From an uncultured archaeon (lineage in GTDB: Archaea; Aenigmatarchaeota; Aenigmatarchaeia; PWEA01; JAGHBM01), in the NCBI GenBank assembly GCA_964640225.1, contig CAZXFI010000001.1, positions 119,321 through 183,320 of the forward strand: a DNA stretch of 64,000 bases, in the 5' to 3' direction. How positions within the stretch are numbered: position 1 is the stretch's first letter; each line of letters begins with the position of its first letter. The notes beneath the pieces were generated by a model. That model made no database searches, was not told the DNA's origin, and worked only from the letters and a program-made list of their open reading frames with translations. The position numbers and the translations under genes were made by a program. Shown in pieces: positions 1 to 64,000 of the stretch.

Positions 1-24
1 ACAGACACGGAGGGCGACTTCAGG

Positions 25-666
25 GTGAGACTGGGAATGTCAAACCCCAATCACGTAAAACCTCTGGCGAGCGACCTGATTGAGCTTTACGGAGACAAAA
101 AAATCTACAAATTCCTTCATTTGCCCCTTCAGAGCGGCTCTAACATAGTATTGAGAGACATGAAAAGACATTATGAGACAGAAGATTTTAAAGAATTGGT
201 TAAAAAATTCAGGAAAGAGCTTCCCTTTGTCACTATCTGGACGGATGTGATAGTGGGTTTTCCGGGTGAGACAGAAAAAGATTTTAAAGAGACAATCAGC
301 CTGCTTAAAGAGACAAAACCCGACTTTGTAAACGCCAGCAAGTACGGCAACAGGCCAGGCACCGAGGCCGAGAAAATGGAACAGGTTCCGGGAGAGGTAA
401 TAAAGTCAAGAAGCAGGGAATTGGGCTGTCTTGTTGAAAAGCTTAACATGGAAAGCAACAAAAGGTGGCTGGGAAAAGAGTGTCAGGTTCTTGTCACTGA
501 AAGGGGACGCGGTAAAAACCAGTACACAGGCAGGAACGAGGCCTACAAGTCGGTTCTTATAGAGACAGAAAGAGACTTGCTGGGTAAGTTTGTCACTGTA
601 AAGATAAACGATTCTGGCAAAAGGCACCTCAAGGGCTTCCTAAAATCCCGTAACCAGCCTGATTAG
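25..666 (+). CDS. C-terminal part of a radical-SAM methylthiotransferase (MiaB/MtaB family, TRAM domain). The 5' end lies outside the window.
   Basis: Translation matches the MiaB-like C-terminal region plus TRAM OB-fold (WTDVIVGFPGETE..., KYGNRPGT...). The ORF runs to the window edge. Confidence 0.6.
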   Translation: MRLGMSNPNHVKPLASDLIELYGDKKIYKFLHLPLQSGSNIVLRDMKRHYETEDFKELVKKFRKELPFVTIWTDVIVGFPGETEKDFKETISLLKETKPDFVNASKYGNRPGTEAEKMEQVPGEVIKSRSRELGCLVEKLNMESNKRWLGKECQVLVTERGRGKNQYTGRNEAYKSVLIETERDLLGKFVTVKINDSGKRHLKGFLKSRNQPD

Positions 667-975
667 CCCGGGAATTCCTATTATTTCCAGGGCAAAGTTT
701 ATGCCGTAAGCCAGCATCCCTATTGTTATGGAGTGCTCCCATGATATTCTTAAAAAAAGCTTTATAAGAATCACCCAAACAAGCACACCAAGTATAATTG
801 AAGAATAAGGCATCGGGATGTAAACCAAAGGAAGGAAGTAGTTGGCCATGGTGGCTAAAAAGGCTACGAGCAAAGACCTGGGATAGTTCGGACTTGACCT
901 TAGCAGGCTTACGGACGCTATGAGAGCTATGGAAGACATTGCAAACGATATAATCAGGTAGAACAGGTCAATCAT
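640..975 (-). CDS. Small hydrophobic membrane protein (111 aa), likely co-transcribed with gatDE
   Basis: Three or four predicted TM helices. Its ATG overlaps the gatE stop by 4 nt (ATGA). Confidence 0.4.
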   Translation of the reverse strand: MIDLFYLIISFAMSSIALIASVSLLRSSPNYPRSLLVAFLATMANYFLPLVYIPMPYSSIILGVLVWVILIKLFLRISWEHSITIGMLAYGINFALEIIGIPGLIRLVTGF

Positions 976-2819
976 AAGTGCTCCCCTATTTTCTTTTTAA
1001 GCCTCTCCGCAACAAGGTTTCCGTCTATTTTTCCCCTTGCCTCGGCCATTACAGGCCCCATTAGCTTATTGAAAGATTTTAATCCTTCTTTTTTGATTAA
1101 TTCCTTGTCCAAAACCTTTTCTATTATTTTATCCAGTTCCTGCACGCTTAAAGACTTTACAGAGCCTAAAGATTTCTTCAAGCTTTTTCCGCTTGACATG
1201 CTCTCCAAAACGTCTGGAATTAACTCCTTTGGGATTTCATCCATCTCTTTGAACATATTTTTCAATTCTGAGTTTTTTATTTTTTCTGTGTTTGCTCCCC
1301 TTCGCTTTAAATCCTTAATAACGTTTAAAAGTATGTCTGCCGCCCTTGCATGGTTTATTTTCATTTCAGCAAGCTCTTCAAACAGCGGCAGGAAGCGGGA
1401 TTTTACCATTTGCCCTGCCAAATCCTGCGAAAGACCCATTTTCACGAACCTTTCTTTCCTTTCCTCAAGAGTTTCCGGTATTCGTATGCTGAGCATTTCT
1501 CCGGTAACGCGAATGGGCTTGACATCTGTCTCCGGGTACATCCTTGCCCTTCCCGGCAGGGGCCTCAGATAAGAGGTTGTGAGGTCCTGATTAGCCATTC
1601 TTGTCTCCTCCGGTACCCCTTCCAGGGTTTTCTCCGCCCTTTCCAGGACTGACATACAAGCTTTCTTTGCCCTTTCCTCTTCCTCTGCGATTATTCCTAC
1701 AACGTCTCTGTCAGTGCAGTCAAAACTCTTCCTGAGCTTCAGGAACTCCCTTGTAAGGTTGTATTTTCCTATATCCTCATCTGAATGGATGAAGCCGCGC
1801 ACCCCATATGGCTTCGCGTAATCGGAAAGCTCCCTACCGAAGGTTTTTTCCAGGCTTATGCTCCTCTTCAGAAGCCCCGCAAAACCCTTCAACTTAAAGG
1901 CAAAAACCTTTTTTTCCTCTTCAAGAAGCTTTGATATCATGGCGTTCCTGGTGTTGCCGAAAAGCAGCGTGACATCCAGTATCTCCTTGTCCACCATGGC
2001 TTGTCTCTCTGCCAGCTCGCTCCTTATTTCAATCAGGCCGGCCTGCCTCTCCACCTCGGCCTCTATGACCTTGTCCATGGTCCTCAGCTCCTGGAGGCCT
2101 TTAATCTCTATCCTTGCCCCATCCTTTATGGAGACGTTTACGTCCTGCCTTATGGTGCCTATTCCCCTCTTGACACTCCCTGTCGCTCTGAGAAGCATGC
2201 CTATTTTCTCCGCGGTCTCCTTTGCATGGGCCGGGCTCTTTATATCGGGCGCCGTGCCCACCTCAATAAGGGGGATGCCCAGCCTGTCAAGCCCGTAAAC
2301 CACCTTGTCGCCTTTTCTTTCAATTATCCTGGCGGCCTCTTCCTCAAGGCACACGTTTGTCACGCCGACCCTTCCCAAGGTCGTGTCCAGGAAACCGTCC
2401 ATGCCGACTACGGCAGTCCTCTGGAAACCGGAGGTATTGGAGCCGTCTATGACCGTTTTCCTCATGAAGTGGATTTCATCCGGTATGTCGCAGTTAAGCA
2501 TCCTGGCCATCTGTATGGCAATCCTGAAGGCCTCCGGATTCACGCCGTGAGGAGGCTCCTCGTCCCCTTCCACCAGGCAGCTCTCCCTGTCGTAAACGTT
2601 GTAAAGGAAAGACTTCTTCCTGAGAGACTCAAAGGCAGCGGCCCTGTCTATTTCCCCTGTTTCCCCGGCAACAGGCCTGAGCCGCCTTTCTATGCGAAAT
2701 ACAGGACTTTCATCCGTCATTCTTGAAATGCATTTGCAGAAAAGCTTCTTTGTATCCAACTGCTGGTGTATTTCAACCCCGGCCTTGAAGCCGAGTTTTT
2801 CAAAATTCAGACCTGTCAT
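972..2819 (-). CDS. gatE: Glutamyl-tRNA(Gln) amidotransferase subunit E
   Basis: 615 aa. N-terminus LGFKAGVEIHQQL is typical of GatE, and the C-terminus is GatB/YqeY-like. It lies next to gatD. Confidence 0.9.
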   Translation of the reverse strand: MTGLNFEKLGFKAGVEIHQQLDTKKLFCKCISRMTDESPVFRIERRLRPVAGETGEIDRAAAFESLRKKSFLYNVYDRESCLVEGDEEPPHGVNPEAFRIAIQMARMLNCDIPDEIHFMRKTVIDGSNTSGFQRTAVVGMDGFLDTTLGRVGVTNVCLEEEAARIIERKGDKVVYGLDRLGIPLIEVGTAPDIKSPAHAKETAEKIGMLLRATGSVKRGIGTIRQDVNVSIKDGARIEIKGLQELRTMDKVIEAEVERQAGLIEIRSELAERQAMVDKEILDVTLLFGNTRNAMISKLLEEEKKVFAFKLKGFAGLLKRSISLEKTFGRELSDYAKPYGVRGFIHSDEDIGKYNLTREFLKLRKSFDCTDRDVVGIIAEEEERAKKACMSVLERAEKTLEGVPEETRMANQDLTTSYLRPLPGRARMYPETDVKPIRVTGEMLSIRIPETLEERKERFVKMGLSQDLAGQMVKSRFLPLFEELAEMKINHARAADILLNVIKDLKRRGANTEKIKNSELKNMFKEMDEIPKELIPDVLESMSSGKSLKKSLGSVKSLSVQELDKIIEKVLDKELIKKEGLKSFNKLMGPVMAEARGKIDGNLVAERLKKKIGEHL

Positions 2820-4116
2820 TTATCTCTCCTCTCAAGTTCTCCCTTAAAAGCCTTTCCGCCTCCTCCCTTTTCTTGTAGTTGCCCAGAAGCCACGCAAGCT
2901 TTATGTAGGCTGTTTCTGCTGTCATATCTTCGCCCGGTATGACTCCCATCTCCTCAAGCTCCCTTCCCGTGGAATAAACGTTCATGTTTATCCTTCCGTT
3001 AAGGCACTGGGAAGTCATCACCACTATTCCTTTCTTCAAAAAAGCCTGAATTCCCTTGTAGAGCTCTTTGGGGACATGTCCTAGCCCGGTTCCCTCCAGA
3101 ACCAGGCCTTTATACCCTTCCTTTACAAAAAAGTTCATTATCTTGGCTTCCATGTCAGGATAAGCCTTTAAAAGAGCTACATTGTCCTCAAAATTGGATT
3201 TTACGTTTAACTTACGCGAAGCGTCTCTTTTTCTATAATCCTCCCTGAAAAACCTTATATTCCCCTCGGGAGACACCAGAGCCCACGGGGTAGAATTAAC
3301 GGACTTGAAAGCGTCCCTCCTGCTCGTGTGCATCTTCCTTGCCTTGCACGCGGGATATACAAGGCAAAAGTCATCGCTTTCCGTGGCATGCATGCACAAC
3401 CCGACTTCCCCGAAATCGGTTTCTGTCAGGAACCTTACCGCGCATATAAGGTTAAACGGGCCGTCGGAAGAGGCGCGGTCGCTGGACCTCTGTGAACCAA
3501 CGAGAACCACGGGCACGGGAAGCTCTTCCAACGCGAAAGCCAGGGCACAGGCCGTGTAATGGAGCGTGTCGGTGCCGTGGGTAACCAGGATGCCGTCGCA
3601 TCCGCTTTCCACCTCTTTCTGTATTTCCTTGGCGAGTTTCTTGTAATCGGAGAATTTCATGTTTTCCGAAAGGATGTTCTCCACCTGCCTTCCGTGAATG
3701 TTGGCCATCTCGGCGAGTTCCGGCACGGAATCCACCAAATCCTCCGCCGTGAAGCTTGGTATAACTCCTCCTGTCTTGTAATCCACTCTGGAGGCTATTG
3801 TTCCCCCCATTGAAAGAATAGAAATTTTTGGCTTGCTTTTATCGTGAACTTGGGGTTTAAAAGGTTTTTTAGGTTCTTTCATGCCCTTTGAAACAAGGGT
3901 GACCCCTACTTCCTTTGAATAAGCCATGCCCACGTTATATCCGTTATCAAGCTTTATAACCAAAGCGTTTCGGTCTCCCATGTCTATCCTTGGCATGAGC
4001 GTGCCTGAATAAACGTTATCTTCTTTTTTCACCTCTACACTATCGCCGATTTCTATTTTCTTCTTTTTCAGCATGTTTTGTATTTCCCTGGAGTACATAT
4101 CTGAAACCCTAATCAT
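2800..4116 (-). CDS. gatD: Glutamyl-tRNA(Gln) amidotransferase subunit D (asparaginase-like)
   Basis: 438 aa. Asparaginase motifs are present (SMGGTIAS, HGTDTL). The gene overlaps gatE by 20 nt. Confidence 0.9.
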   Translation of the reverse strand: MIRVSDMYSREIQNMLKKKKIEIGDSVEVKKEDNVYSGTLMPRIDMGDRNALVIKLDNGYNVGMAYSKEVGVTLVSKGMKEPKKPFKPQVHDKSKPKISILSMGGTIASRVDYKTGGVIPSFTAEDLVDSVPELAEMANIHGRQVENILSENMKFSDYKKLAKEIQKEVESGCDGILVTHGTDTLHYTACALAFALEELPVPVVLVGSQRSSDRASSDGPFNLICAVRFLTETDFGEVGLCMHATESDDFCLVYPACKARKMHTSRRDAFKSVNSTPWALVSPEGNIRFFREDYRKRDASRKLNVKSNFEDNVALLKAYPDMEAKIMNFFVKEGYKGLVLEGTGLGHVPKELYKGIQAFLKKGIVVMTSQCLNGRINMNVYSTGRELEEMGVIPGEDMTAETAYIKLAWLLGNYKKREEAERLLRENLRGEINDRSEF

Positions 4117-4138
4117 ATATCATTTTCTTATTATAAAT

Positions 4139-6814
4139 TTACGTGGTGGCCACACTGACCTTTGTTTTTTCTCCCGAGTATCCCTCGTTCTTTATGAAAA
4201 GGTCGTAGTATCCCCCGGCCCACCTCTCGTCGTTCACTATGTCTATTTTGTCAAAATTGAGTATTATGTTTATCACGTAGCTTATGGCCTCGTACGAGAA
4301 GGCGGGAAAAATCATGTCCCAGAAATCCCCGGAAGCTATGGAGTTTTCCTTTCCCTCCACGTTTGAGCACCCCTCCATACTGAAGGCAAGCAGGACGTCA
4401 TAAAGGGAGGTAATGCTGGCGTTGTAGGAATTGCCGTCCCGGCTATAATTTGAGTAAAGCGGCTCCTGGCCCGCGAAAACCCAGGCCACGAAAAGGTTGT
4501 TGTCCGAATCCTCGGTGCATACCCACCTGTCGCTCTGGTTCGCAAACGAATTACCGGAAAGCGCGAAGTCAAGCCCGTGAGCGGCGTGGTAAAGAACGTG
4601 GCTGCAGTTTACCGTGTAGCTCTCAACCAGAGGATTATGGGAGCCGTTGAGCTCTATCCTTACCTTGAGGTTTTTTCCGGGATTGGTGAATACATGCTCC
4701 TCGCTTTTGTTCACCTCCTCCCAGTCCGTGCCGTTATTTGCGGAGAGGTAGTATCTTATGCCCTGGCCTGTGTCGCTTGCCCATAGAGTAGCTTTTGCTA
4801 TGTTCTGGGTGGAAAAGGTACCGGAAACAGCGTAGCCAGGCCAATGCGTTTCCTCCTCCCCGATTGAATAGTCCGGGGGATTCCCGATTCCCTGCTCCCT
4901 GTAGGCGTCCCTGGAAACCTCTCCGTAGGAGGAGTTGCGGAAAAGGTACACGTAATAGGTTAGGTTCAACCCGGAAATGTCCGTGAAATGCCACCACTCG
5001 CTGATTCTGAAGCCGTTCCAGTTCTCATCCAGCATCCTGATTTTGTTGAAACTGCTCATCTGCGAGGTGTTGGGGAACATGACAGCAAAAGTGTTGTCCG
5101 AATTCATGTCCTCCTTGACGGCGTACCAGTAGCCCCCCAGTTCAGACTTCAGGTAATCCCTGCTGTAACCCGAGGGCAGGCCTGCCTGAGAAGCTCCGCA
5201 CACGTTGGTTATGAGATGGGTGGTGTTTTCAAATGCTATACAGTGGTATCCGTTGCTGGGCCAGTCTACCAGCATGTACCACGAAACATTCACGGAGGGC
5301 GAATCCGTGTCAAACTCGTCCCTTACCTTGTAGTAGGGTTTGTCGTCAAAGAAAATAAAATACCTCGTGTCGCTCACCGAGTCTCCCTCTATAACGCCGC
5401 TCCAGTTTGACTTTATTACCGTGGCCAAGGGCCCCTCGTCCGTTACCTCGTAGCTGTAGGTGGACTGGCCCATTGTGTAGTTGTCCTTTCCAGTGGGGTT
5501 GTTGTTGTAAAGTATGTTTGAGGTCTTGGGAGGCACGTCCTGCCCGTTTGTCACCGAAAGAATATCAGTCGCCTGTGATAAGGGATAACCCACATCCGCC
5601 GAGGTCCCGCCTCCCGTGTATTCAACGTAATAATCGCCTGTTATCTGAAAATAACCGGAGCCCGCGGCCAGGCCCGGAGAGTCTTCGGGATAACCGGGGT
5701 ACTGGGCATAGGAATTGTTGTAATAGACGTAATAGGTTTCCGTGGAGCCGTTTTCTATGCTTACCTCAAACAGCACCCTGGCTTCCTGGCACTTTTCCTG
5801 GTACACCTCCCCGAAAACCTGGGAAGGCATCTCGTTCCCCAGGGAATCCGTGACCCTTATCTCCCTGCTGCAGTTTTCCGCGGAATTCCCGAAATCCAGG
5901 GGCAAGTCCACGGTGTAGTTAGTGAGATTGGAATTCTGGCCGTTGGTTATGTTTATCTCCCTTCTCTTTCCCCAGCTGTAGTTCCACCAGTCAAGCACCA
6001 GGTTTCCGTCCTCTACCGTAGCGTTTACAAGCGTTTCAAAATCGGATTCCGAGTCTATCGGGTTGTAAATCACGGAATATGCCTGCTCGTTCAGGCTTAT
6101 GTCGGCCTTTACAAAGTCTGATTTTGCGCTTAAAACGTAGGTTATGCTGTAATTGAATCCGGAATCCAGCGTAAGGCTCACCTTTATTCTTCCCATGCCA
6201 AGGTGGCTTCCTGAATCCAGAAGTTCGGTGTAGCCCGTGCCTGAAGACGAGTTCTCCATATCCAGTATGCTTACCTGCGAGCCGTTGGGCGTTACGTTGA
6301 AACCGGAATCCTTTATCCACAGCTTTTTGATTAGTTTCCCCGTGTCAAGGCTTTCCGGGCTTGTGATGTTGCCTGTCTTGTTTACTGCAAAAAGCACGCG
6401 GGAGTTTTCCAGGACAAGCTCCTTCTTTCCGTCGCCCGTGACATCGGCCTCGTAAGCCCTCACGTCTGCTCCCGTGGATATCACAATGTCTCCCTCTCTT
6501 TTCCACATGCCTTTGGAAAAAAGCTCGTGCTCGCTTTCCATTTCATAAATCACCGAGTTGTCCGCCGAGGAAACCTTGTATTCCCCCTTGCCCACGGTTA
6601 TGCCTATTTTCCTGGAACTCCCGTTGCCCTCGTAAGAGACCTCTTTCACGGCGGAATTTATCCTGTGCATGGAATTTTTTGCCTCGGAAAAGCTTGAAAA
6701 TTCCTCTGTTTTTTCCAGGAGCGGGCTGCCAACTCTCAGAACCAGAGCTATTGAAGCCATGGAAACAGCGACAATCAGAATCAGGGACATCATGGGGCTT
6801 ATTCCTTTGCGCAT
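4139..6814 (-). CDS. Giant (891 aa) class-III-signal-peptide (prepilin-like) surface glycoprotein
   Basis: N-terminus MRKGISPMMSLILIVAVSMASIALV has a KG|I motif followed by a hydrophobic helix. The protein carries dozens of N-x-S/T sequons. It is the last gene of the pilus-like operon. Confidence 0.6.
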   Translation of the reverse strand: MRKGISPMMSLILIVAVSMASIALVLRVGSPLLEKTEEFSSFSEAKNSMHRINSAVKEVSYEGNGSSRKIGITVGKGEYKVSSADNSVIYEMESEHELFSKGMWKREGDIVISTGADVRAYEADVTGDGKKELVLENSRVLFAVNKTGNITSPESLDTGKLIKKLWIKDSGFNVTPNGSQVSILDMENSSSGTGYTELLDSGSHLGMGRIKVSLTLDSGFNYSITYVLSAKSDFVKADISLNEQAYSVIYNPIDSESDFETLVNATVEDGNLVLDWWNYSWGKRREINITNGQNSNLTNYTVDLPLDFGNSAENCSREIRVTDSLGNEMPSQVFGEVYQEKCQEARVLFEVSIENGSTETYYVYYNNSYAQYPGYPEDSPGLAAGSGYFQITGDYYVEYTGGGTSADVGYPLSQATDILSVTNGQDVPPKTSNILYNNNPTGKDNYTMGQSTYSYEVTDEGPLATVIKSNWSGVIEGDSVSDTRYFIFFDDKPYYKVRDEFDTDSPSVNVSWYMLVDWPSNGYHCIAFENTTHLITNVCGASQAGLPSGYSRDYLKSELGGYWYAVKEDMNSDNTFAVMFPNTSQMSSFNKIRMLDENWNGFRISEWWHFTDISGLNLTYYVYLFRNSSYGEVSRDAYREQGIGNPPDYSIGEEETHWPGYAVSGTFSTQNIAKATLWASDTGQGIRYYLSANNGTDWEEVNKSEEHVFTNPGKNLKVRIELNGSHNPLVESYTVNCSHVLYHAAHGLDFALSGNSFANQSDRWVCTEDSDNNLFVAWVFAGQEPLYSNYSRDGNSYNASITSLYDVLLAFSMEGCSNVEGKENSIASGDFWDMIFPAFSYEAISYVINIILNFDKIDIVNDERWAGGYYDLFIKNEGYSGEKTKVSVATT

Positions 6815-6844
6815 GATAATAATTGGTGGCCAGATATTAAAAAA

Positions 6845-7336
6845 TCAAAGAACGCTGAAAAGGATTTCCGGCCCGCCGCCTGAGGTGCCGTTGTTCTTTA
6901 CAACGAAATTATGGTAACCCGAGGACCATCTTTCATCCGTTGCTATGTCAACGCTCGTGTAGTTAAGCTTTATTCTGACTGTGTGATTGTCAAAAAACTC
7001 CATGAAAAGGTCTCCTTCCGTTAAGGTGCCCGGGGAGAAAAGCTCCTGGTCACTGTTCATTACGAAAAAAACAGAATCCGAGGCCGACGAAATCCTGTAC
7101 TCGCCCCCGCTCACGGAAAAGGAAAGCTTCCTTGAAGAGCCCTCGCCCTCAAAGGCCACCACTCTGATAGCCGAATTTATTGAGTTTAAAACGCCTTTAG
7201 CCTCCGTCACCATGGCATACCCCTCCACCTTCTCGTAAGAGCCGCTCCAGGACCTGAAAACCAGGACGGTTGCCGCCACGGAAATTGCCACAACAAGCAT
7301 GAAGGCTATGAAGGGGCTTATGCCTTTGCTGAACAT
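6845..7336 (-). CDS. Pilin/FlaG-FlaF-like protein with class III signal peptide (163 aa)
   Basis: MFSKGISPFIAFMLVVAISVAATVLVF. Confidence 0.55.
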   Translation of the reverse strand: MFSKGISPFIAFMLVVAISVAATVLVFRSWSGSYEKVEGYAMVTEAKGVLNSINSAIRVVAFEGEGSSRKLSFSVSGGEYRISSASDSVFFVMNSDQELFSPGTLTEGDLFMEFFDNHTVRIKLNYTSVDIATDERWSSGYHNFVVKNNGTSGGGPEILFSVL

Positions 7337-7345
7337 GGAATTACC

Positions 7346-7807
7346 TCAACAGTCATCTATATCCGTGCCCTGAATTTCGTCCCTTGCATCAGTGGGGCAG
7401 GTGCCGGAATAGAATATCACCCTGCTTATCTCGCTGCAGTTTCCAACGTGGGTTTCGTTGTAAAAAACCTCAACGTCCCCGGGAGCCAGCGTGGTGCTGG
7501 GGGCCACCCTGAGAGTTGAAGCGGTGTTGTTGGCGTATATCACGACAACCCTGAAATCCGAAAGGTCTTCGCTGTCTGTGTTTTCCACGATAAAAGAAAG
7601 CTTGGTGCCGGATTCGTTCCAGTCCGCGTCGCTTATCCTCAGGTTGGCATAGGAACACCTTATATCCTCCTCGCCCTTCTGCCTTATTTCCTCGGTCCTT
7701 TCCTTGGAAAAGGATACGAGCCACCCGGATAGAATACCGCCCACTGCTATTACAAAGGCTATGAGAAGTATGGTTGCTATAAGGGGTGATATTCCTTTGG
7801 GGGCCAT
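7346..7807 (-). CDS. Pilin-like protein with class III signal peptide (153 aa)
   Basis: MAPKGISPLIATILLIAFVIAVGGIL. It is a paralog of the next gene. Confidence 0.55.
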   Translation of the reverse strand: MAPKGISPLIATILLIAFVIAVGGILSGWLVSFSKERTEEIRQKGEEDIRCSYANLRISDADWNESGTKLSFIVENTDSEDLSDFRVVVIYANNTASTLRVAPSTTLAPGDVEVFYNETHVGNCSEISRVIFYSGTCPTDARDEIQGTDIDDC

Positions 7808-7835
7808 GAATAATATTTGTAATCCAATAAATAAA

Positions 7836-8303
7836 TTAGCAATTGAACTTTCCCGAAGAGTAAATGCAGGTAAAAATTGACTCCCTGGGGCAGTAAAGGC
7901 TCCTTACCTGCAGCTTTTCCGGGGTGTCCGTGACGTTATAGGCCGTGAAAGTGTGGAAATCCCCTGTCTTGAGGGTTATATTGGCCTCCTCCGGATTCAG
8001 AGTGCTTATGTTTACATCCGAATAGTAAACCAGGAACTGGAACTCGGAAAGGTCCACTTTTCCCATGTTCCACAGCACTGCGACTATCTTCTCATCACTC
8101 TCGTCGTAAACCGCGGTTTCCACCTGCAGGTTCGCATTCTGGCAGTTTGAAGCTATTTCCTCCCCGGCCCTCGTGAACTCCTCGGTCTGCTCCTTGGCAA
8201 AGGAGGTGGACCAGGAGGCCAGGAAAGTGGCCACTGTTATCGTGAAAGCTATCAAAAGAATGGCTGCTATAAGGGGACTTATACCTTTTCTTGACATAAA
8301 CAT
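7836..8303 (-). CDS. Pilin-like protein with class III signal peptide (155 aa)
   Basis: MFMSRKGISPLIAAILLIAFTITVATFLASW. It is a tandem paralog of 7346-7807. Confidence 0.55.
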   Translation of the reverse strand: MFMSRKGISPLIAAILLIAFTITVATFLASWSTSFAKEQTEEFTRAGEEIASNCQNANLQVETAVYDESDEKIVAVLWNMGKVDLSEFQFLVYYSDVNISTLNPEEANITLKTGDFHTFTAYNVTDTPEKLQVRSLYCPRESIFTCIYSSGKFNC

Positions 8304-8343
8304 TTAGTTTTCTCCACCTTTATTTAAATAGGTTTCAAAAAAC

Positions 8344-8931
8344 CTAACCCTTGCCCGAAATCTGGAACCTGTCGCTTATGTAAGAGCCGTCATACTTCAT
8401 TCTGAAGTCGTAAAAAACCGTAACGTATCTTGAAGGACCGGCCCTGGCGCTGAAGGTCCTGTTTGCATCCCCGGACTCGGAGCCGGTGTAGCTTACGTTT
8501 ATTTCAAACATTTCTTCCGCGCCGGGGGAATGGGTGAAATTGACGTAACCGCTTTCCCCCTCGCCCAGTGAACCCGGGGAATCGGTTTCATCGGTAAGGT
8601 TCTGGCTCACCTGCACGTTTTCCATACTCTCGTTAAGGAGGTTTACCAGGGTTATGTTGAGGCTGGTTCCCTTGAAATCCGATATTGAGTAGAAGATATC
8701 CACGTCCCTGTCGCTCTTCAGGAATTCTGAAAACCTGTAAACCGCGCTGTAGTTGTCCTTCCATATCGCTATTTCCCCGGACCTCCTTAGCTCGTTCCTG
8801 ATGTTGTCAAAAATGTTTATGTTGGAAGTATCGGAAAACTCGTAGCTTCCCGTGTAGGACATTTCAACCTTGATAAGGAACAAAACCAAGACCATTATAA
8901 TCGCCGTTATTATCAGAACCTGACCTTTCAT
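8344..8931 (-). CDS. Pilin-like protein (about 195 aa). The start was moved to the internal Met that precedes the TM helix.
   Basis: MKGQVLIITAIIMVLVLFLIKV has a KGQ class-III-like motif. Using this start gives a 4-nt ATGA overlap with the upstream gene. The track ORF extends to 9087. Confidence 0.45.
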   Translation of the reverse strand: MKGQVLIITAIIMVLVLFLIKVEMSYTGSYEFSDTSNINIFDNIRNELRRSGEIAIWKDNYSAVYRFSEFLKSDRDVDIFYSISDFKGTSLNITLVNLLNESMENVQVSQNLTDETDSPGSLGEGESGYVNFTHSPGAEEMFEINVSYTGSESGDANRTFSARAGPSRYVTVFYDFRMKYDGSYISDRFQISGKG

Positions 8932-9311
8932 TGCAACCACATGCTTAACTTGACCTTTAGCGGGTCCGGGTTCACGTCCCCGGCTATAAAATAGCTTGAA
9001 ACTATCACAGTTCGGTTTTCCGGAAGTGACGCCGGCGTGCAGGATGCCCTGCATACCTGGACCGTGTAGTTCATGCCGGCCAGGCACTCCGACAAACCCG
9101 CCTCTATTCCCGAGCTGTCATCACCTAAGGCCATGGGCCTCAAAACCGCGTTTTCATCCAGGGATTTCAGGCAGTAATAACCCCTTTCCGATACGCCTAT
9201 GCTGTAAGTGTCATCTGCAGGCGCCCTGAAGAAAAAAAGCAGGGCCGTGACTACAAGAAGCCCTGCTATAACCGCTTCCAGGGTGAAAGACATTCCCTTA
9301 TTTCCATACAT
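8928..9311 (-). CDS. Pilin-like protein (127 aa)
   Basis: MYGNKGMSFTLEAVIAGLLVVTALLFFF (KG|M followed by a hydrophobic helix). Confidence 0.5.
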   Translation of the reverse strand: MYGNKGMSFTLEAVIAGLLVVTALLFFFRAPADDTYSIGVSERGYYCLKSLDENAVLRPMALGDDSSGIEAGLSECLAGMNYTVQVCRASCTPASLPENRTVIVSSYFIAGDVNPDPLKVKLSMWLQ

Positions 9312-10113
9312 AAGTTACCGCGCTCACGCTCTCTACATGGCCTGTTGAATTCTGAAGAAGCACTTTCTTCCTGTTTACCCCCGTGTTCCTGTCCGTGAGT
9401 TCGTAGCCGTAGTGCCAGGCTCCCCCGGTTTTTTCCACCGCCAGCCTAAAGGGACAGTCAACCCCGAACTTTTCCCTGGCCTCCTTCAGTTCCATGTCGG
9501 CCAGCGCGTTCATCTTTGATGTGGTCAGGCCCGTGTATCTCTGCGGGCTTATCTGGGTTACGTTCAATGTGTTGTTGGTTTCAGGAAGGGATCCGTAGCC
9601 GAAATTTGTCTCGTTGTCCCTTGAATAGAATATGTGAATTATTTTTTCCCCGTAAGAAGGCACGGAAACGTTGAAAGTCACGTTAACTTCATCCAGAAAA
9701 CCGTCCCCGTCCGAGTCCGTCACGTCTTTCAGCTCCGCCTCAAGGGTCTGGTTTCCGTCGTAAACCACTATTGAGCCGTTGTAGGCATTCTCGCCGGTTT
9801 CTATGTAGGCGAATCCCGTGACCCCGCTGTTGTCGGTGCCGTTCCACTCCTCCAGATGGAGGTCAACCCTGTATATACAGGAGCCCAGGCTGGGCTTCAC
9901 GGAATTTCCGGACCACTGCCACTCTTCCGGAATGCCCTGGTCGTTGAAAACCGTGTCGCTGAGCCCCTTTGCCAGGTGCTTGATTTCAAGGGACATACCC
10001 GTGTTCAACACTGGCTGGAGGAAATGGGACGAGTACAGCACGCTCAGGAAAACCACGAACATGGTTATGACCACGGCGAAAACAAGGTCTATCTGGTTGA
10101 AACCTTTCCTCAT
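9298..10113 (-). CDS. Pilin-like protein (271 aa)
   Basis: MRKGFNQIDLVFAVVITMFVVFLSVLY (RKG|F motif). N-glycosylation sequons are present. Confidence 0.5.
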   Translation of the reverse strand: MRKGFNQIDLVFAVVITMFVVFLSVLYSSHFLQPVLNTGMSLEIKHLAKGLSDTVFNDQGIPEEWQWSGNSVKPSLGSCIYRVDLHLEEWNGTDNSGVTGFAYIETGENAYNGSIVVYDGNQTLEAELKDVTDSDGDGFLDEVNVTFNVSVPSYGEKIIHIFYSRDNETNFGYGSLPETNNTLNVTQISPQRYTGLTTSKMNALADMELKEAREKFGVDCPFRLAVEKTGGAWHYGYELTDRNTGVNRKKVLLQNSTGHVESVSAVTYVWK

Positions 10114-10670
10114 AAGAACCTCTCCATTTTTACGTAATCCCTTACATCCCCGTTTTCCATGCCCCTCAGGTAGGAAAGCTTTATCTTGGTGGCCCTTCTC
10201 ACGGAACCGCCTGCCTCAACGGAGACCACGTTATAAATCGGGTAAACGAAAACCGCCGAGGGCTTTCCCTCAGTTTCTATCCTTACGCGGGTGTAGGGCC
10301 TGTCATCCTGGTAGCTTTCCTCGTCCCCCAGGCTTCCATCTATCCAGAGGTCGCCGTGGTTTTCCAGGCTAATGATGTAGTTGTTTCCGGATATGCTTTC
10401 CGGTATGTTCAGGTAAACCTCGGAAAGGGTTGTATTTTTACCTTCTTCCGGCTCGTAATCCGACTGCCTGTAGTTGTCGTAAAGCCTGATAACGCTGTCC
10501 GCCACCCTCTGGGATAGGATTCTGGCTTGGGACTGCTGGGATTCCTCTTTTACGGAAAAATAGTAGTTGTACATCTCAACCGAAACCCCTATCATCACCA
10601 CGAAGAGTATGGCTATCGCTATGACATGGGAAATGAAAACCGAAACTCCCTTTGACGAACATTCCTTCAT
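10110..10670 (-). CDS. Pilin-like protein (186 aa)
   Basis: MKECSSKGVSVFISHVIAIAILFVVMIGV. It overlaps the next gene by 4 nt. Confidence 0.5.
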   Translation of the reverse strand: MKECSSKGVSVFISHVIAIAILFVVMIGVSVEMYNYYFSVKEESQQSQARILSQRVADSVIRLYDNYRQSDYEPEEGKNTTLSEVYLNIPESISGNNYIISLENHGDLWIDGSLGDEESYQDDRPYTRVRIETEGKPSAVFVYPIYNVVSVEAGGSVRRATKIKLSYLRGMENGDVRDYVKMERFL

Positions 10671-10672
10671 TT

Positions 10673-13600
10673 TTACAACCTGAAATAATGTTTTAGGTAG
10701 GAATTATAAGAGCCTTTCGCGGCCGTTATGTTGGCCAGGTATCTCCTGTTTTTCTCCAAATCCGCCTGCAGAATTATAAAATAGGAACCGGAAGAGTCAG
10801 TTGTGTTTGACTGCTCCCCGACCAATTTCTCCCCGTCGTAAATCCTTGCAGTTACCGTGGCCCCAGAAACAGGGGTGGCGTTGTCCCAGAAAAGAATTTT
10901 TCCTGTCAGGTTGTGCAGGATTGACCCGTTGACCGTAACGAAAACGTAGGTGCCGGAAACATTCCAGTTGCCTGACGTGTCGTTGGCGTAGAATTTCCAG
11001 GCAACCGTAGCCCCCACGGTGCTGTTCACGGTCTTGGTAATGTTGGACCAGTCCTCCGTTCCCCCGGAGGGGAAGGCTGACCAGCTGTCGTTCTGCCACC
11101 CCCCGGTGCCAGAAAAAACACTGAAGTTAAGGTCATCGTTGTCGTCGTACGTCCCCGAGCAGCATGTCTGGGCCCCCTCGCATCCGGTCCAGGACTCAAT
11201 GCACCTGACCGAATGGTTGCCTTCAATGCTGTCCACGGCAAAGGTTGCACTCTTGTTCTCAAAGCCCGTGCATGTCTGGCTGCCCGAACCGGAGTTGCAG
11301 TTGCCGTAGGCTATGTTCACCCACCCCGTTCCGTTGCTGTAGGCTATGGAATATTCCGTTCCGGGAGAGTAGCAGCACACATTGCATTTCACTTCCACGA
11401 CATCTCCGAAGACGAACGAAGTGCCGTTTATGTAAATATCCTCCAGGTGCATCCAGTCGTTGCTTGTGCCGTCCTGGCATCCGTCCGCGGTAGCGTCCGT
11501 TCCGTTCTCGTTCTTTCCGCTGCACGCGACCCCGGAGGAGCTTCCCGAGCCGTCCGCGTTGCACGACTTGCTGGTGTAATCTTCATTCCCGGAGGCGCAA
11601 TGCGTCCCGTTCCATGTGCCGTTGCACAGGCTGAACACGTAGCCGTCCAGTCCGCCGTCGGTCCATCTTAAACTAAAAAGCACGGGCTCCCCAGCGTAGG
11701 TGGAATTGGTGGAATGCTCCCAGTACTTCGGAGGCGTGACATCGTAAGTAAAATAAACCGAGGCGTTGAAGCCCATGTCTCCAGAAGAATCGTTGCAGTA
11801 AACGTAAAGGCGGTGGGTTCCCTGAGGAATTGAATCTATGGAGTACCACCAGACTGTTCCTGAGCCGGACATGGTTGTGTTTGAGCCTGTATCGTTTAGG
11901 TTCCAACCGCACCACACCGCGGTTTCATTCGTGGTTATGTTAAGGTCTATGGGCAACGAGTTGTACGTTACGTTCTGCGGGTTCACCACGGTTATTCCCG
12001 GTGGAGCCAGGTTTGCCGTGACGAAGGTGAAATTTTCCGAGGCGTTCCAGTTGTCGCTTGTATCGTTGGCGTAAACTTTCCACCACACGGTGGCCCCGAC
12101 TTCCCCAGTCACTTCCCTGGTGACGTTGGACCAGTCCTCCATGCCTCCTGACGGGAAAGAACTCCACGAGTCGTTAACCCAGGCACCTCCCAAGCAGTCC
12201 TGCTCCTCCCCGAGGGATACGGACTCGGATGAATTGTATTTTGAGACGAAAACCCAGTAAACGTGAAACTCCTGCCAGGAATCGTCGCAACCGTAGTTGC
12301 TTCCCTCCGAGTACAGCTTAAGGTAGCTGGGGCTCCCGCTTACCCAGGCAAACTCGTTCTGCCCGTTGCAGTTGTGTCCCCCAAGCCTGAAAGCCTGGTA
12401 GCGCACGCCCAGTGGGTTTACGTAAAGGTTTGATGATTTCACCAGGCTCCCGTCTGACGCGTCCCACACCCTCAGCCCGGTCTGGGTGGAATTGAAAAAC
12501 TGCTCCATGTTGTAAGTTTCGCTCTCAGTTATCCAGAATCCGGTCCCGTCAACGGCGCTTCCCGTGTCGTTCCTGGCGTAGAACTTGCATTCCGGGTGGG
12601 TCTGATCGGCCCCCCCGTCCGTGTTGGTCCTTGTCCAGTGATTCAGGCTGTTGTTCACATACATGTCCGGCCCGGAGTTGTTGCTCAGCCCCATTGATAT
12701 GGTGTTGTGTGCCCAGTTTCTCGAGTATATGTCATTTATCTTGACTTCCATTATTAGCCTTGCGCTGCCCATTTCCAGCCCCATGTCCCTTGAATAGAAA
12801 TCATCGTTCCCGCTCGCCTCGTAATCCCACTCCCCGTCGGTGTCCGCGGAGAAATCGTCAAAAAGTTCAAAAACCTCGGTGCCGTTGCTTTTTGGCTCCG
12901 CATCCGTGTAGTTGTAGTAAACGGAATAAACCTGTGTGGAGGAGTTGTCCCCCCGGAACCAGACCACGGACTCGCTCGTTTCGTTCCATTCCTCTATCCA
13001 GTAAGGCATTTCCTGGCCGCCCCCGGCGCAGGAGGAGTTCACTATCCTCACGTCAGAGCCGTCGTCGTTTGAAAGGGAGTAGTTGAAGCTGGTCGTGTTA
13101 AGCACGAGCCTGTGCTGGTAGTCGTTCATGGGATTTACCGTTATATTCCTGCACTTCCGGAAAGAGGAGTTCCACCAGCCCTGTGACAGGTATGTCTCGT
13201 TGTACATGCTGAAAACATAGCCGCTCAGTCCGCCGTCAGTCCACCTTAGCCTGAACTCAACAGGCTCTCCCGCGAGCGTGGAGTTGGTTGAGTTGTCCCA
13301 GTACTTCGGAGGCTCTTCGTCCTTTTCCACCTTTATCTCGTGCTCCGAACCCAGGAGTACGGTAAACTGGGAAAGGGTTCCGTTTTCATCCGTTTCCAGT
13401 CCGTAAGTCAGCACGGAATTGTTGTAAACATTGTAATACGTATCGGGGAGCAGCCCGCTGATGTTGTACGTGGCAACAACGCCCTTGCCGCTGATGTTGG
13501 TTTCGTTCCACTGGACAAGAGTCTGGTTTATGTTCAAAAAATCTCTTTCAAGGATGGATGGCTTGTTTACTGTCGTGTTCAGCCAAATTCCGCCCGAGGT

Positions 13601-14422
13601 CTCGTTGTTGTAGCTGAACCACCCGGAAGAATCGGAAAAAAGTACCTGCCTTGATGTGAAGTTGGTGTTCCTGAATGAATTGCCGTGACCGTACTTAACG
13701 TTGTAATCGGAATCGGGATTGAAAAACCTGTCCATCACGGTTCCCCCGCTTACAGAATTGTCTGTGCTGTTTTCAAGGGCAAAAATACTGTTGCCTCCTG
13801 TTATGTTATTGTCTGAAAGTGTGTTGTTGTGAGACTTGAATAACTGGAGACAGCCCTGGTTGTAAACAAAAAAATCGTTGCCCGTTACTTCACTGTTGTT
13901 TACGTTGTTAAGTCTCAGTGCATCTCTTGAGCCGAATTTTACGGTGTTGTTCTCAAACTTGCAGCCTGTTGAGTTAACAAGGGAAATGCCTCCGTAAAAG
14001 AAAGCAACCGTGTTGTTTCTTACCGTAAGATTGAAAACGTTCTGAAAAACCATCGTAGTGGAAAATCCTGTACCAATATAGCCATTGTCCAAAATTCCAC
14101 CGTCTGATGTATTGGAGTAATATATGGCGTAACTGCTGCCAAAGCTGCTCATGTTCACCTCGCAGTTCCTTATCGTGACGTTGTTGAAGCCGGTGTTGTT
14201 TATCCCGTAGGAGCCGTTGCTTTCCAGCTGGTGGCCTGCGCAATCCAGTGTTACGCTAGAGGCATTTATGTAAAGGATTGTTCCGGTGCACCCGGTTATG
14301 TTGTAGCTGAGAACTGTGCTCTCATTCACGTAGCCACCGCAGGCCAAATCCGCCCTTACCAGGCCCGGAAGCAGGGCTATCACAGCCAGCGCCGCAAGAA
14401 CGCAAGTTTTCCCAGACACCAT
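10673..14422 (-). CDS. Secreted 1249-aa right-handed beta-helix (pectin-lyase-fold / NosD-like) surface glycoprotein with internal repeated domains and a C-terminal carboxypeptidase-regulatory-like domain
   Basis: A Sec signal peptide (MVSGKTCVLAALAVIALLPGLVRA) is followed by periodic beta-helix repeats (NNTV..N.S.GGISL...). Sequons are extremely dense. There are two copies of a PPKYW..STNST.AGEPV.F.LRWTDGGL.GYVFS module and two copies of a DSWS.FPSGG.EDWSN.T..V....GATV.WK.YANDTS.NWN module. Confidence 0.6.
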   Translation of the reverse strand: MVSGKTCVLAALAVIALLPGLVRADLACGGYVNESTVLSYNITGCTGTILYINASSVTLDCAGHQLESNGSYGINNTGFNNVTIRNCEVNMSSFGSSYAIYYSNTSDGGILDNGYIGTGFSTTMVFQNVFNLTVRNNTVAFFYGGISLVNSTGCKFENNTVKFGSRDALRLNNVNNSEVTGNDFFVYNQGCLQLFKSHNNTLSDNNITGGNSIFALENSTDNSVSGGTVMDRFFNPDSDYNVKYGHGNSFRNTNFTSRQVLFSDSSGWFSYNNETSGGIWLNTTVNKPSILERDFLNINQTLVQWNETNISGKGVVATYNISGLLPDTYYNVYNNSVLTYGLETDENGTLSQFTVLLGSEHEIKVEKDEEPPKYWDNSTNSTLAGEPVEFRLRWTDGGLSGYVFSMYNETYLSQGWWNSSFRKCRNITVNPMNDYQHRLVLNTTSFNYSLSNDDGSDVRIVNSSCAGGGQEMPYWIEEWNETSESVVWFRGDNSSTQVYSVYYNYTDAEPKSNGTEVFELFDDFSADTDGEWDYEASGNDDFYSRDMGLEMGSARLIMEVKINDIYSRNWAHNTISMGLSNNSGPDMYVNNSLNHWTRTNTDGGADQTHPECKFYARNDTGSAVDGTGFWITESETYNMEQFFNSTQTGLRVWDASDGSLVKSSNLYVNPLGVRYQAFRLGGHNCNGQNEFAWVSGSPSYLKLYSEGSNYGCDDSWQEFHVYWVFVSKYNSSESVSLGEEQDCLGGAWVNDSWSSFPSGGMEDWSNVTREVTGEVGATVWWKVYANDTSDNWNASENFTFVTANLAPPGITVVNPQNVTYNSLPIDLNITTNETAVWCGWNLNDTGSNTTMSGSGTVWWYSIDSIPQGTHRLYVYCNDSSGDMGFNASVYFTYDVTPPKYWEHSTNSTYAGEPVLFSLRWTDGGLDGYVFSLCNGTWNGTHCASGNEDYTSKSCNADGSGSSSGVACSGKNENGTDATADGCQDGTSNDWMHLEDIYINGTSFVFGDVVEVKCNVCCYSPGTEYSIAYSNGTGWVNIAYGNCNSGSGSQTCTGFENKSATFAVDSIEGNHSVRCIESWTGCEGAQTCCSGTYDDNDDLNFSVFSGTGGWQNDSWSAFPSGGTEDWSNITKTVNSTVGATVAWKFYANDTSGNWNVSGTYVFVTVNGSILHNLTGKILFWDNATPVSGATVTARIYDGEKLVGEQSNTTDSSGSYFIILQADLEKNRRYLANITAAKGSYNSYLKHYFRL

Positions 14423-14456
14423 GATTAAATTTTGTATTCAAACAATAAAATCGTTT

Positions 14457-15317
14457 CTAAAGCATTATGGTGAACGCAGTGAAGCCTATCGCAACGAACA
14501 CTATCAGGTGCTTTAGCCCCGCCAGCACCGAGCCTTCGGACATCTTGCCTATGGCCAGCCCCGAGAAAAAGCCCTGTATTATTATCAGGTTCTGGAACAC
14601 GTCCTTGTAGGCAAGCTCCTCCTCCCCCGCTCCTATGCCGAACTCGGTTGCCCCGCCGAAAACCAGGGACGGCATGAGGAATTTCTGCAGGCCTATTATC
14701 ACGGCAAGGAAAACGAAGTATATCACGTAACCGGTGAGTATCTGTGAGTAGACGTGCGATTTCCTTTCTTCCCTTATTTTCTCTATCTCCCTTATGCTCT
14801 CCCCAACAGACTTGAGCACGTCAGCTATGTTCCCCCCGCTCCTGTGGGTCTCTATTATGGTGGACACGGTCCTCTTGAGCACGCGGCTCCCGGTGTCCTT
14901 CGCAAGCGTCCTGAGAACCTGGTCAAAAGGTATGCCCCAGTCTATCTGCCCGGACATCTTCCTGACGTACGGGGAGAGAGCGCCGTAATCATTCTTGGAG
15001 GCCGACTCTATGGCCTGGGGAAGCGTCATTCCGGCCTCCACGCCCCCCACCACGTCGTTGAGGAAATCCGGGAATCTTGACTCTATCTCCTTGGTGCCCG
15101 TGTACTCCCTGTACTTTATGAGCGTGGCCGGCCCCAGCACCAGGGAGGCCCCTACCAGGTTCAGCACCGTGAAAATCTGGACAAGCTCCTGGAAAAAGAA
15201 GAAGTTCACCGAGATTATACTGACCCCTATCACAAGGGAGCCCAGAACGAAGTACTCCCTCTTTCTGGACACCGCCAGCCAGCTTTCCAGTCTCTTTCCA
15301 AGGTTTTTGAAATTCAT
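14457..15317 (-). CDS. FlaJ/TadC-like T2SS-F-domain membrane protein (C-terminal half)
   Basis: 286 aa polytopic membrane protein that resembles a T2SSF domain. It lies immediately downstream of a second T2SSF-like ORF. Confidence 0.6.
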   Translation of the reverse strand: MNFKNLGKRLESWLAVSRKREYFVLGSLVIGVSIISVNFFFFQELVQIFTVLNLVGASLVLGPATLIKYREYTGTKEIESRFPDFLNDVVGGVEAGMTLPQAIESASKNDYGALSPYVRKMSGQIDWGIPFDQVLRTLAKDTGSRVLKRTVSTIIETHRSGGNIADVLKSVGESIREIEKIREERKSHVYSQILTGYVIYFVFLAVIIGLQKFLMPSLVFGGATEFGIGAGEEELAYKDVFQNLIIIQGFFSGLAIGKMSEGSVLAGLKHLIVFVAIGFTAFTIML

Positions 15318-15321
15318 GGTA

Positions 15322-16104
15322 TCACATGTGCTCCGGTTGCGTGAAGTGTATGAACATTATGAAGGCTATGTTGGTGGCCGGTATAACCAAATATATTCCC
15401 AGGCTCATTATGTCCCCTATGGTCATGCCCTCTATCGTGCCGCCGACCACGTTCATTATGGCCAGTATTGAAATAAGGAAAAGCGGCGCCGCTATCATCA
15501 CCGCGGTGTAGAAATCGGCGTAGGTTGAAAGGGCCTGAAGGTGCTCCTCCCTCCTTATCCTGTAAATGAAAAGAGCCTCCCTTGCCTTTATCTGGAGATA
15601 ATTCTTCAGGTTTCCCCCGGTCTTTATCGTGGAAAGTATGCCGTAAAGCAGCTCCCTGAAATCGGTTGAGGGTGTATTGGCGGCCACGTTCTGTATTGCG
15701 GTGGTTATGTCCTGGCCGAAACCCTCCACGTTCCTTATTATCTTGGCGGCTTCCCTGCTTATCTCCCCGTACTCACCGAACTCGGAAAGCAGCTTGAACA
15801 GTATCTTGGGCGGCACGCCGGAGGTGGCTATGGCCGACATGTGGTTTATGGCGAAGGGCAGGTTGAAATCAAGGTTCCTTTTCCTGCTGAAGGCCTTCTG
15901 GTAAGGGTAATAATACAAAAGAGCGAACACGGCTCCCGCGACACCCAGGGAAATAAGGGGAGTCAGGTAAACCAGTATTCCTGGATATATAACGAGGGTT
16001 ATAAAAAAAATCACAGGAAGCGAAGCCACGTAAGAGAGCACGGTAGCCAGGAATATGACGGACACGTAGGTTCTTGAAAGCATTTTCAGTCCGGACTCCC
16101 TCAT
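15322..16104 (-). CDS. FlaJ/TadC-like T2SS-F-domain membrane protein (N-terminal half). The start is uncertain.
   Basis: T2SSF-like topology. The track ORF extends to 16311 and would overlap the FlaH-like gene by 105 nt. Starting at the internal Met (MRESGLKML) removes that overlap. Confidence 0.55.
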   Translation of the reverse strand: MRESGLKMLSRTYVSVIFLATVLSYVASLPVIFFITLVIYPGILVYLTPLISLGVAGAVFALLYYYPYQKAFSRKRNLDFNLPFAINHMSAIATSGVPPKILFKLLSEFGEYGEISREAAKIIRNVEGFGQDITTAIQNVAANTPSTDFRELLYGILSTIKTGGNLKNYLQIKAREALFIYRIRREEHLQALSTYADFYTAVMIAAPLFLISILAIMNVVGGTIEGMTIGDIMSLGIYLVIPATNIAFIMFIHFTQPEHM

Positions 16105-16205
16105 TTTTTTCTTGAGGGGCTCAAAATTTTTTGAATATTTGTCAACGAGCCTGCCGAAAATAATCACGGATATTTTTTTAAAGTTCAAATACGCCAACGA
16201 ATCAC

Positions 16206-16898
16206 CTATACGAAGGACTTGGTCTCTTCCTTCGGATACACCACTATCCCTTTCTCCGTTATGGAGTAGGGGTGTATGTTCTCCGAGTGCGCGGAGCCCC
16301 TCATTTTCCACACGTGTATGGCCCTGGCAAAGCTGGTTTCCCTCGGTATCCTGTATAAAACTATTACGTCATCAGCAACGTGCTCCTCAACCCCGAAAGT
16401 GCTCAGGAGCCTCGGGTTTCCCGTGGGTATTTCCGATGTGAGCACCGAAGTGCAGCCCGACCTCTTGAGCATCCTGCCCACGTTGAATATGGCGGACCTG
16501 AGGTCGGACTGGTTCCTTATGTTCAGACCTAGCCCGGTTATGCTGTCTATGACGACCCGCTCGGCCCCTATCTCATGTATGTTATTTTCTATCAGGCCGT
16601 ATATGTCCTCTATGTGGAGCGGGTCGTACTTCACGAAGGTAATCATGCCCTCCTGCTCGTACTTGTCAAAGTGCCACCCGAAGTTTTTCATGTTCCTCTT
16701 CACGTCCTCGGTCCTCTCCTCAAAGGACACGAAAATTCCCGGGGAATTGAAAAACCTGGCTGAGTTGTAAAGGTACTGGCAGGCCATTATGGTTTTGCCG
16801 GTCCCTGCCATTCCCGTTATCAGGACCAGGTCCGAAGGCAGGAAACCTCCACCCAGTATCTCGTCCAGTCCCGGTATGTTTGTCCTTACTCTCTCCAT
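16206..16898 (-). CDS. FlaH-like KaiC/RecA-superfamily ATPase
   Basis: 230 aa with Walker A GMAGTGKT. The single KaiC-like domain is typical of archaellum FlaH/ArlH. Confidence 0.7.
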   Translation of the reverse strand: MERVRTNIPGLDEILGGGFLPSDLVLITGMAGTGKTIMACQYLYNSARFFNSPGIFVSFEERTEDVKRNMKNFGWHFDKYEQEGMITFVKYDPLHIEDIYGLIENNIHEIGAERVVIDSITGLGLNIRNQSDLRSAIFNVGRMLKRSGCTSVLTSEIPTGNPRLLSTFGVEEHVADDVIVLYRIPRETSFARAIHVWKMRGSAHSENIHPYSITEKGIVVYPKEETKSFV

Positions 16899-16902
16899 AA
16901 AA

Positions 16903-18546
16903 CTAACCTTTCTTCTTTTTCAGCCCGTCGAGCATCTTGCTGACCGCGGGTATGTCCTTCATGACCTCTTTGGGGCTTATGTGGTACTGGGAAACTATCC
17001 TACTTACCTCTTTCCAGTGCACGACATTTTTGTCAACCATCCACCTGAGTATTTTTTCCCTGTTTTTTATCTCCTTTCTTACTTCCTCCAGCGTCATGCC
17101 CCTGAAGCTGGCTATCTTGTTCAGGACGTAGCTTCCCTCTCCCTTGTCAAAGCTGTCCCTGGAGGAAATCCACCTGAAAACAGAGCCCGACCTCACCGAG
17201 CCGCTGGATTCCACGGACTCTATCTCGTCAATGCTCTTTATCCTTCTTGCGGACTTGCCTTTCTCCTTCGCGTGGGTGAGCGTGACCACCAGGTCCAGTA
17301 TCTCCACCAGGCTGGGCGAAAGCTCTATCGGAGGAGACTGTAGCCTCTTTATCACCGTGGAAACCCCCGCGGCGTGCATGGTGCCTATGGATGGGTGGCC
17401 CGAAGCCATTCCCTGGAACATCACCGAGGCCTCCTTGCCTCTTATCTCCCCGACTATCACGTAATCCGGGTTTTGCCTGAAGCTTTCCTTCAGCAGGTCA
17501 AACATGCTCACCTCCCCGTACCTCTCCCCAGTGGGCTCCATGGCACCGAATCCCATCCTTGTTACGGAGGGAATCCAGTTCTCGTGCGGAAGCTGCAGCT
17601 CCCTTGTGTCCTCTATTGAGACTATCTTGAACTCGGGAGGTATGAAAAGGCTTATGGCGTTAAGCATGGTGGTCTTTCCCGTGGCCGTGCCCCCGCATAT
17701 CAGCATGGAGATCCCGGACTCAATGCAGAACCACAGGTATGCCATGGCCTCCACGGAGGAGGTTTCCAGGTTTATCAGGTCTATGGGGGACATGGGCTCG
17801 GAGCTGAATTTCCTTATGGAGAACGTGGGGCCCTTTGTGGTGACATCCTCTGCCAGGGAAGCCTGCACTCTGCTCCCGTCAGGCAGGGCCCCGTCCAGGA
17901 GCGGCTCGGCGTAGCTTATGTACCGGCCGCACCTCTCTGAAAGCTTTACCACGAAGTTCTTTAGCCTGTCATTGTCCTTGAACATAATATTGGTCTCTAT
18001 GGAGCCCAGTTTCTTGTGAACCACGTAGATGGGAATGTTAAGCCCGTCGCAGGAAATGTCCTCTATGTAGGGGTCGTGCATGAGCGGCTCTATATCGTTG
18101 AGCCCCACGAAGTCCCTGTAGATGTAGTACATTATCTTGTTGTAGGAAACGTTGTCCAGCTCTATCTCTATCTCGTCCAGTATCTTCCTTACCTTGTCCT
18201 CCAGGTACTCAAACGCCTTGTCCGCGTTCTTCACGGAGGAAAGGTGTATATCCACAACCTCCACCAGGCTCTCCTTTATCTTTGCGTAAACATCCTGCTC
18301 TTTCTTGCCCAATTTGGGCTCCTTCAGCCTGTAGAGCAGCCCCCCTTCAACGTCGCTCCACTTTATGTGGACGTAAGAAAAAGGCTCCAGAAGGGGGTAC
18401 GTTGTCCTGAATTTCTTTATCTCCTTTATCTTTGGAAAAACTATGAGCTTGTCGGGAACTTTCATTATGAACTTAAGGCCCTCGCTCTTTCCGGGTTTCT
18501 CCCTCAAAGCTCCCCTGAGGCTTTTTATCTTCTCTACAAAATCCAT
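16903..18546 (-). CDS. FlaI/TadA-like type II/IV secretion ATPase (GspE/VirB11 family)
   Basis: 547 aa with Walker A GGTATGKTT and the conserved GspE-family core (SIEDTRELQLPHENW, VGEIRGKEA). Confidence 0.85.
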   Translation of the reverse strand: MDFVEKIKSLRGALREKPGKSEGLKFIMKVPDKLIVFPKIKEIKKFRTTYPLLEPFSYVHIKWSDVEGGLLYRLKEPKLGKKEQDVYAKIKESLVEVVDIHLSSVKNADKAFEYLEDKVRKILDEIEIELDNVSYNKIMYYIYRDFVGLNDIEPLMHDPYIEDISCDGLNIPIYVVHKKLGSIETNIMFKDNDRLKNFVVKLSERCGRYISYAEPLLDGALPDGSRVQASLAEDVTTKGPTFSIRKFSSEPMSPIDLINLETSSVEAMAYLWFCIESGISMLICGGTATGKTTMLNAISLFIPPEFKIVSIEDTRELQLPHENWIPSVTRMGFGAMEPTGERYGEVSMFDLLKESFRQNPDYVIVGEIRGKEASVMFQGMASGHPSIGTMHAAGVSTVIKRLQSPPIELSPSLVEILDLVVTLTHAKEKGKSARRIKSIDEIESVESSGSVRSGSVFRWISSRDSFDKGEGSYVLNKIASFRGMTLEEVRKEIKNREKILRWMVDKNVVHWKEVSRIVSQYHISPKEVMKDIPAVSKMLDGLKKKKG

Positions 18547-18554
18547 CTTAACCC

Positions 18555-18815
18555 CTATCTGCTGCTTCTTTTTACCACGCTGTGAAACCTAGCGCATTTG
18601 GGGCATATGTACTGCTTCTGCTGTATGGTGTGTATGCTCTGCCTGTCCAGCTCCTTCCTCAGCACGGGGTCGGTAATCCTGAACCCCCTTCTCCTGGTTA
18701 TGCACTTCCACCTGGGAACTTTGGAGCCGCAGAGGCTGCACCTTACGGTGGATTCCCTTCCTCTTTCCCTTCCGTGGTCGTAACCTCTCTTGTATGGCGC
18801 TTTTGCTTTTGGAAT
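18555..18815 (-). CDS. rps26e: Ribosomal protein S26e with an apparent non-canonical ATT start
   Basis: The track missed this gene. Translation (M/I)PKAKAPYKRGYDHGRERGRESTVRCSLCGSKVPRWKCITRRRGFRITDPVLRKELDRQSIHTIQQKQYICPKCARFHSVVKRSSR fits the S26e pattern (RC..C..VP..K.I...YIC..CA.H..VV). The frame has no in-frame ATG, GTG or TTG after the upstream stop. A GGAGG Shine-Dalgarno lies 8 nt before the ATT. Confidence 0.5.
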   Translation of the reverse strand: MPKAKAPYKRGYDHGRERGRESTVRCSLCGSKVPRWKCITRRRGFRITDPVLRKELDRQSIHTIQQKQYICPKCARFHSVVKRSSR

Positions 18816-18830
18816 AAATATCCCCTCCTT

Positions 18831-18896
18831 TATAATTAGATAGGGTTATTAAATAAATTATTAGAAAGCATATATACTTTACAAGGCCCGTTTTTC
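18831..18896. promoter_or_regulatory. Divergent promoter region between rps26e (minus) and archease (plus), with a TATATA box at 18871-18876
   Basis: AT-rich 66-nt intergenic region. The TATA element lies about 30 nt from the archease ATG and about 55 nt from the S26e start. The minus strand has a GGAGG Shine-Dalgarno at 18824-18828. Confidence 0.4.
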
Positions 18897-18908
18897 ATGG
18901 GTGTTTTT

Positions 18909-19325
18909 ATGTACGAATTCATAGAAGACCTGACCTCAGACGTGATGTTCGTGGCCGAGGCCCCGGACCTAGCTTCGCTTCTAGAGGAGTCCGCCAGGGC
19001 CCTTTTTGACGTGGTTTGCAACCGCAAGGCCGTAGAACCAAAAGAGAATGTACGGATTGTAGTAGAAGCCGAAACTCCTGAAAAACTCCTGTACGAATGG
19101 TTGTCACGGCTGCTCACCGAGTCTGATTCCAACGAGCTTTTCTTTTCAGAATTTCAAGTCTCTGTTTCGGAGCAGGATGGCAAGCTCGTGGCCAGGGGCG
19201 AGGCTTTGGGAGAACCTTACTCACAAGAGAAAAGCGGAACAGTGGTCAAGGGCATAACCCTGTACGGCTTTGAGGTGGAAAAAACAGAAAAGGGCTACAG
19301 GGCAAGGGTGGCCTGCGATATCTGA
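18909..19325 (+). CDS. Archease (RtcB activator)
   Basis: MYEFIEDLTSDVMFVAEAP...LFDVV matches the archease family. The start was taken at the internal Met of the track ORF (18897). Confidence 0.8.
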   Translation: MYEFIEDLTSDVMFVAEAPDLASLLEESARALFDVVCNRKAVEPKENVRIVVEAETPEKLLYEWLSRLLTESDSNELFFSEFQVSVSEQDGKLVARGEALGEPYSQEKSGTVVKGITLYGFEVEKTEKGYRARVACDI

Positions 19326-19332
19326 TGTTAAT

Positions 19333-20289
19333 TCAAATCACACCGCTTTCATCAATCGAGAACAGGTTATGTTCCGAATCCAGTGAGGCTTCGACGCACA
19401 AAGGAACTGTTATCATCGGGTCAGTATGACCGATATCCACTTCAGTTAGTACAGGAATGTCAATATTTTTCACGTGTTTGGTAATTATTTTCCGAAGTTT
19501 TATCCTTTCTTCTCTGCTGTATCCGTACCCTCTTCCAACTACAAGCCCCTTTATTACGTCAAAAACACCGTGATTTATCAAGTCCGTTATCTCAGAATCA
19601 ACGTACTCCAAAGGCTCTCCTTTCGTGAAATCCTGACCCTCCGGTATATCCAGAAAGAGTATTTTGTTTTTGTAATTAAGTTCAAATTTTGTTCCATTTA
19701 ATTTAATGATGGACGGTAGGCATCCTCCGACTATCTGACCTTTGACCGAACCGGGATTGACCCATACGAATCCGTTATTTGTATTCATTTTTCTTGGCCT
19801 CTTGGTATCTTCTTTTCTGGACCAATCTAAGTTCTCGTCTGTCCACTCCCTTGAAGGTTCTATCCTCCCGACTTCCTGTGAAAGACATCTCAAAAAGTAT
19901 TTCATTGTATAATCAATCGGTCTCGGGAATTCTCCGAACTGGGTCATTGCCGCCGGACCGTAAAATGTCACAAGACCTGCCATTTTATTGAAAGCGTGAT
20001 GAAGTATTGTTATATCAGAATATCCGCAAAATATTTTTGGGTTCTTTCTGATAATACCGTAATCTATACGATTGACAAGCTCATTGGAGGAAAGTCCTCC
20101 TATATTACATACTATAGCTTTGACTTCGGTATCCGAGAAACAATCATGGATATCATCCAGTCTGTTCTGAATTGTCCCTGCTCTTCCGTCTAGAAACGTT
20201 CTTGTAGTTTTAAATTCCCTCGTCTTAAAGCCAAATTCCTTGATAGCTTTTTCGGCATTGTCGATTCTATGCTGAAAAAGTCCGCCCAA
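19333..20289 (-). CDS. LD-carboxypeptidase (peptidase S66, MccF/LdcA family)
   Basis: 318 aa with the S66 fold signature (GYSDITILHHAF, GHTDPMITVP). AT-rich. Confidence 0.7.
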   Translation of the reverse strand: MGGLFQHRIDNAEKAIKEFGFKTREFKTTRTFLDGRAGTIQNRLDDIHDCFSDTEVKAIVCNIGGLSSNELVNRIDYGIIRKNPKIFCGYSDITILHHAFNKMAGLVTFYGPAAMTQFGEFPRPIDYTMKYFLRCLSQEVGRIEPSREWTDENLDWSRKEDTKRPRKMNTNNGFVWVNPGSVKGQIVGGCLPSIIKLNGTKFELNYKNKILFLDIPEGQDFTKGEPLEYVDSEITDLINHGVFDVIKGLVVGRGYGYSREERIKLRKIITKHVKNIDIPVLTEVDIGHTDPMITVPLCVEASLDSEHNLFSIDESGVI

Positions 20290-20396
20290 GCCACTGGAAG
20301 GTGCTATAAAAGCAACAGTATCTCCTTTTTCAAGTTTTTTTGCCTTTAAAATTCAAACCACCTCCATAGATAAATAGAATAAACAAATTAATAACA

Positions 20397-21233
20397 TTAT
20401 TTTTTACCGATTACAAACAAATTGTTTCCTCTTCCAGAGGCATCCTCATTTAAAATCAATTCCTTCTCTATTGAAAAAATTTTTAGGTAGTTTTTGTTTG
20501 AAAGCAGGGTATCTATTTTTTTCGTGGAACCCTTCAATCTGGTCTCTTCGTATCCGGGATATAAAGACACAGGAAACCCGTACACTGATACGTTTTTTAA
20601 CCCGTTCTTTCTATAAATCTCTTTAATTCCGCTTGGTGTAAAAAATTTTATTTCAGGCATATCGTCGCAGAAAACTCCTGTCGATGTTTTAGATATTTTA
20701 TCTGAAGCGGAAATATTACCCTGAGTAAGATTAAAAAAAACTCCATGATACTTGTTAGGTACAACAGATATCAAGTAGCCTCCTTTCTTTAGAACTCTAT
20801 ACATCTCCGAGACAGCCTTCTCTGGGTTACATAAGAATCCCAAAACATTGTATAAATTTATCACGAGATCATATTCGCAATTTCTCTGGTCTATCATATT
20901 TTCAATATTTCCTATCACAATATCTGACCTTTCGTCCAATTTATTATGTTTTATCTTATCTTTTGCCACTCCTGTCATATCTTCCGAAATATCGTATAGA
21001 ATACCTTCGGAATTTTTAAAATTCTCCAAAATTTTAATAAACCACCTTCCCGTCCCGCCACCAGCGTCCAAAAATTTAAATTTTGATGTTTTTCTCATAT
21101 CTTCTAAAGCAAATCTATTTAGCAGGTACCATAGAAGTTTATCAGAAAGATTCCAATATATCTGTTTTTCCACTAGGTCATATTCAGTACACTTTTTTTT
21201 AAAATATTCTATAACATTTTTTTCTGAATACAT
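20397..21233 (-). CDS. Class I SAM-dependent methyltransferase
   Basis: Motif I FLDAGGGTGRWF, with motif II/post-I LYDISEDM. The start was moved to the internal ATG to avoid a 74-nt overlap with the upstream gene. Confidence 0.65.
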   Translation of the reverse strand: MYSEKNVIEYFKKKCTEYDLVEKQIYWNLSDKLLWYLLNRFALEDMRKTSKFKFLDAGGGTGRWFIKILENFKNSEGILYDISEDMTGVAKDKIKHNKLDERSDIVIGNIENMIDQRNCEYDLVINLYNVLGFLCNPEKAVSEMYRVLKKGGYLISVVPNKYHGVFFNLTQGNISASDKISKTSTGVFCDDMPEIKFFTPSGIKEIYRKNGLKNVSVYGFPVSLYPGYEETRLKGSTKKIDTLLSNKNYLKIFSIEKELILNEDASGRGNNLFVIGKK

Positions 21234-21240
21234 AAACCGG

Positions 21241-22377
21241 TTACACCCCCAATTCTTTATGTCCTCTTGGAAATGATGAAACAGACCATATAAAATTAAG
21301 TTTGAGCAAACCATGTATCAGTCTTTCCCAACCCATACCGAATCCTGAAGTTGTTTCGTAGTTGGGCAAAGTTCTGGATATCAAATAGGGTTCATAATCT
21401 TTTCTAGGTAGATTGAAAATTTCAGCTTTATACTCCAGCTCATTTACGGTTCTTACCCTCCGGCCACTGCCAATTATTTCCCTGTATCCCGGCCATATAA
21501 CATCCGCATTCTGGGAAGTTTTTGGGTCTGAACCGTCTACAACAGCGTGATAAAATGAAACCTCTAGTAAAGGGAACTCCTTAATGGCTACGATAGACCC
21601 TAAAATTTCTGTAATCTTTACTTCTTCCCACGGACCAAAATATTTTAAAGTGAATTTTCTGTATTTTTCGTTTCCCGTATGAGTATACAATAAATCCAAT
21701 GCTTCCTTGAAAGTTATTTCCTTTATTTTATTCTTCTTCGACATTGACTTCAATTCAAGCAAATCTTCGTCTGTAATGAAATACAAAAGATCGGGAGAAT
21801 TTTTCTTTATACAGTCCTTTAGAAATTTAGACAAGAGACCCCACAGAATATCCATATTCTGGGACTGATTTACATTGCCTTCATATTCTATGTGATGGAA
21901 TTCAGACAAATGCGTGGAATCTGCCCTTTCCTTTCTAAATGAATTGTAGATGGAAAAAACGTGGCTCAAATTTTTCTGAAGAAGAGTCAGCTCTAGATAA
22001 ATTTGGGAAGATTCGGAAAGAAATACCTTATCGGGCAAGTCGAACCAGTTGAGAGTTATTGGGCAAGTGTCTGTAGTATAATCTATTTTCTCCTTACCAT
22101 AAACAGCGCCTGGAGACGATATCATTCTGGTTGTCAGCGGAAGTGGTACAAATGTAGCACCCATTCCATCGAAATACTCTACCGACGAGATGAACAATCT
22201 ACTGTTTATTCTGGATAAGTGTGACCACACCCCATTTTCTGGAAAATCTTTTACTCTTTTCAGAACTTCGCTTGAGGCCGGATACGAGTAATTTGAAACA
22301 TTCTTTAGAGAATTAAAGATTTTATTTCCCCTGTAAGATATGGTACCGTCATTGTTTGCGGTGTACGGGCCTAACAT
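21241..22377 (-). CDS. Class IIb aaRS catalytic-core paralog (AsnRS/AspRS/AsnA-like) lacking an N-terminal anticodon-binding domain
   Basis: 378 aa. Motif 2-like FRKERADSTHLSEFHHIEYE and motif 3-like TSGFGMGWERL are present. Only about 50 aa precede motif 1, so there is no OB-fold. AT-rich. Confidence 0.6.
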   Translation of the reverse strand: MLGPYTANNDGTISYRGNKIFNSLKNVSNYSYPASSEVLKRVKDFPENGVWSHLSRINSRLFISSVEYFDGMGATFVPLPLTTRMISSPGAVYGKEKIDYTTDTCPITLNWFDLPDKVFLSESSQIYLELTLLQKNLSHVFSIYNSFRKERADSTHLSEFHHIEYEGNVNQSQNMDILWGLLSKFLKDCIKKNSPDLLYFITDEDLLELKSMSKKNKIKEITFKEALDLLYTHTGNEKYRKFTLKYFGPWEEVKITEILGSIVAIKEFPLLEVSFYHAVVDGSDPKTSQNADVIWPGYREIIGSGRRVRTVNELEYKAEIFNLPRKDYEPYLISRTLPNYETTSGFGMGWERLIHGLLKLNFIWSVSSFPRGHKELGV

Positions 22378-22397
22378 ACAATGTGTTAATTTTTATA

Positions 22398-23624
22398 CTA
22401 TAAATTTTCAATTTCAGATATTATGGCGCTTTCTGGAATAGTCTTGCTACTGTTTCCTTTTCTAAAAACGACAGAATTAGTCTCCAATTCCTTATCGCCA
22501 ACTATAATCATTCTGGGAACTCCTATATCATCATATGTCTTGATTTTTTCTCCCATAGTTTTTTTTCTGTCTTCCCAAACGACATCAAATCCGTTGTTTT
22601 TCATTTCTTGGTGTATCTCTCCGCATTTTTTTTCCTGGGCAATTGTATTGTTGACGGAAAACACTACAACGTCATAAGGCACTAATTCATTTGGCCATTT
22701 TATACCAAATCCGCTTCTGTTTTGTTCAGCAACTGAATGTAATATTCTTGAGACACCTAAAGCATAAGTTCCGAGATGAAAGTAATTTTTGTTGAAATTG
22801 CTATCTTGAAACTGCGCGTTAAATTTAAGGGAATACCTGTCGTTCTCTTTCATTATACATCCAAGTTCTATTCCCTGAGATATGATAAATTTTTCGTTGC
22901 ATCCATCACAAAAGTTTTCGTCCCTGTAAATAATTTTCTTGCCGCAGTCGCAAGAACCTATTTTAGTATCTCCCTCGTCAGAAATCGATAGGAATGTTGT
23001 ATAACCATCCCTTTTTTCAAGTGCTATTGTCTCCAAATCCAGACGAGAGAAAATTCTGTCGAATGTTTCAAAAAATAACGAAGAACTTTCGTCCAAACCT
23101 TCCTTACTTGAATCTATACTATAAGATTCCAGCATTCTAAAAACATTTGTCCTAACTATACCATGCTTCGCCCCCTTATCATCTCTAAATTTGTCGGCAA
23201 TCTGATAAAAACGGGTCGGCAACTGTTTATAAGAATGTATTAAATTTTTAGCAATCGTCGTGGCAACTTCTTCGTTTGTGGGAGATAGCACATATCTGGA
23301 ATCTCCTATGCCATATCTACCTTTAGTAAAAATCATCGATTTATTGAATTGTTCGTCTCTGCCGCTTTTTTCCCAGTAGAAATAAGGTTGCAAAGGCGGT
23401 AAATATATTTCCTGTATATCACTCTTTCCCATCTCTTCCCTCATGATTTTTTCCAGTTTGTTGATTATTTTTTGCCCGATTGGAAAATACGAATACATTT
23501 TATGGTCATCGAACGGGTAATTTATAATTGAAATTTTTTCTAAAAGTTCGTATGTAGACGGCTCTTTGATATCGTTTATTTTCTTCTCTGACCAGAGCAT
23601 TCTCGATGCCCTCATATTTACCAT
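22398..23624 (-). CDS. Compact bacterial-type prolyl-tRNA synthetase-like protein (class IIa, no INS editing domain)
   Basis: 408 aa. There is strong collinearity with the bacterial ProRS catalytic domain (LSPTNEEV..., YKQLPTRFYQIADKFRDD, VRTNVFRMLESYS) and a class IIa anticodon-binding C-terminus. AT-rich. Confidence 0.65.
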   Translation of the reverse strand: MVNMRASRMLWSEKKINDIKEPSTYELLEKISIINYPFDDHKMYSYFPIGQKIINKLEKIMREEMGKSDIQEIYLPPLQPYFYWEKSGRDEQFNKSMIFTKGRYGIGDSRYVLSPTNEEVATTIAKNLIHSYKQLPTRFYQIADKFRDDKGAKHGIVRTNVFRMLESYSIDSSKEGLDESSSLFFETFDRIFSRLDLETIALEKRDGYTTFLSISDEGDTKIGSCDCGKKIIYRDENFCDGCNEKFIISQGIELGCIMKENDRYSLKFNAQFQDSNFNKNYFHLGTYALGVSRILHSVAEQNRSGFGIKWPNELVPYDVVVFSVNNTIAQEKKCGEIHQEMKNNGFDVVWEDRKKTMGEKIKTYDDIGVPRMIIVGDKELETNSVVFRKGNSSKTIPESAIISEIENL

Positions 23625-23739
23625 ATAAAAATGATTACAAAATCTATTTATTCTTTAGAAATACTTTATTAGTATCGCGTGTGCCCGGCATTGAGATGCA
23701 AACGGGCGCAGGCTTTTTTCTGCGCTTAGTTTCATGTAG

Positions 23740-25194
23740 GTGATGTTTATGAAAGACAAGATGGAAAAAATCAGCGAAGTCAAGTGGAGAATCCCCAAGA
23801 GCTTCAGGAAGGAAATGCGGACCGACTGCATGGTTTACGGGAACGAATACGTAATAAAGCAGGTGGAGGAGGACGCGCTCCGCCAGCTGACAAACGTGGC
23901 CTGCCTTCCCGGGGTAGTTGAGCCCGTGATAGGTGCCCCGGACATACACTTCGGCTACGGCCTTCCCATGGGGGCCGTGGGGGCCTTTGACAAGGACGAG
24001 GGAGTTATATCTGCCGGATGCACGGGGTTTGACATAAACTGCGGCATTCGCATGATTAAAACAAACCTCACCAAAGATGAGGTCCGGAAAAGGATACGCA
24101 TACTTATAGACGTCCTGTTCCGCAACGTGCCATGCGGAGTCGGGGCAAAGGGAAAGCTCCGCCTCAATTACGACCAGCTGGAAGAGGTGCTTACCCGGGG
24201 TGCCGGGTGGGCCCTGGACAACGGCTACGCGGTAGAGGAGGACCTGGAGCACATGGAGGAGAACGGGTGCATGGAAGGGGCCGACCCGGAGAAGGTAAGC
24301 GACTCCGCCATGAAAAGGGGGCTACCGCAACTGGGAACCTTGGGCGCGGGAAACCACTTCCTTGAGGTACAGGCCGTGGACGAAATCTTCGACGAAGAGA
24401 CTGCCAGGGCCTTCGGCCTGGAAAATCCCGGGCAAGTCGTTATTATGCTCCACTGCGGCTCGCGCGGCTTCGGCCACCAGGTGGCCTCGGACTACCTGAA
24501 GGTTCACGAGAAGGCCGCCAAAAAGTACAAAATCTGGCTGCCGGACCCCCAGCTCGTGTGCGCCCCCACCACCTCAGAGGAGGGCCAGGACTACTATTCC
24601 GCTATGAAATGCGCCGTGAACTACGCCTTCACCAACAGGACCGTGATGACCAAGTGGATAAGGGACTCATTTGAGGAGGTTTTTGACCGGGAGTGGGAGG
24701 ACATGGACATGCGCACGATTTACGACGTGTGCCACAATATATGCAAGAAAGAGAAGCACAAAATTGAGGGCAAGGAAAAGGAGCTTTACGTTCACAGGAA
24801 GGGTTCAACCCGCGCACTTCCTCCGGGCCACCCGCTGAACCCGAAGTCCTACGCAAAAACGGGACACCCGGTGCTTATAGCGGGCTCAATGGGCACCGCA
24901 TCCTACATACTCGTGGGAAGCAACAAGTCCGAGGAAAGTTTTTACAGCACGTGCCACGGCGCGGGCCGCGTCATGTCAAGGCACCAGGCCCTCAAAACGT
25001 TTTTCGGGGAAAAGGTAAAGCAGGAGCTCATGGACAAGCAGAAGATTTACGCAAAGGCCACCCACGGCAAGGTCCTCTCCGAGGAGGCCCCCGGCGTTTA
25101 CAAGAACATAGACCAGGTGATAGAGTCTGTGCACCAAGCCGGAATCTCCCTGAAGGTGGCCAGGATGGTACCCTTGGGAGTGGCCAAGGGATAA
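23740..25194 (+). CDS. rtcB: tRNA-splicing ligase RtcB
   Basis: 484 aa with the conserved RtcB metal and GTP-binding motifs (GFDINCG, HCGSRGFGHQV, NHF). Confidence 0.9.
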   Translation: MMFMKDKMEKISEVKWRIPKSFRKEMRTDCMVYGNEYVIKQVEEDALRQLTNVACLPGVVEPVIGAPDIHFGYGLPMGAVGAFDKDEGVISAGCTGFDINCGIRMIKTNLTKDEVRKRIRILIDVLFRNVPCGVGAKGKLRLNYDQLEEVLTRGAGWALDNGYAVEEDLEHMEENGCMEGADPEKVSDSAMKRGLPQLGTLGAGNHFLEVQAVDEIFDEETARAFGLENPGQVVIMLHCGSRGFGHQVASDYLKVHEKAAKKYKIWLPDPQLVCAPTTSEEGQDYYSAMKCAVNYAFTNRTVMTKWIRDSFEEVFDREWEDMDMRTIYDVCHNICKKEKHKIEGKEKELYVHRKGSTRALPPGHPLNPKSYAKTGHPVLIAGSMGTASYILVGSNKSEESFYSTCHGAGRVMSRHQALKTFFGEKVKQELMDKQKIYAKATHGKVLSEEAPGVYKNIDQVIESVHQAGISLKVARMVPLGVAKG

Positions 25195-25341
25195 ATAAGA
25201 AACGTGTTTAAACTTACTTAAATAAAAGATTAATAGAAACGAACAATTATTTAAGTTTTATAATTTATTATTAAACGAGGTGGTTTTATTAACGACCCGA
25301 GTTATTCATATCAGTTAAATAAAAGAAATGGAAAAGACGTA

Positions 25342-25410
25342 ATGAAAATTTACGGCTCCTTTGAGGGGGGATTTGACGGTTGTGGAAGCCATACACATGG
25401 ATTTAGTTAG
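25342..25410 (+). CDS. Candidate 22-aa Cys/Gly-rich precursor peptide (MKIYGSFEGGFDGCGSHTHGFS)
   Basis: Small ORF found by eye 18 nt upstream of the radical-SAM/SPASM gene on the same strand. There is no homology support. Confidence 0.25.
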   Translation: MKIYGSFEGGFDGCGSHTHGFS

Positions 25411-25428
25411 TTATTTTAAAGTGAACTT

Positions 25429-26769
25429 ATGAATAGTCCGTGGTTTGAAAAAAAATATTCCAAATTAGTTGAAAATGTAATTCCATTAATATTAAAAGTG
25501 AAAAATAAAGATTATAGAGTTTTTTTGGATTCAAGTACAGGAGCTTGGGTTTATTCCTCTTTGAATAAAAATAAAGACAATTTTACTGAAGCTGAAAAGG
25601 AATTTTTGTATAAAAGAGGTATGGTAAAAGATAAAGAAGGTAATTATGTAGAAATAGAAAGACCTAAAATACAAAAATGCTCTCCTTCCAGCTTTGTACT
25701 GAACCTTACTTTAAATTGTAACTTAAGTTGCAAATATTGTTTTGCTGAAGCTTCAACCGATTTTAAAAAACCGAATATTATTAAAGAAGATGTAATAAAA
25801 AGAACCGTGGATGAGATTTCAAAGGTACCGCATAAAAGAGTTAGGTTAGAATTTCAAGGAGGGGAGCCGCTAATCGCAAAGGATAGTCTCTTTTTTGCAT
25901 TAAATTACGCAAAAGAAAAAATAAAAAGCAAATCTATAACGTTCGGAATGGAAACTAATGGTACATTAATTGATGAAGAAACTGTTAAATTATTAGAAAA
26001 ATTTAATTTTACAATTGGTATAAGTATAGATGGTCCTGAGAAAATTCATGACCTAGCCCGTGTATACCCCAACGGAAAGGGTAGCTTTCAAGAAACAGAA
26101 GCTGGATTAGATTTACTTATAAAATCAAAAAAACTCAAAGAAAAACTAGGTTCTATAGTAGTAGTAGGTAAACATAATTGTAATAGACCAAAGGAAGTTG
26201 TTGAATATTTTAATAAAAAAAATATTACATTTAAACCCATACCCGCTAATCCTGCCGGTAGAGCAACAGAAAATATTGTAGCTACTTCAGAAGAATATTA
26301 TAACTTTTTTATAAAAGCGTATGAATATAGTGAAAAATTAAAATTAAAAAATATAATGTCTTATGTTTTCAATATGAATGTTTATACTCCCTTAAGGGAC
26401 TATATATGCCTAAGGTCTCCTTGTGGTATGGGTAATGAGATAATATCAATAAATCCCGATGGTTCTGTAAGACCTTGTGATGGATTTAAATCAAACCCTG
26501 AATTTGAAATTGGTAATATTTTAAATGAAGACCTCTCTGATATATACTCTAAAGAAAAAACCAAAAAATTATCTTCTAGAAGTTTTAAAGATATAGAAAA
26601 ATGCTCAAAATGTAATTTCAAAGGAATGTGTGGTCCTTGTGCGTATGCTTCTTATGGTCTTTTTGGAAGTATATACAGAGAAGATCCAAAATGTCTAGCC
26701 AAAAGAAAAATTTTCATATATTTAATGAAAAGATATATAGAAAGGTCAGAAAATAAAAAACGTGATTAA
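25429..26769 (+). CDS. Radical SAM enzyme with C-terminal SPASM domain and an N-terminal RRE-like extension of about 95 aa
   Basis: CNLSCKYC (CxxxCxxC) at about residue 100. C-terminal Cys cluster CSKCNFKGMCGPCAYAS. AT-rich. Confidence 0.75.
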   Translation: MNSPWFEKKYSKLVENVIPLILKVKNKDYRVFLDSSTGAWVYSSLNKNKDNFTEAEKEFLYKRGMVKDKEGNYVEIERPKIQKCSPSSFVLNLTLNCNLSCKYCFAEASTDFKKPNIIKEDVIKRTVDEISKVPHKRVRLEFQGGEPLIAKDSLFFALNYAKEKIKSKSITFGMETNGTLIDEETVKLLEKFNFTIGISIDGPEKIHDLARVYPNGKGSFQETEAGLDLLIKSKKLKEKLGSIVVVGKHNCNRPKEVVEYFNKKNITFKPIPANPAGRATENIVATSEEYYNFFIKAYEYSEKLKLKNIMSYVFNMNVYTPLRDYICLRSPCGMGNEIISINPDGSVRPCDGFKSNPEFEIGNILNEDLSDIYSKEKTKKLSSRSFKDIEKCSKCNFKGMCGPCAYASYGLFGSIYREDPKCLAKRKIFIYLMKRYIERSENKKRD

Positions 26770-27333
26770 ATGAAGAACACTATTATTTTTGATATGAACT
26801 CTACACTTGATAATGATTCAGAAATGGAGATAAATATAATATCAGAAATCATAAAAAATAAAAATCCAATGAAAATATATGTTGAATTGGTTAGGAACGA
26901 TTTAAAGCATCCCGACTGGGACTACAAGGAAATAGTTGAAAAAACCTTTGAAAAATACGTTGAAGACCCTCAAAAATCCGCTGAATTTTTCATAAAAAAC
27001 AAGAAAGTGCGTGTGAGAAAATTCTTTGTTGACTTTATTAATGAAAATTTTAAAAAATACAGATTTTTTGTGGTGTCAAAAGAAAACGAGGAATTGGTGA
27101 AAGCAAAGCTTAAAGAGGCCGATTTACTGGACAAATTTGAGGGTGTATTTAGAATACAGAAGCCTTCTGTGGAAGGACTTGAAAAAATACTTTTGAAAAA
27201 CAATATAAAACCAAGTGAATGTACGTTCGTTGGGGATGACCCGCTGTTGGATTTATTGCCTGCCAAAGCCCTCGGGATGAAAACCGTTCTCGTAAATTCT
27301 TTCGTTGATGAAACATGGAAAATAGAAAAATAA
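26770..27333 (+). CDS. HAD-superfamily hydrolase-like protein
   Basis: C-terminal FVGDDPLLDLLPAKALGMKTVLV resembles HAD motifs III/IV. 187 aa. Confidence 0.4.
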   Translation: MKNTIIFDMNSTLDNDSEMEINIISEIIKNKNPMKIYVELVRNDLKHPDWDYKEIVEKTFEKYVEDPQKSAEFFIKNKKVRVRKFFVDFINENFKKYRFFVVSKENEELVKAKLKEADLLDKFEGVFRIQKPSVEGLEKILLKNNIKPSECTFVGDDPLLDLLPAKALGMKTVLVNSFVDETWKIEK

Positions 27334-27887
27334 TAATTGAAAAAATCTATACTAATAAATTAAATACATTTATTAAAGGAGATATTTTTTCTGGAAAAAC
27401 TTATTTTTTATCTGAAATACTAGATTATATTCAAGATAAAAAAGAAAGGGTTTTTTATATTGATACTACAACGGAGGAAAATGAAAAATCTCTGATTAAC
27501 CAGAGGGAATTAAAATCCTTAAAAATAACTGATAAAATAAAAGAAAGTGAAATTCTCAACAACATTAACTCAAACTTTATAGACATTTCATATAATCTAG
27601 AAAGAAATTTGGAGTTTTTAGAAAAGGGTGATAATGAAAATGCAGAAAAATATAGAAAAAAACAAAAAACTATTTTAAACAATTTAATTTCAATTTTTAA
27701 TAATCAAGAAAATTTATTTCTATTGTTTGATGAAGTAGATATATCACCATATGATTTATCAAATAAAAATGTGTATATCGCTACTGGGCATAAGGAAACG
27801 GAAAATGAAAAATTTGATATAACATTGGAGCTAGAAAAAACGAAAATAGTTAATGTAAACCAAAATGGTTTGAAGAATCTCGCCTGA
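27315..27887 (+). CDS. Small P-loop NTPase
   Basis: Walker A GDIFSGKT and Walker B LFLLFDEVD. 190 aa. Confidence 0.4.
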   Translation: MENRKIIIEKIYTNKLNTFIKGDIFSGKTYFLSEILDYIQDKKERVFYIDTTTEENEKSLINQRELKSLKITDKIKESEILNNINSNFIDISYNLERNLEFLEKGDNENAEKYRKKQKTILNNLISIFNNQENLFLLFDEVDISPYDLSNKNVYIATGHKETENEKFDITLELEKTKIVNVNQNGLKNLA

Positions 27888-28027
27888 AGTCCTCATCCGT
27901 TGCCGGCCTCATCACTAATCAGATGGTCTTTTGCACGTAGAACCAGTTTTGGCGTCCCCCTAAACCACGATGCCTCTAGATAAAATCAGTTTCTGCTAAG
28001 GTTTAGAGTCTTAAAATCAATTTAGAA

Positions 28028-28790
28028 CTATATCTCTATTTCCAAACCGTCATAAGCCACTTCAAAATTGCCCATTTTCCTGACTTTCTTTCGCAAATCC
28101 GCGTGCCTTTGGTGGTGATTCAAGTGGGTGAGATATGTTTTCCCGGCCCCTATTTCCTTCGCGAATTTAACAGAATTTTTCACCGAGAAATGCCCTTTTG
28201 AATTTCCTTTGTAAAAATCCTTTGTGGAATCTATTATCAGTATGTCCGATTTTTCTATCTTATTCCTTTGCTTCACGCCGCAACAATCTGGGGCGTAGAC
28301 AACTTTCTTTCCTTTCACCTTGAATATGAAACCCAATGTAAAAATTGAATGCTCCGCGGCAAAATAATCTATTTCCAGACCGCCTATCCTCAGGTTTCTC
28401 CTGATGGGCTTGAACTTCAAGACTTTGTCAAACGTCCAGGGATATTTCCCCTTCACCACCCGGAATATCCTTCTCTTTGTATACAAATCAATCCTTTTTT
28501 TTGTTTATTTTATATATCTCATTAAGGTCGTCCAGCCCTCCTATGTGGTCTTCGTGTGCATGCGTTATAAGAATGGCGTCTATCCTGGTCAGGTTTTCCT
28601 TGAGGGCCTGCTGGTGAAAATCCGGAGAAACGTCAACCAGTATGTTCTTTCCTTTGTTCTTTATCAGCAGGGAAGGCCGGGTTCTTGTGTCTTTTCTGTC
28701 CTTGCTTTTGCAAACCCTGCATTTGCACCCTATTCTTGGCAACGGCCATGCAGAACTTGTTCCCAGGAATTTTATTTTGGCCATATTCAA
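28028..28790 (-). pseudogene. Metallo-beta-lactamase-fold hydrolase interrupted by a frameshift in a T8 homopolymer
   Basis: ORF 28488-28790 carries THAHEDHIGG (HxHxDH). ORF 28028-28486 carries the C-terminal MBL motifs (H...DCCG). The frames abut at a run of 8 T at about 28494-28501. Confidence 0.55.
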
Positions 28791-28834
28791 TTATTTTATA
28801 CCAATAGTATAAAAACAGTCTCTTCAACGGAAAA

Positions 28835-29266
28835 TTAGTATATTTTCTCAATTCTACAATTACCAAGATAACTCATCAAACCAGAATAATTATCAGTATA
28901 GACATATGATTGTGGCGGAGTAAAATTAAATTCCGACTTTAATTTGCTCAAGGGTATTCCCTGCTCTAATTTATAAAGGTGATTTATTGGAAAAGCGTAT
29001 TTAGATACTTTTAAACCATTATTAAATTCATAATTTCCTATTCCATTTTCTGGAATCTTTCCCGGATATTTAATTGGGTTTCCAATCTCAATAATATATT
29101 GTAATTCACATATCGGTTGTGTAACGTATATTAAAATTTGTTTTATCGGGTCTTTGGGTACATACTTTCTAAATTCATATGTTTTTTTTCTTGTTGATAT
29201 TAAATTTGCAAACTTGGGTTTCAAACTTAAAATTATTTTCCTTCTTTTTTGTTCAATCATTTTCAA
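28835..29266 (-). CDS. ASCH-domain (PUA-like) protein
   Basis: ILSLKPKFANLISTRKKTYEFRKY matches the ASCH core. Confidence 0.4.
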   Translation of the reverse strand: MKMIEQKRRKIILSLKPKFANLISTRKKTYEFRKYVPKDPIKQILIYVTQPICELQYIIEIGNPIKYPGKIPENGIGNYEFNNGLKVSKYAFPINHLYKLEQGIPLSKLKSEFNFTPPQSYVYTDNYSGLMSYLGNCRIEKIY

Positions 29267-30290
29267 GAACCTCCATAAGGTAATATATTGAATAACTTCT
29301 AAAAAGTTTATATGACTCTTCCAACCATGAAATGGTTTCCATAAAAATTTTCTTCAACCCGTCCTCCCCAAATTTCTTTTTAAACTCACTATAATTAACT
29401 AAATATTGTGGGAGATACTTATATGCATTCTTTTTAACATACAAAGATTTAGATAGTTTAGCACCAGACCAATCTAGAATTAGAGGTGCGTAAACTATTT
29501 GAGGTAACTTATAGGCAGGTATTCCTAAAAGTGATGCTGACCTATAAAGTAGCTGTTCCTGATAGTAACCTGAAAAATCACTTCCAGTTACCCTTATCCA
29601 CTCAAAAGATTTTTTTGAATTTTGATTATCTTTACTATAAACAATAGCTCTTATAAGATTTCTCAAAGGAGTATTATATTCAAACCTCTCTGAATTCTTG
29701 TCGAAAAAAGTTTCAAAAAAACCATGCTTAGGACAATAAGATCTTATTTTATTCTCAAAATATTTGTTTTTAATTCCTCTTTTATCTGTTAAACCACACT
29801 TCGGACAAGCTACTCTCATTCTTAGTAAACCAGTTTGGGGTTGAAGGATCGGGCCAATAGTTTCTCTATGTTTAACTATATTTTTTAAAATCCCAGGTAT
29901 CTCTGATTGAGAATTAAATTTACTTTGTCTTCTAATAGAATAATCAATTCCGGTAAAACCTTTTAACAGCTTTAATAACTCAAAGTATTCTTCAAGATAA
30001 ATATCTACAACTTTATCTCCTCTTAGACTAACTTGATAATACATTCCGTTAACTTTCTTTAATTTGGAGGGAGCCGTGTCTACAATCTCAAAAAATATTT
30101 CAGGTTCAATTTTTGTATCTTCTAAAAATTTCTTTCCTAGAGCGTATGCTAAGCAAAACACTATTAAAGTCCCGAAGTGAGGGGAAGAATTTGGTTGAGC
30201 ACCTATACTTATTCTTACTCTTTTTTTAGAAATATTTTTAGCTAAATACTTTACATAATCTTTCTTAAAAACATATGAACCTGCACCAAG
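29253..30290 (-). CDS. Class I aaRS catalytic-domain paralog (archaeal/eukaryal TrpRS/TyrRS-like). It has no anticodon-binding domain, and its start codon is uncertain.
   Basis: HIGH-region GAQPNSSPHFGTLIVF resembles the archaeal TrpRS signature G.GPSS...H.GHLIPF. KMSKS-like GAKLSKS lies about 55 aa from the C-terminus. A Zn-ribbon-like CPKCG...CPKHG is present. The track ORF starts at an internal GTG (30161). The aaRS-like frame continues upstream to a stop near 30330 with no ATG, GTG or TTG. Confidence 0.5.
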   Translation of the reverse strand, partial: LGAGSYVFKKDYVKYLAKNISKKRVRISIGAQPNSSPHFGTLIVFCLAYALGKKFLEDTKIEPEIFFEIVDTAPSKLKKVNGMYYQVSLRGDKVVDIYLEEYFELLKLLKGFTGIDYSIRRQSKFNSQSEIPGILKNIVKHRETIGPILQPQTGLLRMRVACPKCGLTDKRGIKNKYFENKIRSYCPKHGFFETFFDKNSERFEYNTPLRNLIRAIVYSKDNQNSKKSFEWIRVTGSDFSGYYQEQLLYRSASLLGIPAYKLPQIVYAPLILDWSGAKLSKSLYVKKNAYKYLPQYLVNYSEFKKKFGEDGLKKIFMETISWLEESYKLFRSYSIYYLMEVLEND

Positions 30291-30426
30291 AGGATGATGA
30301 ACTACTCCGTCATGTAATATTTTTTTTTAATTTTTTACCTTTGTTCTCTGACACAATAATTATATAAAAAATTAAACTTATAAAATTAAAAATTACTACA
30401 TTACCTTTCTAAAGTAAAGAATTTGT

Positions 30427-31554
30427 TTAATCCTTCAGCACGAACTTGTCCAGCTTCTTCCTTGCCTTCTCCCTCTTTTCCTGGTGGCCCTTAAGGAAGG
30501 CGTTTATCCTTTCCGTGAGCTCCTTCTTGCAGTCCCCGCAAACCCTTTTGCCTGACCTGCACTCTTTCCGTATCTCTTCAAGCTTTTCATCGTCCTGCTC
30601 AAAAAAGAAGTAGAAATACTTGTAAATGGAGCAAACCTCGTAGTTGCCTCCCTTTTCCTTCTGCTCCTTGAGGCTTCCCCTGCCTCCCGTGAAGGCGTTC
30701 CACACCTTGCTTTTCACGACATCGGGCTTGTCCGTGGTGAAAATGCAGGAGCCGGGCTCCGAGGCCGACATCTTACCTTCCCCGGAAAGGCTTGGTATGA
30801 ACTTGGAGTGTATTATTGAGGGCTTGTAGTACCCGAGCTTCGGCAGGACATCCCTGGCCACCCTGAAGTGCGGGTCCTGGTCTATTGCTAGCGGTATTAA
30901 ACAGGGCACGTTTTTGCCTTTCTTAACAGAGGGTAGGAAAGCGGGAACCGCCTGCATGCTGGTGAAGAATATCTGTCCCACGTTTGACTCGTTTTTGAAG
31001 CCAAATACAGCCTTGGCCGTGGAAAAGGTTATTTTCTTGGCCACGCGAACAGCCTGTGGGTATAGCTCCCCGCAGTAGTCCATATCGGAAAATATGAAAG
31101 TCTTCCCCTCTTTGAAGCCCAGAGCTATCAGGTCCAGGGCGTTCTCGTAAGCAAACCTATTGGCCTCTTCCGGCTCCAGCTTGTCGTTGAACAGGAACTT
31201 CTCGTCGTCCGTAAGCTGGAACCACAGCTCCGTGTCAAACTTGTCCTGAAGCCATTTTGTGAAAATCCAGGGCATTAGATGGCCCAGATGCGTGTGCCCG
31301 GAAGGCCCGCGGCCAGTGTAAAGGTAGAATTCCTTTCCCTTCTCGTGCTGGTCAAGAATCCAGTCAAAATCCCTGTGGCAGAAGAAAATACCCCTTCTCA
31401 GGAAAGGGTGAAGTTCGCCTGTGTGCTTTTCAAGCCTCTGAAGAAGCTTCTTTGAAATGGGTTTGGTGCCAAACTCCTTTATAAGCCTGTCATAATCCAG
31501 CTTCCCCGAGACTTTCCACGGGGTGACTTTCATTTTGCTAGCTTCCGTGCTCAT
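30427..31554 (-). CDS. trpS: Tryptophanyl-tRNA synthetase (archaeal/eukaryal type)
   Basis: VTPWKVSG..., GRGPSGHTHLGHLMPW, KMSASEPGS. 375 aa and GC-rich. Confidence 0.85.
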   Translation of the reverse strand: MSTEASKMKVTPWKVSGKLDYDRLIKEFGTKPISKKLLQRLEKHTGELHPFLRRGIFFCHRDFDWILDQHEKGKEFYLYTGRGPSGHTHLGHLMPWIFTKWLQDKFDTELWFQLTDDEKFLFNDKLEPEEANRFAYENALDLIALGFKEGKTFIFSDMDYCGELYPQAVRVAKKITFSTAKAVFGFKNESNVGQIFFTSMQAVPAFLPSVKKGKNVPCLIPLAIDQDPHFRVARDVLPKLGYYKPSIIHSKFIPSLSGEGKMSASEPGSCIFTTDKPDVVKSKVWNAFTGGRGSLKEQKEKGGNYEVCSIYKYFYFFFEQDDEKLEEIRKECRSGKRVCGDCKKELTERINAFLKGHQEKREKARKKLDKFVLKD

Positions 31555-31614
31555 AAGAAAAATAAGGTGAGAAGAAAATATAAAACGTTATCTGGAGTCA
31601 CATCCTGAATAAAT

Positions 31615-32472
31615 TCAATGTTGGTCTATTTTTTTAATTTCTTCTTTACTCATTTCATAGAATTTGTTTTTAAATCTTTCAAGCCTCTCGTCTTCAAATT
31701 CAAAGCTATCCAATTCATCCAGATAATCGTTTGCCATTTTTTTCGCATATCCCTTTATATCCTTTCCCTTCTGTTTTAGTATCGTAAGGGGCGTAGATGT
31801 TCCATTCTTCATGTCGTCCTTTATATCATCCATATCTTTCCTGATTGTACCTATTGCCCTGTTTTTCCTTCCAACCTCAACTATGTCTTTGCTCTCCTTT
31901 CTCTTCATGTCATAACCCAGGTCAATAAGAGGCAACGTGACAAACGGGTCCATTACTATTGACCTTGTGTCATAAAATTTTTTGGAGTAGCTAAGAATTT
32001 CCTCATCGTTTTTCGCTGTAGTGAGTTTGTGGGACAAGTCAACTTCGGTGCCCCCTATAGTAACCATTTTATCATAGAAATATTTTCCAATTACATCTCT
32101 CTGTTTATCGGACAATTTAAGGTATTTCCCCATTCCCAGTCCAATAGAACAAACTAGAGTTGACATAAAGCCAAATCTGTTTAACTTACTTAGTTCTTCG
32201 TCCAAAAGCTCGTCTATACTCCCAACCATTGAATCGACGACCACAGAAGTCTTTGCAACAGAATCAGGGTACTCGTTTCCCATGGCTTTTCTGACGTCAT
32301 CGGTTCTGGATGTCTTTTCACCGTTATTCCATCTATACCAAATGTCTCCGGCAATATCGTAAGTTTTATAAACAGTATCAATAGAGTCTTCAACACCCAA
32401 GTTTTTGGTTATTTTCAAGGCGCCGGTTCTGTCATCCAAAACTTCTTTATAAATTTGCTGCGAGTTTTTCAT
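31615..32472 (-). CDS. Hypothetical protein with Asp-rich motifs, possibly isoprenoid-related
   Basis: 285 aa. DMDDIKDD and D-rich segments are present. It sits next to the UbiA, IDI and GGPPS genes. No confident family assignment. Confidence 0.3.
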   Translation of the reverse strand: MKNSQQIYKEVLDDRTGALKITKNLGVEDSIDTVYKTYDIAGDIWYRWNNGEKTSRTDDVRKAMGNEYPDSVAKTSVVVDSMVGSIDELLDEELSKLNRFGFMSTLVCSIGLGMGKYLKLSDKQRDVIGKYFYDKMVTIGGTEVDLSHKLTTAKNDEEILSYSKKFYDTRSIVMDPFVTLPLIDLGYDMKRKESKDIVEVGRKNRAIGTIRKDMDDIKDDMKNGTSTPLTILKQKGKDIKGYAKKMANDYLDELDSFEFEDERLERFKNKFYEMSKEEIKKIDQH

Positions 32473-32634
32473 ATAAAACTATAGGTTGTGAAACTATTTA
32501 AAATCATACTATTTTTACTACTGTTTAGTTATTTTTTTACTTACTTTTGAAATATTCACAAATACACGACTTTTGTCGTAGAAAGCCATTTTTAGACTAT
32601 AAAATTTATATCATAATCTCTTAATTATCAAGGT

Positions 32635-33519
32635 ATGGAAAGGTTCTTCTCTAATATTATGAGGAAATATGGAACCAGACTAACTTTTTTAGAAATAACG
32701 AGGCCTTGGAATGCAGTTGCTCCGGGGCTTTTAGGATTTTTGGGTTATTTGCTTGGCGGGGGGAACAATCCTTTTGAAATTGCAATGATTTTCTCTTTGT
32801 TTTTTTTCGCTTACATGGCGGCATCAACCGTGAATGACATATATGATGAATTTATAGACAAAATAAACATGCCTTACCGCCCGCTACAAGAAGGTAGAAT
32901 CAAAAGAAAATCCGCATTCAACTTGTCGTTGGCACTTCATATAATAACCCTTATCATGGGATTTACCTTGGGGTGGAGGGCTTTTTTATTGTCTATATTG
33001 GTTCTTTTACTTAGTTTCATATATTCGGCGCCTCCCATTGCTTTCAGCAGAAGGGGTGTTGCCAGCCAGATAGAACTTTCAATAACCATGTGTTTTATAC
33101 CTTTATTGACCGGTGTAATACTTTCGCTGAATAGCTTTCTTGTACCGCTAAATGTTTTATTTTTCATAGCTTCTTTGACTTCAATTTTTGTTTTTATTTT
33201 TATAATAAAGGATTTTAAGGATGTATTCGGGGATAAAACATATAATAAAAAAACACTATTATTGCAGATAGGGAAGAAAAAAACGAAAATAATTTCCTTA
33301 ACTGGAAGCTTTATAAGTTTTATTTTAATCTTATATTTCTTTTACGAAATTTTTACGTTTAGCTTTATACAATCCTTAATTCTTCTTGTGATATTATCAG
33401 GCATACTATATCAAGAAATTAACGTGGAAAAGGACCCTGAGAAAACCTTTGGCTTGGCAAGGTTATTTGTAATGTTGATGCTACTCTCTCTTATGGCCAC
33501 TCCATTGGGATTTTTCTAA
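32635..33519 (+). CDS. UbiA-family prenyltransferase (for example DGGGP synthase-like)
   Basis: 294 aa polytopic membrane protein with NDIYDEFIDKIN (NDxxDxxxD). Confidence 0.7.
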   Translation: MERFFSNIMRKYGTRLTFLEITRPWNAVAPGLLGFLGYLLGGGNNPFEIAMIFSLFFFAYMAASTVNDIYDEFIDKINMPYRPLQEGRIKRKSAFNLSLALHIITLIMGFTLGWRAFLLSILVLLLSFIYSAPPIAFSRRGVASQIELSITMCFIPLLTGVILSLNSFLVPLNVLFFIASLTSIFVFIFIIKDFKDVFGDKTYNKKTLLLQIGKKKTKIISLTGSFISFILILYFFYEIFTFSFIQSLILLVILSGILYQEINVEKDPEKTFGLARLFVMLMLLSLMATPLGFF

Positions 33520-33520
33520 A

Positions 33521-34171
33521 TCATTCAGGATATTTCAAATATTTTTTAGGGTTGTCACCATAATCCTTTATTATTTTTACCTGTTTTTCTTTCAGTTTTT
33601 CCAAATCAAACAACTGCTCTTCCGTGATTTTGCTAAATTGCGGGTCTTCTCTAAGAATTTTGTTAGAAACGTTCATGAAAAGGCAGTGGTTTCCGTTTTG
33701 TGCGGTGCATTCCAGTTCAATGCCATTCATTAGAACTTCATGAAGCGCTGTACCCCCTCCGGCATTCATTCCCCTTACAAAATGGCAGACTCTAACCTTA
33801 GACGGGTAATAGAGCTTTGCAAGAGGGTTTTCTATATTCTTGAATTTAGAGAATTTCTTCTGTTTGAAACCCAGGGTCTTATAGTCACCGTAACCTATCA
33901 TCTCGGCAACATCCATTATCAGCTTATAGGTTTCTTCAAATTTTTTCAATTTCAAATCTTTCATATAATCCTTTGTGAAACAAAAACCTTCGTGCCACCC
34001 GTACATATAAACCCTTAGAATGCCATTTATGCCTTCCTTTAAGGCATCATCTGTAATGTCTTTCATTGTATGCATGGATATTATAGTTACGTTTTCCCTG
34101 GCGAATTTTATTTCACCCAATTCAAACTTCAGTTTACCTGACAGCAAAAGTTTGGTTAAAAAACCGTACAT
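33521..34171 (-). CDS. Hypothetical protein, possibly V4R-domain-like
   Basis: 216 aa. C-terminal RVCHFVRGMNAGGGTALHEV..ECTAQNGNHC resembles a V4R small-molecule-binding domain. Confidence 0.3.
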   Translation of the reverse strand: MYGFLTKLLLSGKLKFELGEIKFARENVTIISMHTMKDITDDALKEGINGILRVYMYGWHEGFCFTKDYMKDLKLKKFEETYKLIMDVAEMIGYGDYKTLGFKQKKFSKFKNIENPLAKLYYPSKVRVCHFVRGMNAGGGTALHEVLMNGIELECTAQNGNHCLFMNVSNKILREDPQFSKITEEQLFDLEKLKEKQVKIIKDYGDNPKKYLKYPE

Positions 34172-34176
34172 TTACC

Positions 34177-34890
34177 TCACTTCATTAAAACTGACATGCC
34201 CTCTTTCCCTAGTTTAAGACCTTTATCAGTAAACAAAAGTGGATAAAATTCTTTGTTTATTTTTGTTCTTCTCATCTTGCGAATCTGGAGATGGCTTCCT
34301 TCCTGCCCTCCTATTCCCGTGTAATGCAGGCAGACCACGCCGTCAACCACGAACTCCTCCACGCCGAACCTGGAAATGCCGTTATTCTCGGGGGCCTCGG
34401 CCGTGAGCAGGGACGTGGCACCGCTGGCCTTGAGGGCGTTTATCAGCTTGTAGAGCTCCCTCCTTATCTCGTGCGGATCCTTGAAGTACAGGCCCAGAAG
34501 CGAGGTGGAGTCTATGACTACCCGGCTTATCCCGGCCTGCCTTATCTCGTTCTCCAGGCGCGTGGTTATGTCGGTGGCCTGGAACGGGTCCTTGAAAGTG
34601 ATTATGAGCTTGTTTTTTTCCTCGTATTCCTCCAGGTTCCAGCCAAAGACCTTGGCATCCGCCTTTATCTCCTCGGGCAGTTCCTCAAAAGTAATGTACA
34701 TGCATTTTTCCCCGTTCTGCAGGCCCTCCCAGAGGAACTGGCAGCAGAAAATAGTCTTGCCAGTGCCGGTGGAACCCGTGATGAGAACTGAGCTTCCCTT
34801 GACGAAACCTCCCTCTATGAGGCCGTCAAGCCCCGGTACGCCTGTCTTCACCCTATCTGAGGAGGGTGTCACTTTTCTGGGCTTCTGCAT
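34177..34890 (-). CDS. Single-domain KaiC-like (RecA-superfamily) ATPase
   Basis: Walker A GSTGTGKT. 237 aa. About 70% identical to 36710-37435. Confidence 0.7.
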   Translation of the reverse strand: MQKPRKVTPSSDRVKTGVPGLDGLIEGGFVKGSSVLITGSTGTGKTIFCCQFLWEGLQNGEKCMYITFEELPEEIKADAKVFGWNLEEYEEKNKLIITFKDPFQATDITTRLENEIRQAGISRVVIDSTSLLGLYFKDPHEIRRELYKLINALKASGATSLLTAEAPENNGISRFGVEEFVVDGVVCLHYTGIGGQEGSHLQIRKMRRTKINKEFYPLLFTDKGLKLGKEGMSVLMK

Positions 34891-34963
34891 GTTACTTATT
34901 TCGTGTCCCTTCTTTAAATATTTGATAAAGTTGTTTTATAAAAACCGGAGAGAAAAAATAAGT

Positions 34964-35986
34964 ATGAAGCTTGCCCTGGCACTGGTTTTTATACTTGTTC
35001 TTGCCGGCCCGGCCCTGGCCCAGACCATGGAGGAGTACATGGAGGGCGAGGAGGTGGAGAGCAGCTACAACATACAGACTGTTGTCACCAGGGAGAACGC
35101 CTACATAATACTTGTCACGGAGAAGCCCGGGAGCTGCGAGTACGGACTTGAGGAGTTTGATTTCGGGGAGGGAACAAATTTTGAGGAGATAAACGGCACG
35201 CTCCACAGGGCAAAGATAGGTATGGAGGAGGGGAAAAGCTACACCTTCAAGATAAAGTGCCGGGTTGAGGGAAACACGGCAGAGGAAAACATAATATTTT
35301 CCGTGTCCCACATATCCTTCTTCCTGCTGGAAAAACTTGAAGGGCTGAGGCTGGACCTGAGGGATTTCAGGCTGGAAACCGTGGAATACGCGAAAAAGGT
35401 TAACGTGGACAGCCTAAACGCAAGGTTGGTGGAGCTGGAAGAGACAATAAAGGAGGCAGAGAAGTCCATAACCGCGAATGACATAGACGAGCTGAGGCAG
35501 GACATATCGGAAGGCCTGAGGAAAAAAGACGAGATAGAGGGCCTGCTGGCCGTGAAGTCCCTCCAGGTATCCATCCTGGAAAGCTCCAAGTACATCGTAA
35601 TCCTGATAATAGTTGTTTTCCTCATCCTCTACTTTGTCACAAGCCTTGTAGTTCCCTACTTCAGCCTGGAAAACAACATAAAGAGCCTGGAGAGAAAGGA
35701 AAAGGACATGACCAGGCTCAGGCAGAACACCGAGACGCTCTATTTCCGCAGGAAGATAGACGAGGACACTTTCAACAAGATGGTCGTGAAGGAGCAGGAG
35801 GAAGTGATGAGACTCAGGGCAAAGATAGCCAACATGAAGGACAGGAAAAAGACTCTCATGAAGGAGGCGTTCAGCGTGCAGAACGCCATAGACTGGTCTC
35901 TTAAGGAGAAAATACACCTGAGGGACTGGCTAAGGAAAAAATGGGAAAGAATAAAAGGCATGAAGTACAAAATAAATAACAAGTAA
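34964..35986 (+). CDS. Secreted or membrane-anchored coiled-coil protein (340 aa)
   Basis: Signal peptide MKLALALVFILVLAGPALAQ, a long coiled-coil, and a TM segment YIVILIIVVFLILYFVTSLVV. The track ORF (34481) is an upstream read-through in the same frame. Confidence 0.5.
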   Translation: MKLALALVFILVLAGPALAQTMEEYMEGEEVESSYNIQTVVTRENAYIILVTEKPGSCEYGLEEFDFGEGTNFEEINGTLHRAKIGMEEGKSYTFKIKCRVEGNTAEENIIFSVSHISFFLLEKLEGLRLDLRDFRLETVEYAKKVNVDSLNARLVELEETIKEAEKSITANDIDELRQDISEGLRKKDEIEGLLAVKSLQVSILESSKYIVILIIVVFLILYFVTSLVVPYFSLENNIKSLERKEKDMTRLRQNTETLYFRRKIDEDTFNKMVVKEQEEVMRLRAKIANMKDRKKTLMKEAFSVQNAIDWSLKEKIHLRDWLRKKWERIKGMKYKINNK

Positions 35987-35999
35987 GGAGGTATGGAAA

Positions 36000-36713
36000 A
36001 TGAGGATAAACACAGGCTTGATAAACTTTGACGACAAGATGGAAGGAGGATTTGTTGAGGGAAGCGTGAACCTTATAGTGGGCAAGACAGGCACGGGAAA
36101 AACCACTTTTTGCTGCTCTTTCATGTACAGGGGCGCCAAGTCAAACGAGCCCGTGGTTTACCTTACGACCGAGGAAAGGGTGGAGGACATAAAGAAGGAT
36201 ATAGACTCCATGTTCAAGTGGGACATAGACTTACTTGAAAAAAGCGGTATGATAAATTTCCTTTCCATAAAGCCCATGGTGCCCTCGGTGGACATAGAGC
36301 ACACCAACAGGCTGGCCAAGTCCTACGTGTCCGAGCTTCTCAGGAAAATAACCGATTCGCTGGAGAAAACCAAAGCCAAGCGGCTTGTCATAGATTCCGT
36401 GTCCATAATACAGCTGTTCATAAACGACCAGTACCTTTCCCGGGTTATACTTGCCTCACTTATGGACAAGCTGAGGGAGATGGGCGTGACCACGGTTATT
36501 TCGGGGACCATAACCGAGTCCGAGGGAGGGATAGTCGGGGCGGAACTCCTGGAGTCCACTGTGGACTCGGTGATAAAGCTGGATTTCGTTCCGGTCTCGG
36601 AGGACTACAAGAGGACTGTGACAATAAGGAAGATGAGAAGAACCAACCACAGCACGCTTATTTACCCGTTTGAGATAACTCCGAAAGGAATGAAGGTAAT
36701 AAACGTTGACTAG
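36000..36713 (+). CDS. Single-domain KaiC-like ATPase
   Basis: Walker A GKTGTGKT. 237 aa. A GGAGG Shine-Dalgarno lies upstream. Confidence 0.7.
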   Translation: MRINTGLINFDDKMEGGFVEGSVNLIVGKTGTGKTTFCCSFMYRGAKSNEPVVYLTTEERVEDIKKDIDSMFKWDIDLLEKSGMINFLSIKPMVPSVDIEHTNRLAKSYVSELLRKITDSLEKTKAKRLVIDSVSIIQLFINDQYLSRVILASLMDKLREMGVTTVISGTITESEGGIVGAELLESTVDSVIKLDFVPVSEDYKRTVTIRKMRRTNHSTLIYPFEITPKGMKVINVD

Positions 36714-37435
36714 ATTTCTGACTTGTGTATTACCAGGCCCCTGTCAGCGATTTCAAAGGGATGAGTATTCGTCGAGTGCTTCGTGTTTCTCATTTTTCTC
36801 ACCTGCATTGACCTGAAGCCGCTTTCTCCTATTCCGGTGAAGAAGAGTATTATTGAGGCGTCGGCCACGTACTCCTCCACGCCGAACCTGGGCGCAAATT
36901 CCAGGTCTTCCTTGGTTTCGGAGGTAAGCACGGAAGTGGCGTTCGTGGCCTTCAGGGCGCATATAAGCTTGTAGAGCTCGCGCCTTATGTCATGCGACTC
37001 CTTGAAGTAAAGCCCGAGAAGGGAAACCGAGTCCACCACCACGCGTGTTATTTTCTGCCGGATTATCTCGTTCTCCAGGCGCGTGGTTATGTCCGTGGTC
37101 TGGAACGGGTCCTTGTGTGTTATTATGAGCTTGCCTTTTTTCTCGTATTTTTCAAAGTCCCAGCCAAAGGCCAGGGCATCGTGCTTTATCTCCTCCGGTA
37201 TCTCCTCAAAGGTTATGTACATGCAGTTCTCTCCCTTCTGGAGACCCTCCCAGATGAACTGGCAGGAGAAAATGGTCTTGCCCGCCCCGGCGGGGCCGGT
37301 AACAAGAATAGTGTGGCCCTTCAGGAACCCCCCGCCCAGAAGGCTGTCCAGCCCGGGTATCCCTGTCTTTATCCTTTCCGAGTACATCTTTCTGGAATTT
37401 TTCCGGGGAGCATTTGCCATGTTACTTATTTGCAA
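36710..37435 (-). CDS. Single-domain KaiC-like ATPase
   Basis: Walker A GPAGAGKT. 241 aa. Paralog of 34177-34890. Confidence 0.7.
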   Translation of the reverse strand: MQISNMANAPRKNSRKMYSERIKTGIPGLDSLLGGGFLKGHTILVTGPAGAGKTIFSCQFIWEGLQKGENCMYITFEEIPEEIKHDALAFGWDFEKYEKKGKLIITHKDPFQTTDITTRLENEIIRQKITRVVVDSVSLLGLYFKESHDIRRELYKLICALKATNATSVLTSETKEDLEFAPRFGVEEYVADASIILFFTGIGESGFRSMQVRKMRNTKHSTNTHPFEIADRGLVIHKSEI

Positions 37436-37454
37436 TCAATAACTTAAAAAACTA

Positions 37455-37964
37455 TCATAACTCCAGTTCCGGCCTTTCAAGAATTATCCTGAACCACGGG
37501 GTATACTTTTCCGGGTTCTCTTCCACATCCTTCCTCAGTTCTTCCGGGCTTATCCACATGTAGTCCCCAATCTCCTCTGGGTTGGGGTCCGGCTTTCCGT
37601 CATAAGTTCCCACGAAAACATGGTCAAACTCCCACTCCGTGAGCCCGTTGTCAAATCCGGCCCTGTATATGAAGGTGAAAAGCTCCTTAAATTCCGTGTC
37701 AAAGCCGAACTCCTCTTTCAGCCTCCTGTGAGCGGCCTCCCCCGTAACCTCGCCAGGCCTCGGGTGGCTGCAACAGGTGTTGGTCCACAAGCCCCCGCAG
37801 TGGTACTTGGAAAGAGCTCTCTGCTGGAGCAGGAGCTCGCCTTTGGAATTGAAAACGAGTATGGAGAAGCACCGGTGGAGTTTCCCCCCGTTCTGGTGGG
37901 CCTTTAGCTTTTCCTCCGCTCCGATTTGGTTATCGTTTTCATCGACAAGTATCACTTGCTCCAT
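37455..37964 (-). CDS. idi: Isopentenyl-diphosphate delta-isomerase, type 1 (Nudix)
   Basis: 169 aa with conserved Cys (TNTCCSHP) and the type-1 Nudix IDI pattern. Confidence 0.8.
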   Translation of the reverse strand: MEQVILVDENDNQIGAEEKLKAHQNGGKLHRCFSILVFNSKGELLLQQRALSKYHCGGLWTNTCCSHPRPGEVTGEAAHRRLKEEFGFDTEFKELFTFIYRAGFDNGLTEWEFDHVFVGTYDGKPDPNPEEIGDYMWISPEELRKDVEENPEKYTPWFRIILERPELEL

Positions 37965-38146
37965 GTATTTTCTTGTGTACTTGTATTTAAATTTGTTAAA
38001 AGGAAAATACGGGGTTTGTCGTAGTTTTCAAGTATTTAAGCCTTGAAAAAGTTAATATGCAGGTGAAACATGGTACAAACTATTGGAATTGTCGAAGTCA
38101 CATTTAAATGTAATCCAGCCAAAATCTTTGCATTTGAGGTGATTAA

Positions 38147-39217
38147 TTGTCCGAGATTGATATCATAAAGGAGCTGGAAAGCAAGAAAGCTCTGATAAAC
38201 AAGATAATTGAGAAATACGTTCCCAGAAAATACGACAGGGAATCCCTGGTATTCACGCTGGGCAAACCCAGGTTTGAGTACGACGAGGAGGCTTCCACAA
38301 AGGCCATAGCCGAGCCCATCTGGGAGTTCCTGGACAGGGGAGGAAAAAGGTGGAGACCGGCCCTGTTCCTGCTAGTGGTTGAGGCGCTCGGGGGAGACCC
38401 GGAAAAGGTTTACGATTTTGTTCTTATACCGGAGCTTGTGCACAACGGCACGCTCTTCGTGGACGACATAGAGGACAACTCCGAGATGAGGAGGGGGAGA
38501 CCGTGCAGTCATCTTGTATTTGGAACGGACGTGGCAATAAACTGCGGCAACGCCCTGTACTTCATTCCCCTGATTTCTCTGATAAAAAACGGGAAGGAAT
38601 TTGACGACACCATCATAAAGAAAGTTTACGAAATCTACATACAGGAAATGATAAACCTGTCTTTCGGCCAGGCCATGGACATATCATGGCACAAGGGTTT
38701 GGCCAACGCCAACGACCTCACCGAAAAGCAGTACCTGCAGATGTGCGCGTACAAGACGGGCACGCTGGCAAGGATGTCCGCCAAGATGGCGGCCCTGCTT
38801 TCCGGGGCAAGCAACGAGCAGATTGAAACCATGGGCAAGTTCGCGGAGTCCATAGGGGTGGCCTTCCAGATAAAGGATGACGTCATGAACATAGAAGGCG
38901 GGCTTGGTAAGGAGCACGGAGATGACATAAACGAGGGAAAAAGGACGCTCCTGGTGGTTCATACCCTGCGCGTGGCTTCTCAAGAGGACAGGAACAGACT
39001 CATAGAGATACTTGGCATGCACACGAAAGACAAGAAGCTGATAGATGAGGCCATAAAAATACTCAAAAAGTACGACTCGGTGGAATACGCGAAGAACTTT
39101 GCGGTAAAAATGATGAAAGACACGTGGGCCGAGGTGGACGAGGCGCTGCCCGATTCTGATGCCAAGAAGAAGCTGGAGGCCTTCGTGCACTACCTGGCCG
39201 CGGGAAGAAAAAATTAA
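38147..39217 (+). CDS. idsA: Geranylgeranyl diphosphate synthase (trans-polyprenyl synthetase)
   Basis: FARM LFVDDIEDNSEMRRGRP and SARM FQIKDDVMN. Confidence 0.85.
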   Translation: MSEIDIIKELESKKALINKIIEKYVPRKYDRESLVFTLGKPRFEYDEEASTKAIAEPIWEFLDRGGKRWRPALFLLVVEALGGDPEKVYDFVLIPELVHNGTLFVDDIEDNSEMRRGRPCSHLVFGTDVAINCGNALYFIPLISLIKNGKEFDDTIIKKVYEIYIQEMINLSFGQAMDISWHKGLANANDLTEKQYLQMCAYKTGTLARMSAKMAALLSGASNEQIETMGKFAESIGVAFQIKDDVMNIEGGLGKEHGDDINEGKRTLLVVHTLRVASQEDRNRLIEILGMHTKDKKLIDEAIKILKKYDSVEYAKNFAVKMMKDTWAEVDEALPDSDAKKKLEAFVHYLAAGRKN

Positions 39218-39358
39218 AGAGGTGAAAAAATATGGGAAGGATTGGACTTTCAGGCATTGACTATTATAAATCTGACCAGGATTCAGAGATTATAGGTAAA
39301 AAATTAGAAACGTATGAAAACGGCGTCTCATACAGGTTGCCGGTAAACCACAACGGAC

Positions 39359-40006
39359 GTGATACTCTTTAGTGAAAAGTGTTTCATAACGGACGTGGAC
39401 GGGGCAATAGGAGACTGTACCAGGGCCGCGGCCGAGATTAAGCTGGAAAAAGCCTATGAGAGGTACAAGAACAGCCCGGCCAGGATAGTGCTGGAAGAAC
39501 TGCCGGAGATGGGCATGGGGCTCATGAGGACCATGAACTACCTTGCACGAAATTTTGACGTTTATCCCGGGGTAAAGGAAACCCTGGAAACCTTCGGGGA
39601 CAGGGGATACGAGCTCTGCTTCTGCACCGACAATCCCATATTCAGCGTTGAGGAAAACAAGGACGTGCTGCTGGAAAAGGTTCTGGGAAGGAAAGTGGAT
39701 GAGTACGCCAACGAGGTTTTTACCAGTCTCATCGCGGAAAAAGGCCCGGAACCTAAAATAAAAATGAACGGAAGCAAGGTTGAGTATATAGAGAAAAAGC
39801 TCAGGAAGGCTAAAAAGGGCATTCTCGTGGTGGATGACAAGAATGATTTTGAGTCGGCCGCTTACGCGAAGGGCCTCCACAACGTCATGAATATCAAAGT
39901 GAAGAGGAACTGCGCCAGGCTTTTCAACGGCTGCGTTGACCTTTACCTGGATAACTTCTCTGACATAACCAAAAACGAGATTGTAAGCGAAAGATTCCTG
40001 AACTAG
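39359..40006 (+). CDS. HAD-superfamily hydrolase-like protein
   Basis: FITDVDGAIGD (DxDG motif I) and ILVVDDKND (motif IV). The start is uncertain. Confidence 0.4.
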   Translation: MILFSEKCFITDVDGAIGDCTRAAAEIKLEKAYERYKNSPARIVLEELPEMGMGLMRTMNYLARNFDVYPGVKETLETFGDRGYELCFCTDNPIFSVEENKDVLLEKVLGRKVDEYANEVFTSLIAEKGPEPKIKMNGSKVEYIEKKLRKAKKGILVVDDKNDFESAAYAKGLHNVMNIKVKRNCARLFNGCVDLYLDNFSDITKNEIVSERFLN

Positions 40007-41665
40007 CTACATGAAATCCAATTCTTCTATTCCCATAAGTTCCAGGCAGTTTCTCATGACAAGAATAAAAGCCTGTACAAGGGCAAGCCTCTCCTTTTCT
40101 TTTTCGGCCCCCACAACAGGGCAGGACTCGTAGAATTTTGAGAAAAGCGAGGCCAGCTCATAGGCGTAGTTTGCAACAAAGTGGGGTTTGTAGTTTTCCG
40201 CAGCTCTTTTCACGACCTCCGGGAACTTGGCCAGTTTTTTCGCCAGTTCAAACTCTTCGGCCCCGTCTAGTTTTCCAATTTTCGGGGCCTGTTTAGCTTT
40301 TTCCAGAATTTTTTTGGCACGGACCAGCGAGTACTGTAGATAAGGCCCTGTCTCCCCCTCCAGGGAAAGTGACTCCTCCGGCCTGAATACAAAATCCTTG
40401 TACTCGTCATACTTCAAAAGGAAGAATTTTATCGCGGCCAGGGAAATCTTCTCCGCAAGCTCCTTGTCTGCGTTGCCTCTTTTCTTTAACTCCTTTTCAG
40501 CCATTCTCTTTACCTCGTCCATCAGGTCATCCGCATCAACCACGGTTCCCTCCCTTGACTTCATTTTACCGGATGGCAGGCTTATGTAGCCATAGTTTAG
40601 ATGCACATTTTCCTTGGCAAAGCTAAAGCCAAGCTTTCTCAACTCATCAAGAAGCTTGAAAAGCACGTCAAAATGGTAGTTCTGCTCGTTGGAGACCACG
40701 TAAACAGACTTGTCCATCCCGAAATCTTTGTACTTGAGCGCGGCCAGATACAAATCCTGAGTTACGTAAAGCGTGGTTCCGTCCGCCCGGACAAGGAATT
40801 TCTTGTCCAGACCATGCTTGCTGAGGTCAAAGAAAATTGCCCCGGTATCGTCCTTATGGAAAATCCCCTTCTCCAGTCCGTTCATGACCATGTCCTTTCC
40901 CATCTTGTACATCTGACTTTCCCTGTAAACCTTGTCGAAGCGTACGCCAAACCTTTTGAAAGTCTCCTCCATGCCAGACTCTGCCCACTGGTTCATTTTC
41001 TTCCAAATACCCAGGACTTCCTTGTCTCCCCTTTCCCATTTCCTTAGCATTTCCTGGGCTTCCTTCTCAAGCTCCGGATTTTCCTTTGCCTTCTTTGCAA
41101 AAAGAACGTAAAAATCCCCCACAAAATGGTCACTCTTTCCTTCCGGCACCCTTTCCTCCCCCCATTTCTGGTAGGCCAGCATTGACTTGCAGATGTGTAT
41201 GCCACGGTCATTCAGCAGATTGGCCCGGATTACTTTGGAACCGTTCTTTTCAAAAATCCTTGAAATAGACTCCCCGATGGCCATGTTCCTCATGTGCCCG
41301 ACATGCAGAGGCTTGTTCGTATTGGGAGCCGGGTATTCCACCATTATTTTGCCTCCAGCCCTACCGGAGCCGTAATCATTCTTCCTGGCCTCCTTTACCA
41401 CGGCCTCGGAGAACTTGTCCCTGTCAAAAAAGAAGTTAACGTAAGGCCCCACAAACTTTACGTCCGTGAAAACAGAGCCCTTCAGGTCCAACTTGGTCGC
41501 GATTTCCTTGGCCACCTCTACCGGGCTTTTTCCCTCCTTTTTGGCCAGCAAGAAGCAGGGAAATGCGAGGTCCCCCATTTCCGGGTCCGGCGGCTCCTCC
41601 ATCGCCCCGGCGAATCCGGCCTCCTTTAAAATCCGCTGGGCCTCCTTCCTGAAATCATCAAACAT
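40007..41665 (-). CDS. argS: Arginyl-tRNA synthetase
   Basis: 552 aa. HIGH is present as PLHVGHMRN. GKMKSREG is the ArgRS equivalent of KMSKS. Confidence 0.9.
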   Translation of the reverse strand: MFDDFRKEAQRILKEAGFAGAMEEPPDPEMGDLAFPCFLLAKKEGKSPVEVAKEIATKLDLKGSVFTDVKFVGPYVNFFFDRDKFSEAVVKEARKNDYGSGRAGGKIMVEYPAPNTNKPLHVGHMRNMAIGESISRIFEKNGSKVIRANLLNDRGIHICKSMLAYQKWGEERVPEGKSDHFVGDFYVLFAKKAKENPELEKEAQEMLRKWERGDKEVLGIWKKMNQWAESGMEETFKRFGVRFDKVYRESQMYKMGKDMVMNGLEKGIFHKDDTGAIFFDLSKHGLDKKFLVRADGTTLYVTQDLYLAALKYKDFGMDKSVYVVSNEQNYHFDVLFKLLDELRKLGFSFAKENVHLNYGYISLPSGKMKSREGTVVDADDLMDEVKRMAEKELKKRGNADKELAEKISLAAIKFFLLKYDEYKDFVFRPEESLSLEGETGPYLQYSLVRAKKILEKAKQAPKIGKLDGAEEFELAKKLAKFPEVVKRAAENYKPHFVANYAYELASLFSKFYESCPVVGAEKEKERLALVQAFILVMRNCLELMGIEELDFM

Positions 41666-41689
41666 AAGAAGTATTGGTGAAACGAATAG

Positions 41690-42535
41690 TTAAAACTTGT
41701 GGCCCATGTTCTCAAAAACTTGCCTCATTTTTAGCGAGTCTTTTTCCAGAACCGGGCTCTCCGAGATTATGGTTATGTCCTGCTCTGAGGCCAGGATGGC
41801 TTTGCAGACTGTTTCCACCGGAGGGTTTTCCATGGTGTCCTTGAATGTAAGGTGCCGGCGCTCCCCCTTGTCCGTGTACTCTATCTGGGAGAAATGGGAG
41901 TGAAGGTGTTTCAGTTTTTTCACCTTGTTCATAATCTCCCCGTAATCCACGTTGCCCTGATAGCGGGCCCAAATGTGCGCGAAATCCAGGCACAGGGTAC
42001 AGTTTTTATCCCTGATTTCCTTCAGAAGCATTCCAAGCTCGTCCAGGGAACCGAACTGGGAGGCTTTTCCGGTGGTTTCGGGGGCTATCTGCACCTTCCA
42101 GCCCCTTTCACGTATTTTGTCCGTAATCTCCAGAACGCCTGATTTCACGAATTCATAGGTTTCCTGCGGTGTATAACGGCCGTAGAAGCCCGGGTGGAAA
42201 ACAACAGGGCCCGCCCCCATGTAGCTGGCAAGCTCGCATGACCGCAAAATGCGGGACTTGGAGGCTCCTATTTTATCGGGCTCCGCGGAGGCAAGGTTTA
42301 CAAAATAAGGGGCGTGAACCGAAAGCCTTACCCCTGTTTCCTTTGCAACCTCCCCCACTTCCCTGGCTTTCTCCTTTTTTATCTGGATTCCATGAGTGAA
42401 TTCCACTTCCATGGCATCCAGGCCAGTTTCCCTTACTTTTCTTACCCCTGCAGGCGTTCCCTCTCCTTTTGAGCTCAGGGGAATACCCGCGGGTCCCAGA
42501 AGTATTTTCATGATAAGAATATTCAGCGGATTCAA
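41690..42535 (-). CDS. nfo: Endonuclease IV (AP endonuclease family 2)
   Basis: TIM-barrel AP-endonuclease motifs (HAPYFVNLAS, CLDFAHIWA). 281 aa. Confidence 0.75.
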   Translation of the reverse strand: MNPLNILIMKILLGPAGIPLSSKGEGTPAGVRKVRETGLDAMEVEFTHGIQIKKEKAREVGEVAKETGVRLSVHAPYFVNLASAEPDKIGASKSRILRSCELASYMGAGPVVFHPGFYGRYTPQETYEFVKSGVLEITDKIRERGWKVQIAPETTGKASQFGSLDELGMLLKEIRDKNCTLCLDFAHIWARYQGNVDYGEIMNKVKKLKHLHSHFSQIEYTDKGERRHLTFKDTMENPPVETVCKAILASEQDITIISESPVLEKDSLKMRQVFENMGHKF

Positions 42536-42543
42536 TAAATAGC

Positions 42544-42699
42544 TTAGAGGTAAACGTAAAGAAGTATCTCCAGTATTACCAGGCCGGTTATAAGGCCCAC
42601 TACGTGCTCCGGTTTGAGCCTCACGGCTTCCGGGCTTTCGTCAAAATACCTTGTCAGTCCCGCAGTGCTCATGGGCATGCTTTGTTTGTCTTTGGCCAT
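42544..42699 (-). CDS. Preprotein translocase subunit Sec61-beta (SecG, archaeal)
   Basis: The track missed this 51-aa ORF: MAKDKQSMPMSTAGLTRYFDESPEAVRLKPEHVVGLITGLVILEILLYVYL. It has the conserved GL.RYFDE motif and a C-terminal TM helix. Confidence 0.55.
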   Translation of the reverse strand: MAKDKQSMPMSTAGLTRYFDESPEAVRLKPEHVVGLITGLVILEILLYVYL

Positions 42700-42771
42700 T
42701 GTTAAAACTAGCACGCATAAATATAAAAAGTTTATATTTAGGTTTTCCGTAATTAGTCTAGAGGTGAATTA
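42700..42771. promoter_or_regulatory. Divergent promoter region between Sec61-beta (minus) and ORF 42772 (plus)
   Basis: TAAATATAAAAAG and TTTATATTT elements. A GAGGTGA Shine-Dalgarno lies 6 nt before the 42772 ATG. Confidence 0.35.
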
Positions 42772-43068
42772 ATGCCAAAAAAGAAGGGTGTTAAGAAAAA
42801 AACCGCGGAAAATAAAATAAAAGACGCTCCGGAAGACAAGAGATTCTGGCTTTGTGACGGAAGAGTTCTTAAGAACTGCAGGGATTTGGAGCAGGCCTTG
42901 AGGACCATGAGTGACGGTACATATAACTATCATGTAAACGGAAACAAGAACGACTTTCACAACTGGATAAAGTATGTTTTCAAGGATACAAAGCTTGCCA
43001 ACGACGTCAAAAAGTCAAGAAACAGGGTAACCGCGGCCAACAAGCTAAAGAAAAAGCTCCATTTATAG
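42772..43068 (+). CDS. Small basic hypothetical protein
   Basis: 98 aa, Lys-rich at both termini. A GAGGTGA Shine-Dalgarno lies 6 nt upstream. Confidence 0.35.
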   Translation: MPKKKGVKKKTAENKIKDAPEDKRFWLCDGRVLKNCRDLEQALRTMSDGTYNYHVNGNKNDFHNWIKYVFKDTKLANDVKKSRNRVTAANKLKKKLHL

Positions 43069-43101
43069 TTTTGTCTCTTCGCCTCTGATGGAGGAGACTT
43101 T

Positions 43102-44913
43102 ATGGGTTTAAACAAAGTTCTGAAACTTATTGATGTATTATACGAAGTTTCCTACGAGGCGGGAAACCGCATAGGGGGCATACACACAGTCCTGGCTTCC
43201 AAGGCCAAGTACCTCAAGAAAATTTACGGCAACAACTACGTGACGATAGGCTTCTACAACAAGAAAAACGCCGCCATGGAAGTCATAGAGAAGGAGCCCC
43301 CTTCCCACATGAAAAAGGCTTTCGGCGAGCTGGAAAAGGAGGGCATCCGGTGCGTTTACGGCCTCTGGGCTGATGCCCACGATGTGCCCATAATACTGGT
43401 GGACTCCTTGGTGTTCCAGCGGGACAACATAGACACCATAAACAGGATTCTCTGGGAGAAGTACAAAATAGACTCGCTGAATACGTGGAACGACTACAGG
43501 GAGCCTGTGGCCTGGTCTTATGCCGTGGGAAAGCTCCTTGAAAAGCTTGCGAAAAGCCAGCCGAAGAAAAAGGCAGTCGCGCACTTCCACGAATGGCTTT
43601 CCGGTGCCGGGATACTGTATATGAAGATGAAAAAAGTCGGCATGCCCACAGTTTTCACGACCCATGCCACCACGCTGGGCAGAACCATGGCCTCCATGAA
43701 CGATATGTCTTTCATGAGCGGAAAGATAAGCCCCGAGGAGAAAGCCTACCAGTACGGAGTGGCGTCCAAGCACCTCATGGAAAAGGTATCGGCGGCGGAA
43801 GCCGATGTTTTCACCACGGTAAGCGATGTGGTGGGAGAGGAAGTAAAGCTTGTTCTGGAAAAGGAAGCGGATATAATAACCGTTAACGCCCTGGATTTTG
43901 AGGAAATCCCCTCGCAGAACGAGCTCTCCGTTGAGAAAGCCAAGTACAGGAAAAGGATGAACGAGTTCATAAGGGCTTACTTTGCCCCGTACTACCCATT
44001 TGACATCCAGAACTACCCGGTTATGTTTACCGCGGGGAGGTACGAATTTGAGAACAAGGGCTACGATGTTTTCATAGACGCCCTGGGCGAGCTTAACAAA
44101 AGGCTTAAGAACACAAAAAGTTATGTGATAGTTTTCATATGGGTTCCGCGCGGTACCATAGCGCCTAAAGACGAAGTTATAAGCAACCTGCTTCTCTACG
44201 ACAGGCTGAAAGAAATACTGGACTCGGACTGGGAGGACATAAAGGAAAGTATAATTTCAAAGCTGTCCCACGGGGAAGCCATAGAAAAAACCGACATAAT
44301 ATCCAACAAGATTCTTGCCGACATAAAAACCAGCTTCAACAAGATAAGGAGCCGGAAGGGTCTCAATCCCCCCGTGAACGCCTTTGAGCTTTCCTCAAGC
44401 GAGAATGAAGACCCCATAATCAAAAGGCTTAAGGAAAACGGGCTTGAAAACAGGGAAAGTGACCGGGTGAAGATTATCTTCTACCCGGTTTATTTGAACA
44501 GGGAGGACGAGCTCCTGGGGCTTGACTACAAGGAAGCCCTTATATCGTCGGACATCGGGGTAATGCTTTCGCGCTACGAGCCCTGGGGCTACATGGGTCA
44601 CGAAACCGCGGTTTACGGAAACATCTCCCTCACCACGGACTACACGGGCTTCGGCAGGTTCGTCCAGAACAACTACAAGAACGGGGACGTGATAAATCCC
44701 GTGGAAGTTGTTGAAGCGGTGGGCAGGCCCAGGGAAGATGTGGTAAAAAGGGTGGCGAACCTGCTGGAAATCTACATAAGGATGAAAAAGGACGCCAGGA
44801 AAAAGATGCAGCTAAAGGCTTACGATGTAGCGAAGCTGGCATGCTGGGAAGAGCAGATAAAGAACTACATAAACTCATACATTCTTGCCCTGGAGAGGGC
44901 TATTCAGGCCTAG
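43102..44913 (+). CDS. Glycogen (starch) synthase, GT3-like
   Basis: N-terminal EVSYEAGNRIGGIHTVLASKAK resembles the GT3 glycogen synthase signature. 603 aa. Confidence 0.7.
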   Translation: MGLNKVLKLIDVLYEVSYEAGNRIGGIHTVLASKAKYLKKIYGNNYVTIGFYNKKNAAMEVIEKEPPSHMKKAFGELEKEGIRCVYGLWADAHDVPIILVDSLVFQRDNIDTINRILWEKYKIDSLNTWNDYREPVAWSYAVGKLLEKLAKSQPKKKAVAHFHEWLSGAGILYMKMKKVGMPTVFTTHATTLGRTMASMNDMSFMSGKISPEEKAYQYGVASKHLMEKVSAAEADVFTTVSDVVGEEVKLVLEKEADIITVNALDFEEIPSQNELSVEKAKYRKRMNEFIRAYFAPYYPFDIQNYPVMFTAGRYEFENKGYDVFIDALGELNKRLKNTKSYVIVFIWVPRGTIAPKDEVISNLLLYDRLKEILDSDWEDIKESIISKLSHGEAIEKTDIISNKILADIKTSFNKIRSRKGLNPPVNAFELSSSENEDPIIKRLKENGLENRESDRVKIIFYPVYLNREDELLGLDYKEALISSDIGVMLSRYEPWGYMGHETAVYGNISLTTDYTGFGRFVQNNYKNGDVINPVEVVEAVGRPREDVVKRVANLLEIYIRMKKDARKKMQLKAYDVAKLACWEEQIKNYINSYILALERAIQA

Positions 44914-46062
44914 TTCCAGCTTAAGATTTTTTAGAATGTTGATGTAATTTGAGTACGCCTCGTAGGGATTGACATATATGTTGAAATACTTGTGTATGTC
45001 CCCATCGGCAAACCACTTGGTGCACATATAGTAGAAGTGGTCCGAAGTCTGCAGCTTTCTCCAGATGTCTATAAGCTCCCTGTTCCCGGAGCCTGATATG
45101 AGGAGGCCGATTTCCTTCATTCTCTTGAACGCGCTGTCCTGCATCTTGTTGCCAAGCCAGGCGGAAAGGTCCCTGTCTATGTCCGCCCAGGAGAGTATTT
45201 GCGGTATGTCAATCCTGTCCTTCGCCTCCATTTCAACCAGCTCGCTTATCTTTGCCCACTCCAGGTGCGGGTACTTGGCCACTTCCTTCGGCAAGTATTC
45301 CAAAAAGTCAAAAATCCCCGTCTCCTTCCACTGGTGCTCCCCGAAGGTCTCGTAATCCAGGAAAAGGTTTATTGTCTGGCCCTGGGTTGAGGCAAGCCAT
45401 GAAGCGTATTTGTCCGCGGTCAGGGGGTATTCCTTCCAGTCTGCTGTGGAAAAGCGGAAACCTATGTCATCGCTTAGCCTGTAATTCCTCAGGAGGAGCT
45501 TTATGTTGGAAGTTCTGGGCTGGTATATGTAGTTGGGCGACCTCCAGCCGAGAATCTTGTCCCAGCCCTCGCCCACTATTCCTTTGTATCCCATCCTGCC
45601 AACCTTCTCGGCCATTTCATTGGAAAGCATGGCCTCCGTGTTCCTGAAGACCGAGGCATTGTGCCCGAATATGTCCCTTATGAGCTTGGTATGCATTCTC
45701 ACCTGTTCCGTGAATTCCTCCTCGGATATGAGGTAAGCAAGGGAATGGTAGTAAGTTTCGTTGAGAATGTCCATGTTTCCTGTCCTGTAAAGCTCCTGGT
45801 ACATGTCTATAACCTCCGGCTTGTAACGGAGGGCCTGCTCAATAAAAACTCCGGAAAACGAGAAGCTTACCTTGAAATCCGGGTGGTTTTTTACTATCTC
45901 TATGAGCTTCCTTGTGGTCGGTATGTAGCATTTGTTGGCCACTTTTTCAAAAATCTCCCTGTTCTTCCTGTCGTCAAAGTAATCCGAGCCCCTGGAGAAA
46001 TAATTGAAGCTGTTGAGTCTGAAGGGCTGGTGTACCTGAAAGTACATGCATATTTTTGTCAT
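44875..46062 (-). CDS. Glycoside hydrolase family 57 (alpha-amylase / 4-alpha-glucanotransferase-like)
   Basis: N-terminal MYFQVHQPFRL is a GH57 motif. 395 aa. Confidence 0.7.
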   Translation of the reverse strand: MTKICMYFQVHQPFRLNSFNYFSRGSDYFDDRKNREIFEKVANKCYIPTTRKLIEIVKNHPDFKVSFSFSGVFIEQALRYKPEVIDMYQELYRTGNMDILNETYYHSLAYLISEEEFTEQVRMHTKLIRDIFGHNASVFRNTEAMLSNEMAEKVGRMGYKGIVGEGWDKILGWRSPNYIYQPRTSNIKLLLRNYRLSDDIGFRFSTADWKEYPLTADKYASWLASTQGQTINLFLDYETFGEHQWKETGIFDFLEYLPKEVAKYPHLEWAKISELVEMEAKDRIDIPQILSWADIDRDLSAWLGNKMQDSAFKRMKEIGLLISGSGNRELIDIWRKLQTSDHFYYMCTKWFADGDIHKYFNIYVNPYEAYSNYINILKNLKLELGLNSPLQGKNV

Positions 46063-46079
46063 CTTCTCCCCGGTTTATA

Positions 46080-47207
46080 TTATTGTTTTATCAAGGATTT
46101 ATAGAAATCCCTTGTCTGCAGGGCTATATCGTCCCAGGTTATCCTTTTTGCCTCCTCCTTACAGTTGCTTGACATCTCGTCAAACAGGTCCCTGTAATTC
46201 AGAATCTCAAGAATCCTGCTCGCCATCTTCTCGGTGTCCCAGAAGTCCACCTTGAACACGTTGTTGATTACCTCTGCCACCCCGGAGGTCTTTGATATTA
46301 TGGTAGGGGTCCCCGCCGCCATCGCCTCCAGGGCCGTTATCCCGAAAGGCTCAAAAACAGAGGGCATCACGAAAACGTCGGCCCTTGCGTAAAGCCTTTT
46401 CATGTCCTCGTCCGAAACATAGCCCAGAAAAAAAACGTTGTTCTCTATGCCCAGGTCTATGGCCAGCTCCAGCAGCTCTCTGAACTTGTCTCCCTTGCCT
46501 GCTATGACAAACCTGGCATCCGGATGGTGTTCTACGACTATTTTTGCCGCCCTGAGGAGGTGGTCAACTCCCTTGTGGAGCGTCAGCCTGCCCAGGTAAA
46601 GTATCATGTCTTCCCCCGGCTTTAGCTTGACACCGCAGTCAAAGCCTGAGGCGTCTATCGCGTTGTATATTACCCTTATTTTTTTCGGGTCGGCCCCGTA
46701 TTTTTCTATAATCTGGTTTCTTATCCTGTTGCTTACCGCTATTATCCCGTCGGCCTCCTGTATGCCGTACCTCTCTATGTCCATTACCCAGGGGCACGGG
46801 TTGCCTATGGACCTGTCGTATTCCGTGGAATGAATCGTGAAAACAAGGGGTTTCCCGCTTTCCCTCTTGGCGCATATGCCTCCCAGCACCGTCAGCCAGT
46901 CGTGCGCGTGTATCAGGTCAAAATCGGTCTGCTTCGCCATCTTGCAGACCTCCCTTGCGTAGTTCTCCACGCTCTTTATGATTGAATCCGATATGACGGA
47001 GCTGGTGAAGGTGGTGTAGGGGCCGAAGCCAATGGAAACCCTTATTCTCTTTATGTTCATCCACGGGACTCCCAGCTCCCCCCTGTCGGGCATGAAAAAA
47101 ACGACCTTAACGTCTTCAGGCAGTTTTCTGGTTAGTTCGTACGTGTGCGTTCCCAGGCCTCCCGACATATAAGGAGGGAATTCCCACCCTATCATCAAGA
47201 TTTTCAT
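46080..47207 (-). CDS. GT4-family glycosyltransferase
   Basis: GT-B fold. N-terminal MKILMIGWEFPPYMSGGLGTH. The C-terminal E.(7)E region is present. Confidence 0.7.
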   Translation of the reverse strand: MKILMIGWEFPPYMSGGLGTHTYELTRKLPEDVKVVFFMPDRGELGVPWMNIKRIRVSIGFGPYTTFTSSVISDSIIKSVENYAREVCKMAKQTDFDLIHAHDWLTVLGGICAKRESGKPLVFTIHSTEYDRSIGNPCPWVMDIERYGIQEADGIIAVSNRIRNQIIEKYGADPKKIRVIYNAIDASGFDCGVKLKPGEDMILYLGRLTLHKGVDHLLRAAKIVVEHHPDARFVIAGKGDKFRELLELAIDLGIENNVFFLGYVSDEDMKRLYARADVFVMPSVFEPFGITALEAMAAGTPTIISKTSGVAEVINNVFKVDFWDTEKMASRILEILNYRDLFDEMSSNCKEEAKRITWDDIALQTRDFYKSLIKQ

Positions 47208-47309
47208 TTTATCACTGACTAACTACTTATTTAGGTCATAGAAAAATCCCTAAAACATATTAGTAATTGTATCCCGAATTTAAATCTTTTCCCCGGTCGT
47301 TTAAACGTT

Positions 47310-49331
47310 TCACAGCTCCATGAGAAGGGTGTAAGTTTTCTTGGGCTGCAAAACTATAACCCTGTCCTTCTTCTGCCTCCTGTTCAGGAAACATTTTTTG
47401 TAAATGTTGGGTATCTTGGCCTTCACCGGAAGGTTCTTTACCTTCAGCTCAATCTTGTTGTCTTTTCTGGCGTAGGACAGGCTCACCCTCTTGTTTCCTA
47501 TCTTTATTTTCCTGTCAAATTTTTTCAGATAGAACTTTGAAGGATCCAGTATGATTATTTTTTCGGTGAGCTTCGGCCTTATGCCCAGTACGTAGCTGTC
47601 CAGAATGGCCAGCATTCCTGCCATGGACCAGGCCTGGGAGGTGCACCCCCTTGGCCTGAGGTTGTCGGCATTGAATATCTCGTTTATCCCGTTCACGCAC
47701 TGTCTGCCGAAATTTGACATGTTTATTCTCAACAGCCTCTTCACGTTTTCAGTTTTTTCGTAGTTGCACTGGGCCAGGGCGGCAATCATGGTAAGGAACG
47801 GCCAGACGCAACCGGTGTGGTAGCCTCTGGGGTCGTGGCCCGCGTCTGAAGACGGGCGGGACATTATTCCCGCAGGAGTAAGGTAATCAGAACTGAGTAT
47901 GTCAAAGAGGTGCTTTGAAACGTCCCTGGACACGTGCATCAGGGCGAGCTGGAAAAGGAAGTTGGGAGAGGCGAAGTTTTTGCCCAGGTTATCCTTGGGC
48001 ACCGGACCCCAGTATTTCTTTTCTATCTCCTCAAGCATTCGGGAGCTTGTTCTGAAATACTCGCCGGCGTTCTCGTTGTTCGTATGAAGCATCATCCCCC
48101 CGCAATAGAAAGCCCTGCACCACAGGGCCTGGAGGTCTATGGCCTTGTCCCTCTTCACGCTGTCCATCCATGTGTGGCCCTGGTCCGTGACCAGGTTGTC
48201 CTGCAACCTTGACTTGCCGTAATTCAGAACCTCCTTAACCTTTTCAAGCATCTCTTTCCCGAATTTTTCGTCCCCTGTGAAGTCCAGATAATCGTAAAGC
48301 GATATTATCCACAGGGGGGAAGCGTCCGCGGAATCGTAAAAATAGGCCTTTGAGTTTATAAGTCCCGGAGCCTTTCCCTCCTCTATCTTTTTTCCCACCT
48401 CGCGGAGGAATTTTTTAACATGGCCGAACATGCCCAGGTAAAGGTAGGCAGGGACACACCAGCATGCGTCCCTTACCCAAACCTCGTTGAAAAAGGGGTA
48501 ACCTGCTATAAATCCTTTTTCGGATTCAAAAGTCATGAGGCAGCTTATCATCCTGTCAAGGCTTTCCGAGTAACGGGAATCCCTGTACTGGCTCCTGAGC
48601 CTCTTGAAGTCCCTCTCAGATTTTTTCACCCATTCCGTGTATTTCCTGTAGCCCTTTATCTTTTTTTCCGAAAAAAAGAAGGGAACCTCCTTTTCCTCGC
48701 CGGGCTTCAAATCTATTTCCACCCAGTACTCCCCGGGCACGTATTTTGACTGCATTTCCTCGTTCCAGCTCCCCTTGAGGCCGGGTTTGGTCAGGTAGCC
48801 GCAGCTTTCGGCGTAAATCCCTGGGTTGTGCTCCCCGTAACATTCTTTCTTAGCGAATTCCCCTTTTGGAGCCAGGAAGTACAGGCTCCCTATCTCGTTC
48901 TCTATCTCAACCATGCTTCTGTGCGTCTTTACCGAGTATTCGTAACCGTGCCTGTTGGTGTCCCTGTGCCTTATGTTCACCCCCACTTCCAGGTCTATCC
49001 TTGCGCGGGTCCGGGACTGCGAGTTGTTCCTTACCTTCAGGAGGCTGACGAATATGTCCTTACACGGCACGACTTCCTCCGTTATCACAAGGTCTCCCGT
49101 CCTGTGCCTGTGGTTGGCGCACCAGAGCTTGTGCTCAAACTCAAAGCAGTTGTGCATAGAGAGCCACTCCCCGTTTATCCTGTAGGCCCAGTAGTCCAGA
49201 AGCTTCCTGTCAAAGTTCCAGAGACCTGCCCATTTTGACCCGAAGTTCGTGTTAACGAACCTGAAGAGATGCAGGCCTCCGTTGCAAAGAACGTAATTCT
49301 TGAAAAAGTTTTTCTTCGGGTTCACAATCAT
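47310..49331 (-). CDS. Glycogen-debranching-enzyme-like (GDE_C / six-hairpin glycosidase) protein
   Basis: 673 aa. The C-terminal region resembles amylo-alpha-1,6-glucosidase-type (alpha/alpha)6 domains. It lies in the glycogen gene cluster. Confidence 0.55.
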   Translation of the reverse strand: MIVNPKKNFFKNYVLCNGGLHLFRFVNTNFGSKWAGLWNFDRKLLDYWAYRINGEWLSMHNCFEFEHKLWCANHRHRTGDLVITEEVVPCKDIFVSLLKVRNNSQSRTRARIDLEVGVNIRHRDTNRHGYEYSVKTHRSMVEIENEIGSLYFLAPKGEFAKKECYGEHNPGIYAESCGYLTKPGLKGSWNEEMQSKYVPGEYWVEIDLKPGEEKEVPFFFSEKKIKGYRKYTEWVKKSERDFKRLRSQYRDSRYSESLDRMISCLMTFESEKGFIAGYPFFNEVWVRDACWCVPAYLYLGMFGHVKKFLREVGKKIEEGKAPGLINSKAYFYDSADASPLWIISLYDYLDFTGDEKFGKEMLEKVKEVLNYGKSRLQDNLVTDQGHTWMDSVKRDKAIDLQALWCRAFYCGGMMLHTNNENAGEYFRTSSRMLEEIEKKYWGPVPKDNLGKNFASPNFLFQLALMHVSRDVSKHLFDILSSDYLTPAGIMSRPSSDAGHDPRGYHTGCVWPFLTMIAALAQCNYEKTENVKRLLRINMSNFGRQCVNGINEIFNADNLRPRGCTSQAWSMAGMLAILDSYVLGIRPKLTEKIIILDPSKFYLKKFDRKIKIGNKRVSLSYARKDNKIELKVKNLPVKAKIPNIYKKCFLNRRQKKDRVIVLQPKKTYTLLMEL

Positions 49332-49369
49332 GGTTAAGTTTAAGAGAAGGGAATATAAATTAATTCCAC

Positions 49370-50215
49370 TTATAAGCGGGCCGCCCCGTAAAGCTCCGCG
49401 TCCTCTTCCGCGACAAGTATTTTCGGGGGCCTGACTATCACCCTTGACTTCATCTCGTCCCGCGCGGGCCTTGTCAGAAGTGAGCCGCTCCTGCTTATCT
49501 TACCGGAAAGGAATATCGCATCGGGGTCCAGAATGTTTGATATGCTGGCCAGCCCGGTTCCTAGGTATGACCCCGCCTCCCGGTAAACTCTTATTGCCTT
49601 TTTGTTTCCCTTCCTTGCCATGGCCTCTGTTTCTTTGGGGCCCAGCCTTTTCCCGAGATATTTTTTTGCAAGCCTTTCAAATCCTCTTGAAGAGACGTAC
49701 TCCTCCAGGCAACCCCTGTTTCCGCAATGGCACCTGAAGCCGTTTTTTTCTATAACTACGTGGCCCATTTCCCCCGCGTTTCCCTTTCCCCGGTAAATTT
49801 TTCCGTCTGTTACCACGGCCCCGCCCACCCCGGTTCCCAGGGTGAGCAGAACGAAATTTTTGAACTCTGAATTCCTTGCGACATCCAGGGCGGCGCAGTT
49901 GGCGTCGTTTTCCAGGCAAACTTCTGTCCTGAACTCCTTTTCCAGTATTCTTTTCAGCGGCAGGTTCTTCCAAGGCACGTTGGGAGGGTTCAAAACAATT
50001 CCCTTTTTCCTGTCAACAGGTCCCGGAACCCCCACGCCTATCTTGCCTATTTTTTTGTCCGAATAAACCTCGCTTACAATCCGGATTATGTTGTCCAGCA
50101 TGAATTTTTTGCCTTTCCCGGCACAGGTCGGCACCTCTGTCCTTCTGGCAATCCTGTTATCCCTGAAAAGGGCGCACTTGGTGTTCGTGCCGCCGATAAC
50201 GAGTGCTATCCTCAT
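49370..50215 (-). CDS. ROK-family glucokinase
   Basis: CHCGNRGCLE Zn motif and an N-terminal ATP-binding MRIALVIGGTNTKCALF. Confidence 0.8.
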   Translation of the reverse strand: MRIALVIGGTNTKCALFRDNRIARRTEVPTCAGKGKKFMLDNIIRIVSEVYSDKKIGKIGVGVPGPVDRKKGIVLNPPNVPWKNLPLKRILEKEFRTEVCLENDANCAALDVARNSEFKNFVLLTLGTGVGGAVVTDGKIYRGKGNAGEMGHVVIEKNGFRCHCGNRGCLEEYVSSRGFERLAKKYLGKRLGPKETEAMARKGNKKAIRVYREAGSYLGTGLASISNILDPDAIFLSGKISRSGSLLTRPARDEMKSRVIVRPPKILVAEEDAELYGAARL

Positions 50216-50219
50216 TCGT

Positions 50220-51170
50220 TCACTTTCCGCGCTTAAGGCCGTCCTTTATTATTCTTATGTTCTTGGTTTCCGCGGGGTCAACCGCCCTCATATTGGCCAG
50301 GTAATAGCTTACAATATCCCCCAGGTAGATTACATAGAAAAGCCTTGCAAGCAGGCCCCTGCCCCTTGCCTTCACTTCCATAAGCTCTATTTCCCTGGAG
50401 AGGATTTTCCTTGCAAGCTTCATATGAAGCTTTATTCTGGGGTGAACCCTGTTGTCCGTAACTATTACAGCGAATATGTCCTTGTTGTCGCGGAAGTCGC
50501 TGACTATCTCGTTGTGGTTCATCTCGGTGAAGCAGTTGTAGTGAGCGAACTTCTTGCTGTTCTCGTTCAGCTGGGTCTGCCACCTGTAGAGAGAGCACCT
50601 GTACTTTTCCGGGCCGTAAAGCACGGGAGTCCTCCTGAAGAACTTTTTCGCGATTTCCCGGGCCAGGGCGGAATCAAAGGACTTTATGATGCGGGAAACT
50701 TCCCTTACCTCACTTTCCTTGTTTTTCACTATGCCGTTGTCCTGAAGTACCTTCAGTATCGGGAAAAAAAGGTACGGAAGGGCCACCCTTGGAAGAATTC
50801 CCTCGGGTACCTTTATTACGGGGAGTTTTTTCCTGGAAAATTTCCCGCCCGAGGTGACAAGCACCACCTGGCACCCTCTTTTCCTTGCGTCACCGAGCAT
50901 GTGCAGGCTCTCCTCCGTGTTGCCCGAGTAGGAAATCATGAAAACAAGCGTTTTTTTGTCCACGAAGCAGGGCATCTTGAAATCCCTTACCACGAACACG
51001 GGCATTTTTATCTCGTCTTCCAGGTAATTGCGCAGTATGTCGCCGGATATAGCGGAGCCCCCCATTCCGCCCACGACTATCCTGTTTATCCCTTTTTTAA
51101 GTTTTATCTTCGGGGCAAGAGCAAACGCTTTTTTCACGTGGTCCGGATATTCCTTTACAAAATCCAGCAT
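50220..51170 (-). CDS. Bifunctional phosphoglucose/phosphomannose isomerase (SIS domain)
   Basis: VVGGMGGSAISGD and the SIS-fold pattern. 316 aa. Confidence 0.7.
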   Translation of the reverse strand: MLDFVKEYPDHVKKAFALAPKIKLKKGINRIVVGGMGGSAISGDILRNYLEDEIKMPVFVVRDFKMPCFVDKKTLVFMISYSGNTEESLHMLGDARKRGCQVVLVTSGGKFSRKKLPVIKVPEGILPRVALPYLFFPILKVLQDNGIVKNKESEVREVSRIIKSFDSALAREIAKKFFRRTPVLYGPEKYRCSLYRWQTQLNENSKKFAHYNCFTEMNHNEIVSDFRDNKDIFAVIVTDNRVHPRIKLHMKLARKILSREIELMEVKARGRGLLARLFYVIYLGDIVSYYLANMRAVDPAETKNIRIIKDGLKRGK

Positions 51171-51215
51171 TTTTTAGCCTCAATTTTATATACTAACTTC
51201 TATATTAAAAAAACT

Positions 51216-51977
51216 ATGGAGTATTTTAACCTTAAAGGCAAGTTGGCTATCGTCACCGGAGGCAGCAGGGGACTGGGAAAAGCGATGGCTATGGGACTCG
51301 CCGAATGCGGAGCCAGCATAGTCATAGCCGATGTCATTGAGCAGGAATCGCGGCAGGCAGTTGATGAAATAAAGAAGCTCCAGGCAGACGCCATTTTTGT
51401 GAAAACGGACGTGTCCAGGAAAGAAGAGGTTGACAACCTGGTGCAAAAGGCAATGGAGGCCTACGGCAAGATAGACATTCTCGTGAACAACGCGGGGATA
51501 CTGAGAACAAGCCCCGCCGAGGAAACAGGAGAGAAGGAATGGGACCTTGTAATCGGCGTTAACCTCAAGGGGCAATTCCTCTGCGCCCAGGCTGTGGGAA
51601 AAGAAATGATAAAGAAGGGTTCCGGAAAAATAATAAACATCGCGTCCATAGCGGGCAAGTCGGCTTTCAACCAGAGTCTTTGTTACAACGTAAGCAAGGC
51701 CGGAGTGATAATGCTCACCAAAACCCTTGCCTTTGAATGGGGAAAGTACAAGGTGCAGGTGAACGCAATCGCTCCGGGCGTATTCAAAACGCCGATGACG
51801 AAGGGCATGCTTGAAAGCGATACAATGCAGCAAATGATAAAGGGCTTGGTGCCCCTGGGAAGGTACGGCGAGCCAAAAGAGCTCGTAAGCACCGTGCTTT
51901 ACCTGGCTTCCGACGCCTCCAGTTACATTACGGGGGAAACAATAACCGTGGACGGTGGCTGGACTTGTCATCTGTGA
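51216..51977 (+). CDS. Short-chain dehydrogenase/reductase
   Basis: TGGSRGLGKA, NNAG, and S...Y..SK. The track ORF (50088) is an upstream read-through. The true ATG is at 51216, and a TATA-like TTTATATACT lies about 25 nt upstream. Confidence 0.8.
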   Translation: MEYFNLKGKLAIVTGGSRGLGKAMAMGLAECGASIVIADVIEQESRQAVDEIKKLQADAIFVKTDVSRKEEVDNLVQKAMEAYGKIDILVNNAGILRTSPAEETGEKEWDLVIGVNLKGQFLCAQAVGKEMIKKGSGKIINIASIAGKSAFNQSLCYNVSKAGVIMLTKTLAFEWGKYKVQVNAIAPGVFKTPMTKGMLESDTMQQMIKGLVPLGRYGEPKELVSTVLYLASDASSYITGETITVDGGWTCHL

Positions 51978-52777
51978 TAACAAGGGACATCCTGAAGAAA
52001 GTTTACCCGCAAAGGAAAGTGGATGCCCACAAGTACCAGTTCGGCTCGCTCCTTGTGATAGGGGGAAGCAGGCTTTACCACGGCTCCCCGCTTTTCAATT
52101 CTTTAGGCGCATACAAATCCGGGGTGGATCTGGTGATAACGCTTGCACCGGAAAGGGTGGCCAACCTCGTGGCGTCTTACGGCCCTGACCTCATTGCCTA
52201 CCCGCTGCCCGGGGATTATATTGAGGAAAAACATCTGAAGGTAATGGAAGAATTCTTGGAAAAATGCACGGCGGTGGTGATAGGAGGGGGGCTGTGCAGG
52301 GAGAAGAAAACACTGGAAGCGGTCAGAAAATTTCTCGGCAAAACAAAAAAGCCCGCTGTAATAGACGCCGACGCGCTTCATGCGTTAAGGCCGTCCGGCA
52401 TAAAAAGCAACTTCGTGCTTACCCCTCACGCGGGGGAGTTTAGTAAACTTTTCGGCAAGGAGGCCACAAGGAAAAACGTGGAAAAAATGGCCAAGAAACA
52501 CAAGTGCGTGATACTTCTTACCCATTCAAAGGACGTAATATCTGACGGAAAGGAGACGCTGGAAAACTGGACTGGAAACCCCTACATGACCGTCGGGGGA
52601 ACCGGGGACATACTGGCGGGAATATGCGGCTCTCTCCTGGCCCAGGGCGTTCCTCCCATGGAAGCGGCCTGCGCGGCGGCCTACATAAACGGCAGGGCGG
52701 GCGACCTGGCAGCCCGCGTGAAAAGGCACGCACTCATGGCTTCCGACGTCCTGGGCTACATAGAAAAAGTTATCTAA
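51965..52777 (+). CDS. ADP/ATP-dependent NAD(P)H-hydrate dehydratase (YjeF C-terminal / Nnr2)
   Basis: YjeF_C motifs (KYQFGSLLVIGGS, GTGDILAG). The start is probably the GTG at 51974, which overlaps the SDR stop (GTGA). Confidence 0.75.
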   Translation: MSSVITRDILKKVYPQRKVDAHKYQFGSLLVIGGSRLYHGSPLFNSLGAYKSGVDLVITLAPERVANLVASYGPDLIAYPLPGDYIEEKHLKVMEEFLEKCTAVVIGGGLCREKKTLEAVRKFLGKTKKPAVIDADALHALRPSGIKSNFVLTPHAGEFSKLFGKEATRKNVEKMAKKHKCVILLTHSKDVISDGKETLENWTGNPYMTVGGTGDILAGICGSLLAQGVPPMEAACAAAYINGRAGDLAARVKRHALMASDVLGYIEKVI

Positions 52778-53418
52778 ACGCTTGCCAGCTGGTTTATTAT
52801 TTTCTCCGGGTTCTTGGACTTAACTATGGACGAGGACACCACCACTCCCTCGGCTCCGAGCTCTTTGGCCATGGCCACGTCCTCTTTTTTGGAAATACCC
52901 GCGCCACAAAGAAGCTTTATGCCCGAGCCCTTCATTCTTTTCACGAAGTCCCTCAGCTCGTCAGGCTTTTCCCTGGATATGGGCTTGCCCGTGCCTATCA
53001 GCTCCGGTATCTCGTAAGCGATGTAATCCGGCCTGTAGTTTTTCAGGTCCACGGCCTCCGAAATTTCCGAGACGAACACCAGAGTCTTAAGACCCGCCAT
53101 CTTGCACAGGTTTACCGCGTTCTCCACTTCCCATGATTTCATCGGGTGCTCGGAATGGTTGAGCATCACTCCGGAAGCCCCGGCGGCCCTGACGCTCTCC
53201 GGGGTTATGAAGCCCGTGTTCCTTCCCGCCTCCACGGGGTCAGCGTGCTGCGCGAAAACAGGCACATCCAGGGAAGAAACTTTTCTTATGTCCGCGGACT
53301 GCACGGCTATGACTATGTCTTTTCCGGACTTTCTTGCCTTTTCGTGAATCTCGGCCAGCTTAAGCGCCCTGGCCCCGGTCGCCTCGGGGTATGTCTTGAA
53401 ATTTGTCACGAGAATCAT
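52774..53418 (-). CDS. tpiA: Triosephosphate isomerase (archaeal short form)
   Basis: MILVTNFKTYPEATG. 214 aa from the internal Met. A 4-nt overlap with the fba start supports this start. Confidence 0.8.
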   Translation of the reverse strand: MILVTNFKTYPEATGARALKLAEIHEKARKSGKDIVIAVQSADIRKVSSLDVPVFAQHADPVEAGRNTGFITPESVRAAGASGVMLNHSEHPMKSWEVENAVNLCKMAGLKTLVFVSEISEAVDLKNYRPDYIAYEIPELIGTGKPISREKPDELRDFVKRMKGSGIKLLCGAGISKKEDVAMAKELGAEGVVVSSSIVKSKNPEKIINQLASV

Positions 53419-54185
53419 AATTCCTTCACCGCCTCCCCATAGGTGGCCCCCCTGAATATTACTTTTTTCAGGGCCCTGGCCAGTTTTAAAGGGTTTTTGC
53501 TCTGCCATACGTTCCTTCCTATGGCAAGCCCGGCGCACCCGCACTTCATTATATCGCACGTATCCTTAAGCAGCTTTTTCTGGTCCTTCTTCATGCCTCC
53601 CGCAATCACGACCTTTGCCTTTCCCGCAGACCTGACCACCCACTTCAAGTCTGTGGGGTTTCCGTTGTACTTGATTTTTATTATATCCGCCCCCAGCTCC
53701 AGCCCAACCCTTGACGCATAGGCTAGACTTTCCCGGGACAGCTCGTTCTTCACGGCCTTCCCCCTGGGGTACATCCAAGCTACTACCGGAAGGCCTCTGG
53801 CGTGGGCCTCCTCCTCTATCCTGCCGAACTCCCTGAACATTTTCTGCTCGTGCTGGGAGCCCACGTATATTGTATAGCCTACCGCTGCTGCGCCAAGTTT
53901 TATTGCCTCCCTGACGGAGCATACCTGGGAAGAAAGCGGGTCGCCTTTTACGAGGTTTGTTCTTCCGTTAAGCTTGGCTATCAGGGGCACGCCTTTTCTG
54001 TAATACTTCTCCGCCACGCCCTTCTGGAATATCACTCCTGAAAAACTTCCTTTTTTCGCCAAATCCATTATATAGGCAGGGTCCACGTTCCTGTCGTTGA
54101 AGTCCGCGGGGCCGTGCTCCATTCCCTGGTCGTATGCCAGGAAGATCGCCTTGCCTTTGGTCATTATCTTTCCCAGTTCTGTCAT
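53415..54185 (-). CDS. Class I fructose-bisphosphate aldolase (archaeal DhnA/FbaB type)
   Basis: 256 aa TIM barrel matching the DhnA-type aldolase pattern. It lies in the gap-pgk-tpi operon. Confidence 0.7.
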   Translation of the reverse strand: MTELGKIMTKGKAIFLAYDQGMEHGPADFNDRNVDPAYIMDLAKKGSFSGVIFQKGVAEKYYRKGVPLIAKLNGRTNLVKGDPLSSQVCSVREAIKLGAAAVGYTIYVGSQHEQKMFREFGRIEEEAHARGLPVVAWMYPRGKAVKNELSRESLAYASRVGLELGADIIKIKYNGNPTDLKWVVRSAGKAKVVIAGGMKKDQKKLLKDTCDIMKCGCAGLAIGRNVWQSKNPLKLARALKKVIFRGATYGEAVKEL

Positions 54186-55147
54186 AAGAACGCCTCCACC
54201 TTTACTTTGGCGGGCCTTGTTTTTATTTTTTTCAGGGCCTCCCTGTAAGTCAGGAGCTTGTTTTTTGCCCCGTGATGCATGACAACGGACTCCGCGTTGG
54301 CCAGGGCAACTTTCATCGCAAACTCAACGTCATTCTTCTTCATCAGCCCAGCCAGGAAAGCCGAGGCAAAGGCGTCGCCCGCCCCTGTCCTTTCCTTTAT
54401 CCTTATTCTGTGGGGCTTCATGGAATAGAATTTTTCCCCGTCGCAGGCGTAATCCCCGTGAGGCCCGTCCGTGATGCATACCAGCGAAGGCCCCATTTTT
54501 CTCACTTCTTTGGCCTGCCTCCTTACGTCCAATTTTCCCGTGAGAAGCCGGGCCTCCCTCCTGTTGAAGACAAGAACGTCAGTCCTCCCGAGTATGTAAC
54601 CTATGTCGCTCCTTTTTATCTGGTACTCACTGGGATTGTAGGCCAGCTTTATCCTTTTTTTCCTTGCGTGCTCCGCGAGTTTTTTCTGTGCCTGGAAGGA
54701 CCTGTCCATAAGGGAGGAGAAATAAAGCCACTTTGTCCTGATTTTATTCTTTTTTATCTCCTTGAAATCAAGGTGATTGCTCACGCCCTTGTAAGTGAGT
54801 ATTGTCCTGTCATGACCCCTGCTGTCCAGAACCACTGAATAAGCCGTGAAGTCCTCCTTTCCCCTAGCTCCTATGAAGTCCACTTTCTCCCTTTTCAGGG
54901 ACTCCAGTATCCTTCTGGCGCTGTCGTCCGTGCCCATCTTCCCCAGATAGGCGGTTTTCAGTCCCAGCCTGGAAAATGAAACGGCTGTGTTGGTGCCTCC
55001 GCCTCCCGTCATGAAATCAAGCTTCTTTATGAGTATTTTGGAACCTGCCGGGTACGATATAAGTTTTTTCGTTCCGTCCACATCCGGCAGTTCCGTGTAA
55101 ACGAAAACGTCCAGGGTGGCGGAGCCCAGTGTTATCACGTCATACAT
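54182..55147 (-). CDS. PfkB-family carbohydrate kinase, putatively 6-phosphofructokinase
   Basis: ERTGAGDAF is the PfkB signature. It lies between pgk and fba. Confidence 0.7.
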   Translation of the reverse strand: MYDVITLGSATLDVFVYTELPDVDGTKKLISYPAGSKILIKKLDFMTGGGGTNTAVSFSRLGLKTAYLGKMGTDDSARRILESLKREKVDFIGARGKEDFTAYSVVLDSRGHDRTILTYKGVSNHLDFKEIKKNKIRTKWLYFSSLMDRSFQAQKKLAEHARKKRIKLAYNPSEYQIKRSDIGYILGRTDVLVFNRREARLLTGKLDVRRQAKEVRKMGPSLVCITDGPHGDYACDGEKFYSMKPHRIRIKERTGAGDAFASAFLAGLMKKNDVEFAMKVALANAESVVMHHGAKNKLLTYREALKKIKTRPAKVKVEAFL

Positions 55148-55149
55148 TT

Positions 55150-56304
55150 TTACACCTTCAAAACCTCAAGTCCGGGAAGCTTTTCCCCTGCAAGGTACGC
55201 TATCAGCGCCCCTCCGGCAAGGCTTATATGAGAAAATTTGTCTTTTTTCAAAGAAAAAGATTCTATCACGTGGGAGGAGTGCCCTCCGCCTATCAGAGAG
55301 AAACAACCGCTTTCTTCTATGGCCCTGAGCAGTCCCAGCGTGCCTTTTGAAAAATTCTTTTCCTCAAACTTTCCCGCGGGACCTTTGAAGAAGACTGCCT
55401 CGGTCTTTTTTATAAACCCGGTGTATTTTTTCACGGTCTTTTTTCCTATATCCAGTATTTCCTTTTCCACGGGCAATTCCTCTATTCCTATCTCTTTTCT
55501 CCCTTTGTCATCAATCGCAAGGTCAACCGGTGTCTCTATCCTTTCCGCGCGCTTCGCTATTTCATCTACAAGGCTTTCCTTATCTTTCAGCAGTTTGTCT
55601 TCCAGCCCCAGGATGTAGCCCCTGGCCTTCAGGCAGAGCAGGGAAAAAATCCCGGTGGACAGGACTTTCTCCGCCCTCCCGCTCTCAAGGAGAAGCAGGT
55701 TGTCCTCGGGCTTGGCCCCTCCAAGAATGTAAACCATTTTCCTGCTCCGCAGGTTTTCCAAGGCGGAAATCTCCCTTTCCATCAGCCTGCCTAAGCAGGA
55801 AGGCAGAACCAGGGGGAATCCCGTCACCGATGCATGGTCCCTGTGCGCCACGGAAAAAGCGTCGTTCACGAACAAATCAAAAAGAGGGGAAAGGGTTCTG
55901 ACTATAAGGTTGCTGGGGGAAGACTCAAACTCCTCCTCCATTGACCTCACATTCTTGAGCAGGATAACCTGTCCGGGCTTCATATTTCCTATTTCCTGGA
56001 GGGCTCTGTCTCCTGTTAAATCATCCACGTAACCGGTTTTCACGATTTTGGAAAGAAGCTTTGCATGCTGCTCCATGCTCTCAAGAAAATCGGATCCGGG
56101 CCTTCCCTGGTGGGCAACTGCAACCACTTTCGCTCCTTTCTCTGAAATTTTCTTCAGCGTCAGCGCATGTTGTTTTATCCTTTCGTTCATCTGCACCTTT
56201 CCGCCTGACAGCGGGGAATTGAGGTCAACCCTCACAAGAACTCTCTTTCCTTTAAGTTCAAAATCTTCCAGGGTGAGGAAGTTTCCTGTTTCGCTTTCAA
56301 GCAT
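55150..56304 (-). CDS. pgk: Phosphoglycerate kinase
   Basis: 384 aa. KRVLVRVDLNSP and a Gly-rich ATP-binding region. Confidence 0.9.
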   Translation of the reverse strand: MLESETGNFLTLEDFELKGKRVLVRVDLNSPLSGGKVQMNERIKQHALTLKKISEKGAKVVAVAHQGRPGSDFLESMEQHAKLLSKIVKTGYVDDLTGDRALQEIGNMKPGQVILLKNVRSMEEEFESSPSNLIVRTLSPLFDLFVNDAFSVAHRDHASVTGFPLVLPSCLGRLMEREISALENLRSRKMVYILGGAKPEDNLLLLESGRAEKVLSTGIFSLLCLKARGYILGLEDKLLKDKESLVDEIAKRAERIETPVDLAIDDKGRKEIGIEELPVEKEILDIGKKTVKKYTGFIKKTEAVFFKGPAGKFEEKNFSKGTLGLLRAIEESGCFSLIGGGHSSHVIESFSLKKDKFSHISLAGGALIAYLAGEKLPGLEVLKV

Positions 56305-56331
56305 ACAAAATAGAATTAGTCCGGGTCTAAT

Positions 56332-57321
56332 TTAAAGATTCCTGGCCATTTTTTTCACAATATCAATCATCCTGTTTGAGTAGCCGTACTCGTTGTCGTA
56401 CCAGCCCAGAATCTTGGCCATTTTTCCGCTGGCCGTCGTGCTCAGCCCGTCTATCACGCACGAATGCGGGTTGCCTATTATGTCCGCCGATACCAGCTCC
56501 TCCTCTGTATACTCCATTACCCCTTTCATTTTTCCTTTTGAGGCCTTTCTGAAGGCTGTGTTCACCTGCTCCGCTGTCACGCTTTTCTTCAGGTTTACCG
56601 TAAAGTCAACCACGGAGCCGTCCGCCACCGGGACCCTCATTGCCATCGCATCCAGCCTGCCCTTCATTTTGGGCAGCACCTCGCACGTGGCCTTCGCGGC
56701 CCCCGTGGTGGTGGGGACCACGGACATGGCAGCCGCCCGGCCCCTTCTCCATTTTTTGCTGGGGCCGTCCAGTATCCTCTGGTTGCTTGTGTAAGCGTGA
56801 ATCGTGGTCATCAGTCCCCTGTCTACACCGAAGGCCTCGTCCAAGACCTTCACTATGGGAGCGAAGCAGTTCGTGGTGCAGGAGGCGTTGCTCACTATTT
56901 TCTGGTTTTTCAGCCTACTGTCATTAACACCTTTGACCACTGTTATGTCCGGGTTTTTCGCGGGAGCGGAAATGAGAACGCGCCTGGCCCCGGCCTTCAG
57001 GTGCTTTGAAGCCCCGGCCCTGTCCGTAAAGAAGCCCGTGCACTCCACAACTATGCCCGCCTTCATTTTTTTCCAGGGTAGCTTTTCCGGGTCCTTCTCG
57101 CTGTAAACAGGATAGCTCCTGCCATCAACCACAAGCCTTTTGCTCCTAGTGGAAACTCTCCTTCCGTAACGGCCGTAGACCGTGTCATATTTCAGCAAAT
57201 AGGCCAGGTTCTCCACTCCGGTCAAGTCGTTTATGGCCACCACTTTTACTCCCTTCTCAAGAGCCAGCTTGAACACGGCGCGGCCAATCCTCCCGAAGCC
57301 GTTTATGGCAATCCTCACCAT
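56332..57321 (-). CDS. gap: Glyceraldehyde-3-phosphate dehydrogenase, bacterial/eukaryal (type I) form
   Basis: INGFGRIGR and SNASCTTNCFAP. The start was taken at the internal ATG (MVRIAING). The track ORF starts 3 codons upstream at a TTG. Confidence 0.85.
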   Translation of the reverse strand: MVRIAINGFGRIGRAVFKLALEKGVKVVAINDLTGVENLAYLLKYDTVYGRYGRRVSTRSKRLVVDGRSYPVYSEKDPEKLPWKKMKAGIVVECTGFFTDRAGASKHLKAGARRVLISAPAKNPDITVVKGVNDSRLKNQKIVSNASCTTNCFAPIVKVLDEAFGVDRGLMTTIHAYTSNQRILDGPSKKWRRGRAAAMSVVPTTTGAAKATCEVLPKMKGRLDAMAMRVPVADGSVVDFTVNLKKSVTAEQVNTAFRKASKGKMKGVMEYTEEELVSADIIGNPHSCVIDGLSTTASGKMAKILGWYDNEYGYSNRMIDIVKKMARNL

Positions 57322-57357
57322 TAGAACCAATAATAGTTGGTCAGGGCTATATAAAAA

Positions 57358-57786
57358 TTATTTCCTTATTGAAGGCTTCTTGAAAGCATCCCTGAAAAAC
57401 CTTTTTACGTATCTTGCATCCTTTCCTGTGAAGGGATAAAATTTCTCTCCCTCTATTTCATGTACAGCTTCTATAAGACGGTAGTCATCGTCAACCTTGT
57501 GTACATCTACTCTGGAACCCTGCCTTACGTGAAAAACATCAAACTCGTAGTCGCTTCCTATGTAGAATATCACGTTTTCGCCTACAAGCCTGTTTATTTC
57601 TTTCAGCGTTTTCTTGCGGACCTCTCTCACCTTTAACAATGAAGAATCCATTAGTTCCTCGCTTATATACTTGTCTATCTCCTTTCCGGACCTGTCCTCC
57701 TCCCTGATTAGGCATAGAGAAAGCTTGCTCGGCATAAGATGGATATGATAAACCTTCTCAATCCCTTCCATGTGGTCTCCGCTCAT
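57358..57786 (-). CDS. Hypothetical protein
   Basis: 142-aa ORF, no recognised family. Confidence 0.3.
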   Translation of the reverse strand: MSGDHMEGIEKVYHIHLMPSKLSLCLIREEDRSGKEIDKYISEELMDSSLLKVREVRKKTLKEINRLVGENVIFYIGSDYEFDVFHVRQGSRVDVHKVDDDYRLIEAVHEIEGEKFYPFTGKDARYVKRFFRDAFKKPSIRK

Positions 57787-57834
57787 GCAAACACCCTAAT
57801 TTATATAATACGAAATGTTAAATGCTTAAAAATA

Positions 57835-58212
57835 GCGGTGTGTTGGGTTAGCCCGTCTTCTGTAAGCCCATCACCATCCGAGATGGCTCACCTGAAGGCT
57901 TTTTGGCATTCGTCTGCGCCCCGGCGCTCGGCCGGTTTAGCGACCTACCCGCCTCTCTCTCATCATCAAGGCCTACTTGGTCTTGCACCACACGGGCCGG
58001 TCCGTTTCACCCGCCGCGCCAAACATCAATTAGTATCATCTTTTAACAGCGAAGCGGTACCGTTTCTGATACCGACCTGAGCATCTCTGCCCAGGAGCTT
58101 GCGCCCCCGTGATTCGTCGGTGGACGGAGCTTCCTCGGTTTTTAGAAAACCCCATGCTTTGAACAAAAGGTTTTCATCCGTATAACCGGTAGCCAATTCT
58201 CCAACACACCAA
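57835..58212 (-). ncRNA. rnpB: RNase P RNA (type A)
   Basis: The minus-strand transcript contains GGGUGAAACGG, GUGCAAGACCAAGUAGG (compare CCGGAGCAAGGCCAAAUAGGG), a J18/2-like ACAGAAGACGGGCUAACC, and GAGGAAGCUCCG in place of AGGAAAGUCCGG. P1 pairs 5' GGUGUGUUGG (58201-58210) with 3' CCAACACACC (57837-57846). There is a P3 hairpin GAAAACC...GGUUUUC. Confidence 0.6.
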
Positions 58213-58377
58213 TAAAACTATGAATAAGCGAGGTATTTAAAAGTTTTCAAAGCGCTTCAGATTCCAAGCAATCCGAAATAGTACGCCGCGGCCGCGAGTA
58301 TTGCTATTATTATCAAACCTACCACAAGCCTTGATTTTTTCATAATAATTCTTGGTGAGATTCAATTAAAAGCTTAA

Positions 58378-58671
58378 CTAAAGATAGTTCTGGACTGCGT
58401 AGTGTCTCAACACGGTGTAAAGCCCTTTCATGACCGGAATAACCCAGAAGTAAGGAACGTGTAATCCTGTTAGAATAATTATTCCCGTGACCATATCGAC
58501 TGCTCCCATCCAGTCAAGCCAGTAGTTGTTTAGGACAGAAGAACCGAAAGAATAAAATCCCTTGATTAAAACCGCTATTGCTATGTAAAAGAGTATGGAA
58601 AAAAACATTCCCGGGTAAAGCAGTGAAATACCTGCAATTACATCCAGCAAACCAAGCAAAAGCAAAATCAT
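58378..58671 (-). CDS. Hypothetical small membrane protein
   Basis: 97 aa with three TM helices. Confidence 0.3.
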   Translation of the reverse strand: MILLLLGLLDVIAGISLLYPGMFFSILFYIAIAVLIKGFYSFGSSVLNNYWLDWMGAVDMVTGIIILTGLHVPYFWVIPVMKGLYTVLRHYAVQNYL

Positions 58672-58720
58672 TCATACACCTATACTGAAGACTGTTTGAA
58701 AATATTTAAAGAAATGGAAA

Positions 58721-58746
58721 GACCGTCACAAGCCGAGAAAACTCTA
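58721..58746. repeat. 3' arm of the 23S rRNA processing stem. It forms a perfect 24-bp inverted repeat with 62746-62769.
   Basis: gaccgtcacaagccgagaaaactc (58721-58744) is the exact reverse complement of gagttttctcggcttgtgacggtc (62746-62769). The two arms flank the 23S gene. Confidence 0.6.
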
Positions 58747-59708
58747 GATTTAAACCGAAACCTCACGGTCCCGGTCCTTGAAACCTGGATACAGGAACCC
58801 CAAAAATGGCGGTTAGTACTCGTGGACTGAACTGGTCGCCGAAGCTTCCGGCTTACATCCCGAGCCTATCAAACCCGTCGTGTACGGGAACCTAGGTTGT
58901 CTCTTTTTGGGAGCCGCTTCGAGCTTAGATGCCTTCAGCTCTTATCGGCGTAGGGCGTAGCTACTCGGCAGTGCCCTGCCGGACAACCGATACACCAGAG
59001 GCCCCAGGAGGATGTTCCTTTCGTACTGATCCTCCTTTCCCCTCAGACAACCAACACTCCTAGTAGATATTGACCAAACTGGCTCACGCCGTTCTGAACC
59101 CAGCTAACGTACCTTTTTGATGAGTGAACACCTCTACCCTTGGCCGCTTCCAGAACCCCCTCCCGCTTTAAGCGGAAGATGATTTTTCGTAAACGTTTTG
59201 CACGTTTACCTGTGCAAAAGGTTTTGCTGCACAGCCAGGAGAAGGTGAGCCGACAACGATGTAACAACACGCGGCGTCAATAGGGGCTTTCGGCCGCTAC
59301 GATCCGGTTATCCCTGAGGTAGCTTTTCTGACATCCCTGAGCCTTAAATCGACCGACGCAACGCATTGCGTCAAGTTATCAATAAGCTTCAGGATTTCGC
59401 TAGGTCAGGCTTTCGCCTCTGAATCCCTCGATGTTCAGGATTCAGTCAAGCTAGCTTTTGCCCTTACACTCTATTTCGGATTTCTGACCCGAATGAGCTA
59501 ACCTTTGAGCGCCTTTGATACCATTTCAAAGGCGTACCGCCCCAGTCAAACTGTCCACCTGATGTTGTCCAGGTTTCCCTGTAAGCAATACGTTTTCGAA
59601 AGAGTAGTGTTACATTGGCGACTACACACAAACTTGCGTCTGTGCTTTAACGTCTCCTACTTACGCTATACAATCAAAACCATATCACAGCATCAAGCTA
59701 CAGTAAAG

Positions 59709-60372
59709 CTAACCGCTGAAAGAAAGAGCAATCCTCATCCTTTCTTTTGTAGTAAGATGAGGCGGACAATAACCAAGATTTTTGAAAAGCATAATTTTAG
59801 ACAAATGTTTTTCATTTAAAAAACCTATTTTTTCCATCCATTTATTCAACATTTCCTTGCCGTAAATCCTTATTCTATAGTCTCTGAAACCTCTTTGATA
59901 GGCTTCTTCGCTGGAAACTTTGAAGCCAAGGTAATTTAACTTTTTCAAGGCAAAATCATGGATTATTTCATTGCTTGTGAAGAATTCAATTCTTGGCTCA
60001 TTGTGAATTCCTTTTCTGTTTTTCTTAAAGGTGACCGTAAAATCAGCATCTGCCAGACCTCTTAAAAAGTGATTTCTTTTAGTTTTGATTTACTTCCTAC
60101 CGGCAAACCTAAACCGATTTTCCTTTCCACCGCATCTTTAGAATTCAAATGAACTACTATTGTGTTTTCGTTTTTTCTGAAATAGACACATGGGTCCCTT
60201 CTGTAAAGTTTCTTCAATATTTGAGGTACCAAAATTCCATAGAATTTTTTGTCATCAATTGAATGCCCAGAGTATATTACTCTGTACACATTGTTTTTCC
60301 TGTCCAATTGCAAGGATCCGTCTCCTAAATGGAGTCCCGTCTCGTACGCTAAAAGTTCTTTTTAATTTTCAT
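59709..60372 (-). pseudogene. Intron-encoded LAGLIDADG homing endonuclease, disrupted by two +/-1 frameshifts
   Basis: Frame A reads MKIKKNF*. Frame B reads KELLAYETGLHLGDGS(L)QLDRKNNVYRVIYSGHS...KLKEITF* and contains LAGLIDADG motif 1. Frame C reads ...NHFLRGLADADFTVTFKKNRKGIHNEP...LKKLNYLGF...EMLNKWMEKIGFL...SFSG* and contains motif 2. The frame switches fall in A/T homopolymers at about 60359-60366 and 60064-60090. Confidence 0.6.
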
Positions 60373-60394
60373 GGTTTTATTGTTCGTGAAGCGG
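59721..60394 (-). other. Archaeal rRNA intron in 23S domain IV (H69-H71 region, about E. coli 1950). Boundaries are approximate.
   Basis: An AT-rich block lies between exon sequence GGGACGAAAG (60395-60404, rc) and UCAGCGGUUAGCUUUACUGUAGC (rc of 59701-59720). Conserved 23S sequence resumes on both sides. Confidence 0.6.
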
Positions 60395-62745
60395 ACTTAT
60401 CTAACTTTCGTCCCGCAAGGCGAAAGGGAGAATATGTCCGCTGAACAATAAGCATGTCGTATCCTTCTTCCATCTACGGGGACTCTACTTCCCACTAGGA
60501 GTCTCAGGCCCATTCCCCTGAATAGCAAGTTCGCTGAACTCCAACTTGGGACAGCAGGGACCTCGTTAAGCCCTTCATGCAGGTCGACATTCAATCGACA
60601 AGGGATTGCGCGAGCCTTTCTTTCTTGGAAGAAAGAAACCCTCGGGAAAAAAAGAACCTTAAGTTAAACTCAAAAGTTTTTCTTTTCCACAAGTGCTTTT
60701 CTTTTTCTAAAAGAAAAGGCCTTTTACGCTACCTTAAGACGATCAGAGTTATCGCCGCCGTTTACCGGTGCTTAGCCCCGTTGAAACGAGGTTTAACATA
60801 CCGGCACTGGGCAGACCTCACCGGCTATACGCAAGATTTCTCTCTAGCAGCCGGCTATGTTTTTGTTAAACAGTCGGGCCCCCTTTGTCACTGCGACCTG
60901 CGCTTCCCAGTAAAGAGAGCGCAGGCATCCCTCCTACCAAGGATACGGGACTAGATTGCCGAATTCCCTAAGTTGGGTTGTTTCAACACCTTCGCCTTCT
61001 AAGCGAGAGTACCTGTGTCGGTTTTGAGTACGGACACCAAAGGATAGTTCAGCAGCCTTTTCTTGGGATCCAGGAATGAACCAAACTTCCCATACAGGAA
61101 GCCTTGTAAGGTTCGCCTCCTTCTATTCCTTACGAATTTCCGAAGGCTTCTCTTACTTGATGAGGCGACGGCCTCACTTGGCCTATCCCGAACCGTCAGC
61201 CGCTGATAGTGGCCTCTGGTGGCACAGGAATATTAACCTATTTCCCTTTCGCCAAGCTAGGTTAGCGCTTGGCTTAGGACCGGCTTACCCCCGGCTGATA
61301 ATCATGGCCGGGGAACCCTTACTCTTCCGGTGGTCGGGAATCTCACCCGACTTTGCTGCTACTAATAACAGGATATTCATTTCCATGCGGTCCACAGGAC
61401 CTTACAGCCCTGCTTCTGCCCTCACGGAACGCCTTCCTACTATCTTTCAATCCGGGGTATCGGTAGTTGACTTACTCCCGTCCATTTTCAGCGCCTTCAA
61501 CCTAGACGGGTGAGCTTTTACGCTTTCTTTGAAGGATGGCTGCTTCTAAGCCAACCTCCCCGCTGTTTATGGTTGGAGACAACCTTTGTGACTTAGTCAA
61601 CATTTGGGGACCTTAACCCCGGTCTGGGTTGTTCCCCTTTCGGATACAGAACTTAATCCATGCACCCGCACTCCGGCCTTCTACGGCGATGACAGATTAT
61701 GAGTTTGACAGCGAAGCTGGGGCTTTCGCCCCTTGACTCCCCAATCAGTGCTTTACCCTGTCATCTGCCTCAGGTCGGGCTGAACTGAGATTCATTTCGG
61801 AAGGAACCGGCTATCACCCAACTCGATTGGTTTTTCGCCCCTATACCCGGGTCACCCGAGCGCGTTGGAACAGCTCCGGTAACAGGCCTCCATCGGGGTT
61901 TCCCCCGACTTCACCTTACCCAGGAATAGATCGTCGGGCTTCCGGTCTTATCCCCATGACTTCCCGCACTTTCGTACGGCGCCCCTCCACAAGAGTGTGT
62001 GGGCTTGTTGCTTTCGCTGTGGCTACGGCATTACTGCCTTAACCTCGCCATGAAGATAAACTCCCTGTCTCGTTCTTCGAAACGAACAGCACGACACTAG
62101 TCCACCTCCCTCGTACTAATGCGTCACCGCATATTCCTTCGGGAGGGTTCCTTCCTTCCATGCCGTGCCTGACTGTAACCGACTAGATTCAAGCTCTTTT
62201 CAATCCCTGTTACGGGTTCTTTTCAGCTTTCTGTCACCATACTAGTTCGCTATCGGACTTTGGTAATATTTAGAGTTGGGAGTGGATACCTCCCACATTC
62301 CTGCCCCATATCCGAGGGACAGTACTCTCCTGCCTGGAAACTACCTTCCTGTTTTCTTTTACGGGACTTTCACCCTCTGCGGTGCTCCGTTCCAGGAGAC
62401 TTCAAATCGGCTGGTTAGGCATTACCAGACACCACATCTACCCTGCGTTTCCGCAGGGAATTCGGTTTGCTCTGTGCCGCTTTCGATCGCCTTTACTCAC
62501 GGCATCGCGGTTGCTTTCTTTTCCTCCGCCTACTAAGATGCTTCAATTCAGCGGGTTGTGCTTCCTAAAAAGGAATGTCTTCCGAAGAAGACGCGAAGTC
62601 GCATTGAGCAATCCCGGGTTCTACGGCTGCATGCACCTCGCCCGGGCTTATCGTAGCTTGCCACGACCTTCTTCCTTACCAAAGCCAAGCTATCCCCTAG
62701 CCGGCTTATGCGAATGGTGTTCCTGACTCCAGTTGGTCAGGCCTG

Positions 62746-62769
62746 AGTTTTCTCGGCTTGTGACGGTCT
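62746..62769. repeat. 5' arm of the 23S rRNA processing stem (partner of 58721-58744)
   Basis: See the partner feature. Confidence 0.6.
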
Positions 62770-63037
62770 CATAATCAAAAGGTCTCAGTGATTACATTTC
62801 ATCATAGCGCGCCAGCGCTCAAATGGTGTTCACTTAATCATTGCCTTTTGCTTGACCACGGTCCCCTACCCCCTATGATAGAGAACCGCATATACGCGTG
62901 TCTTGGAAAAATTTCAGGGCAGAAACATCTGTTTATTTCCTTTCAAAAGCCCTGCGTTAATTCATAATAGACACCTAATAAAGCAGTATATAATAGGCAG
63001 AATCATGTATTTAAAGGTTTCTACATAAGCACAACGT

Positions 63038-63649
63038 ATGAATTCACATGAATTCTGCTCAGTTTTACATGAGGAAATAAAGAGCGGGGAGCCTGATATA
63101 GAAAAAATATACGACTGCCTGGAAGCCTACGGAAAAACAAAGGACAGGAGATATTTCAAGTCTTTCCTGGGGGAAATGAATGTCCCGGACGAGTGGGAAA
63201 TAATAGTAAGAAAACCCCACCCGAATTACGGAGACTGCGTGGACTTTATCTACAGCAAAGACGAGGAGGAGGGTAGCAAGAGATTCCCCTGCCTTATGAA
63301 CGAGAACTCGCTTTACGACATGATACGAAACGTGCAATGCAACAGGGAAAAGGTATACGGGGAGCGTGGCTGGATTTCCCCGGCAATACTCGTGAAAGGG
63401 AAGGGAGAAATTTCCAAAGCCTGCTTTGAGCTTGTTGTAGACAATTACATGCACACGCTGTCGCTTAATTTAACGGATGTGGACGTGAACAAAAAGAAGA
63501 TTGAAACGTTCCCCGCCTATATGCACAAATGGGACAAAGAAATGGAAAATGTCTCAGAGAACCTGGGGAACAACTTGTATGAAGTGGGGGACCTAGAAGT
63601 GATTCGCGCCATGGTCGCGGATTTGGACGAGAGGATAAAGAATCGCTGA
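63038..63649 (+). CDS. Hypothetical protein
   Basis: 203-aa ORF. A TATA-like TATTTAAA lies about 25 nt upstream of the ATG, which suggests a leaderless transcript. Confidence 0.4.
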   Translation: MNSHEFCSVLHEEIKSGEPDIEKIYDCLEAYGKTKDRRYFKSFLGEMNVPDEWEIIVRKPHPNYGDCVDFIYSKDEEEGSKRFPCLMNENSLYDMIRNVQCNREKVYGERGWISPAILVKGKGEISKACFELVVDNYMHTLSLNLTDVDVNKKKIETFPAYMHKWDKEMENVSENLGNNLYEVGDLEVIRAMVADLDERIKNR

Positions 63650-63688
63650 AAACATTTATATTCCTGTAACAATCATTTAACTTAAAAT

Positions 63689-63804
63689 GGGCCGGTAGAT
63701 CAGTGGAAGATCGCCTGCTTTGCAATACGAAATAAGAATTTCGATGTTTCGTTTCGTAACGAAACAGCAGGAGGCCATGGGTTCAAATCCCATCCGGTCC
63801 ACCA
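63689..63804 (+). tRNA. tRNA-Ala(UGC) with a 41-nt canonical-position intron (63725-63765). The 3' CCA is encoded.
   Basis: Acceptor stem GGGCCGG/CCGGUCC includes the G3:U70 alanine identity pair. D-arm GAUC AGUGGAA GAUC. Anticodon stem CCUGC/GCAGG with loop UUUGCA|intron|A. T-arm AUGGG UUCAAAU CCCAU. The discriminator is A, followed by CCA. Confidence 0.8.
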
Positions 63805-64000
63805 CTAAAGCTTAAATATCTTTTGCCACTAATTAGTGGTATGTTTACGTCCGGAACGTATCCTTTAAACATAGGCTGGCTGGAGGAAGACGACTCCGGT
63901 GACTCCGATATAGCATGGTATAAGGCCTTGAACTCCTTCTTTTGCCCAATCTGTGAAAAAAGTTCCCAGCTGTCTGATGAAACGCACAGGAAAGAGTACA

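Follow-up and report, generated by a model that had tools for sequence, protein, structure and literature searches.

The window analysed here, a 64-kb stretch of DNA from a tiny symbiotic DPANN archaeon, Ca. Aenigmatarchaeota, carries a tightly packed operon of 13 genes, all on the minus strand, at positions 4139-18546. In the direction of transcription it encodes an assembly ATPase, a KaiC-family ATPase, two TadC/FlaJ-type platform proteins, a 1249-residue surface protein (BH1249) and eight proteins with pilin-like N-termini, the last of which (p891) is also a giant. An earlier note on this DNA had described the packing as tight, with many 4-nt overlaps. The open reading frames and their junctions, with gaps of 2-40 nt, bear out the former, but "many" is an overstatement because exact 4-nt ATGA overlaps number two (p186/p271 and p127/p195), with one further overlap of 14 nt. 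The flanking genes are of a housekeeping kind, namely an eS26-like ORF and gatDE. Gene-order conservation, which the earlier note had proposed as a check, was found for the whole operon in sister contigs; between sister genomes the non-giant genes of the machinery share 62-87% identity with their orthologs, and both giants are mosaic, aligning over just 4-42% of their length. The ATPase-TadC-TadC core is seen again, together with p155-like pilins and pilins like the N-terminal part of p891, in Woesearchaeota loci, parts of this core and its pilins are present in Undinarchaeota and Pacearchaeota loci, and an Altiarchaeota locus contains a DUF2341 giant.

Assembly machinery

The assembly core combines an ATPase of PilB/GspE type with a TadC platform encoded by two genes. 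The ATPase (16903..18546, minus strand; 547 aa) is a secretion ATPase of the PilB/GspE/FlaI superfamily and of a non-archaellar type, matching Pfam T2SSE at 108.6 bits and PilB3_C at 29.7 bits (cutoff 27). It had earlier been called FlaI-like, and FlaI is its best NCBIfam name (418.6 bits, E 4e-125), but this score falls under the cutoff of 550 and close to the 430.4 bits that A. fulgidus GspE (2OAP), a non-archaellar protein, attains on the same model, whereas genuine FlaI from S. acidocaldarius (4II7) attains 670.9 bits. The top PDB sequence match is likewise 2OAP, at 380.7 bits, ahead of FlaI at 295 bits, and with this ranking and the sub-cutoff score the assignment to FlaI was rejected. 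The platform is encoded by two half-size genes on the minus strand, one of 288 aa with a TTG start (15322..16188; T2SSF 53.4 bits) and one of 286 aa (14457..15317; T2SSF 70.2 bits), which fit the N-terminal and C-terminal halves, respectively, of the ArlJ/FlaJ and UpsF models. Thus the FlaJ/TadC identity proposed earlier stands, but a single platform gene does not, as there are two genes with one T2SSF domain each; most related DPANN loci in which both genes remain show the same split.

A gap of 4 nt separates the ATPase gene from the next one downstream, which encodes a single-domain KaiC-family ATPase of 230 aa (16206..16898, minus strand; PF06745 222.7 bits) with intact Walker A (GMAGTGKT) and Walker B (VVIDS) motifs and an intact FEE catalytic pair. 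NCBIfam KaiC models score it at 126-186 bits, and KaiC models overall at up to 223 bits, against 34.2 bits on the ArlH model (cutoff 215); its top PDB matches are KaiC CI structures (239 bits) and PH0186/PH0284, with no FlaH among the structures matched. The proposal that it is FlaH-like was therefore rejected, and the idea of motor parts derived from an archaellum is unsupported, given this and the sub-cutoff FlaI score of the assembly ATPase. A KaiC gene occupies the same position in related loci L002, L003 and L006-L009, and the window encodes two further KaiC paralogs, both more ArlH-like than the operon protein. From its gene position only, we predict that the KaiC protein partners the assembly ATPase in an accessory or regulatory capacity; it may dock on or regulate that ATPase in a role analogous to that of FlaH with FlaI, and its gene may derive from a resident KaiC paralog through an independent recruitment.

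These results bear on the reading of the locus as an ordinary or reduced archaellum operon, in which the ATPase would be FlaI, the KaiC protein FlaH, TadC FlaJ, and the small pilins p155 and p153 FlaF/FlaG, with archaellins encoded elsewhere. The locus does share with the archaellum the superfamilies of its ATPase, platform and pilin-like subunits; besides the FlaI name of the ATPase, ArlJ models are the best matches of the TadC halves, and a RecA/KaiC-fold ATPase gene adjoins the motor ATPase gene in a FlaH-like position. However, all equivalog thresholds are failed: in addition to the FlaI and ArlH scores, ArlF/ArlG models reach 14-25 bits in the operon against cutoffs of 110, and Arch_flagellin reaches 15-16 bits against 29.5. 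No archaellin in the operon is above threshold, as the earlier note had observed, and neither an archaellin nor an extra class-III ORF was found in the 64 kb, screened outside the operon by a motif filter, or in the syntenic sister loci. Furthermore, the FlaJ counterpart is split into two genes, FlaC/D/E/X are not in the operon, the gene order is I-KaiC-J instead of H-I-J, and archaella are mostly missing in DPANN (PMC5498576), the group to which the host belongs. This reading is already largely refuted, and we consider it highly improbable.

Pilin-like proteins

All eight proteins encoded downstream of BH1249 begin with [KR]G and continue into a hydrophobic helix, as had been noted from the sequence, and these N-termini are kept in orthologs from two sister contigs. 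A strict home-made filter for class-III motifs was passed by five of the eight, its other matches in the window being two non-pilin ORFs, and by this filter the rest of the 64-kb window contains no further class-III candidate. No prepilin peptidase is encoded within the 64-kb window.

The first four genes form a tightly packed, minor-pilin-like cassette, p186-p271-p127-p195, with overlapping junctions between the last three pairs. p186 (10110..10670, minus strand), with the ortholog-conserved N-terminus SKG/VSVFISHVIAIAILF (the slash follows the [KR]G or equivalent residues), is separated by 2 nt from the gene upstream, overlaps the one downstream by 4 nt and weakly matches DUF7266 (E 8e-4). 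p271 (9298..10113, minus strand; RKG/FNQIDLVFAVV), recognized by the motif filter and its orthologs, overlaps its neighbors at both junctions, and p127 (8928..9311, minus strand; NKG/MSFTLEAVIAG, with Glu at +6) is conserved in orthologs and weakly matches DUF7288 at its N-terminus (E 2.7e-4). For p195 (8344..8931, minus strand; MKG/QVLIITAII, with KG/QVL kept in orthologs), the sequence and its junction place the true start at the ATG at 8931 (195 aa), which forms an ATGA overlap with the stop codon of p127; an upstream GTG was rejected as the start.

The next gene encodes p155 (7836..8303, minus strand; RKG/ISPLIAAILLIAF), a canonical archaeal type IV pilin, and is followed by that of its tandem paralog p153 (7346..7807, minus strand; 45% identity, BLASTP E 1e-28). 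Both pass NCBIfam TIGR02537, the archaellin/pilin N-terminal domain (p153 at 28.8 bits, cutoff 20), which, beside the sub-cutoff ArlF/ArlG scores, is the outcome of the FlaF, FlaG and pilin model searches that the earlier note had suggested. p155 has the archaeal pilin fold, its best match is the filament subunit of a solved archaeal type IV pilus, and its globular domain superposes on FlaF, FlaG and archaellins; it is a candidate for the filament (major) subunit or for a FlaF/G-like base component. p155-like pilins are a conserved core in several of the examined DPANN loci.

p163 (6845..7336, minus strand) is a small pilin of a DUF7289-like family and the base form of the adjacent giant. Its family has 234 representatives at E<=1e-3, PF23960 (DUF7289) is matched by 35 of 60 small members, and the ortholog in L005 is annotated as DUF7289. 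By sequence alignment, p891 (4139..6814, minus strand; 891 aa) is a paralog of this 163-aa pilin with a nested insertion of ~730 aa: residues 4-112 of p163 align with 3-112 of p891 (46% identity, BLASTP E 7e-29) and residues 118-153 with 846-881 (44% identity, E 3e-9), so that the insert, which includes a DUF2341-like module, separates the N-terminal part of the pilin (1-112) from its last strands (846-881). Because the predicted structure of p891 has a pLDDT of 30, this topology is drawn from the alignment alone. The giant weakly matches DUF2341 (20.5 bits) and DUF7289 (16.1 bits) and has 29 sequons, against 12 +/- 3 in composition shuffles; its orthologs, of 1018-1485 aa, have conserved ends and a variable middle. 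A prepilin of this size had been thought unusual, but within its own family large members are common: 61 of the best 150 representatives are longer than 350 aa and 6 are longer than 1000 aa (up to 1485 aa), with either a C-terminal extension or an insertion. We predict that p891 is an adhesin displayed at the tip.

A Sec-signal giant

BH1249 (10673..14422, minus strand) agrees with its earlier description as a Sec-secreted beta-helix protein saturated with N-glycosylation sequons. Its sole hydrophobic segment is N-terminal and Sec-type, leaving it without a membrane anchor; it matches Beta_helix at 29.8 bits and DUF2341 at 49.9 bits, and contains 29 Cys and 73 N-x-S/T sequons, where composition shuffles give 26 +/- 4. 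A beta-helix is followed by a split beta-sandwich with the DUF2341 module and by another split sandwich whose insert is Cys-rich; the split repeats inside the protein reach scores of 181 and 234, where shuffles average 27 and 35. The protein is a mosaic, since homologs span only 4-41% of its length, and its DUF2341 module (residues 412-524) shares 62-70% identity with modules within giant pilins P0003-P0005 of sister genomes. By analogy with PilY1, we predict that BH1249 is a non-pilin adhesin presented by the pilus; as it is without a beta-propeller, this likeness is one of analogy and not of family membership.

Discussion

The association of KaiC ATPases with archaeal type IV pili, the two tadC genes of clades 1 and 2, and large DUF2341 proteins as predicted tip adhesins have already been published, together with a minor pilin that is duplicated and varies in length (Makarova 2016, PMC4858521). 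Among the systems closest to the locus are euryarchaeal clade 2 pili of the H. volcanii PilB3/PilB4 type (PMC4858521), the likeness of the ATPase being judged by features and not by phylogeny. The features in common are a non-archaellar FlaI-like ATPase with PilB3_C, two tadC genes, an in-operon KaiC-family ATPase, PilA-like small pilins, a duplicated variable-length minor pilin and an accessory large secreted protein, and DUF7266, DUF7288 and DUF7289, which are pilin-like families of haloarchaea, are matched weakly. In contrast to clade 2, the locus comes from a DPANN archaeon and carries all its pilin genes in cis, the variable-length pilin has 891-1485 aa (published, ~250-550 aa) and is lengthened by insertion into the pilin fold, and the beta-helix/DUF2341 giant is closer to the clade 1 "adhesins" than to an S-layer-like protein. 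A conserved cluster-2 DPANN locus adjoining GatE, with Aenigmarchaeota among the groups listed, is described in the portion of Hamm 2024 (PMC11291902) considered here; it shares with ours a CpaF-type ATPase, TadC, a P-loop NTPase and "FlaF" and "PilA" filament proteins. The focus of that paper is coiled-coil proteins, and our comparison is of the other components; the descriptions in that portion include neither a giant beta-helix protein, nor a giant split pilin, nor a KaiC identity of the NTPase.

The clade 1 Epd pili of Methanococcus and Thermococcus (PMC4858521; PMC10133366) likewise have an ATPase, two TadC genes, at least five minor pilins and two large DUF2341 proteins, proposed to be tip adhesins. 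Unlike in Epd, the ATPase here is FlaI/GspE-like and not of the divergent clade 1 type, the EppA peptidase and FleN/MinD genes are not in the locus, and a prepilin, p891, is one of the pair of DUF2341 giants. In M. maripaludis, transposon insertions abolish transformation when they fall in epd pilus genes, the ATPase gene, the two tadC-like genes or a DUF2341-domain gene, the last being required for pilus-dependent transformation (PMC10133366). Could the locus primarily encode a DNA-uptake (competence) pilus, supplying a metabolically reduced symbiont with nucleotides or genes? The same parts list argues for it; however, profile searches of the operon found no DNA-binding or ComEC-like component, and hypervariable glycosylated beta-helix and lectin-like modules better fit recognition of a ligand or host. 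We find uptake as the primary function quite improbable, noting that it is compatible with adhesion and that the two are not mutually exclusive.

Another possibility is a bindosome-like system, as raised in the earlier note, or a pseudopilus, in which a short class-III envelope scaffold assembles or anchors BH1249 and p891 as a surface layer or feeding apparatus. It would accommodate eight differing pilin-like proteins, none obviously a small and abundant major pilin, a Sec-secreted giant that has no anchor and is encoded in mid-operon, and housekeeping flanks, next to which the operon may be constitutively expressed; S-layer-like proteins have also been noted in PilA-type loci (Makarova 2016, PMC4858521). 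Against this, BasE scores 225 bits (cutoff 1000) and BasF 47 (cutoff 1300), a solute-binding domain, the defining bindosome cargo, occurs in none of the eight class-III proteins, and p155, closest to a solved pilus filament subunit, has relatives at the conserved core of the DPANN loci noted above. We regard this reading as unlikely.

Known from its genes alone, the operon is in our judgment probably a non-archaellar archaeal type IV pilus, most likely for attachment to host cells or surfaces. This agrees with the GspE-like ATPase, the non-ArlH KaiC protein and the lack of archaellins in the operon, and of the proposals made earlier, an adhesive pilus with the beta-helix protein as tip or sheath is the one best supported, the giants serving as tip or decoration. 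Our best reading is an adhesive pilus with swappable tip adhesins, in which the two fast-changing glycoprotein giants probably serve as an adhesive tip. The predicted signals would be cut after [KR]G by a prepilin peptidase whose gene would lie elsewhere, and the ATPase and TadC would extrude a filament made mainly of p155/p153. The p186-p271-p127-p195 cassette and p163/p891 may form a priming or tip complex, like bacterial minor pilins, that would show p891 directly, via its own pilin module, and BH1249 indirectly, as minor pilins hold PilY1, the latter by pure analogy. In bacterial modular pilins and PilY1, effector modules are common to different "carrier" modules, and in GspK a domain is inserted in the pilin fold (Raynaud 2021, PMC8179133). 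Our locus is similar in that a carrier, whether a pilin module or, as with PilY1/PilC, a protein docked on four minor pilins, would present interchangeable effector modules, in that modules are common to pilin and non-pilin carriers (here giant pilins and BH1249), and in that p891 has a domain inserted into its pilin beta-sheet; it differs in the archaeal pilin fold and signal, the predicted heavy N-glycosylation and the length of the insertion (~730-1300 aa, against ~100 aa in GspK).

The locus is an elaborate form of an already known archaeal pilus system. The new details are p891 as a split paralog of p163, the sizes reached in this family, the sharing of modules between BH1249 and giant pilins, and the mosaic nature of both giants, whose exchangeable glycosylated effector modules would set binding specificity.

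Gene content and setting of the operon

The locus on which the earlier note had settled is real and correctly delimited, and consists of thirteen genes, all on the minus strand, within window 4139-18546, joined by gaps of 2-40 nt, a 4-nt ATGA overlap at two junctions and a 14-nt overlap at one. The first gene encodes a 547-aa secretion ATPase (T2SSE, 108.6 bits), which has a PilB3_C domain (29.7 bits against a cutoff of 27) and is most similar to A. fulgidus GspE, and the second a 230-aa KaiC-family ATPase (PF06745, 222.7 bits against a cutoff of 26.6). The TadC/FlaJ membrane platform, previously taken for a single gene, is divided between the third and fourth, two half-size genes with a single T2SSF domain each (53.4 and 70.2 bits). 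Most related loci have this split too, and we therefore reject an assembly artefact as its cause. ATPase and platform are thus encoded together, which is the core of a type IV pilus or type IV filament system. They are followed by BH1249, a 1249-aa protein (10673-14422), and by eight proteins that begin with [KR]G and a hydrophobic helix, the feature of type IV pilus subunits: p186, p271, p127, p195, p155, p153 and p163, named by their length in aa, and the 891-aa p891 (4139-6814). One start was reassigned: the fourth small protein begins with the ATG at 8931, in overlap with the stop codon before it.

Directly downstream of the operon lie gatD and gatE. On its other side, an ORF for an eS26-like ribosomal protein (…PKAKAPYKRGYDHGRERGRESTVRCSLCGSKVPR…; ~18556-18830, minus strand), without a canonical in-frame ATG, GTG or TTG start, ends about 8 nt before the start codon of the pilus ATPase. 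The operon is wedged between rps26e and gatDE on one strand, because the same eS26-like gene also precedes the ATPase in three related loci (L008, L010 and L011).

Comparison with the archaellum and other type IV systems

The earlier note had offered two readings of the locus, an adhesive pilus with the beta-helix protein as its tip or sheath, or a bindosome-like system with archaellum-derived motor parts, and had called its KaiC protein FlaH-like. On the FlaI/ArlI equivalog model (NCBIfam NF058587), which we calibrated with control sequences taken from PDB alignments, the operon ATPase scores 418.6 bits against a cutoff of 550; S. acidocaldarius FlaI reaches 670.9 bits and the non-archaellar A. 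fulgidus GspE, which is also the best PDB sequence match of the operon ATPase, 430.4 bits. The KaiC protein scores 34.2 bits on ArlH against a cutoff of 215 and 18-25 bits on FlaH models with cutoffs of 194-215, and its PDB matches are KaiC CI and the PH0186/PH0284 structures, with no FlaH among them; its proposed FlaH-like identity is accordingly withdrawn. On ArlJ models, with cutoffs of 400-570 bits, the half-size TadC proteins reach 95 and 54 bits. No archaellin (FlaA/FlaB) is found above threshold in the operon (PF01917, 15.6 and 16.0 bits against a cutoff of 29.5), and a strict motif filter for class-III signals, that is, prepilin-type N-termini, yields no further class-III ORF in the rest of the 64-kb window, which bears out the absence of archaellins noted before. 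Nor does any operon ORF match FlaC, FlaD, FlaE or FlaX in Pfam or NCBIfam, every ORF being otherwise accounted for, and these proteins and the archaellins are likewise missing from the syntenic sister loci. With FlaI and ArlH scores below cutoff, a split platform and neither archaellins nor FlaC/D/E/X in the operon, an archaellum is rejected. The Sulfolobus bindosome is rejected as well, since BasE scores 224.6 bits against a cutoff of 1000 and BasF 46.7 against 1300, and no solute-binding domain was found among the operon proteins.

Rather than deriving from an archaellum or representing a novel type of machinery, the locus belongs to an already-described class of archaeal type IV pilus loci, of which it is a well-elaborated example from the Aenigmatarchaeota. 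In a survey of archaeal type IV pili (Makarova et al. 2016; PMC4858521), KaiC-family ATPases are associated with the operons, tadC is present as two genes in clades 1 and 2, a minor pilin (arCOG02911) is duplicated and varies in length, and a pair of large DUF2341 proteins is proposed to act as PilY1-like tip adhesins. The present operon has two tadC genes and a KaiC gene, as described for euryarchaeal clade 2, and its unequal tandem pilins p163 and p891 are candidates for the duplicated minor pilin. The ATPase itself may fall in clade 2 of the archaeal VirB11-family tree, as its PilB3_C domain and its similarity to A. fulgidus GspE indirectly suggest. Conserved type IV pilus loci next to GatE have been described for cluster-2 DPANN, Aenigmarchaeota among them (Hamm et al. 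2024; PMC11291902). A DPANN archaeon with type IV pilus systems and linked LamG-like proteins, and without archaella, has also been reported (Golyshina et al. 2017; PMC5498576).

The pilin-like proteins

The class-III signals proposed for all eight proteins hold up: the [KR]G and helix are kept in the orthologs of every one of them on two sister contigs, and five of the eight pass the strict motif filter, which elsewhere in the 64 kb is passed by two non-pilin ORFs only. On the NCBIfam model for archaellin/pilin N-termini (TIGR02537) both p155 and p153 score above the cutoff, and the structure model of p155 is a pilin 'lollipop', which shows a predicted pilin fold for this protein. No prepilin peptidase (PibD/FlaK/EppA, A24) was recognised in the 64-kb window by membrane-protein and GxGD screening; the sole polytopic membrane ORF there (32635-33519) is, by eye, unlike an A24 peptidase.

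One type of minor pilin has a conserved acidic residue a short way past the predicted cleavage site. It is represented by p127 (window 8928-9311) and by proteins of three related loci (L016 14040-14807, L018 8664-9314 and L019 16920-17612), with the motifs …FTLEAVIAG, FLEAFIATV, SMEAIIISIV and SVEAMLAIML, and the residue recalls Glu5 of bacterial type IV pilins.

The two giant proteins

The tandem paralogs p163 and p891 differ greatly in length. Residues 3-112 of p891 align with residues 4-112 of p163 (46% identity) and residues 846-881 with 118-153 (44%); since its two ends correspond to the two parts of p163, some 730 aa would be nested within the pilin domain, and these alignments show a predicted split-pilin architecture. 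An AlphaFold2 model of p891 from a five-sequence alignment reached a pLDDT of 30 and was unusable for a fold search. Its orthologs, of 1018-1485 aa, have conserved ends and a variable, DUF2341-containing middle. The DUF7289 HMM (PF23960) gives 16.1 bits for p891 against a cutoff of 27 and no match to p163 itself; it matches 35 of 60 small p163 relatives (best E 3.3e-12), and the ortholog in locus L005 is annotated as DUF7289.

The earlier note had considered an 891-aa prepilin unusual, a view that the family as a whole does not sustain. An exhaustive HMMER search with p163 gave 234 representatives of a family that spans 85-1485 aa; among the best 150 of these, nearly all of which start with the prepilin motif, 61 exceed 350 aa (41 of 351-600 aa, 14 of 601-1000 aa and 6 of more than 1000 aa). 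The large members have either a pilin domain with a C-terminal extension or one split by an insertion. With so many large members beginning in a prepilin motif, giant prepilins are nothing out of the ordinary in this family.

The second giant, BH1249, has the Sec-type signal and right-handed beta-helix described for it (Pfam Beta_helix), and DUF2341 in addition. It is indeed saturated with N-glycosylation sequons, with 73 against 26 +/- 4 in shuffled sequences; p891 has 29 against 12 +/- 3. Homologs cover only 4-41% of the protein, and judged by this patchy coverage BH1249 is a mosaic. Targeted local alignment with shuffling controls found that a split beta-sandwich with inserts nested in it occurs twice, a repeat that is seen only in this way, BLASTP of the protein against itself reporting no internal repeats. 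Its DUF2341 module shares 62-70% identity with modules found within giant pilins from sister genomes and 32% with that of p891, and being so much closer to the former, it argues that the two giants exchange modules. A lipoprotein anchor for BH1249 is rejected, as its cleavage site is without a lipobox. No C-terminal PilY1 beta-propeller was found, the Pfam matches being Beta_helix and DUF2341 only; the likeness to PilY1/PilC is one of functional analogy, together with the DUF2341 link stated by Makarova et al. (2016; PMC4858521). In bacteria, modular pilins and PilY1 have effector modules in common, and GspK carries an inserted domain (Raynaud et al. 2021; PMC8179133). The same logic is found in the present locus.

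The KaiC-family ATPase

Membership of PF06745 is accompanied by a Walker A motif, a Walker B motif and a catalytic Glu pair visible in the alignment. The operon protein has one domain, whereas the clock KaiC has two. Only the closest clade (L002, L003 and L006-L009; ATPase identity at least 72%) has the KaiC gene between those of the ATPase and TadC; more distant DPANN loci have none there. Two more single-domain KaiC-family genes, convergent and overlapping, lie at window 36000-36713 (plus strand) and 36710-37435 (minus strand), the latter 40% identical to the operon KaiC. The two paralogs are the more ArlH-like, with 66 and 47 bits on the ArlH model against 34 for the operon protein.

Conservation in related loci

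Proteins of Candidatus Aenigmatarchaeota MAGs share 72-79% identity with the operon ATPase, and those of other DPANN lineages 42-54%; the window also encodes archaeal LSU rRNA and RNase P RNA. In the sister contigs the whole operon is syntenic, including its place before gatDE, and the machinery and small pilins are 62-87% identical. The ATPase-tadC-tadC order is kept in most of the more distant DPANN loci, several of which also keep p155-like pilins and a pilin of about 225 aa homologous to residues 9-239 of p891. These loci come from a contig scan with the ATPase alone as query, which gave 16 loci, many on short contigs, so that outside the closest relatives the downstream pilin cassette is only partly documented as conserved.

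In other Aenigmatarchaeota and in Altiarchaeota loci, the platform genes are followed by genes for large Sec-signal proteins that contain DUF2341 or have a DUF2341-like start. An Undinarchaeota locus possibly has a similar large Sec-signal protein in this place, in which Pfam found no DUF2341. Among the putative minor pilins of the Altiarchaeota, Undinarchaeota and L016 loci, Pfam found almost nothing except DUF2341 in a 751-aa Altiarchaeota protein.

Two observations concern more distant loci. Woesearchaeota loci (L015 106-5433 and 12519-15578; L012 7743-10307) have a protein of at least 1775 aa with a C-terminal pilin-strand motif as in p163 and p891 (…YTLLIKNEG…), and their first TadC gene is lengthened at the N-terminal end by a long fused stretch (854-1019 aa), perhaps the counterpart of the coiled-coil proteins of Hamm et al. 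(2024). The more distant Aenigmatarchaeota locus L014 has a gene for a 1230-aa protein whose N-terminus resembles that of a prepilin (MNKKG|LVGAV…; 15611-19303), and a divergent KaiC-like gene lies on the other strand, some 1 kb downstream of the ATPase; this suggests that giants and KaiC proteins have repeatedly become linked to these pili.

Other features of the window

The archaeal LSU rRNA match (58793-62721, minus strand) is 3929 nt long against a 2987-nt model, and therefore holds about 940 extra nt, which form at least one insertion or intron; within the window no SSU rRNA gene adjoins it. A 113-nt Rfam tRNA match (63689-63801, plus strand; 58.7 bits) is probably an intron-containing or otherwise non-canonical archaeal tRNA, ARAGORN having found no tRNA anywhere in the window. 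Islands of low GC (29-39%, against ~50% elsewhere) between ~20000 and 34000 contain two class-II aminoacyl-tRNA-synthetase-like genes that look truncated, one ProRS-like (22398-23624) and one an Asp/Asn/Lys-type core without an anticodon domain (21241-22377), as well as a radical-SAM/SPASM gene (25429-26769) and a methyltransferase gene. They are possibly a horizontally acquired biosynthetic cluster.

A possible role in host contact

How might these parts work together? A prepilin peptidase encoded elsewhere would process the eight subunits, and the ATPase and two-gene TadC platform would assemble a filament, probably from p155 and p153, which the tightly packed p186-p271-p127-p195 cassette, with p163 and p891, may prime or cap. 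In such a filament p891 would be displayed via its own pilin module and BH1249 held by the minor-pilin complex, their exchangeable glycosylated modules may bind a host or substrate, and the KaiC ATPase could modulate the assembly ATPase.

DPANN archaea rely on physical contact with host cells. To our knowledge, almost nothing is known of the molecules that make this contact, and we know of no characterised representative of the Aenigmatarchaeota. A bolder proposal, which as a whole we consider rather unlikely, is that the operon encodes a host-range device of an episymbiotic DPANN archaeon, in which two carriers at the pilus tip, a Sec-secreted PilY1-like giant and a pilin split by a nested insertion of ~730-1300 aa, would exchange the same ligand-binding cassettes (DUF2341/lectin-like and others), and a KaiC-type ATPase or kinase, having convergently taken over the FlaH role on a non-archaellar motor, would gate the assembly of the pilus. 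If true, it would be an archaeal counterpart to the bacterial modular-pilin/PilY1 logic and a direct handle on host recognition by Aenigmatarchaeota.

Current views are refined and illustrated by this operon, and none is overturned; its main interest lies in the giants as candidates for host recognition, in the pilin family with nested insertions and in the DPANN setting. It offers a concrete parts list, with an assembly core that is conserved, a likely filament subunit for which the structural model is confident, and two giants which, being hypervariable, predicted to be heavily glycosylated and built with common exchangeable modules, are the obvious candidates for recognising a host or a surface. 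In one archaeal pilin family very large modular pilins are common, some of them formed by insertion into the pilin fold, and the modular-pilin principle, so far documented mainly in bacteria, is thereby extended to an archaeal family.

Follow-up and report, generated by a model that had tools for sequence, protein, structure and literature searches.

The eS26 gene and its neighbourhood

The window analysed here, a stretch of 64 kb (64,000 nucleotides), carries on its minus strand a short reading frame that is well supported as the gene of ribosomal protein eS26 (S26e). The features at this locus are as follows:

16903..18546, minus strand: T2SSE/PilB3-like ATPase gene, its ATG 8 nt past the eS26 stop
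18555..18815, minus strand: eS26 (S26e) coding sequence, 86 codons plus TAG, counted from ATT
18557-18555, minus strand: TAG stop of eS26
18813..18815, minus strand: predicted ATT (AUU) initiation codon of eS26, aligned with ATG or TTG of orthologues and invariant in 18/18 members of its clade
18820..18828, minus strand: extended Shine-Dalgarno (SD) sequence GGAGGGGAT, kept as GGAGG[GA]GAT across the whole clade
18846..18848, minus strand: in-frame TAA closing the eS26 frame 10 codons 5' of the ATT
18845..18866, minus strand: AT-rich, TATA-like stretch TTTCTAATAATTTATTTAATAA, kept in the closest relatives (L001 and L010)
18897..19325, plus strand: archease gene, divergent from eS26

Positions 18848-18555 (minus strand) translate as PYLIIKEGIFIPKAKAPYKRGYDHGRERGRESTVRCSLCGSKVPRWKCITRRRGFRITDPVLRKELDRQSIHTIQQKQYICPKCARFHSVVKRSSR, with a stop at either end. 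No ATG, GTG or TTG occurs in this frame between the upstream TAA and codon 51, and the same holds for the orthologous loci L007 and L015. The earliest in-frame canonical start is a GTG at 18665, codon 51 from the ATT, which falls within the conserved core, after the first CxxC as well as the invariant YKR motif. The original prediction, which had described an S26e frame lacking any ATG, GTG or TTG ahead of its conserved residues, is thus borne out, as is its remark that the open reading frame track had overlooked the gene: the mechanical list holds only a 36-aa tail fragment at 18555..18665.

The protein scored just below the curated cut-off of the Pfam family Ribosomal_S26e (PF01283; 26.1 bits against a cut-off of 27, E=1.2e-5) and well below that of NCBIfam PRK09335 (37 bits against 118, E=2.4e-9). 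A profile built from 19 family members matched eS26 chains only among 177,635 PDB sequences (best E 5.4e-9), including the archaeal S26E chains 9e71_BX and 9fs6_b. The four zinc-ribbon cysteines (C26, C29, C71 and C74) are invariant in the alignment (A1), and the C4 zinc ribbon (CxxC...CxxC) sits in a Lys/Arg-rich protein of 86 aa, within the family range of about 85-120 aa. Nearly all homologues come from 'Candidatus Aenigmatarchaeota' metagenome-assembled genomes (MAGs); most are labelled hypothetical at NCBI, and two carry the label S26e at JGI. These data support well the assignment of the gene to a divergent eS26 subfamily that lies below the curated Pfam and NCBIfam cut-offs.

The gap of 8 nt between the eS26 stop and the ATG of the ATPase gene makes co-transcription of the two genes probable, and their synteny is kept in L002, L008 and L010-L014. 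The archease gene is transcribed divergently, so that the eS26 strand has no upstream gene from which translational coupling could arise. The TTTCTAATAATTTATTTAATAA stretch is a probable promoter of the eS26 transcription unit. Directly 3' of eS26 lies a type-IV-pilus/archaellum-like cluster (14457-18546, minus strand) with the PilB3/T2SSE ATPase, a KaiC-like ATPase and two T2SSF membrane proteins. The linkage of eS26 to the ATPase is kept in many Aenigmarchaeota loci; in L006 and L007, GatD/GatE follow eS26 instead.

The RNA genes of the window (23S rRNA, an archaeal RNase P RNA and a 113-nt tRNA) mark it as archaeal. The 23S rRNA match (58793-62721, minus strand) extends over 3929 nt against a model of 2987 nt, an insertion of about 940 nt, and an ORF in this region (59709-60089, minus strand) gave a weak match to LAGLIDADG_3 (E=5e-4); a probable explanation of the insertion is an rRNA intron that carries a degenerate homing endonuclease. 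The 23S gene has no 16S neighbour, which indicates that the rRNA genes are unlinked. The tRNA (63689-63801, plus strand; Rfam, 58.7 bits) was missed by ARAGORN, and its span of 113 nt makes an intron probable.

Start codon and Shine-Dalgarno sequence of eS26 across the phylum

The ATT at 18815-18813 stands exactly 8 nt past the GGAGG core of the SD sequence (18828-18824), as the original prediction had noted, and this spacing is identical to that in the model mRNA of Pyrococcus abyssi aEF1A, GGAGG-UGAUUUAA-AUG (PMC6237735). The extended SD GGAGGGGAT has one mismatch to GGAGGTGAT, the complement of a generic archaeal 16S 3' tail. The 16S 3' end was found neither in the window nor in any fetched locus, and all SD energies were computed with this assumed generic archaeal anti-SD; on that basis, which may differ from the anti-SD of the host, the duplex energy in the window is -10.8 kcal/mol. 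Folding of the start region was weaker than that of shuffled sequences (z=+1.0), and by this comparison no RNA structure that would sequester the SD or the start was found. Two other devices were considered and rejected. A short upstream ORF (ATG 18872-18870, 11 codons) falls within the AT-rich stretch that resembles a promoter, leaves 21 nt between its end and the ATT, and lacks conservation, which speaks against a role in coupling. The ATG and GTG codons near the SD are out of frame and run into immediate stops, which discounts a frameshift or another frame as the source of a start.

In addition to the closest homologues, 160 further loci were fetched, and all were parsed for eS26 starts. 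Eighteen distinct eS26 genes, 65-87% identical to the window gene, all have the arrangement GGAGG-N7/8-ATT. In a neighbour-joining tree these 18 genes are monophyletic, and their sister L008 (60% identical) uses ATG in the context GGAGGT-GAAGAG-ATG-CCG. The DNA of the closest homologues (P0001, P0002, P0005, P0004 and P0019) reads AAGGAGG[GA]GAT-N4-ATT-CCA in each case. Their public gene calls start elsewhere: P0001, P0002 and P0005 have improbable N-terminal extensions that read through '...KEGIxIPK...', and P0004 and P0019 start at internal Met codons. In L094, a 1-nt deletion between the SD and the ATT shifts the upstream frame; hence the stretch upstream of the ATT is non-coding, and the 'KEGI' translation is the SD read as codons. 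In the alignment, the window ATT occupies the column of the ATG in L008 and of the ATG or TTG in 117 other genes. Distant orthologues start M/L-P-[IV]-S-K-A-P-Y-K-R with an SD 7-9 nt 5', and the window gene has I-P-K-A-K-A-P-Y-K-R with its isoleucine at the initiator position, in good agreement with the earlier proposal that the ATT occupies the place of the expected N-terminal Met.

The codon columns of the 18 clade members were decisive for selection on the ATT. Among the 37 degenerate codon columns at invariant residues, 36 vary synonymously, and the ATT alone is represented by a single codon. The other two invariant isoleucine columns are mixed (ATA16/ATC1/ATT1 and ATA11/ATT3/ATC4), and the median pairwise synonymous-codon identity of the clade is 0.48. 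Together, these comparisons show that SD-positioned AUU initiation is, as far as sequence can tell, the sole reading consistent with the conservation data. The best reading of the locus is thus that AUU initiation at eS26 is genuine, selected and SD-dependent; we put the probability that eS26 is translated from this SD-positioned ATT start codon at about 85%.

A homologue of eS26 occurs throughout the Aenigmarchaeota (146 distinct genes; loci L010-L169, from MAGs and metagenomes) and is often mis-started in public databases. The initiator position in these 146 genes is ATG in 65, TTG in 52 (36%), GTG in 2 and ATT in about 25 (24 plus L080, which has ATT-ATC). Single genes have ATA (L130, the sister of which, L131, has TTG) and CTG (L158). 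Parsimony on the start codon gave 17 state changes with up to six origins of ATT; four of the extra ATT lineages have an in-frame GTG within the SD, which leaves some ambiguity.

Calculated with the generic archaeal anti-SD, the median SD energies were -10.8 kcal/mol for ATT genes, -12.4 kcal/mol for TTG genes and -7.9 kcal/mol for ATG genes, and the SDs of both ATT and TTG genes were stronger than those of ATG genes (Mann-Whitney, p=1.7e-5 and p=1.5e-9, respectively). Every non-ATG eS26 start is preceded by an exceptionally strong SD. By comparison, 28% of the ATG genes are essentially without an SD, and 10 of these 17 SD-less genes show, between -36 and -24, a TATA-like box that would be consistent with leaderless mRNAs. 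The other long genes on the same contigs (n=368) had a median SD energy of -5.7 kcal/mol, and the SD was as strong as -10 or stronger in 7% of them and as strong as -12 or stronger in 1%; even with these values taken as upper bounds on SD strength, the eS26 SD is exceptional. An SD-less genome background of the kind that accompanies bS21/rpsU was not found: a candidate SD of -8 kcal/mol or lower precedes 23% of these other long genes, and in the window a GGAGG stands 6-9 nt before the ATG of about 12 genes. The combination of a weak start codon with an exceptionally strong predicted SD is thus shown to be recurrent in the Aenigmarchaeota eS26 family.

ATT starts at other genes and alternative readings

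The ATT of eS26 might have no gene-specific meaning if start selection were relaxed genome-wide, for example through an altered aIF1 or initiator tRNA. The original prediction had named appreciable initiation at ATT or ATA in this organism as one of two options, beside single-base errors, and had proposed a search for such starts at other highly conserved genes. In the window, 3 of about 55 genes lack a canonical start, and two of the three have an ATT at the position of the homologues' Met1 together with strong SDs. The two genes besides eS26 are an LD-carboxypeptidase gene that opens at ATT and an aminoacyl-tRNA synthetase (aaRS)-like ORF without a canonical start:

19333..20352, minus strand: LD-carboxypeptidase (Peptidase_S66) gene, 339 codons; an ATT at 20352-20350 replaces the initiator ATG
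20359..20365, minus strand: GGAGGTG, the SD sequence that precedes the LD-carboxypeptidase gene, with 8 nt between GGAGG and the ATT
29253-30326, minus strand: class-I aaRS-like ORF with HIGH-like SPHFGT, KLSKS and CPxCG motifs

The LD-carboxypeptidase frame opens with TGA directly followed by ATT, and its SD, at -15.7 kcal/mol with the same assumed anti-SD, is stronger than that of every other gene start in the window. A canonical codon first appears at codon 22, a TTG that follows the conserved KGDTVAFIAPSSG motif, and the Pfam S66 N-domain profile has its position 1 at residue 13. Homologues of 340-343 aa all begin MIKPKKLEKGDT, the window protein begins ILKAKKLEKGDT, and its isoleucine aligns exactly with their Met1. 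The public call (P0025, 318 aa; NCBI and Logan) begins at the internal TTG and is hence truncated. The sequence is identical in two per-run assemblies. None of the fetched relatives has an orthologue, and the closest homologues (65% identity or less) are from Woesearchaeota/Nanoarchaeota, so the gene was probably acquired by transfer. Both this gene and the aaRS-like ORF lie in an AT-rich island (~20000-34000; GC 0.29-0.41 against about 0.50 elsewhere, with a spike of 0.57 at 24-25 kb), which also holds methyltransferase and aaRS genes and may be foreign DNA.

The aaRS-like ORF has 390 homologues and gave no Pfam or NCBIfam match. It has no canonical start before codon 56 or before its HIGH-like motif, and homologue N-termini (MKILHD..., MLHDG...) align from the first codons after its TAA. 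The only near-start codon is an ATA at codon 3, with no SD and with an A9 run just 5'. This ORF may start at ATA, be a pseudogene or contain a homopolymer error in the A9 run. The original prediction had described a TrpRS-like paralog without a canonical start at 30161-30330: the missing start was found again, but a paralogy to TrpRS could not be demonstrated, since searches with Pfam, NCBIfam and PDB profiles did not support the label and the true TrpRS is the neighbouring gene (30427-31554). Further start-less 5' stretches of the window were rejected as candidates. Those at 7346-7903, 9298-10215, 15322-16368, 37455-38027, 41690-42640, 47310-49499, 51815-52777 and 53415-54323 are accounted for by overlap with an upstream gene or by a Sec61-beta gene before an AP-endonuclease gene. 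This small Sec61-beta-like gene (42547-42702, minus strand; MAKDKQSMPMSTAGLTRYFDE...) is too short for the length cut-offs commonly set for ORFs, and L006 has the two genes in the same order.

The use of ATT beyond the window was assessed with an odds ratio (OR) for SD-preceded codons at 5' ends, based on 393 long genes in about 780 kb of Aenigmarchaeota DNA; this design was used instead of an earlier strict, SD-anchored 64-codon survey, which was too noisy and sparse. SD-preceded codons were enriched at 5' ends for ATG (OR 7.2), slightly for TTG (1.65) and not for ATT (0.67); ATT thus does not serve as a general start in this phylum. On contigs of relatives, L002 and L006 among them, no additional ATT starts came to light. 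Moreover, the ATT of eS26 is older than this genome, clade-wide and under selection. Appreciable ATT/ATA initiation in the organism, one of the two original options, therefore has further cases in the window on its side and the missing enrichment across the phylum against it. With the genome-wide use of ATT in this organism judged from 64 kb of its genome, we consider generally relaxed start selection unlikely, and the ATT of eS26 appears to be an old, clade-wide and gene-specific trait rather than a sign of genome-wide recoding.

Initiation could also take place at another in-frame codon, either the ATA two codons upstream of the ATT (18821-18819) or an internal codon such as the GTG at 18665. 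ATA is itself near-cognate, and a few clade members do have canonical alternatives: L005 has an ATG two codons upstream, aligned with the window ATA, and L006 and L098 have an ATG three codons downstream of the ATT. However, the extended SD (GGAGGGGAT-A) ends with this upstream ATA, which follows GGAGG by only 2 nt and is thus too near for placement in the P site, and this position varies within the clade (ATA, ATT or ATG, and GAT in L094). A start at GTG 18665 would remove the first zinc-ribbon CxxC and the invariant YKR motif. Since invariance is limited to the ATT, initiation at a different codon is very improbable.

The suggestion that eS26 is a decaying pseudogene, for which loss of the ATG would be a common first lesion, might also appeal to the Pfam and NCBIfam scores below the curated cut-offs. 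These low scores are, however, common to the ATG-started Aenigmarchaeota orthologues of this divergent subfamily. The frame is intact in 18/18 clade members, the SD is kept at the correct spacing, no second copy of eS26 was seen in the window, and the abundant synonymous change alongside conserved residues, including the four Zn-binding cysteines, indicates purifying selection on the protein; we give this explanation hardly any weight. Finally, although the window stems from a metagenome-assembled genome and a single G-to-T difference would suffice to conceal a true ATG, a sequencing or assembly error is excluded by the per-run Logan assembly L170 (run SRR7048225), which matches the window at 100% identity along 2957 nt that take in the eS26 start, and by the invariant ATT in 18 distinct orthologues from different samples and assemblies; the ATT of the LD-carboxypeptidase gene likewise recurs in two per-run assemblies. 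On the choice between real ATT initiation and an error, which had been left between the two, the independent assembly and the orthologues thus favour the former.

SD-positioned initiation at AUU would place eS26 in a class of start codons that is known but rare. In Escherichia coli, infC (encoding IF3) and pcnB start at AUU/ATT. An ATT start is also given for ebpA of Enterococcus (PMC4447247). The closest archaeal parallel is the Asgard tubulin gene atubA, which had also been annotated too short and for which an ATT start was inferred from N-terminal homology and the spacing to the ribosome binding site; unlike eS26, it concerns one gene in one genome, with no test of conservation or selection and no link to the translation apparatus (PMC13394414). 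A literature search for an ATT start of eS26, for start-codon usage in Aenigmarchaeota or for eS26 in DPANN archaea found no report, and the eS26 case would be a new and unusually well supported member of the class.

A possible feedback on eS26 synthesis

As a small-subunit component at the mRNA exit channel, eS26 is known only from Saccharolobus solfataricus and eukaryotes (PMC11698992). The archaeal protein wraps the 3' end of the 16S rRNA in this channel in a manner incompatible with an SD:anti-SD duplex and is bound more loosely than other ribosomal proteins; when present in excess, it eliminates the toeprints of SD-leadered mRNAs and spares those of leaderless ones (PMC11698992). In bacteria, bS21 shares its ribosomal site with eS26 and autoregulates rpsU via an exceptionally strong SD (PMC9976891). 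By analogy, we propose tentatively that Aenigmarchaeota eS26 might control its own synthesis by competing with the SD duplex, since its mRNA joins one of the strongest SDs in the genome to a start codon that is near-cognate (AUU or UUG, in single cases AUA or CUG); we hold this to be possible, with the odds against it.

In the favoured reading of the locus itself, the extended SD GGAGGGGAT, 8 nt upstream, places the 30S subunit on the AUU of eS26, which the initiator Met-tRNA presumably reads with a third-position mismatch, as at bacterial infC. The proposed circuit would build on this as follows. The weak codon would make initiation wholly dependent on SD:anti-SD pairing. If eS26 on the 16S 3' tail excludes the SD duplex, as published for S. 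solfataricus, then a near-cognate start unusable without SD anchoring would be initiated only by 30S subunits that lack eS26 and have a free anti-SD. Translation of the eS26 mRNA would be poor on subunits with eS26 bound and good on those free of it, with the result of a negative feedback that sets the level of eS26. Such a feedback would be an archaeal counterpart of the bS21/rpsU circuit, arrived at by convergence, with an infC-type weak codon in addition.

Several observations speak against this feedback. About a quarter of the ATG-type eS26 genes in the phylum look leaderless, and on the published model eS26 would favour such mRNAs, not repress them. SDs also precede many other genes here, unlike in Bacteroidia, so that eS26 occupancy would affect those as well. 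The second ATT gene of the window encodes a non-ribosomal enzyme, and ATT starts in this genome hence need no rationale specific to eS26.

The known systems resemble the eS26 case in different respects. The infC gene of E. coli uses its AUU for autoregulation. Like infC, eS26 has a conserved AUU on a gene of the translation machinery and appears to be SD-dependent, and the low efficiency of the start is regulatory in infC. Unlike eS26, which is not known to proofread codons, infC owes its feedback to the discrimination of IF3 against non-canonical codons; the eS26 host is moreover an archaeon with initiation of the aIF1/aIF2 type, in which regulation of eS26 is a proposal of ours. The bS21 protein of Flavobacterium johnsoniae and other Bacteroidota is likewise a small platform protein that binds loosely at the mRNA exit channel and masks the anti-SD, and its rpsU gene has an SD that is exceptionally strong against the rest of the genome (PMC9976891), as has the eS26 gene. 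The two proteins are nevertheless unrelated, and no near-cognate start has been reported for rpsU. In contrast to the otherwise SD-less Bacteroidia, Aenigmarchaeota place SDs on many genes, and the present case is known from sequence. The eS26 of S. solfataricus (9e71, 9fs6) is homologous, with a zinc ribbon and basic tails, and provides the structural basis for the proposed feedback (PMC11698992). It differs in that S. solfataricus is a TACK crenarchaeon with mostly leaderless mRNAs, the eS26 start of which has not been reported as unusual, and in that the Aenigmarchaeota proteins form a divergent subfamily under the Pfam and NCBIfam cut-offs.

Reviews place eS26 in TACK and Asgard archaea. 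Gene callers miss or mis-start the gene across a phylum, with NCBI records that are hypothetical, truncated or extended; this affects completeness estimates as well as the view that only TACK and Asgard archaea have eS26. If the feedback is true, eS26 would be an exchangeable modulator of initiation outside these two groups too. A conserved AUU start is very rare, and in the understood case of infC it serves regulation. The clade-wide AUU reported here stands on the gene of the sole archaeal protein known to compete with the SD duplex, and it offers a concrete way to test whether archaeal eS26 acts as an exchangeable factor that regulates SD-led against leaderless translation. The eS26 family also presents a natural series of codons at one homologous position (AUG, UUG, GUG, AUU, AUA and CUG), with which the start-codon stringency of aIF1/aIF2 may be probed.

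What the first reader, a model, noticed from the sequence alone, without database searches (positions are those of the whole stretch)
19333..23624. Island A: MccF-like peptidase, SAM methyltransferase and two aaRS-family genes, one without an anticodon-binding domain. Candidate aminoacyl-nucleotide biosynthesis/immunity module.
Four co-oriented AT-rich genes. The first is an S66 LD-carboxypeptidase of the MccF family. Characterised MccF enzymes hydrolyse aminoacyl-adenylate mimics (processed microcin C, aminoacyl-sulfamoyl adenosines) and confer self-immunity. The second is a class I SAM methyltransferase. The third is a 378-aa class IIb aaRS catalytic core (motif 2 FRKERADSTHLSEFHHIEYE, motif 3 GFGMGWERL) with no OB-fold anticodon-binding domain, which makes it an amino-acid-adenylating paralog of the AsnA/AS-AR type. 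The fourth is a compact 408-aa bacterial-type ProRS-like enzyme that is unusual for an archaeon. This combination of amino-acid-activating enzymes that do not need tRNA recognition with an aminoacyl-adenylate-cleaving peptidase is the architecture expected for the synthesis of, and protection from, an aminoacyl-AMP-like inhibitor. I am not aware of such a module having been described in archaea.
Basis: partly seen in the sequence, partly recalled or inferred. Interest (0 to 1): 0.8.

Follow-up and report, generated by a model that had tools for sequence, protein, structure and literature searches.

The report
Agrocin-84-like aminoacyl-nucleotide cassette in archaeon
A four-gene, horizontally acquired island in a tiny (DPANN) archaeon matches the core of the bacterial agrocin 84 antibiotic cluster, so it probably makes and guards against a mimic of an activated amino acid that blocks protein synthesis; the same cassette turns out to be common in ultra-small archaea and bacteria.

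Summary
Four tightly packed minus-strand genes (GC 0.36, flanks 0.50) are inserted between archease and rtcB. A sister genome has the same synteny without them.

The genes are:
- a divergent compact ProRS paralog that keeps its anticodon-binding domain;
- a 378-aa AsnRS catalytic core with no OB fold ("AsnL");
- a UbiE-like SAM methyltransferase;
- an S66 peptidase of the MccF clade, with the Ser/His/acid triad and the adenine-stacking Trp.

The set is co-conserved. AsnL lies next to the methyltransferase and the S66 gene, in varying order, in about 80% of roughly 50 species loci. These come from DPANN archaea, CPR bacteria and three haloarchaea. A variable extra aaRS paralog often accompanies them, and one protein is a natural AsnL::methyltransferase fusion.

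The closest known system is the agrocin 84 cluster of pAgK84: agnA (truncated AsnRS), agnB1 (SAM enzyme), agnB2 (resistant aaRS), agnC1 (ProRS-like) and agnC5 (MccF-like).

Best reading (confidence about 0.55): the cassette synthesises, and gives self-immunity to, a stable aminoacyl-adenylate mimic.

The chemistry, product and target are inferred, not shown. The window island has no exporter gene.

I rate it a new variant of a known kind. I found no report of it in archaea.

The parts
19329..23675 (.). Island A: a horizontally acquired insertion of about 4.35 kb between the archease stop codon (19325) and the conserved rtcB leader and promoter.
   Evidence: GC is 0.36 against 0.50 in the flanks. 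Sister genome L092 has RtcB 83% identical and the same upstream synteny, with archease and rtcB only 112 bp apart and no island. Alignment of the spacers places the junctions at about 19329 and about 23665-23675.
22398..23615 (-). ProL: a compact (405 aa) bacterial-type ProRS paralog. It has no INS editing domain, carries a Cys4 mini-insert, and keeps its class IIa anticodon-binding domain. First gene of the operon.
   Evidence: Pfam tRNA-synt_2b plus HGTP_anticodon. ProRS models score 279 bits against a cut-off of 558, in two stretches. Only 8 close relatives are known (43-54% identity), and two of the three whose contigs were read (P0123, P0124) lie next to AsnL, S66 and the methyltransferase; P0129 lies two genes from an S66 only. 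Signature blocks are altered but conserved within the clade: PTHEE becomes PT[N/D]EE, FRDE..RPR..REF becomes FRDD..AKH..N[V/I]F, and GH becomes GC.
21241..22377 (-). AsnL: an AsnRS-derived class IIb catalytic core (378 aa) without the OB-fold anticodon-binding domain. It is AgnA-like.
   Evidence: tRNA-synt_2 only. The nearest solved structures are AsnRS, by both sequence and fold. It is 28% identical over 313 aa to AgnA, E 2e-24. It shares with AgnA a one-residue deletion in the motif-2 loop and a change of Q to an acidic residue in the QSxQ motif. The family is highly conserved, with 71% mean column identity.
20397..21233 (-). MT: a UbiE/COQ5-type class I SAM-dependent methyltransferase (278 aa).
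   Evidence: Pfam Methyltransf_25, _11 and Ubie_methyltran. It sits directly downstream of AsnL in most loci. It is fused to AsnL in P0366. Similarity to AgnB1 is weak (E 7e-4). The nearest solved structures include the carboxyl O-methyltransferase CmoM and the methyltransferase LahSB.
19333..20352 (-). S66 serine peptidase of the MccF clade (339 aa counted from ATT 20352; 318 aa from TTG 20289).
   Evidence: Both S66 domains are present. The nearest solved structures are MccF proteins and not LdcA. It is 32% identical over 342 aa to AgnC5, E 5e-60. Ser118, Trp186 and His311 (E. coli MccF numbering) are conserved, and Glu243 is Asp. The N-terminal reading frame is described.
20335..20356 (-). 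Start-site anomaly of the S66 gene. A TGA stop at 20355-20353 is followed by ATT at 20352. An alternative TTG at 20356-20354 is one frame off, upstream of an A7 run at 20335-20341.
   Evidence: Three-frame translations. A GGAGGTG Shine-Dalgarno-like box lies just upstream.

Best explanation
Island A is a horizontally acquired, operon-like cassette (ProL, AsnL, MT, S66). It is a minimal relative of the agrocin 84 (agn) biosynthesis and immunity cluster.

Proposed mechanism:
1. AsnL has lost tRNA recognition. Like AgnA, it uses ATP to join an amino-acid-like acyl or amide substrate to a nucleotide. The product is a stable aminoacyl-adenylate mimic, most plausibly an N-acyl phosphoramidate as in TM84 or processed microcin C.
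2. The SAM methyltransferase tailors that product or its precursor.
3. The MccF-type S66 peptidase cleaves the aminoacyl-nucleotide amide bond of toxin that accumulates in the producer's cytoplasm. This gives self-immunity.
4. The extra aaRS paralog (here ProL) has one of two roles. It may be a toxin-insensitive synthetase that keeps tRNA charging going, like AgnB2, in which case the target would be ProRS. Or it may be an AgnC1-like biosynthetic partner that selects the amino acid.

What is shown: the gene content, homologies, catalytic residues, co-conservation, gene fusion and horizontal insertion.

What is inferred: the chemistry, the product, the target and the direction (offence versus defence).
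For: (a) Shared gene content with pAgK84.
- AgnA is a truncated AsnRS. AsnL is 28% identical to it, E 2e-24.
- A SAM methyltransferase lies directly downstream of agnA. Its similarity to MT is E 7e-4.
- AgnC5 is MccF-like and 32% identical to the window S66, E 5e-60.
- The cluster also has a resistant aaRS, AgnB2, and a remote ProRS-like protein, AgnC1 (PMC8323819).
- AgnA is described as a truncated AsnRS lacking the anticodon-binding domain (PMC4392301).

(b) AsnL and AgnA share two derived features relative to AsnRS: the same one-residue deletion with loss of arginines in the motif-2 loop, and Q changed to E or D in QSxQ.

(c) Co-conservation. Of 55 species loci with 3.5 kb or more downstream, 42 have MT, 44 have S66 and 35 have both. 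Of 47 loci with both flanks, S66 or a HIT protein lies within 6 kb in 42. Gene order varies. The AsnL::MT fusion P0366 lies in an operon with S66.

(d) The S66 proteins keep the MccF triad and the adenine-stacking Trp in 52-54 of 54 sequences.

(e) Accessory genes in other cassettes belong to the same protein families as known microcin C tailoring and immunity proteins (family level only; MccD/MccE/MccH homology was not shown). These are HIT (MccH family), an Acetyltransf_3 GNAT (MccE2 family) and a PLP decarboxylase (MccE1 family). In Natrinema a DrrAB exporter lies between AsnL and S66.

(f) The variable partner is another aaRS paralog: ProRS-like, LysRS-like, or LeuRS-like without its editing domain. 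The order AsnL-MT-LeuRS-like mirrors agnA-agnB1-agnB2.

(g) The cassette behaves as a mobile accessory element. It is present in only about 97 of 185,579 species genomes. It spans DPANN, CPR and haloarchaea, is mosaic in origin, and is inserted here at a site that is empty in a sister genome.
Against: - No biochemical function has been shown even for AgnA, and the agrocin pathway is unknown (PMC8323819; PMC12596934).
- The AsnL-AgnA score (73-112 bits) is only marginally above AsnL-AsnRS (68-94 bits).
- Similarity of MT to AgnB1 or AgnC3 is at fold level only, and there is none to MccD.
- The ProL profile against AgnC1 is inconclusive: E 0.028, probability 1.8%.
- The window island has no exporter, no uptake-moiety genes and no nucleoside-tailoring genes.
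- The S66 gene has a non-canonical start or a frameshift, and Glu243 is Asp.
- Lrp/AsnC-type regulators sit upstream in 8-11 loci. Canonical aaRS genes often lie nearby. Both would also fit amino-acid or translation-related housekeeping.
Confidence: 0.55

Rival explanations
1. Resistance-only island. The cassette detoxifies exogenous aminoacyl-adenylate-mimic antibiotics. S66 hydrolyses them and the methyltransferase modifies them. ProL supplies a drug-insensitive synthetase. AsnL acts as a binding or decoy protein, or as a modifying enzyme, rather than as a synthase.
For: Stand-alone MccF homologues confer microcin C resistance (PMC8323819). HIT and GNAT genes accompany some cassettes. ProL, the LysRS-like and the LeuRS-like partners keep their tRNA-binding domains. 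The window island has no exporter.
Against: AsnL keeps all ATP and amino-acid activation motifs under strong purifying selection. It is the constant core of the cassette. It is fused to the methyltransferase in P0366. Its only characterised-context relative, AgnA, is annotated as 'Agrocin84-synthetase' on pAgK84; this is a sequence-based proposal only.
Confidence: 0.15
2. Amino-acid metabolism. AsnL is an AsnA or AS-AR-like asparagine synthetase, or another amide ligase, regulated by an Lrp/AsnC-type factor. The peptidase and methyltransferase serve peptide salvage or unrelated functions.
For: Tandem Lrp/AsnC-like regulators are divergently transcribed upstream of AsnL in 8 or more DPANN loci, as with E. 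coli asnC-asnA (the E. coli comparison is from my own knowledge). AsnL has an AsnRS-type side-chain pocket: Glu164, Arg307, Leu128. S51 (aspartyl-dipeptidase family) genes occur in 5 loci.
Against: AsnA models score far below their cut-offs: 91.5 against 389. AS-AR structures are much more distant than AsnRS: 36 bits against 96. This reading explains neither the obligate methyltransferase and MccF-type partners, nor the fusion, nor the variable extra aaRS paralogs, nor the patchy mobile distribution.
Confidence: 0.1
3. Macromolecule modification. Like EpmA/PoxA or GluQRS, the anticodon-domain-less AsnL aminoacylates a protein or an RNA nucleoside. The methyltransferase methylates the adduct and S66 removes it.
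For: There are precedents for truncated aaRS paralogs with such roles (EpmA models hit AsnL weakly, E 1.8e-5). The nearest solved relatives of the methyltransferase include the tRNA methyl-ester-forming enzyme CmoM. A tRNA-Asn gene lies directly upstream of AsnL in L072 and L078, and about 1.7 kb upstream in L050.
Against: No conserved target gene or dedicated tRNA lies in the cassettes: 60 loci were scanned and the window has none nearby. MccF-type enzymes are known to act on small aminoacyl-nucleotides. The parallel with the agn cluster is much closer.
Confidence: 0.1
4. Passenger housekeeping genes. The island only carries a donor's minimal AsnRS and ProRS, with two neighbouring genes of no joint function.
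For: NCBI and JGI name relatives 'asparagine--tRNA ligase' or 'prolyl-tRNA synthetase'. DPANN genomes are reduced and often have odd aaRS genes (own knowledge).
Against: AsnL occurs in only about 97 species genomes. It co-occurs with full-length AsnRS and AspRS genes in L034, L035, L042 and L045. It lacks the anticodon domain, which is the main identity reader for AsnRS (own knowledge). It occurs in haloarchaea that need no extra AsnRS. The ProL active-site signatures are altered.
Confidence: 0.05

Closest known systems
Agrocin 84 biosynthesis and immunity cluster (agn) on pAgK84 of Rhizobium rhizogenes K84
   Same: It has a truncated AsnRS without an anticodon-binding domain (AgnA, 28% identical to AsnL). 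A SAM methyltransferase gene lies immediately downstream (AgnB1). It has an MccF-like S66 protein (AgnC5, 32% identical), an additional aaRS paralog (AgnB2, a resistant LeuRS) and a remote ProRS-like protein (AgnC1). It is a mobile element. DPANN loci L011, L015 and L081 even repeat the order AsnL-MT-LeuRS-like.
   Different: The window has 4 genes against 17 in agn. It has no exporter (AgnG), no genes for the 3'-deoxyarabinose nucleoside or for the glucose-2-phosphate uptake moiety (AgnD/E/F), and no dioxygenase, SDR or radical SAM enzymes for the pentanamide. The extra aaRS is ProRS-like, not LeuRS. Sequence identities are low, and homology to AgnB1 and AgnC1 is not established here. The hosts are archaea and CPR bacteria rather than Rhizobiales or Actinobacteria.
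Microcin C (mccABCDEF) peptide-nucleotide system
   Same: It has an MccF-type S66 immunity peptidase with a conserved Ser, His and Trp186. A class I methyltransferase-fold tailoring enzyme is present (MccD). In other cassettes HIT, GNAT and PLP-decarboxylase genes parallel MccH, MccE2 and MccE1.
   Different: The island has no ThiF/E1-like MccB, no MccA precursor peptide ORF and no MFS exporter. MT shows no detectable similarity to MccD. The residues I recall (own knowledge, not checked) as reading the acidic side chain in E. coli MccF, N220 and K247, are not conserved.
Archaeal asparagine synthetase A (AS-AR) and bacterial AsnA
   Same: These too are AsnRS/AspRS-derived catalytic cores without an anticodon-binding domain that adenylate an amino acid.
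   Different: AsnL scores far below the AsnA model cut-offs. It is much closer to AsnRS than to AS-AR structures, 96 bits against 36. It is 80 or more residues longer, with a conserved N-terminal segment. Its gene context is entirely different.
Self-resistance aaRS paralogs in antibiotic clusters (AgnB2 LeuRS, AbmK SerRS, MetRS in actinobacterial agn-like clusters)
   Same: An extra, divergent but full-architecture aaRS is encoded inside the cluster. ProL keeps its anticodon-binding domain, and its clade conserves altered active-site signatures.
   Different: It is not shown that ProL charges tRNA-Pro, nor that a second ProRS exists in this genome. Many DPANN 'type B' ProRS-like partners look too degenerate to be synthetases.
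Phosmidosine (a prolyl-AMP-like phosphoramidate nucleotide from Streptomyces)
   Same: It is a natural Pro-AMP mimic with a P-N bond (PMC11229370; PMC6429109). From my own knowledge it carries an O-methyl group on phosphorus. That combination is what a ProRS-like protein, an AgnA-like protein and a methyltransferase could in principle make.
   Different: This is an analogy at the compound level only. No phosmidosine gene cluster was available for comparison. Nothing here shows that proline is the substrate.

Membership tests
agn-type (agrocin 84-like) aminoacyl-nucleotide cluster | Truncated AsnRS homologue lacking the anticodon-binding domain (AgnA-like). | tested here: met
   AsnL has a tRNA-synt_2 core only. 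It is 28% identical over 313 aa to AgnA, E 2e-24. It shares AgnA's motif-2 deletion and the Q-to-acidic change.
agn-type (agrocin 84-like) aminoacyl-nucleotide cluster | SAM-dependent enzyme encoded next to the AgnA-like gene (AgnB1). | tested here: met
   MT starts 7 nt after the AsnL stop. Its Pfam families are the same as those of AgnB1. Direct similarity is weak: 24% over 163 aa, E 7e-4.
agn-type (agrocin 84-like) aminoacyl-nucleotide cluster | MccF-like S66 protein (AgnC5). | tested here: met
   32% identity over 342 aa, E 5e-60.
agn-type (agrocin 84-like) aminoacyl-nucleotide cluster | Toxin-resistant second copy of the target aaRS (AgnB2-like). | tested here: inconclusive
   ProL is a divergent, full-architecture ProRS paralog. 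Its activity, its drug sensitivity and the presence of a housekeeping ProRS could not be tested. No other ProRS lies in the 64-kb window.
agn-type (agrocin 84-like) aminoacyl-nucleotide cluster | AgnC1-like remote ProRS-like protein. | tested here: inconclusive
   hhalign of the ProL-family profile against AgnC1 gives E 0.028 and probability 1.8%, with collinear matches at motif 2 and at the junction with the anticodon domain. BLASTP gives E 0.26.
agn-type (agrocin 84-like) aminoacyl-nucleotide cluster | Dedicated exporter, plus uptake-moiety and nucleoside-tailoring genes (AgnG, AgnD/E/F, AgnC2/C6/C7). | tested here: not met
   The island holds only four genes. Exporters occur in some relatives, for example DrrAB in Natrinema.
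agn-type (agrocin 84-like) aminoacyl-nucleotide cluster | Product is a nucleotide carrying an N-acyl phosphoramidate-linked amino-acid mimic that inhibits an aaRS. | not testable with these tools
   This needs metabolite analysis and enzyme assays.
S66 peptidase, MccF clade | Ser-His-Glu catalytic triad. | tested here: met
   Ser118 and His311 are invariant in 54 of 54 cassette proteins and in the window. The acidic position is Glu in 45 and Asp in 9-10, and the window has Asp.
S66 peptidase, MccF clade | MccF-specific loop with the adenine-stacking Trp186, and closer to MccF than to LdcA. | tested here: met
   Trp is conserved in the window, in AgnC5 and in 52 of 54 cassette proteins. MccF structures score 134-166 bits and LdcA 42-44 bits. 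The role of W186 is taken from PMC8323819.
Microcin C (mcc) cluster | ThiF/E1-like MccB adenylyltransferase and an MccA precursor peptide ending in Asn. | tested here: not met
   No ThiF domain is found in the island proteins. The intergenic spaces are 7-44 nt, and the 5' leader holds no obvious mini-ORF.
Canonical asparaginyl-tRNA synthetase | N-terminal OB-fold anticodon-binding domain plus a class IIb catalytic core. | tested here: not met
   The core is present, with motifs 2 and 3. There is no PF01336 hit. Only about 50 residues precede the region that aligns with AsnRS position 130. In the AF2 model the N-terminus is two short strands plus helices. The score is 125 bits against a cut-off of 414.
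Asparagine synthetase A (AsnA / AS-AR) | Matches the curated AsnA family models. | tested here: not met
   The best AsnA model scores 91.5 bits against a cut-off of 389. AS-AR structures score only 36 bits.
Bacterial-type prolyl-tRNA synthetase | Curated ProRS model score, and the conserved PTHEE / FRDE-RPR-REF / GH signature blocks. | tested here: not met
   279 bits against a cut-off of 558. The signature blocks are altered, as listed. The INS domain is absent. The anticodon-binding domain is present.

The most novel reading that the evidence does not exclude
Ultra-small episymbiotic archaea (DPANN) and bacteria (CPR), and a few haloarchaea, share a minimal, modular 'programmable' aaRS-inhibitor system. 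In it:
- a truncated AsnRS is the long-sought enzyme that forms the phosphoramidate (P-N) bond;
- a fused or adjacent methyltransferase tailors the warhead;
- an MccF-type or HIT hydrolase gives self-immunity;
- a swappable aaRS paralog (Pro, Lys, Leu, His or Ala type) sets which synthetase is targeted or protected.

This would be the first aaRS-directed antibiotic system in Archaea. It could be a weapon or a control device in symbiont-host interactions.
Probability: 0.35. Interest if true: 0.85.

Novelty: new variant of a known kind. Interest (0 to 1): 0.75.

Why it matters
Three reasons.

1. **An open biosynthetic question becomes testable.** How the phosphoramidate bond of agrocin 84 is made is still unknown (PMC8323819; PMC12596934). 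A three- or four-gene cassette, one natural AsnL::methyltransferase fusion, and copies in cultured haloarchaea (Natrinema gari, N. altunense, Haloarcula regularis) give a far simpler system than the 17-gene agn cluster.

2. **The known range of such clusters would widen.** According to the 2021 review, agrocin-like clusters were known only from Rhizobiales and Actinobacteria. The full-text searches run here found no paper on an aminoacyl-nucleotide system in Archaea or in CPR or DPANN organisms.

3. **It could yield new inhibitors and new biology.** If the variable aaRS paralog marks the target, the family is a natural library of inhibitors of ProRS, LysRS, LeuRS and other synthetases. It would also be a candidate mechanism by which genome-reduced symbionts compete with, or manipulate, their hosts.

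Even if the function proves different, two results stand. The cassette is a clear case of cross-domain gene-cluster transfer. And it was recently inserted into a site that is empty in a DPANN sister genome.

Tried and rejected
- **PADLOC defence models.** No hit for S66, AsnL or ProL. There were only generic methyltransferase and radical SAM hits.
- **A dedicated tRNA.** None is near the island. None is consistently present in 60 related loci. A tRNA-Asn gene lies directly upstream of AsnL in L072 and L078, and about 1.7 kb upstream in L050.
- **An MccA-like mini-ORF or MccB.** The island has no room for one and no ThiF domain.
- **Plasmid or phage carriage.** AsnL is absent from PLSDB and essentially absent from INPHARED.
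- **A Streptomyces tendae plasmid homologue of the methyltransferase.** It is 30% identical over the full length and lies near NRPS genes. No AsnL, S66 or ProL homologue is nearby, so it is uninformative.
- **Weak pairwise comparisons.**
  - MT against MccD: no similarity.
  - The f6 amidohydrolase-like family against AgnC4: no significant similarity.
  - Island B radical SAM protein against AgnC7: only generic radical SAM similarity.
  - ProL against AgnC1: inconclusive.
- **Assembly chimera.** Rejected on the evidence.
- **A Methanosarcinales host.** Rejected. The two 'Methanosarcinales' MAG loci: L027 is AT-rich throughout, like a DPANN contig. The window's RtcB is nearest to Diapherotrites and Aenigmatarchaeota proteins.
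- **TrpRS at 30427-31554 as part of the system.** Rejected. It has native GC (0.51) and is syntenic in the sister genome.
- **Structure prediction of AsnL.** The AF2 model (pLDDT 75) and the Foldseek search only confirmed an AsnRS-like core. They gave no functional clue for the N-terminal 50 residues.
- **Literature searches.** No paper links MccF, or a truncated AsnRS, to DPANN, CPR or archaea.

Full report
**1. The observation**

Window 19333-23624 holds four co-oriented minus-strand ORFs. GC drops to 0.36 across them. The flanks are at 0.49-0.50, archease at 0.51 and RtcB at 0.57.

Pfam and NCBIfam confirm each family assignment:
- An S66 peptidase with both the N and C domains.
- A UbiE-type class I SAM methyltransferase (MT).
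- A class IIb tRNA-synt_2 core of 378 aa, which I call AsnL. It aligns to AsnRS model positions 130-448 from its own residue 52 and has no anticodon-domain hit.
- A ProRS-like protein, which I call ProL. It has tRNA-synt_2b plus HGTP_anticodon and matches bacterial-type ProRS in two stretches, so the INS editing domain is missing.

Three gene models need adjusting:
- The S66 frame is open upstream of the TTG and encodes the canonical N-terminus (…KKLEKGDTVAFIAPSS). The start is therefore probably ATT at 20352, or TTG at 20356 with a slip in an A7 run.
- MT is 20397-21233, 278 aa.
- ProL is 22398-23615, 405 aa.

The genes are 7-44 nt apart. They form one operon in the order ProL, AsnL, MT, S66.

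**2. Host and insertion**

The window is archaeal. It carries an archaeal LSU rRNA and an archaeal RNase P RNA. The best named relatives of its RtcB are from Diapherotrites (72% identity) and Aenigmatarchaeota (68%). The host is therefore itself a DPANN archaeon with about 50% GC.

A sister genome (L092, RtcB 83% identical) has the same gene order: DUF2341 protein, T2SSF, T2SSF, KaiC-like, T2SSE, archease, RtcB, TrpRS. There, archease and rtcB are only 112 bp apart. Aligning the spacers places the insertion between the archease stop codon and the conserved rtcB leader, at roughly 19329-23675.

A second AT-rich block, island B (about 25429-30200), is also missing from the sister genome. The TrpRS at 30427-31554 is native.

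A separately assembled Logan contig (19,098 bases retrieved) is identical to the window. Island A is therefore a genuine horizontal acquisition.

**3. What the proteins are**

*S66 peptidase.* It belongs to the MccF clade.
- Its best solved relatives are B. anthracis MccF-like proteins (166 bits) and E. coli MccF (138 bits). Murein LD-carboxypeptidases score only 42-44 bits.
- I mapped it onto E. coli MccF, taken from plasmid MccC7-H22. Ser118, His311 and the adenine-stacking Trp186 are conserved in the window protein, in AgnC5 and in 52-54 of 54 cassette homologues.
- Glu243 is Glu or Asp across the family, and Asp in the window. The role of W186 is taken from PMC8323819.
- The positions I recall as reading the acidic side chain in MccF (N220, K247) are not conserved. 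The aminoacyl specificity probably differs.

*AsnL.* It is closest to AsnRS by both sequence and fold.
- P. horikoshii AsnRS 1x54 scores 96 bits. Foldseek gives E 1e-18.
- It is far from AS-AR (36 bits) and from the AsnA model cut-offs.
- It keeps the motif-2 Arg and His, motif 3, and the AsnRS-type pocket residues Glu164, Arg307 and Leu128.
- Its motif-2 loop has lost three arginines and one residue. The first Gln of the QSxQ motif is replaced by Glu.

*ProL.* It belongs to a clade with only eight known relatives (43-54% identity).
- The clade conserves altered ProRS signatures: PT[N/D]EE, FRDD..AKHGIVR[T/S]N[V/I]F, and GIELGC.
- It is distinct both from canonical ProRS and from the much more degenerate 'type B' ProRS-like proteins of other DPANN cassettes.

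**4. Co-conservation**

AsnL has hundreds of 55-67% identical homologues of about 378 aa, mostly from Woese-, Pace- and Nanoarchaeota. A scan of one genome per GTDB species found 97 loci. They come from DPANN archaea, CPR/Patescibacteria (44-48% identity), Natrinema gari, N. altunense and Haloarcula regularis.

I called ORFs in these loci and clustered them.
- Of 55 loci with at least 3.5 kb downstream, 42 carry MT, 44 carry S66, 35 carry both and 23 carry a ProRS-like gene.
- Of 47 loci with both flanks available, S66 lies within 6 kb in 39, and S66 or a HIT protein in 42.

Gene order varies:
- AsnL-MT-S66
- AsnL-ProL-MT-S66
- AsnL-S66-ProL-MT, seen in the loci of two of ProL's closest relatives, P0123 and P0124

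Varying order argues for functional linkage rather than inherited synteny.

One protein, P0366, is a natural AsnL::MT fusion. It lies in an operon that also encodes a ThiF-like protein, an aromatic amino-acid lyase, a second methyltransferase and S66.

The window's cassette is a mosaic of lineages.

A full-library HMM search finds only 47 clusters at 50% identity with E ≤ 1e-30. The family is therefore compact and patchy, as expected for an accessory element.

**5. Variable partners**

Many cassettes carry further genes beside the core.

*Another aaRS paralog:*
- one or two ProRS-like genes;
- a compact LysRS-like protein with an OB fold (275 bits against a cut-off of 468);
- an archaeal-type LeuRS-like protein that lacks the CP1 editing domain;
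- extra full-length AsnRS-like genes;
- a weak HisRS-like core in CPR loci;
- a family that looks AlaRS-core-like by eye, with no family hit.

These are documented.

*Other recurrent neighbours*:
- HIT proteins (16 loci);
- an Acetyltransf_3 GNAT;
- a DAP-decarboxylase-like PLP enzyme;
- S51 peptidases;
- ATP-grasp ligases;
- in Natrinema, a DrrA/DrrB ABC exporter between AsnL and S66.

A tandem Lrp/AsnC-like regulator sits divergently upstream in 8-11 DPANN loci.

**6. The closest known system**

A protein search of PLSDB with the S66 sequence hit agnC5 ('MccF-like protein') on pAgK84, the agrocin 84 plasmid. The annotated plasmid shows the following:
- agnA, annotated 'Agrocin84-synthetase';
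- immediately downstream, a SAM-dependent methyltransferase (AgnB1);
- agnB2, the agrocin-resistant LeuRS;
- the agnC operon, which includes agnC5.

| Window protein | pAgK84 protein | Identity | E-value |
|---|---|---|---|
| AsnL | AgnA | 28% over 313 aa | 2e-24 |
| S66 | AgnC5 | 32% over 342 aa | 5e-60 |
| MT | AgnB1 | 24% over 163 aa | 7e-4 |

AgnA's best solved relative is also AsnRS 1x54. AgnA shows the same one-residue motif-2 deletion as AsnL, and its QSxQ Gln is replaced by Asp. Bit scores place AgnA only marginally nearer to AsnL (73-112) than to AsnRS (71-86).

The literature says:
- AgnA is proposed to attach the pentanamide precursor to AMP through the phosphoramide bond (PMC8323819).
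- AgnC1 is remotely ProRS-like (PMC8323819).
- AgnB1, AgnC3 and AgnC7 are SAM enzymes (PMC8323819).
- The pathway is experimentally unknown (PMC8323819).
- agn-like clusters had been found only in Rhizobiales and Actinobacteria, where a MetRS is the presumed immunity gene (PMC8323819).
- A 2025 review still lists the origin of the agrocin P-N bond as unknown (PMC12596934).

My profile test of ProL against AgnC1 was inconclusive.

**7. Mechanism proposed**

By analogy with agn and with microcin C, AsnL uses ATP to link an amino-acid-like acyl or amide substrate to a nucleotide. The product would be a non-hydrolysable aminoacyl-adenylate mimic. MT tailors it. The AsnL::MT fusion argues that the two act on the same molecule. 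The MccF-type S66 cleaves the aminoacyl-nucleotide amide bond and protects the producer.

ProL has two possible roles. It may be an insensitive ProRS, like AgnB2, so that the target would be ProRS and the product a Pro-AMP mimic of the phosmidosine kind. Or it may be an AgnC1-like biosynthetic partner.

The alternation of ProRS-, LysRS- and LeuRS-like partners around a constant core fits a modular family with different targets.

All of this is inference. The steps actually shown are the homologies, the conserved catalytic residues, the gene linkage, the fusion and the horizontal insertion.

**8. Weaknesses and rivals**

- The window island has no exporter and no uptake-moiety genes.
- Similarities to AgnA, AgnB1 and AgnC1 are low.
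- The function of AgnA itself is untested.
- The S66 gene has an unusual start.
- Lrp/AsnC-type regulators and neighbouring canonical aaRS genes would also fit amino-acid or translation-related roles.

Four rivals are not excluded:
- a resistance-only island;
- an AsnA-like amide ligase;
- an EpmA/GluQRS-like modification of a macromolecule;
- passenger housekeeping synthetases.

Each explains less of the gene content and distribution.

**9. Verdict**

It is best filed as a minimal agrocin-84-like cassette. That makes it a new variant of a known kind, previously unreported in Archaea or in CPR/DPANN organisms in the literature I could search. Cultured haloarchaeal carriers make it directly testable.

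Noticed in passing
window 25429-30200: Island B is a second AT-rich insertion (GC 0.31) between rtcB and the native TrpRS, and it is absent from sister genome L092. It encodes a radical SAM/SPASM maturase-like protein, a HAD hydrolase, a 190-aa P-loop-like protein, a metallo-beta-lactamase-fold gene split into two ORFs (28028-28486 and 28488-28790, probably a pseudogene), a 143-aa ORF, and a 302-aa ORF with a KLSKS-like motif. The 143-aa and 302-aa ORFs have no family hit.
   Followed up: partly
window 23690-23745: The leader upstream of rtcB contains the hairpin GGGCGCAGGC-TTTTTT-CTGCGCTT. It is conserved in the two related genomes L092 and L094 and sits just inside the island junction. It could be a regulatory RNA or a promoter element of rtcB.
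   Followed up: no
window 58793-62721; 57838-58209; 63689-63801: The archaeal LSU rRNA match spans 3929 nt against a 2987-nt model, about 940 nt extra, which may be intron(s) or an insertion. An archaeal RNase P RNA is also present. A 113-nt, probably intron-containing tRNA was found by Rfam but missed by ARAGORN.
   Followed up: no
L098 1161-9554 (protein P0366 at 5620-7623): A natural AsnL::methyltransferase fusion (667 aa) lies in a same-strand cluster with a ThiF-like adenylyltransferase, an aromatic amino-acid lyase or aminomutase, a 519-aa unknown protein, a second methyltransferase and an S66 peptidase. This looks like a larger biosynthetic cluster.
   Followed up: partly
protein P0407: A 527-aa protein fuses what looks by eye like an N-terminal GNAT (RimJ/RimL-like, no domain search run) to an AgnA-like truncated AsnRS core (which by eye carries a DSMQ motif). 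This parallels the MccE2-type acetyl-immunity domain joined to a synthetase.
   Followed up: no
L071 5424-11137 (OZ246397.1, a 615-kb complete genome): Two eukaryote/archaeon-type ProRS paralogs lie close together (a shorter ProRS-like ORF between them), one canonical and one divergent. They are followed by S66 and AsnL. Duplicated ProRS in so small a genome suggests an immunity or biosynthetic copy.
   Followed up: no
L056 and L057, 6038-14042 (Natrinema gari, N. altunense): Cultured haloarchaea carry the genes MT, LeuRS (948 aa, opposite strand), AsnL, DrrA, DrrB (an ABC exporter) and S66, in that order. GC is 0.54 for AsnL against 0.59 for the whole ~21-kb locus. Whether this LeuRS is a second copy was not checked.
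   Followed up: partly
L072 and L078 9734-9808; L050 8204-8277: A tRNA-Asn(GTT) gene lies about 180 nt upstream of AsnL in two related CPR genomes, and about 1.7 kb upstream in L050. This could be an integration site or a functional hint.
   Followed up: no
L095 11956-12825 (Streptomyces tendae plasmid NZ_CP043960.1): A full-length homologue of the cassette methyltransferase (30% identical) is flanked by IS elements, within about 5-12 kb of NRPS, MbtH and enduracididine-hydroxylase genes. No AsnL, S66 or ProL homologue is nearby.
   Followed up: yes
window 18897-19325 and 23749-25194: Archease and RtcB, the functional partners in tRNA splicing and ligation, are normally adjacent in this lineage. 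Here the 4.35-kb island separates them, yet the rtcB leader is left intact.
   Followed up: yes
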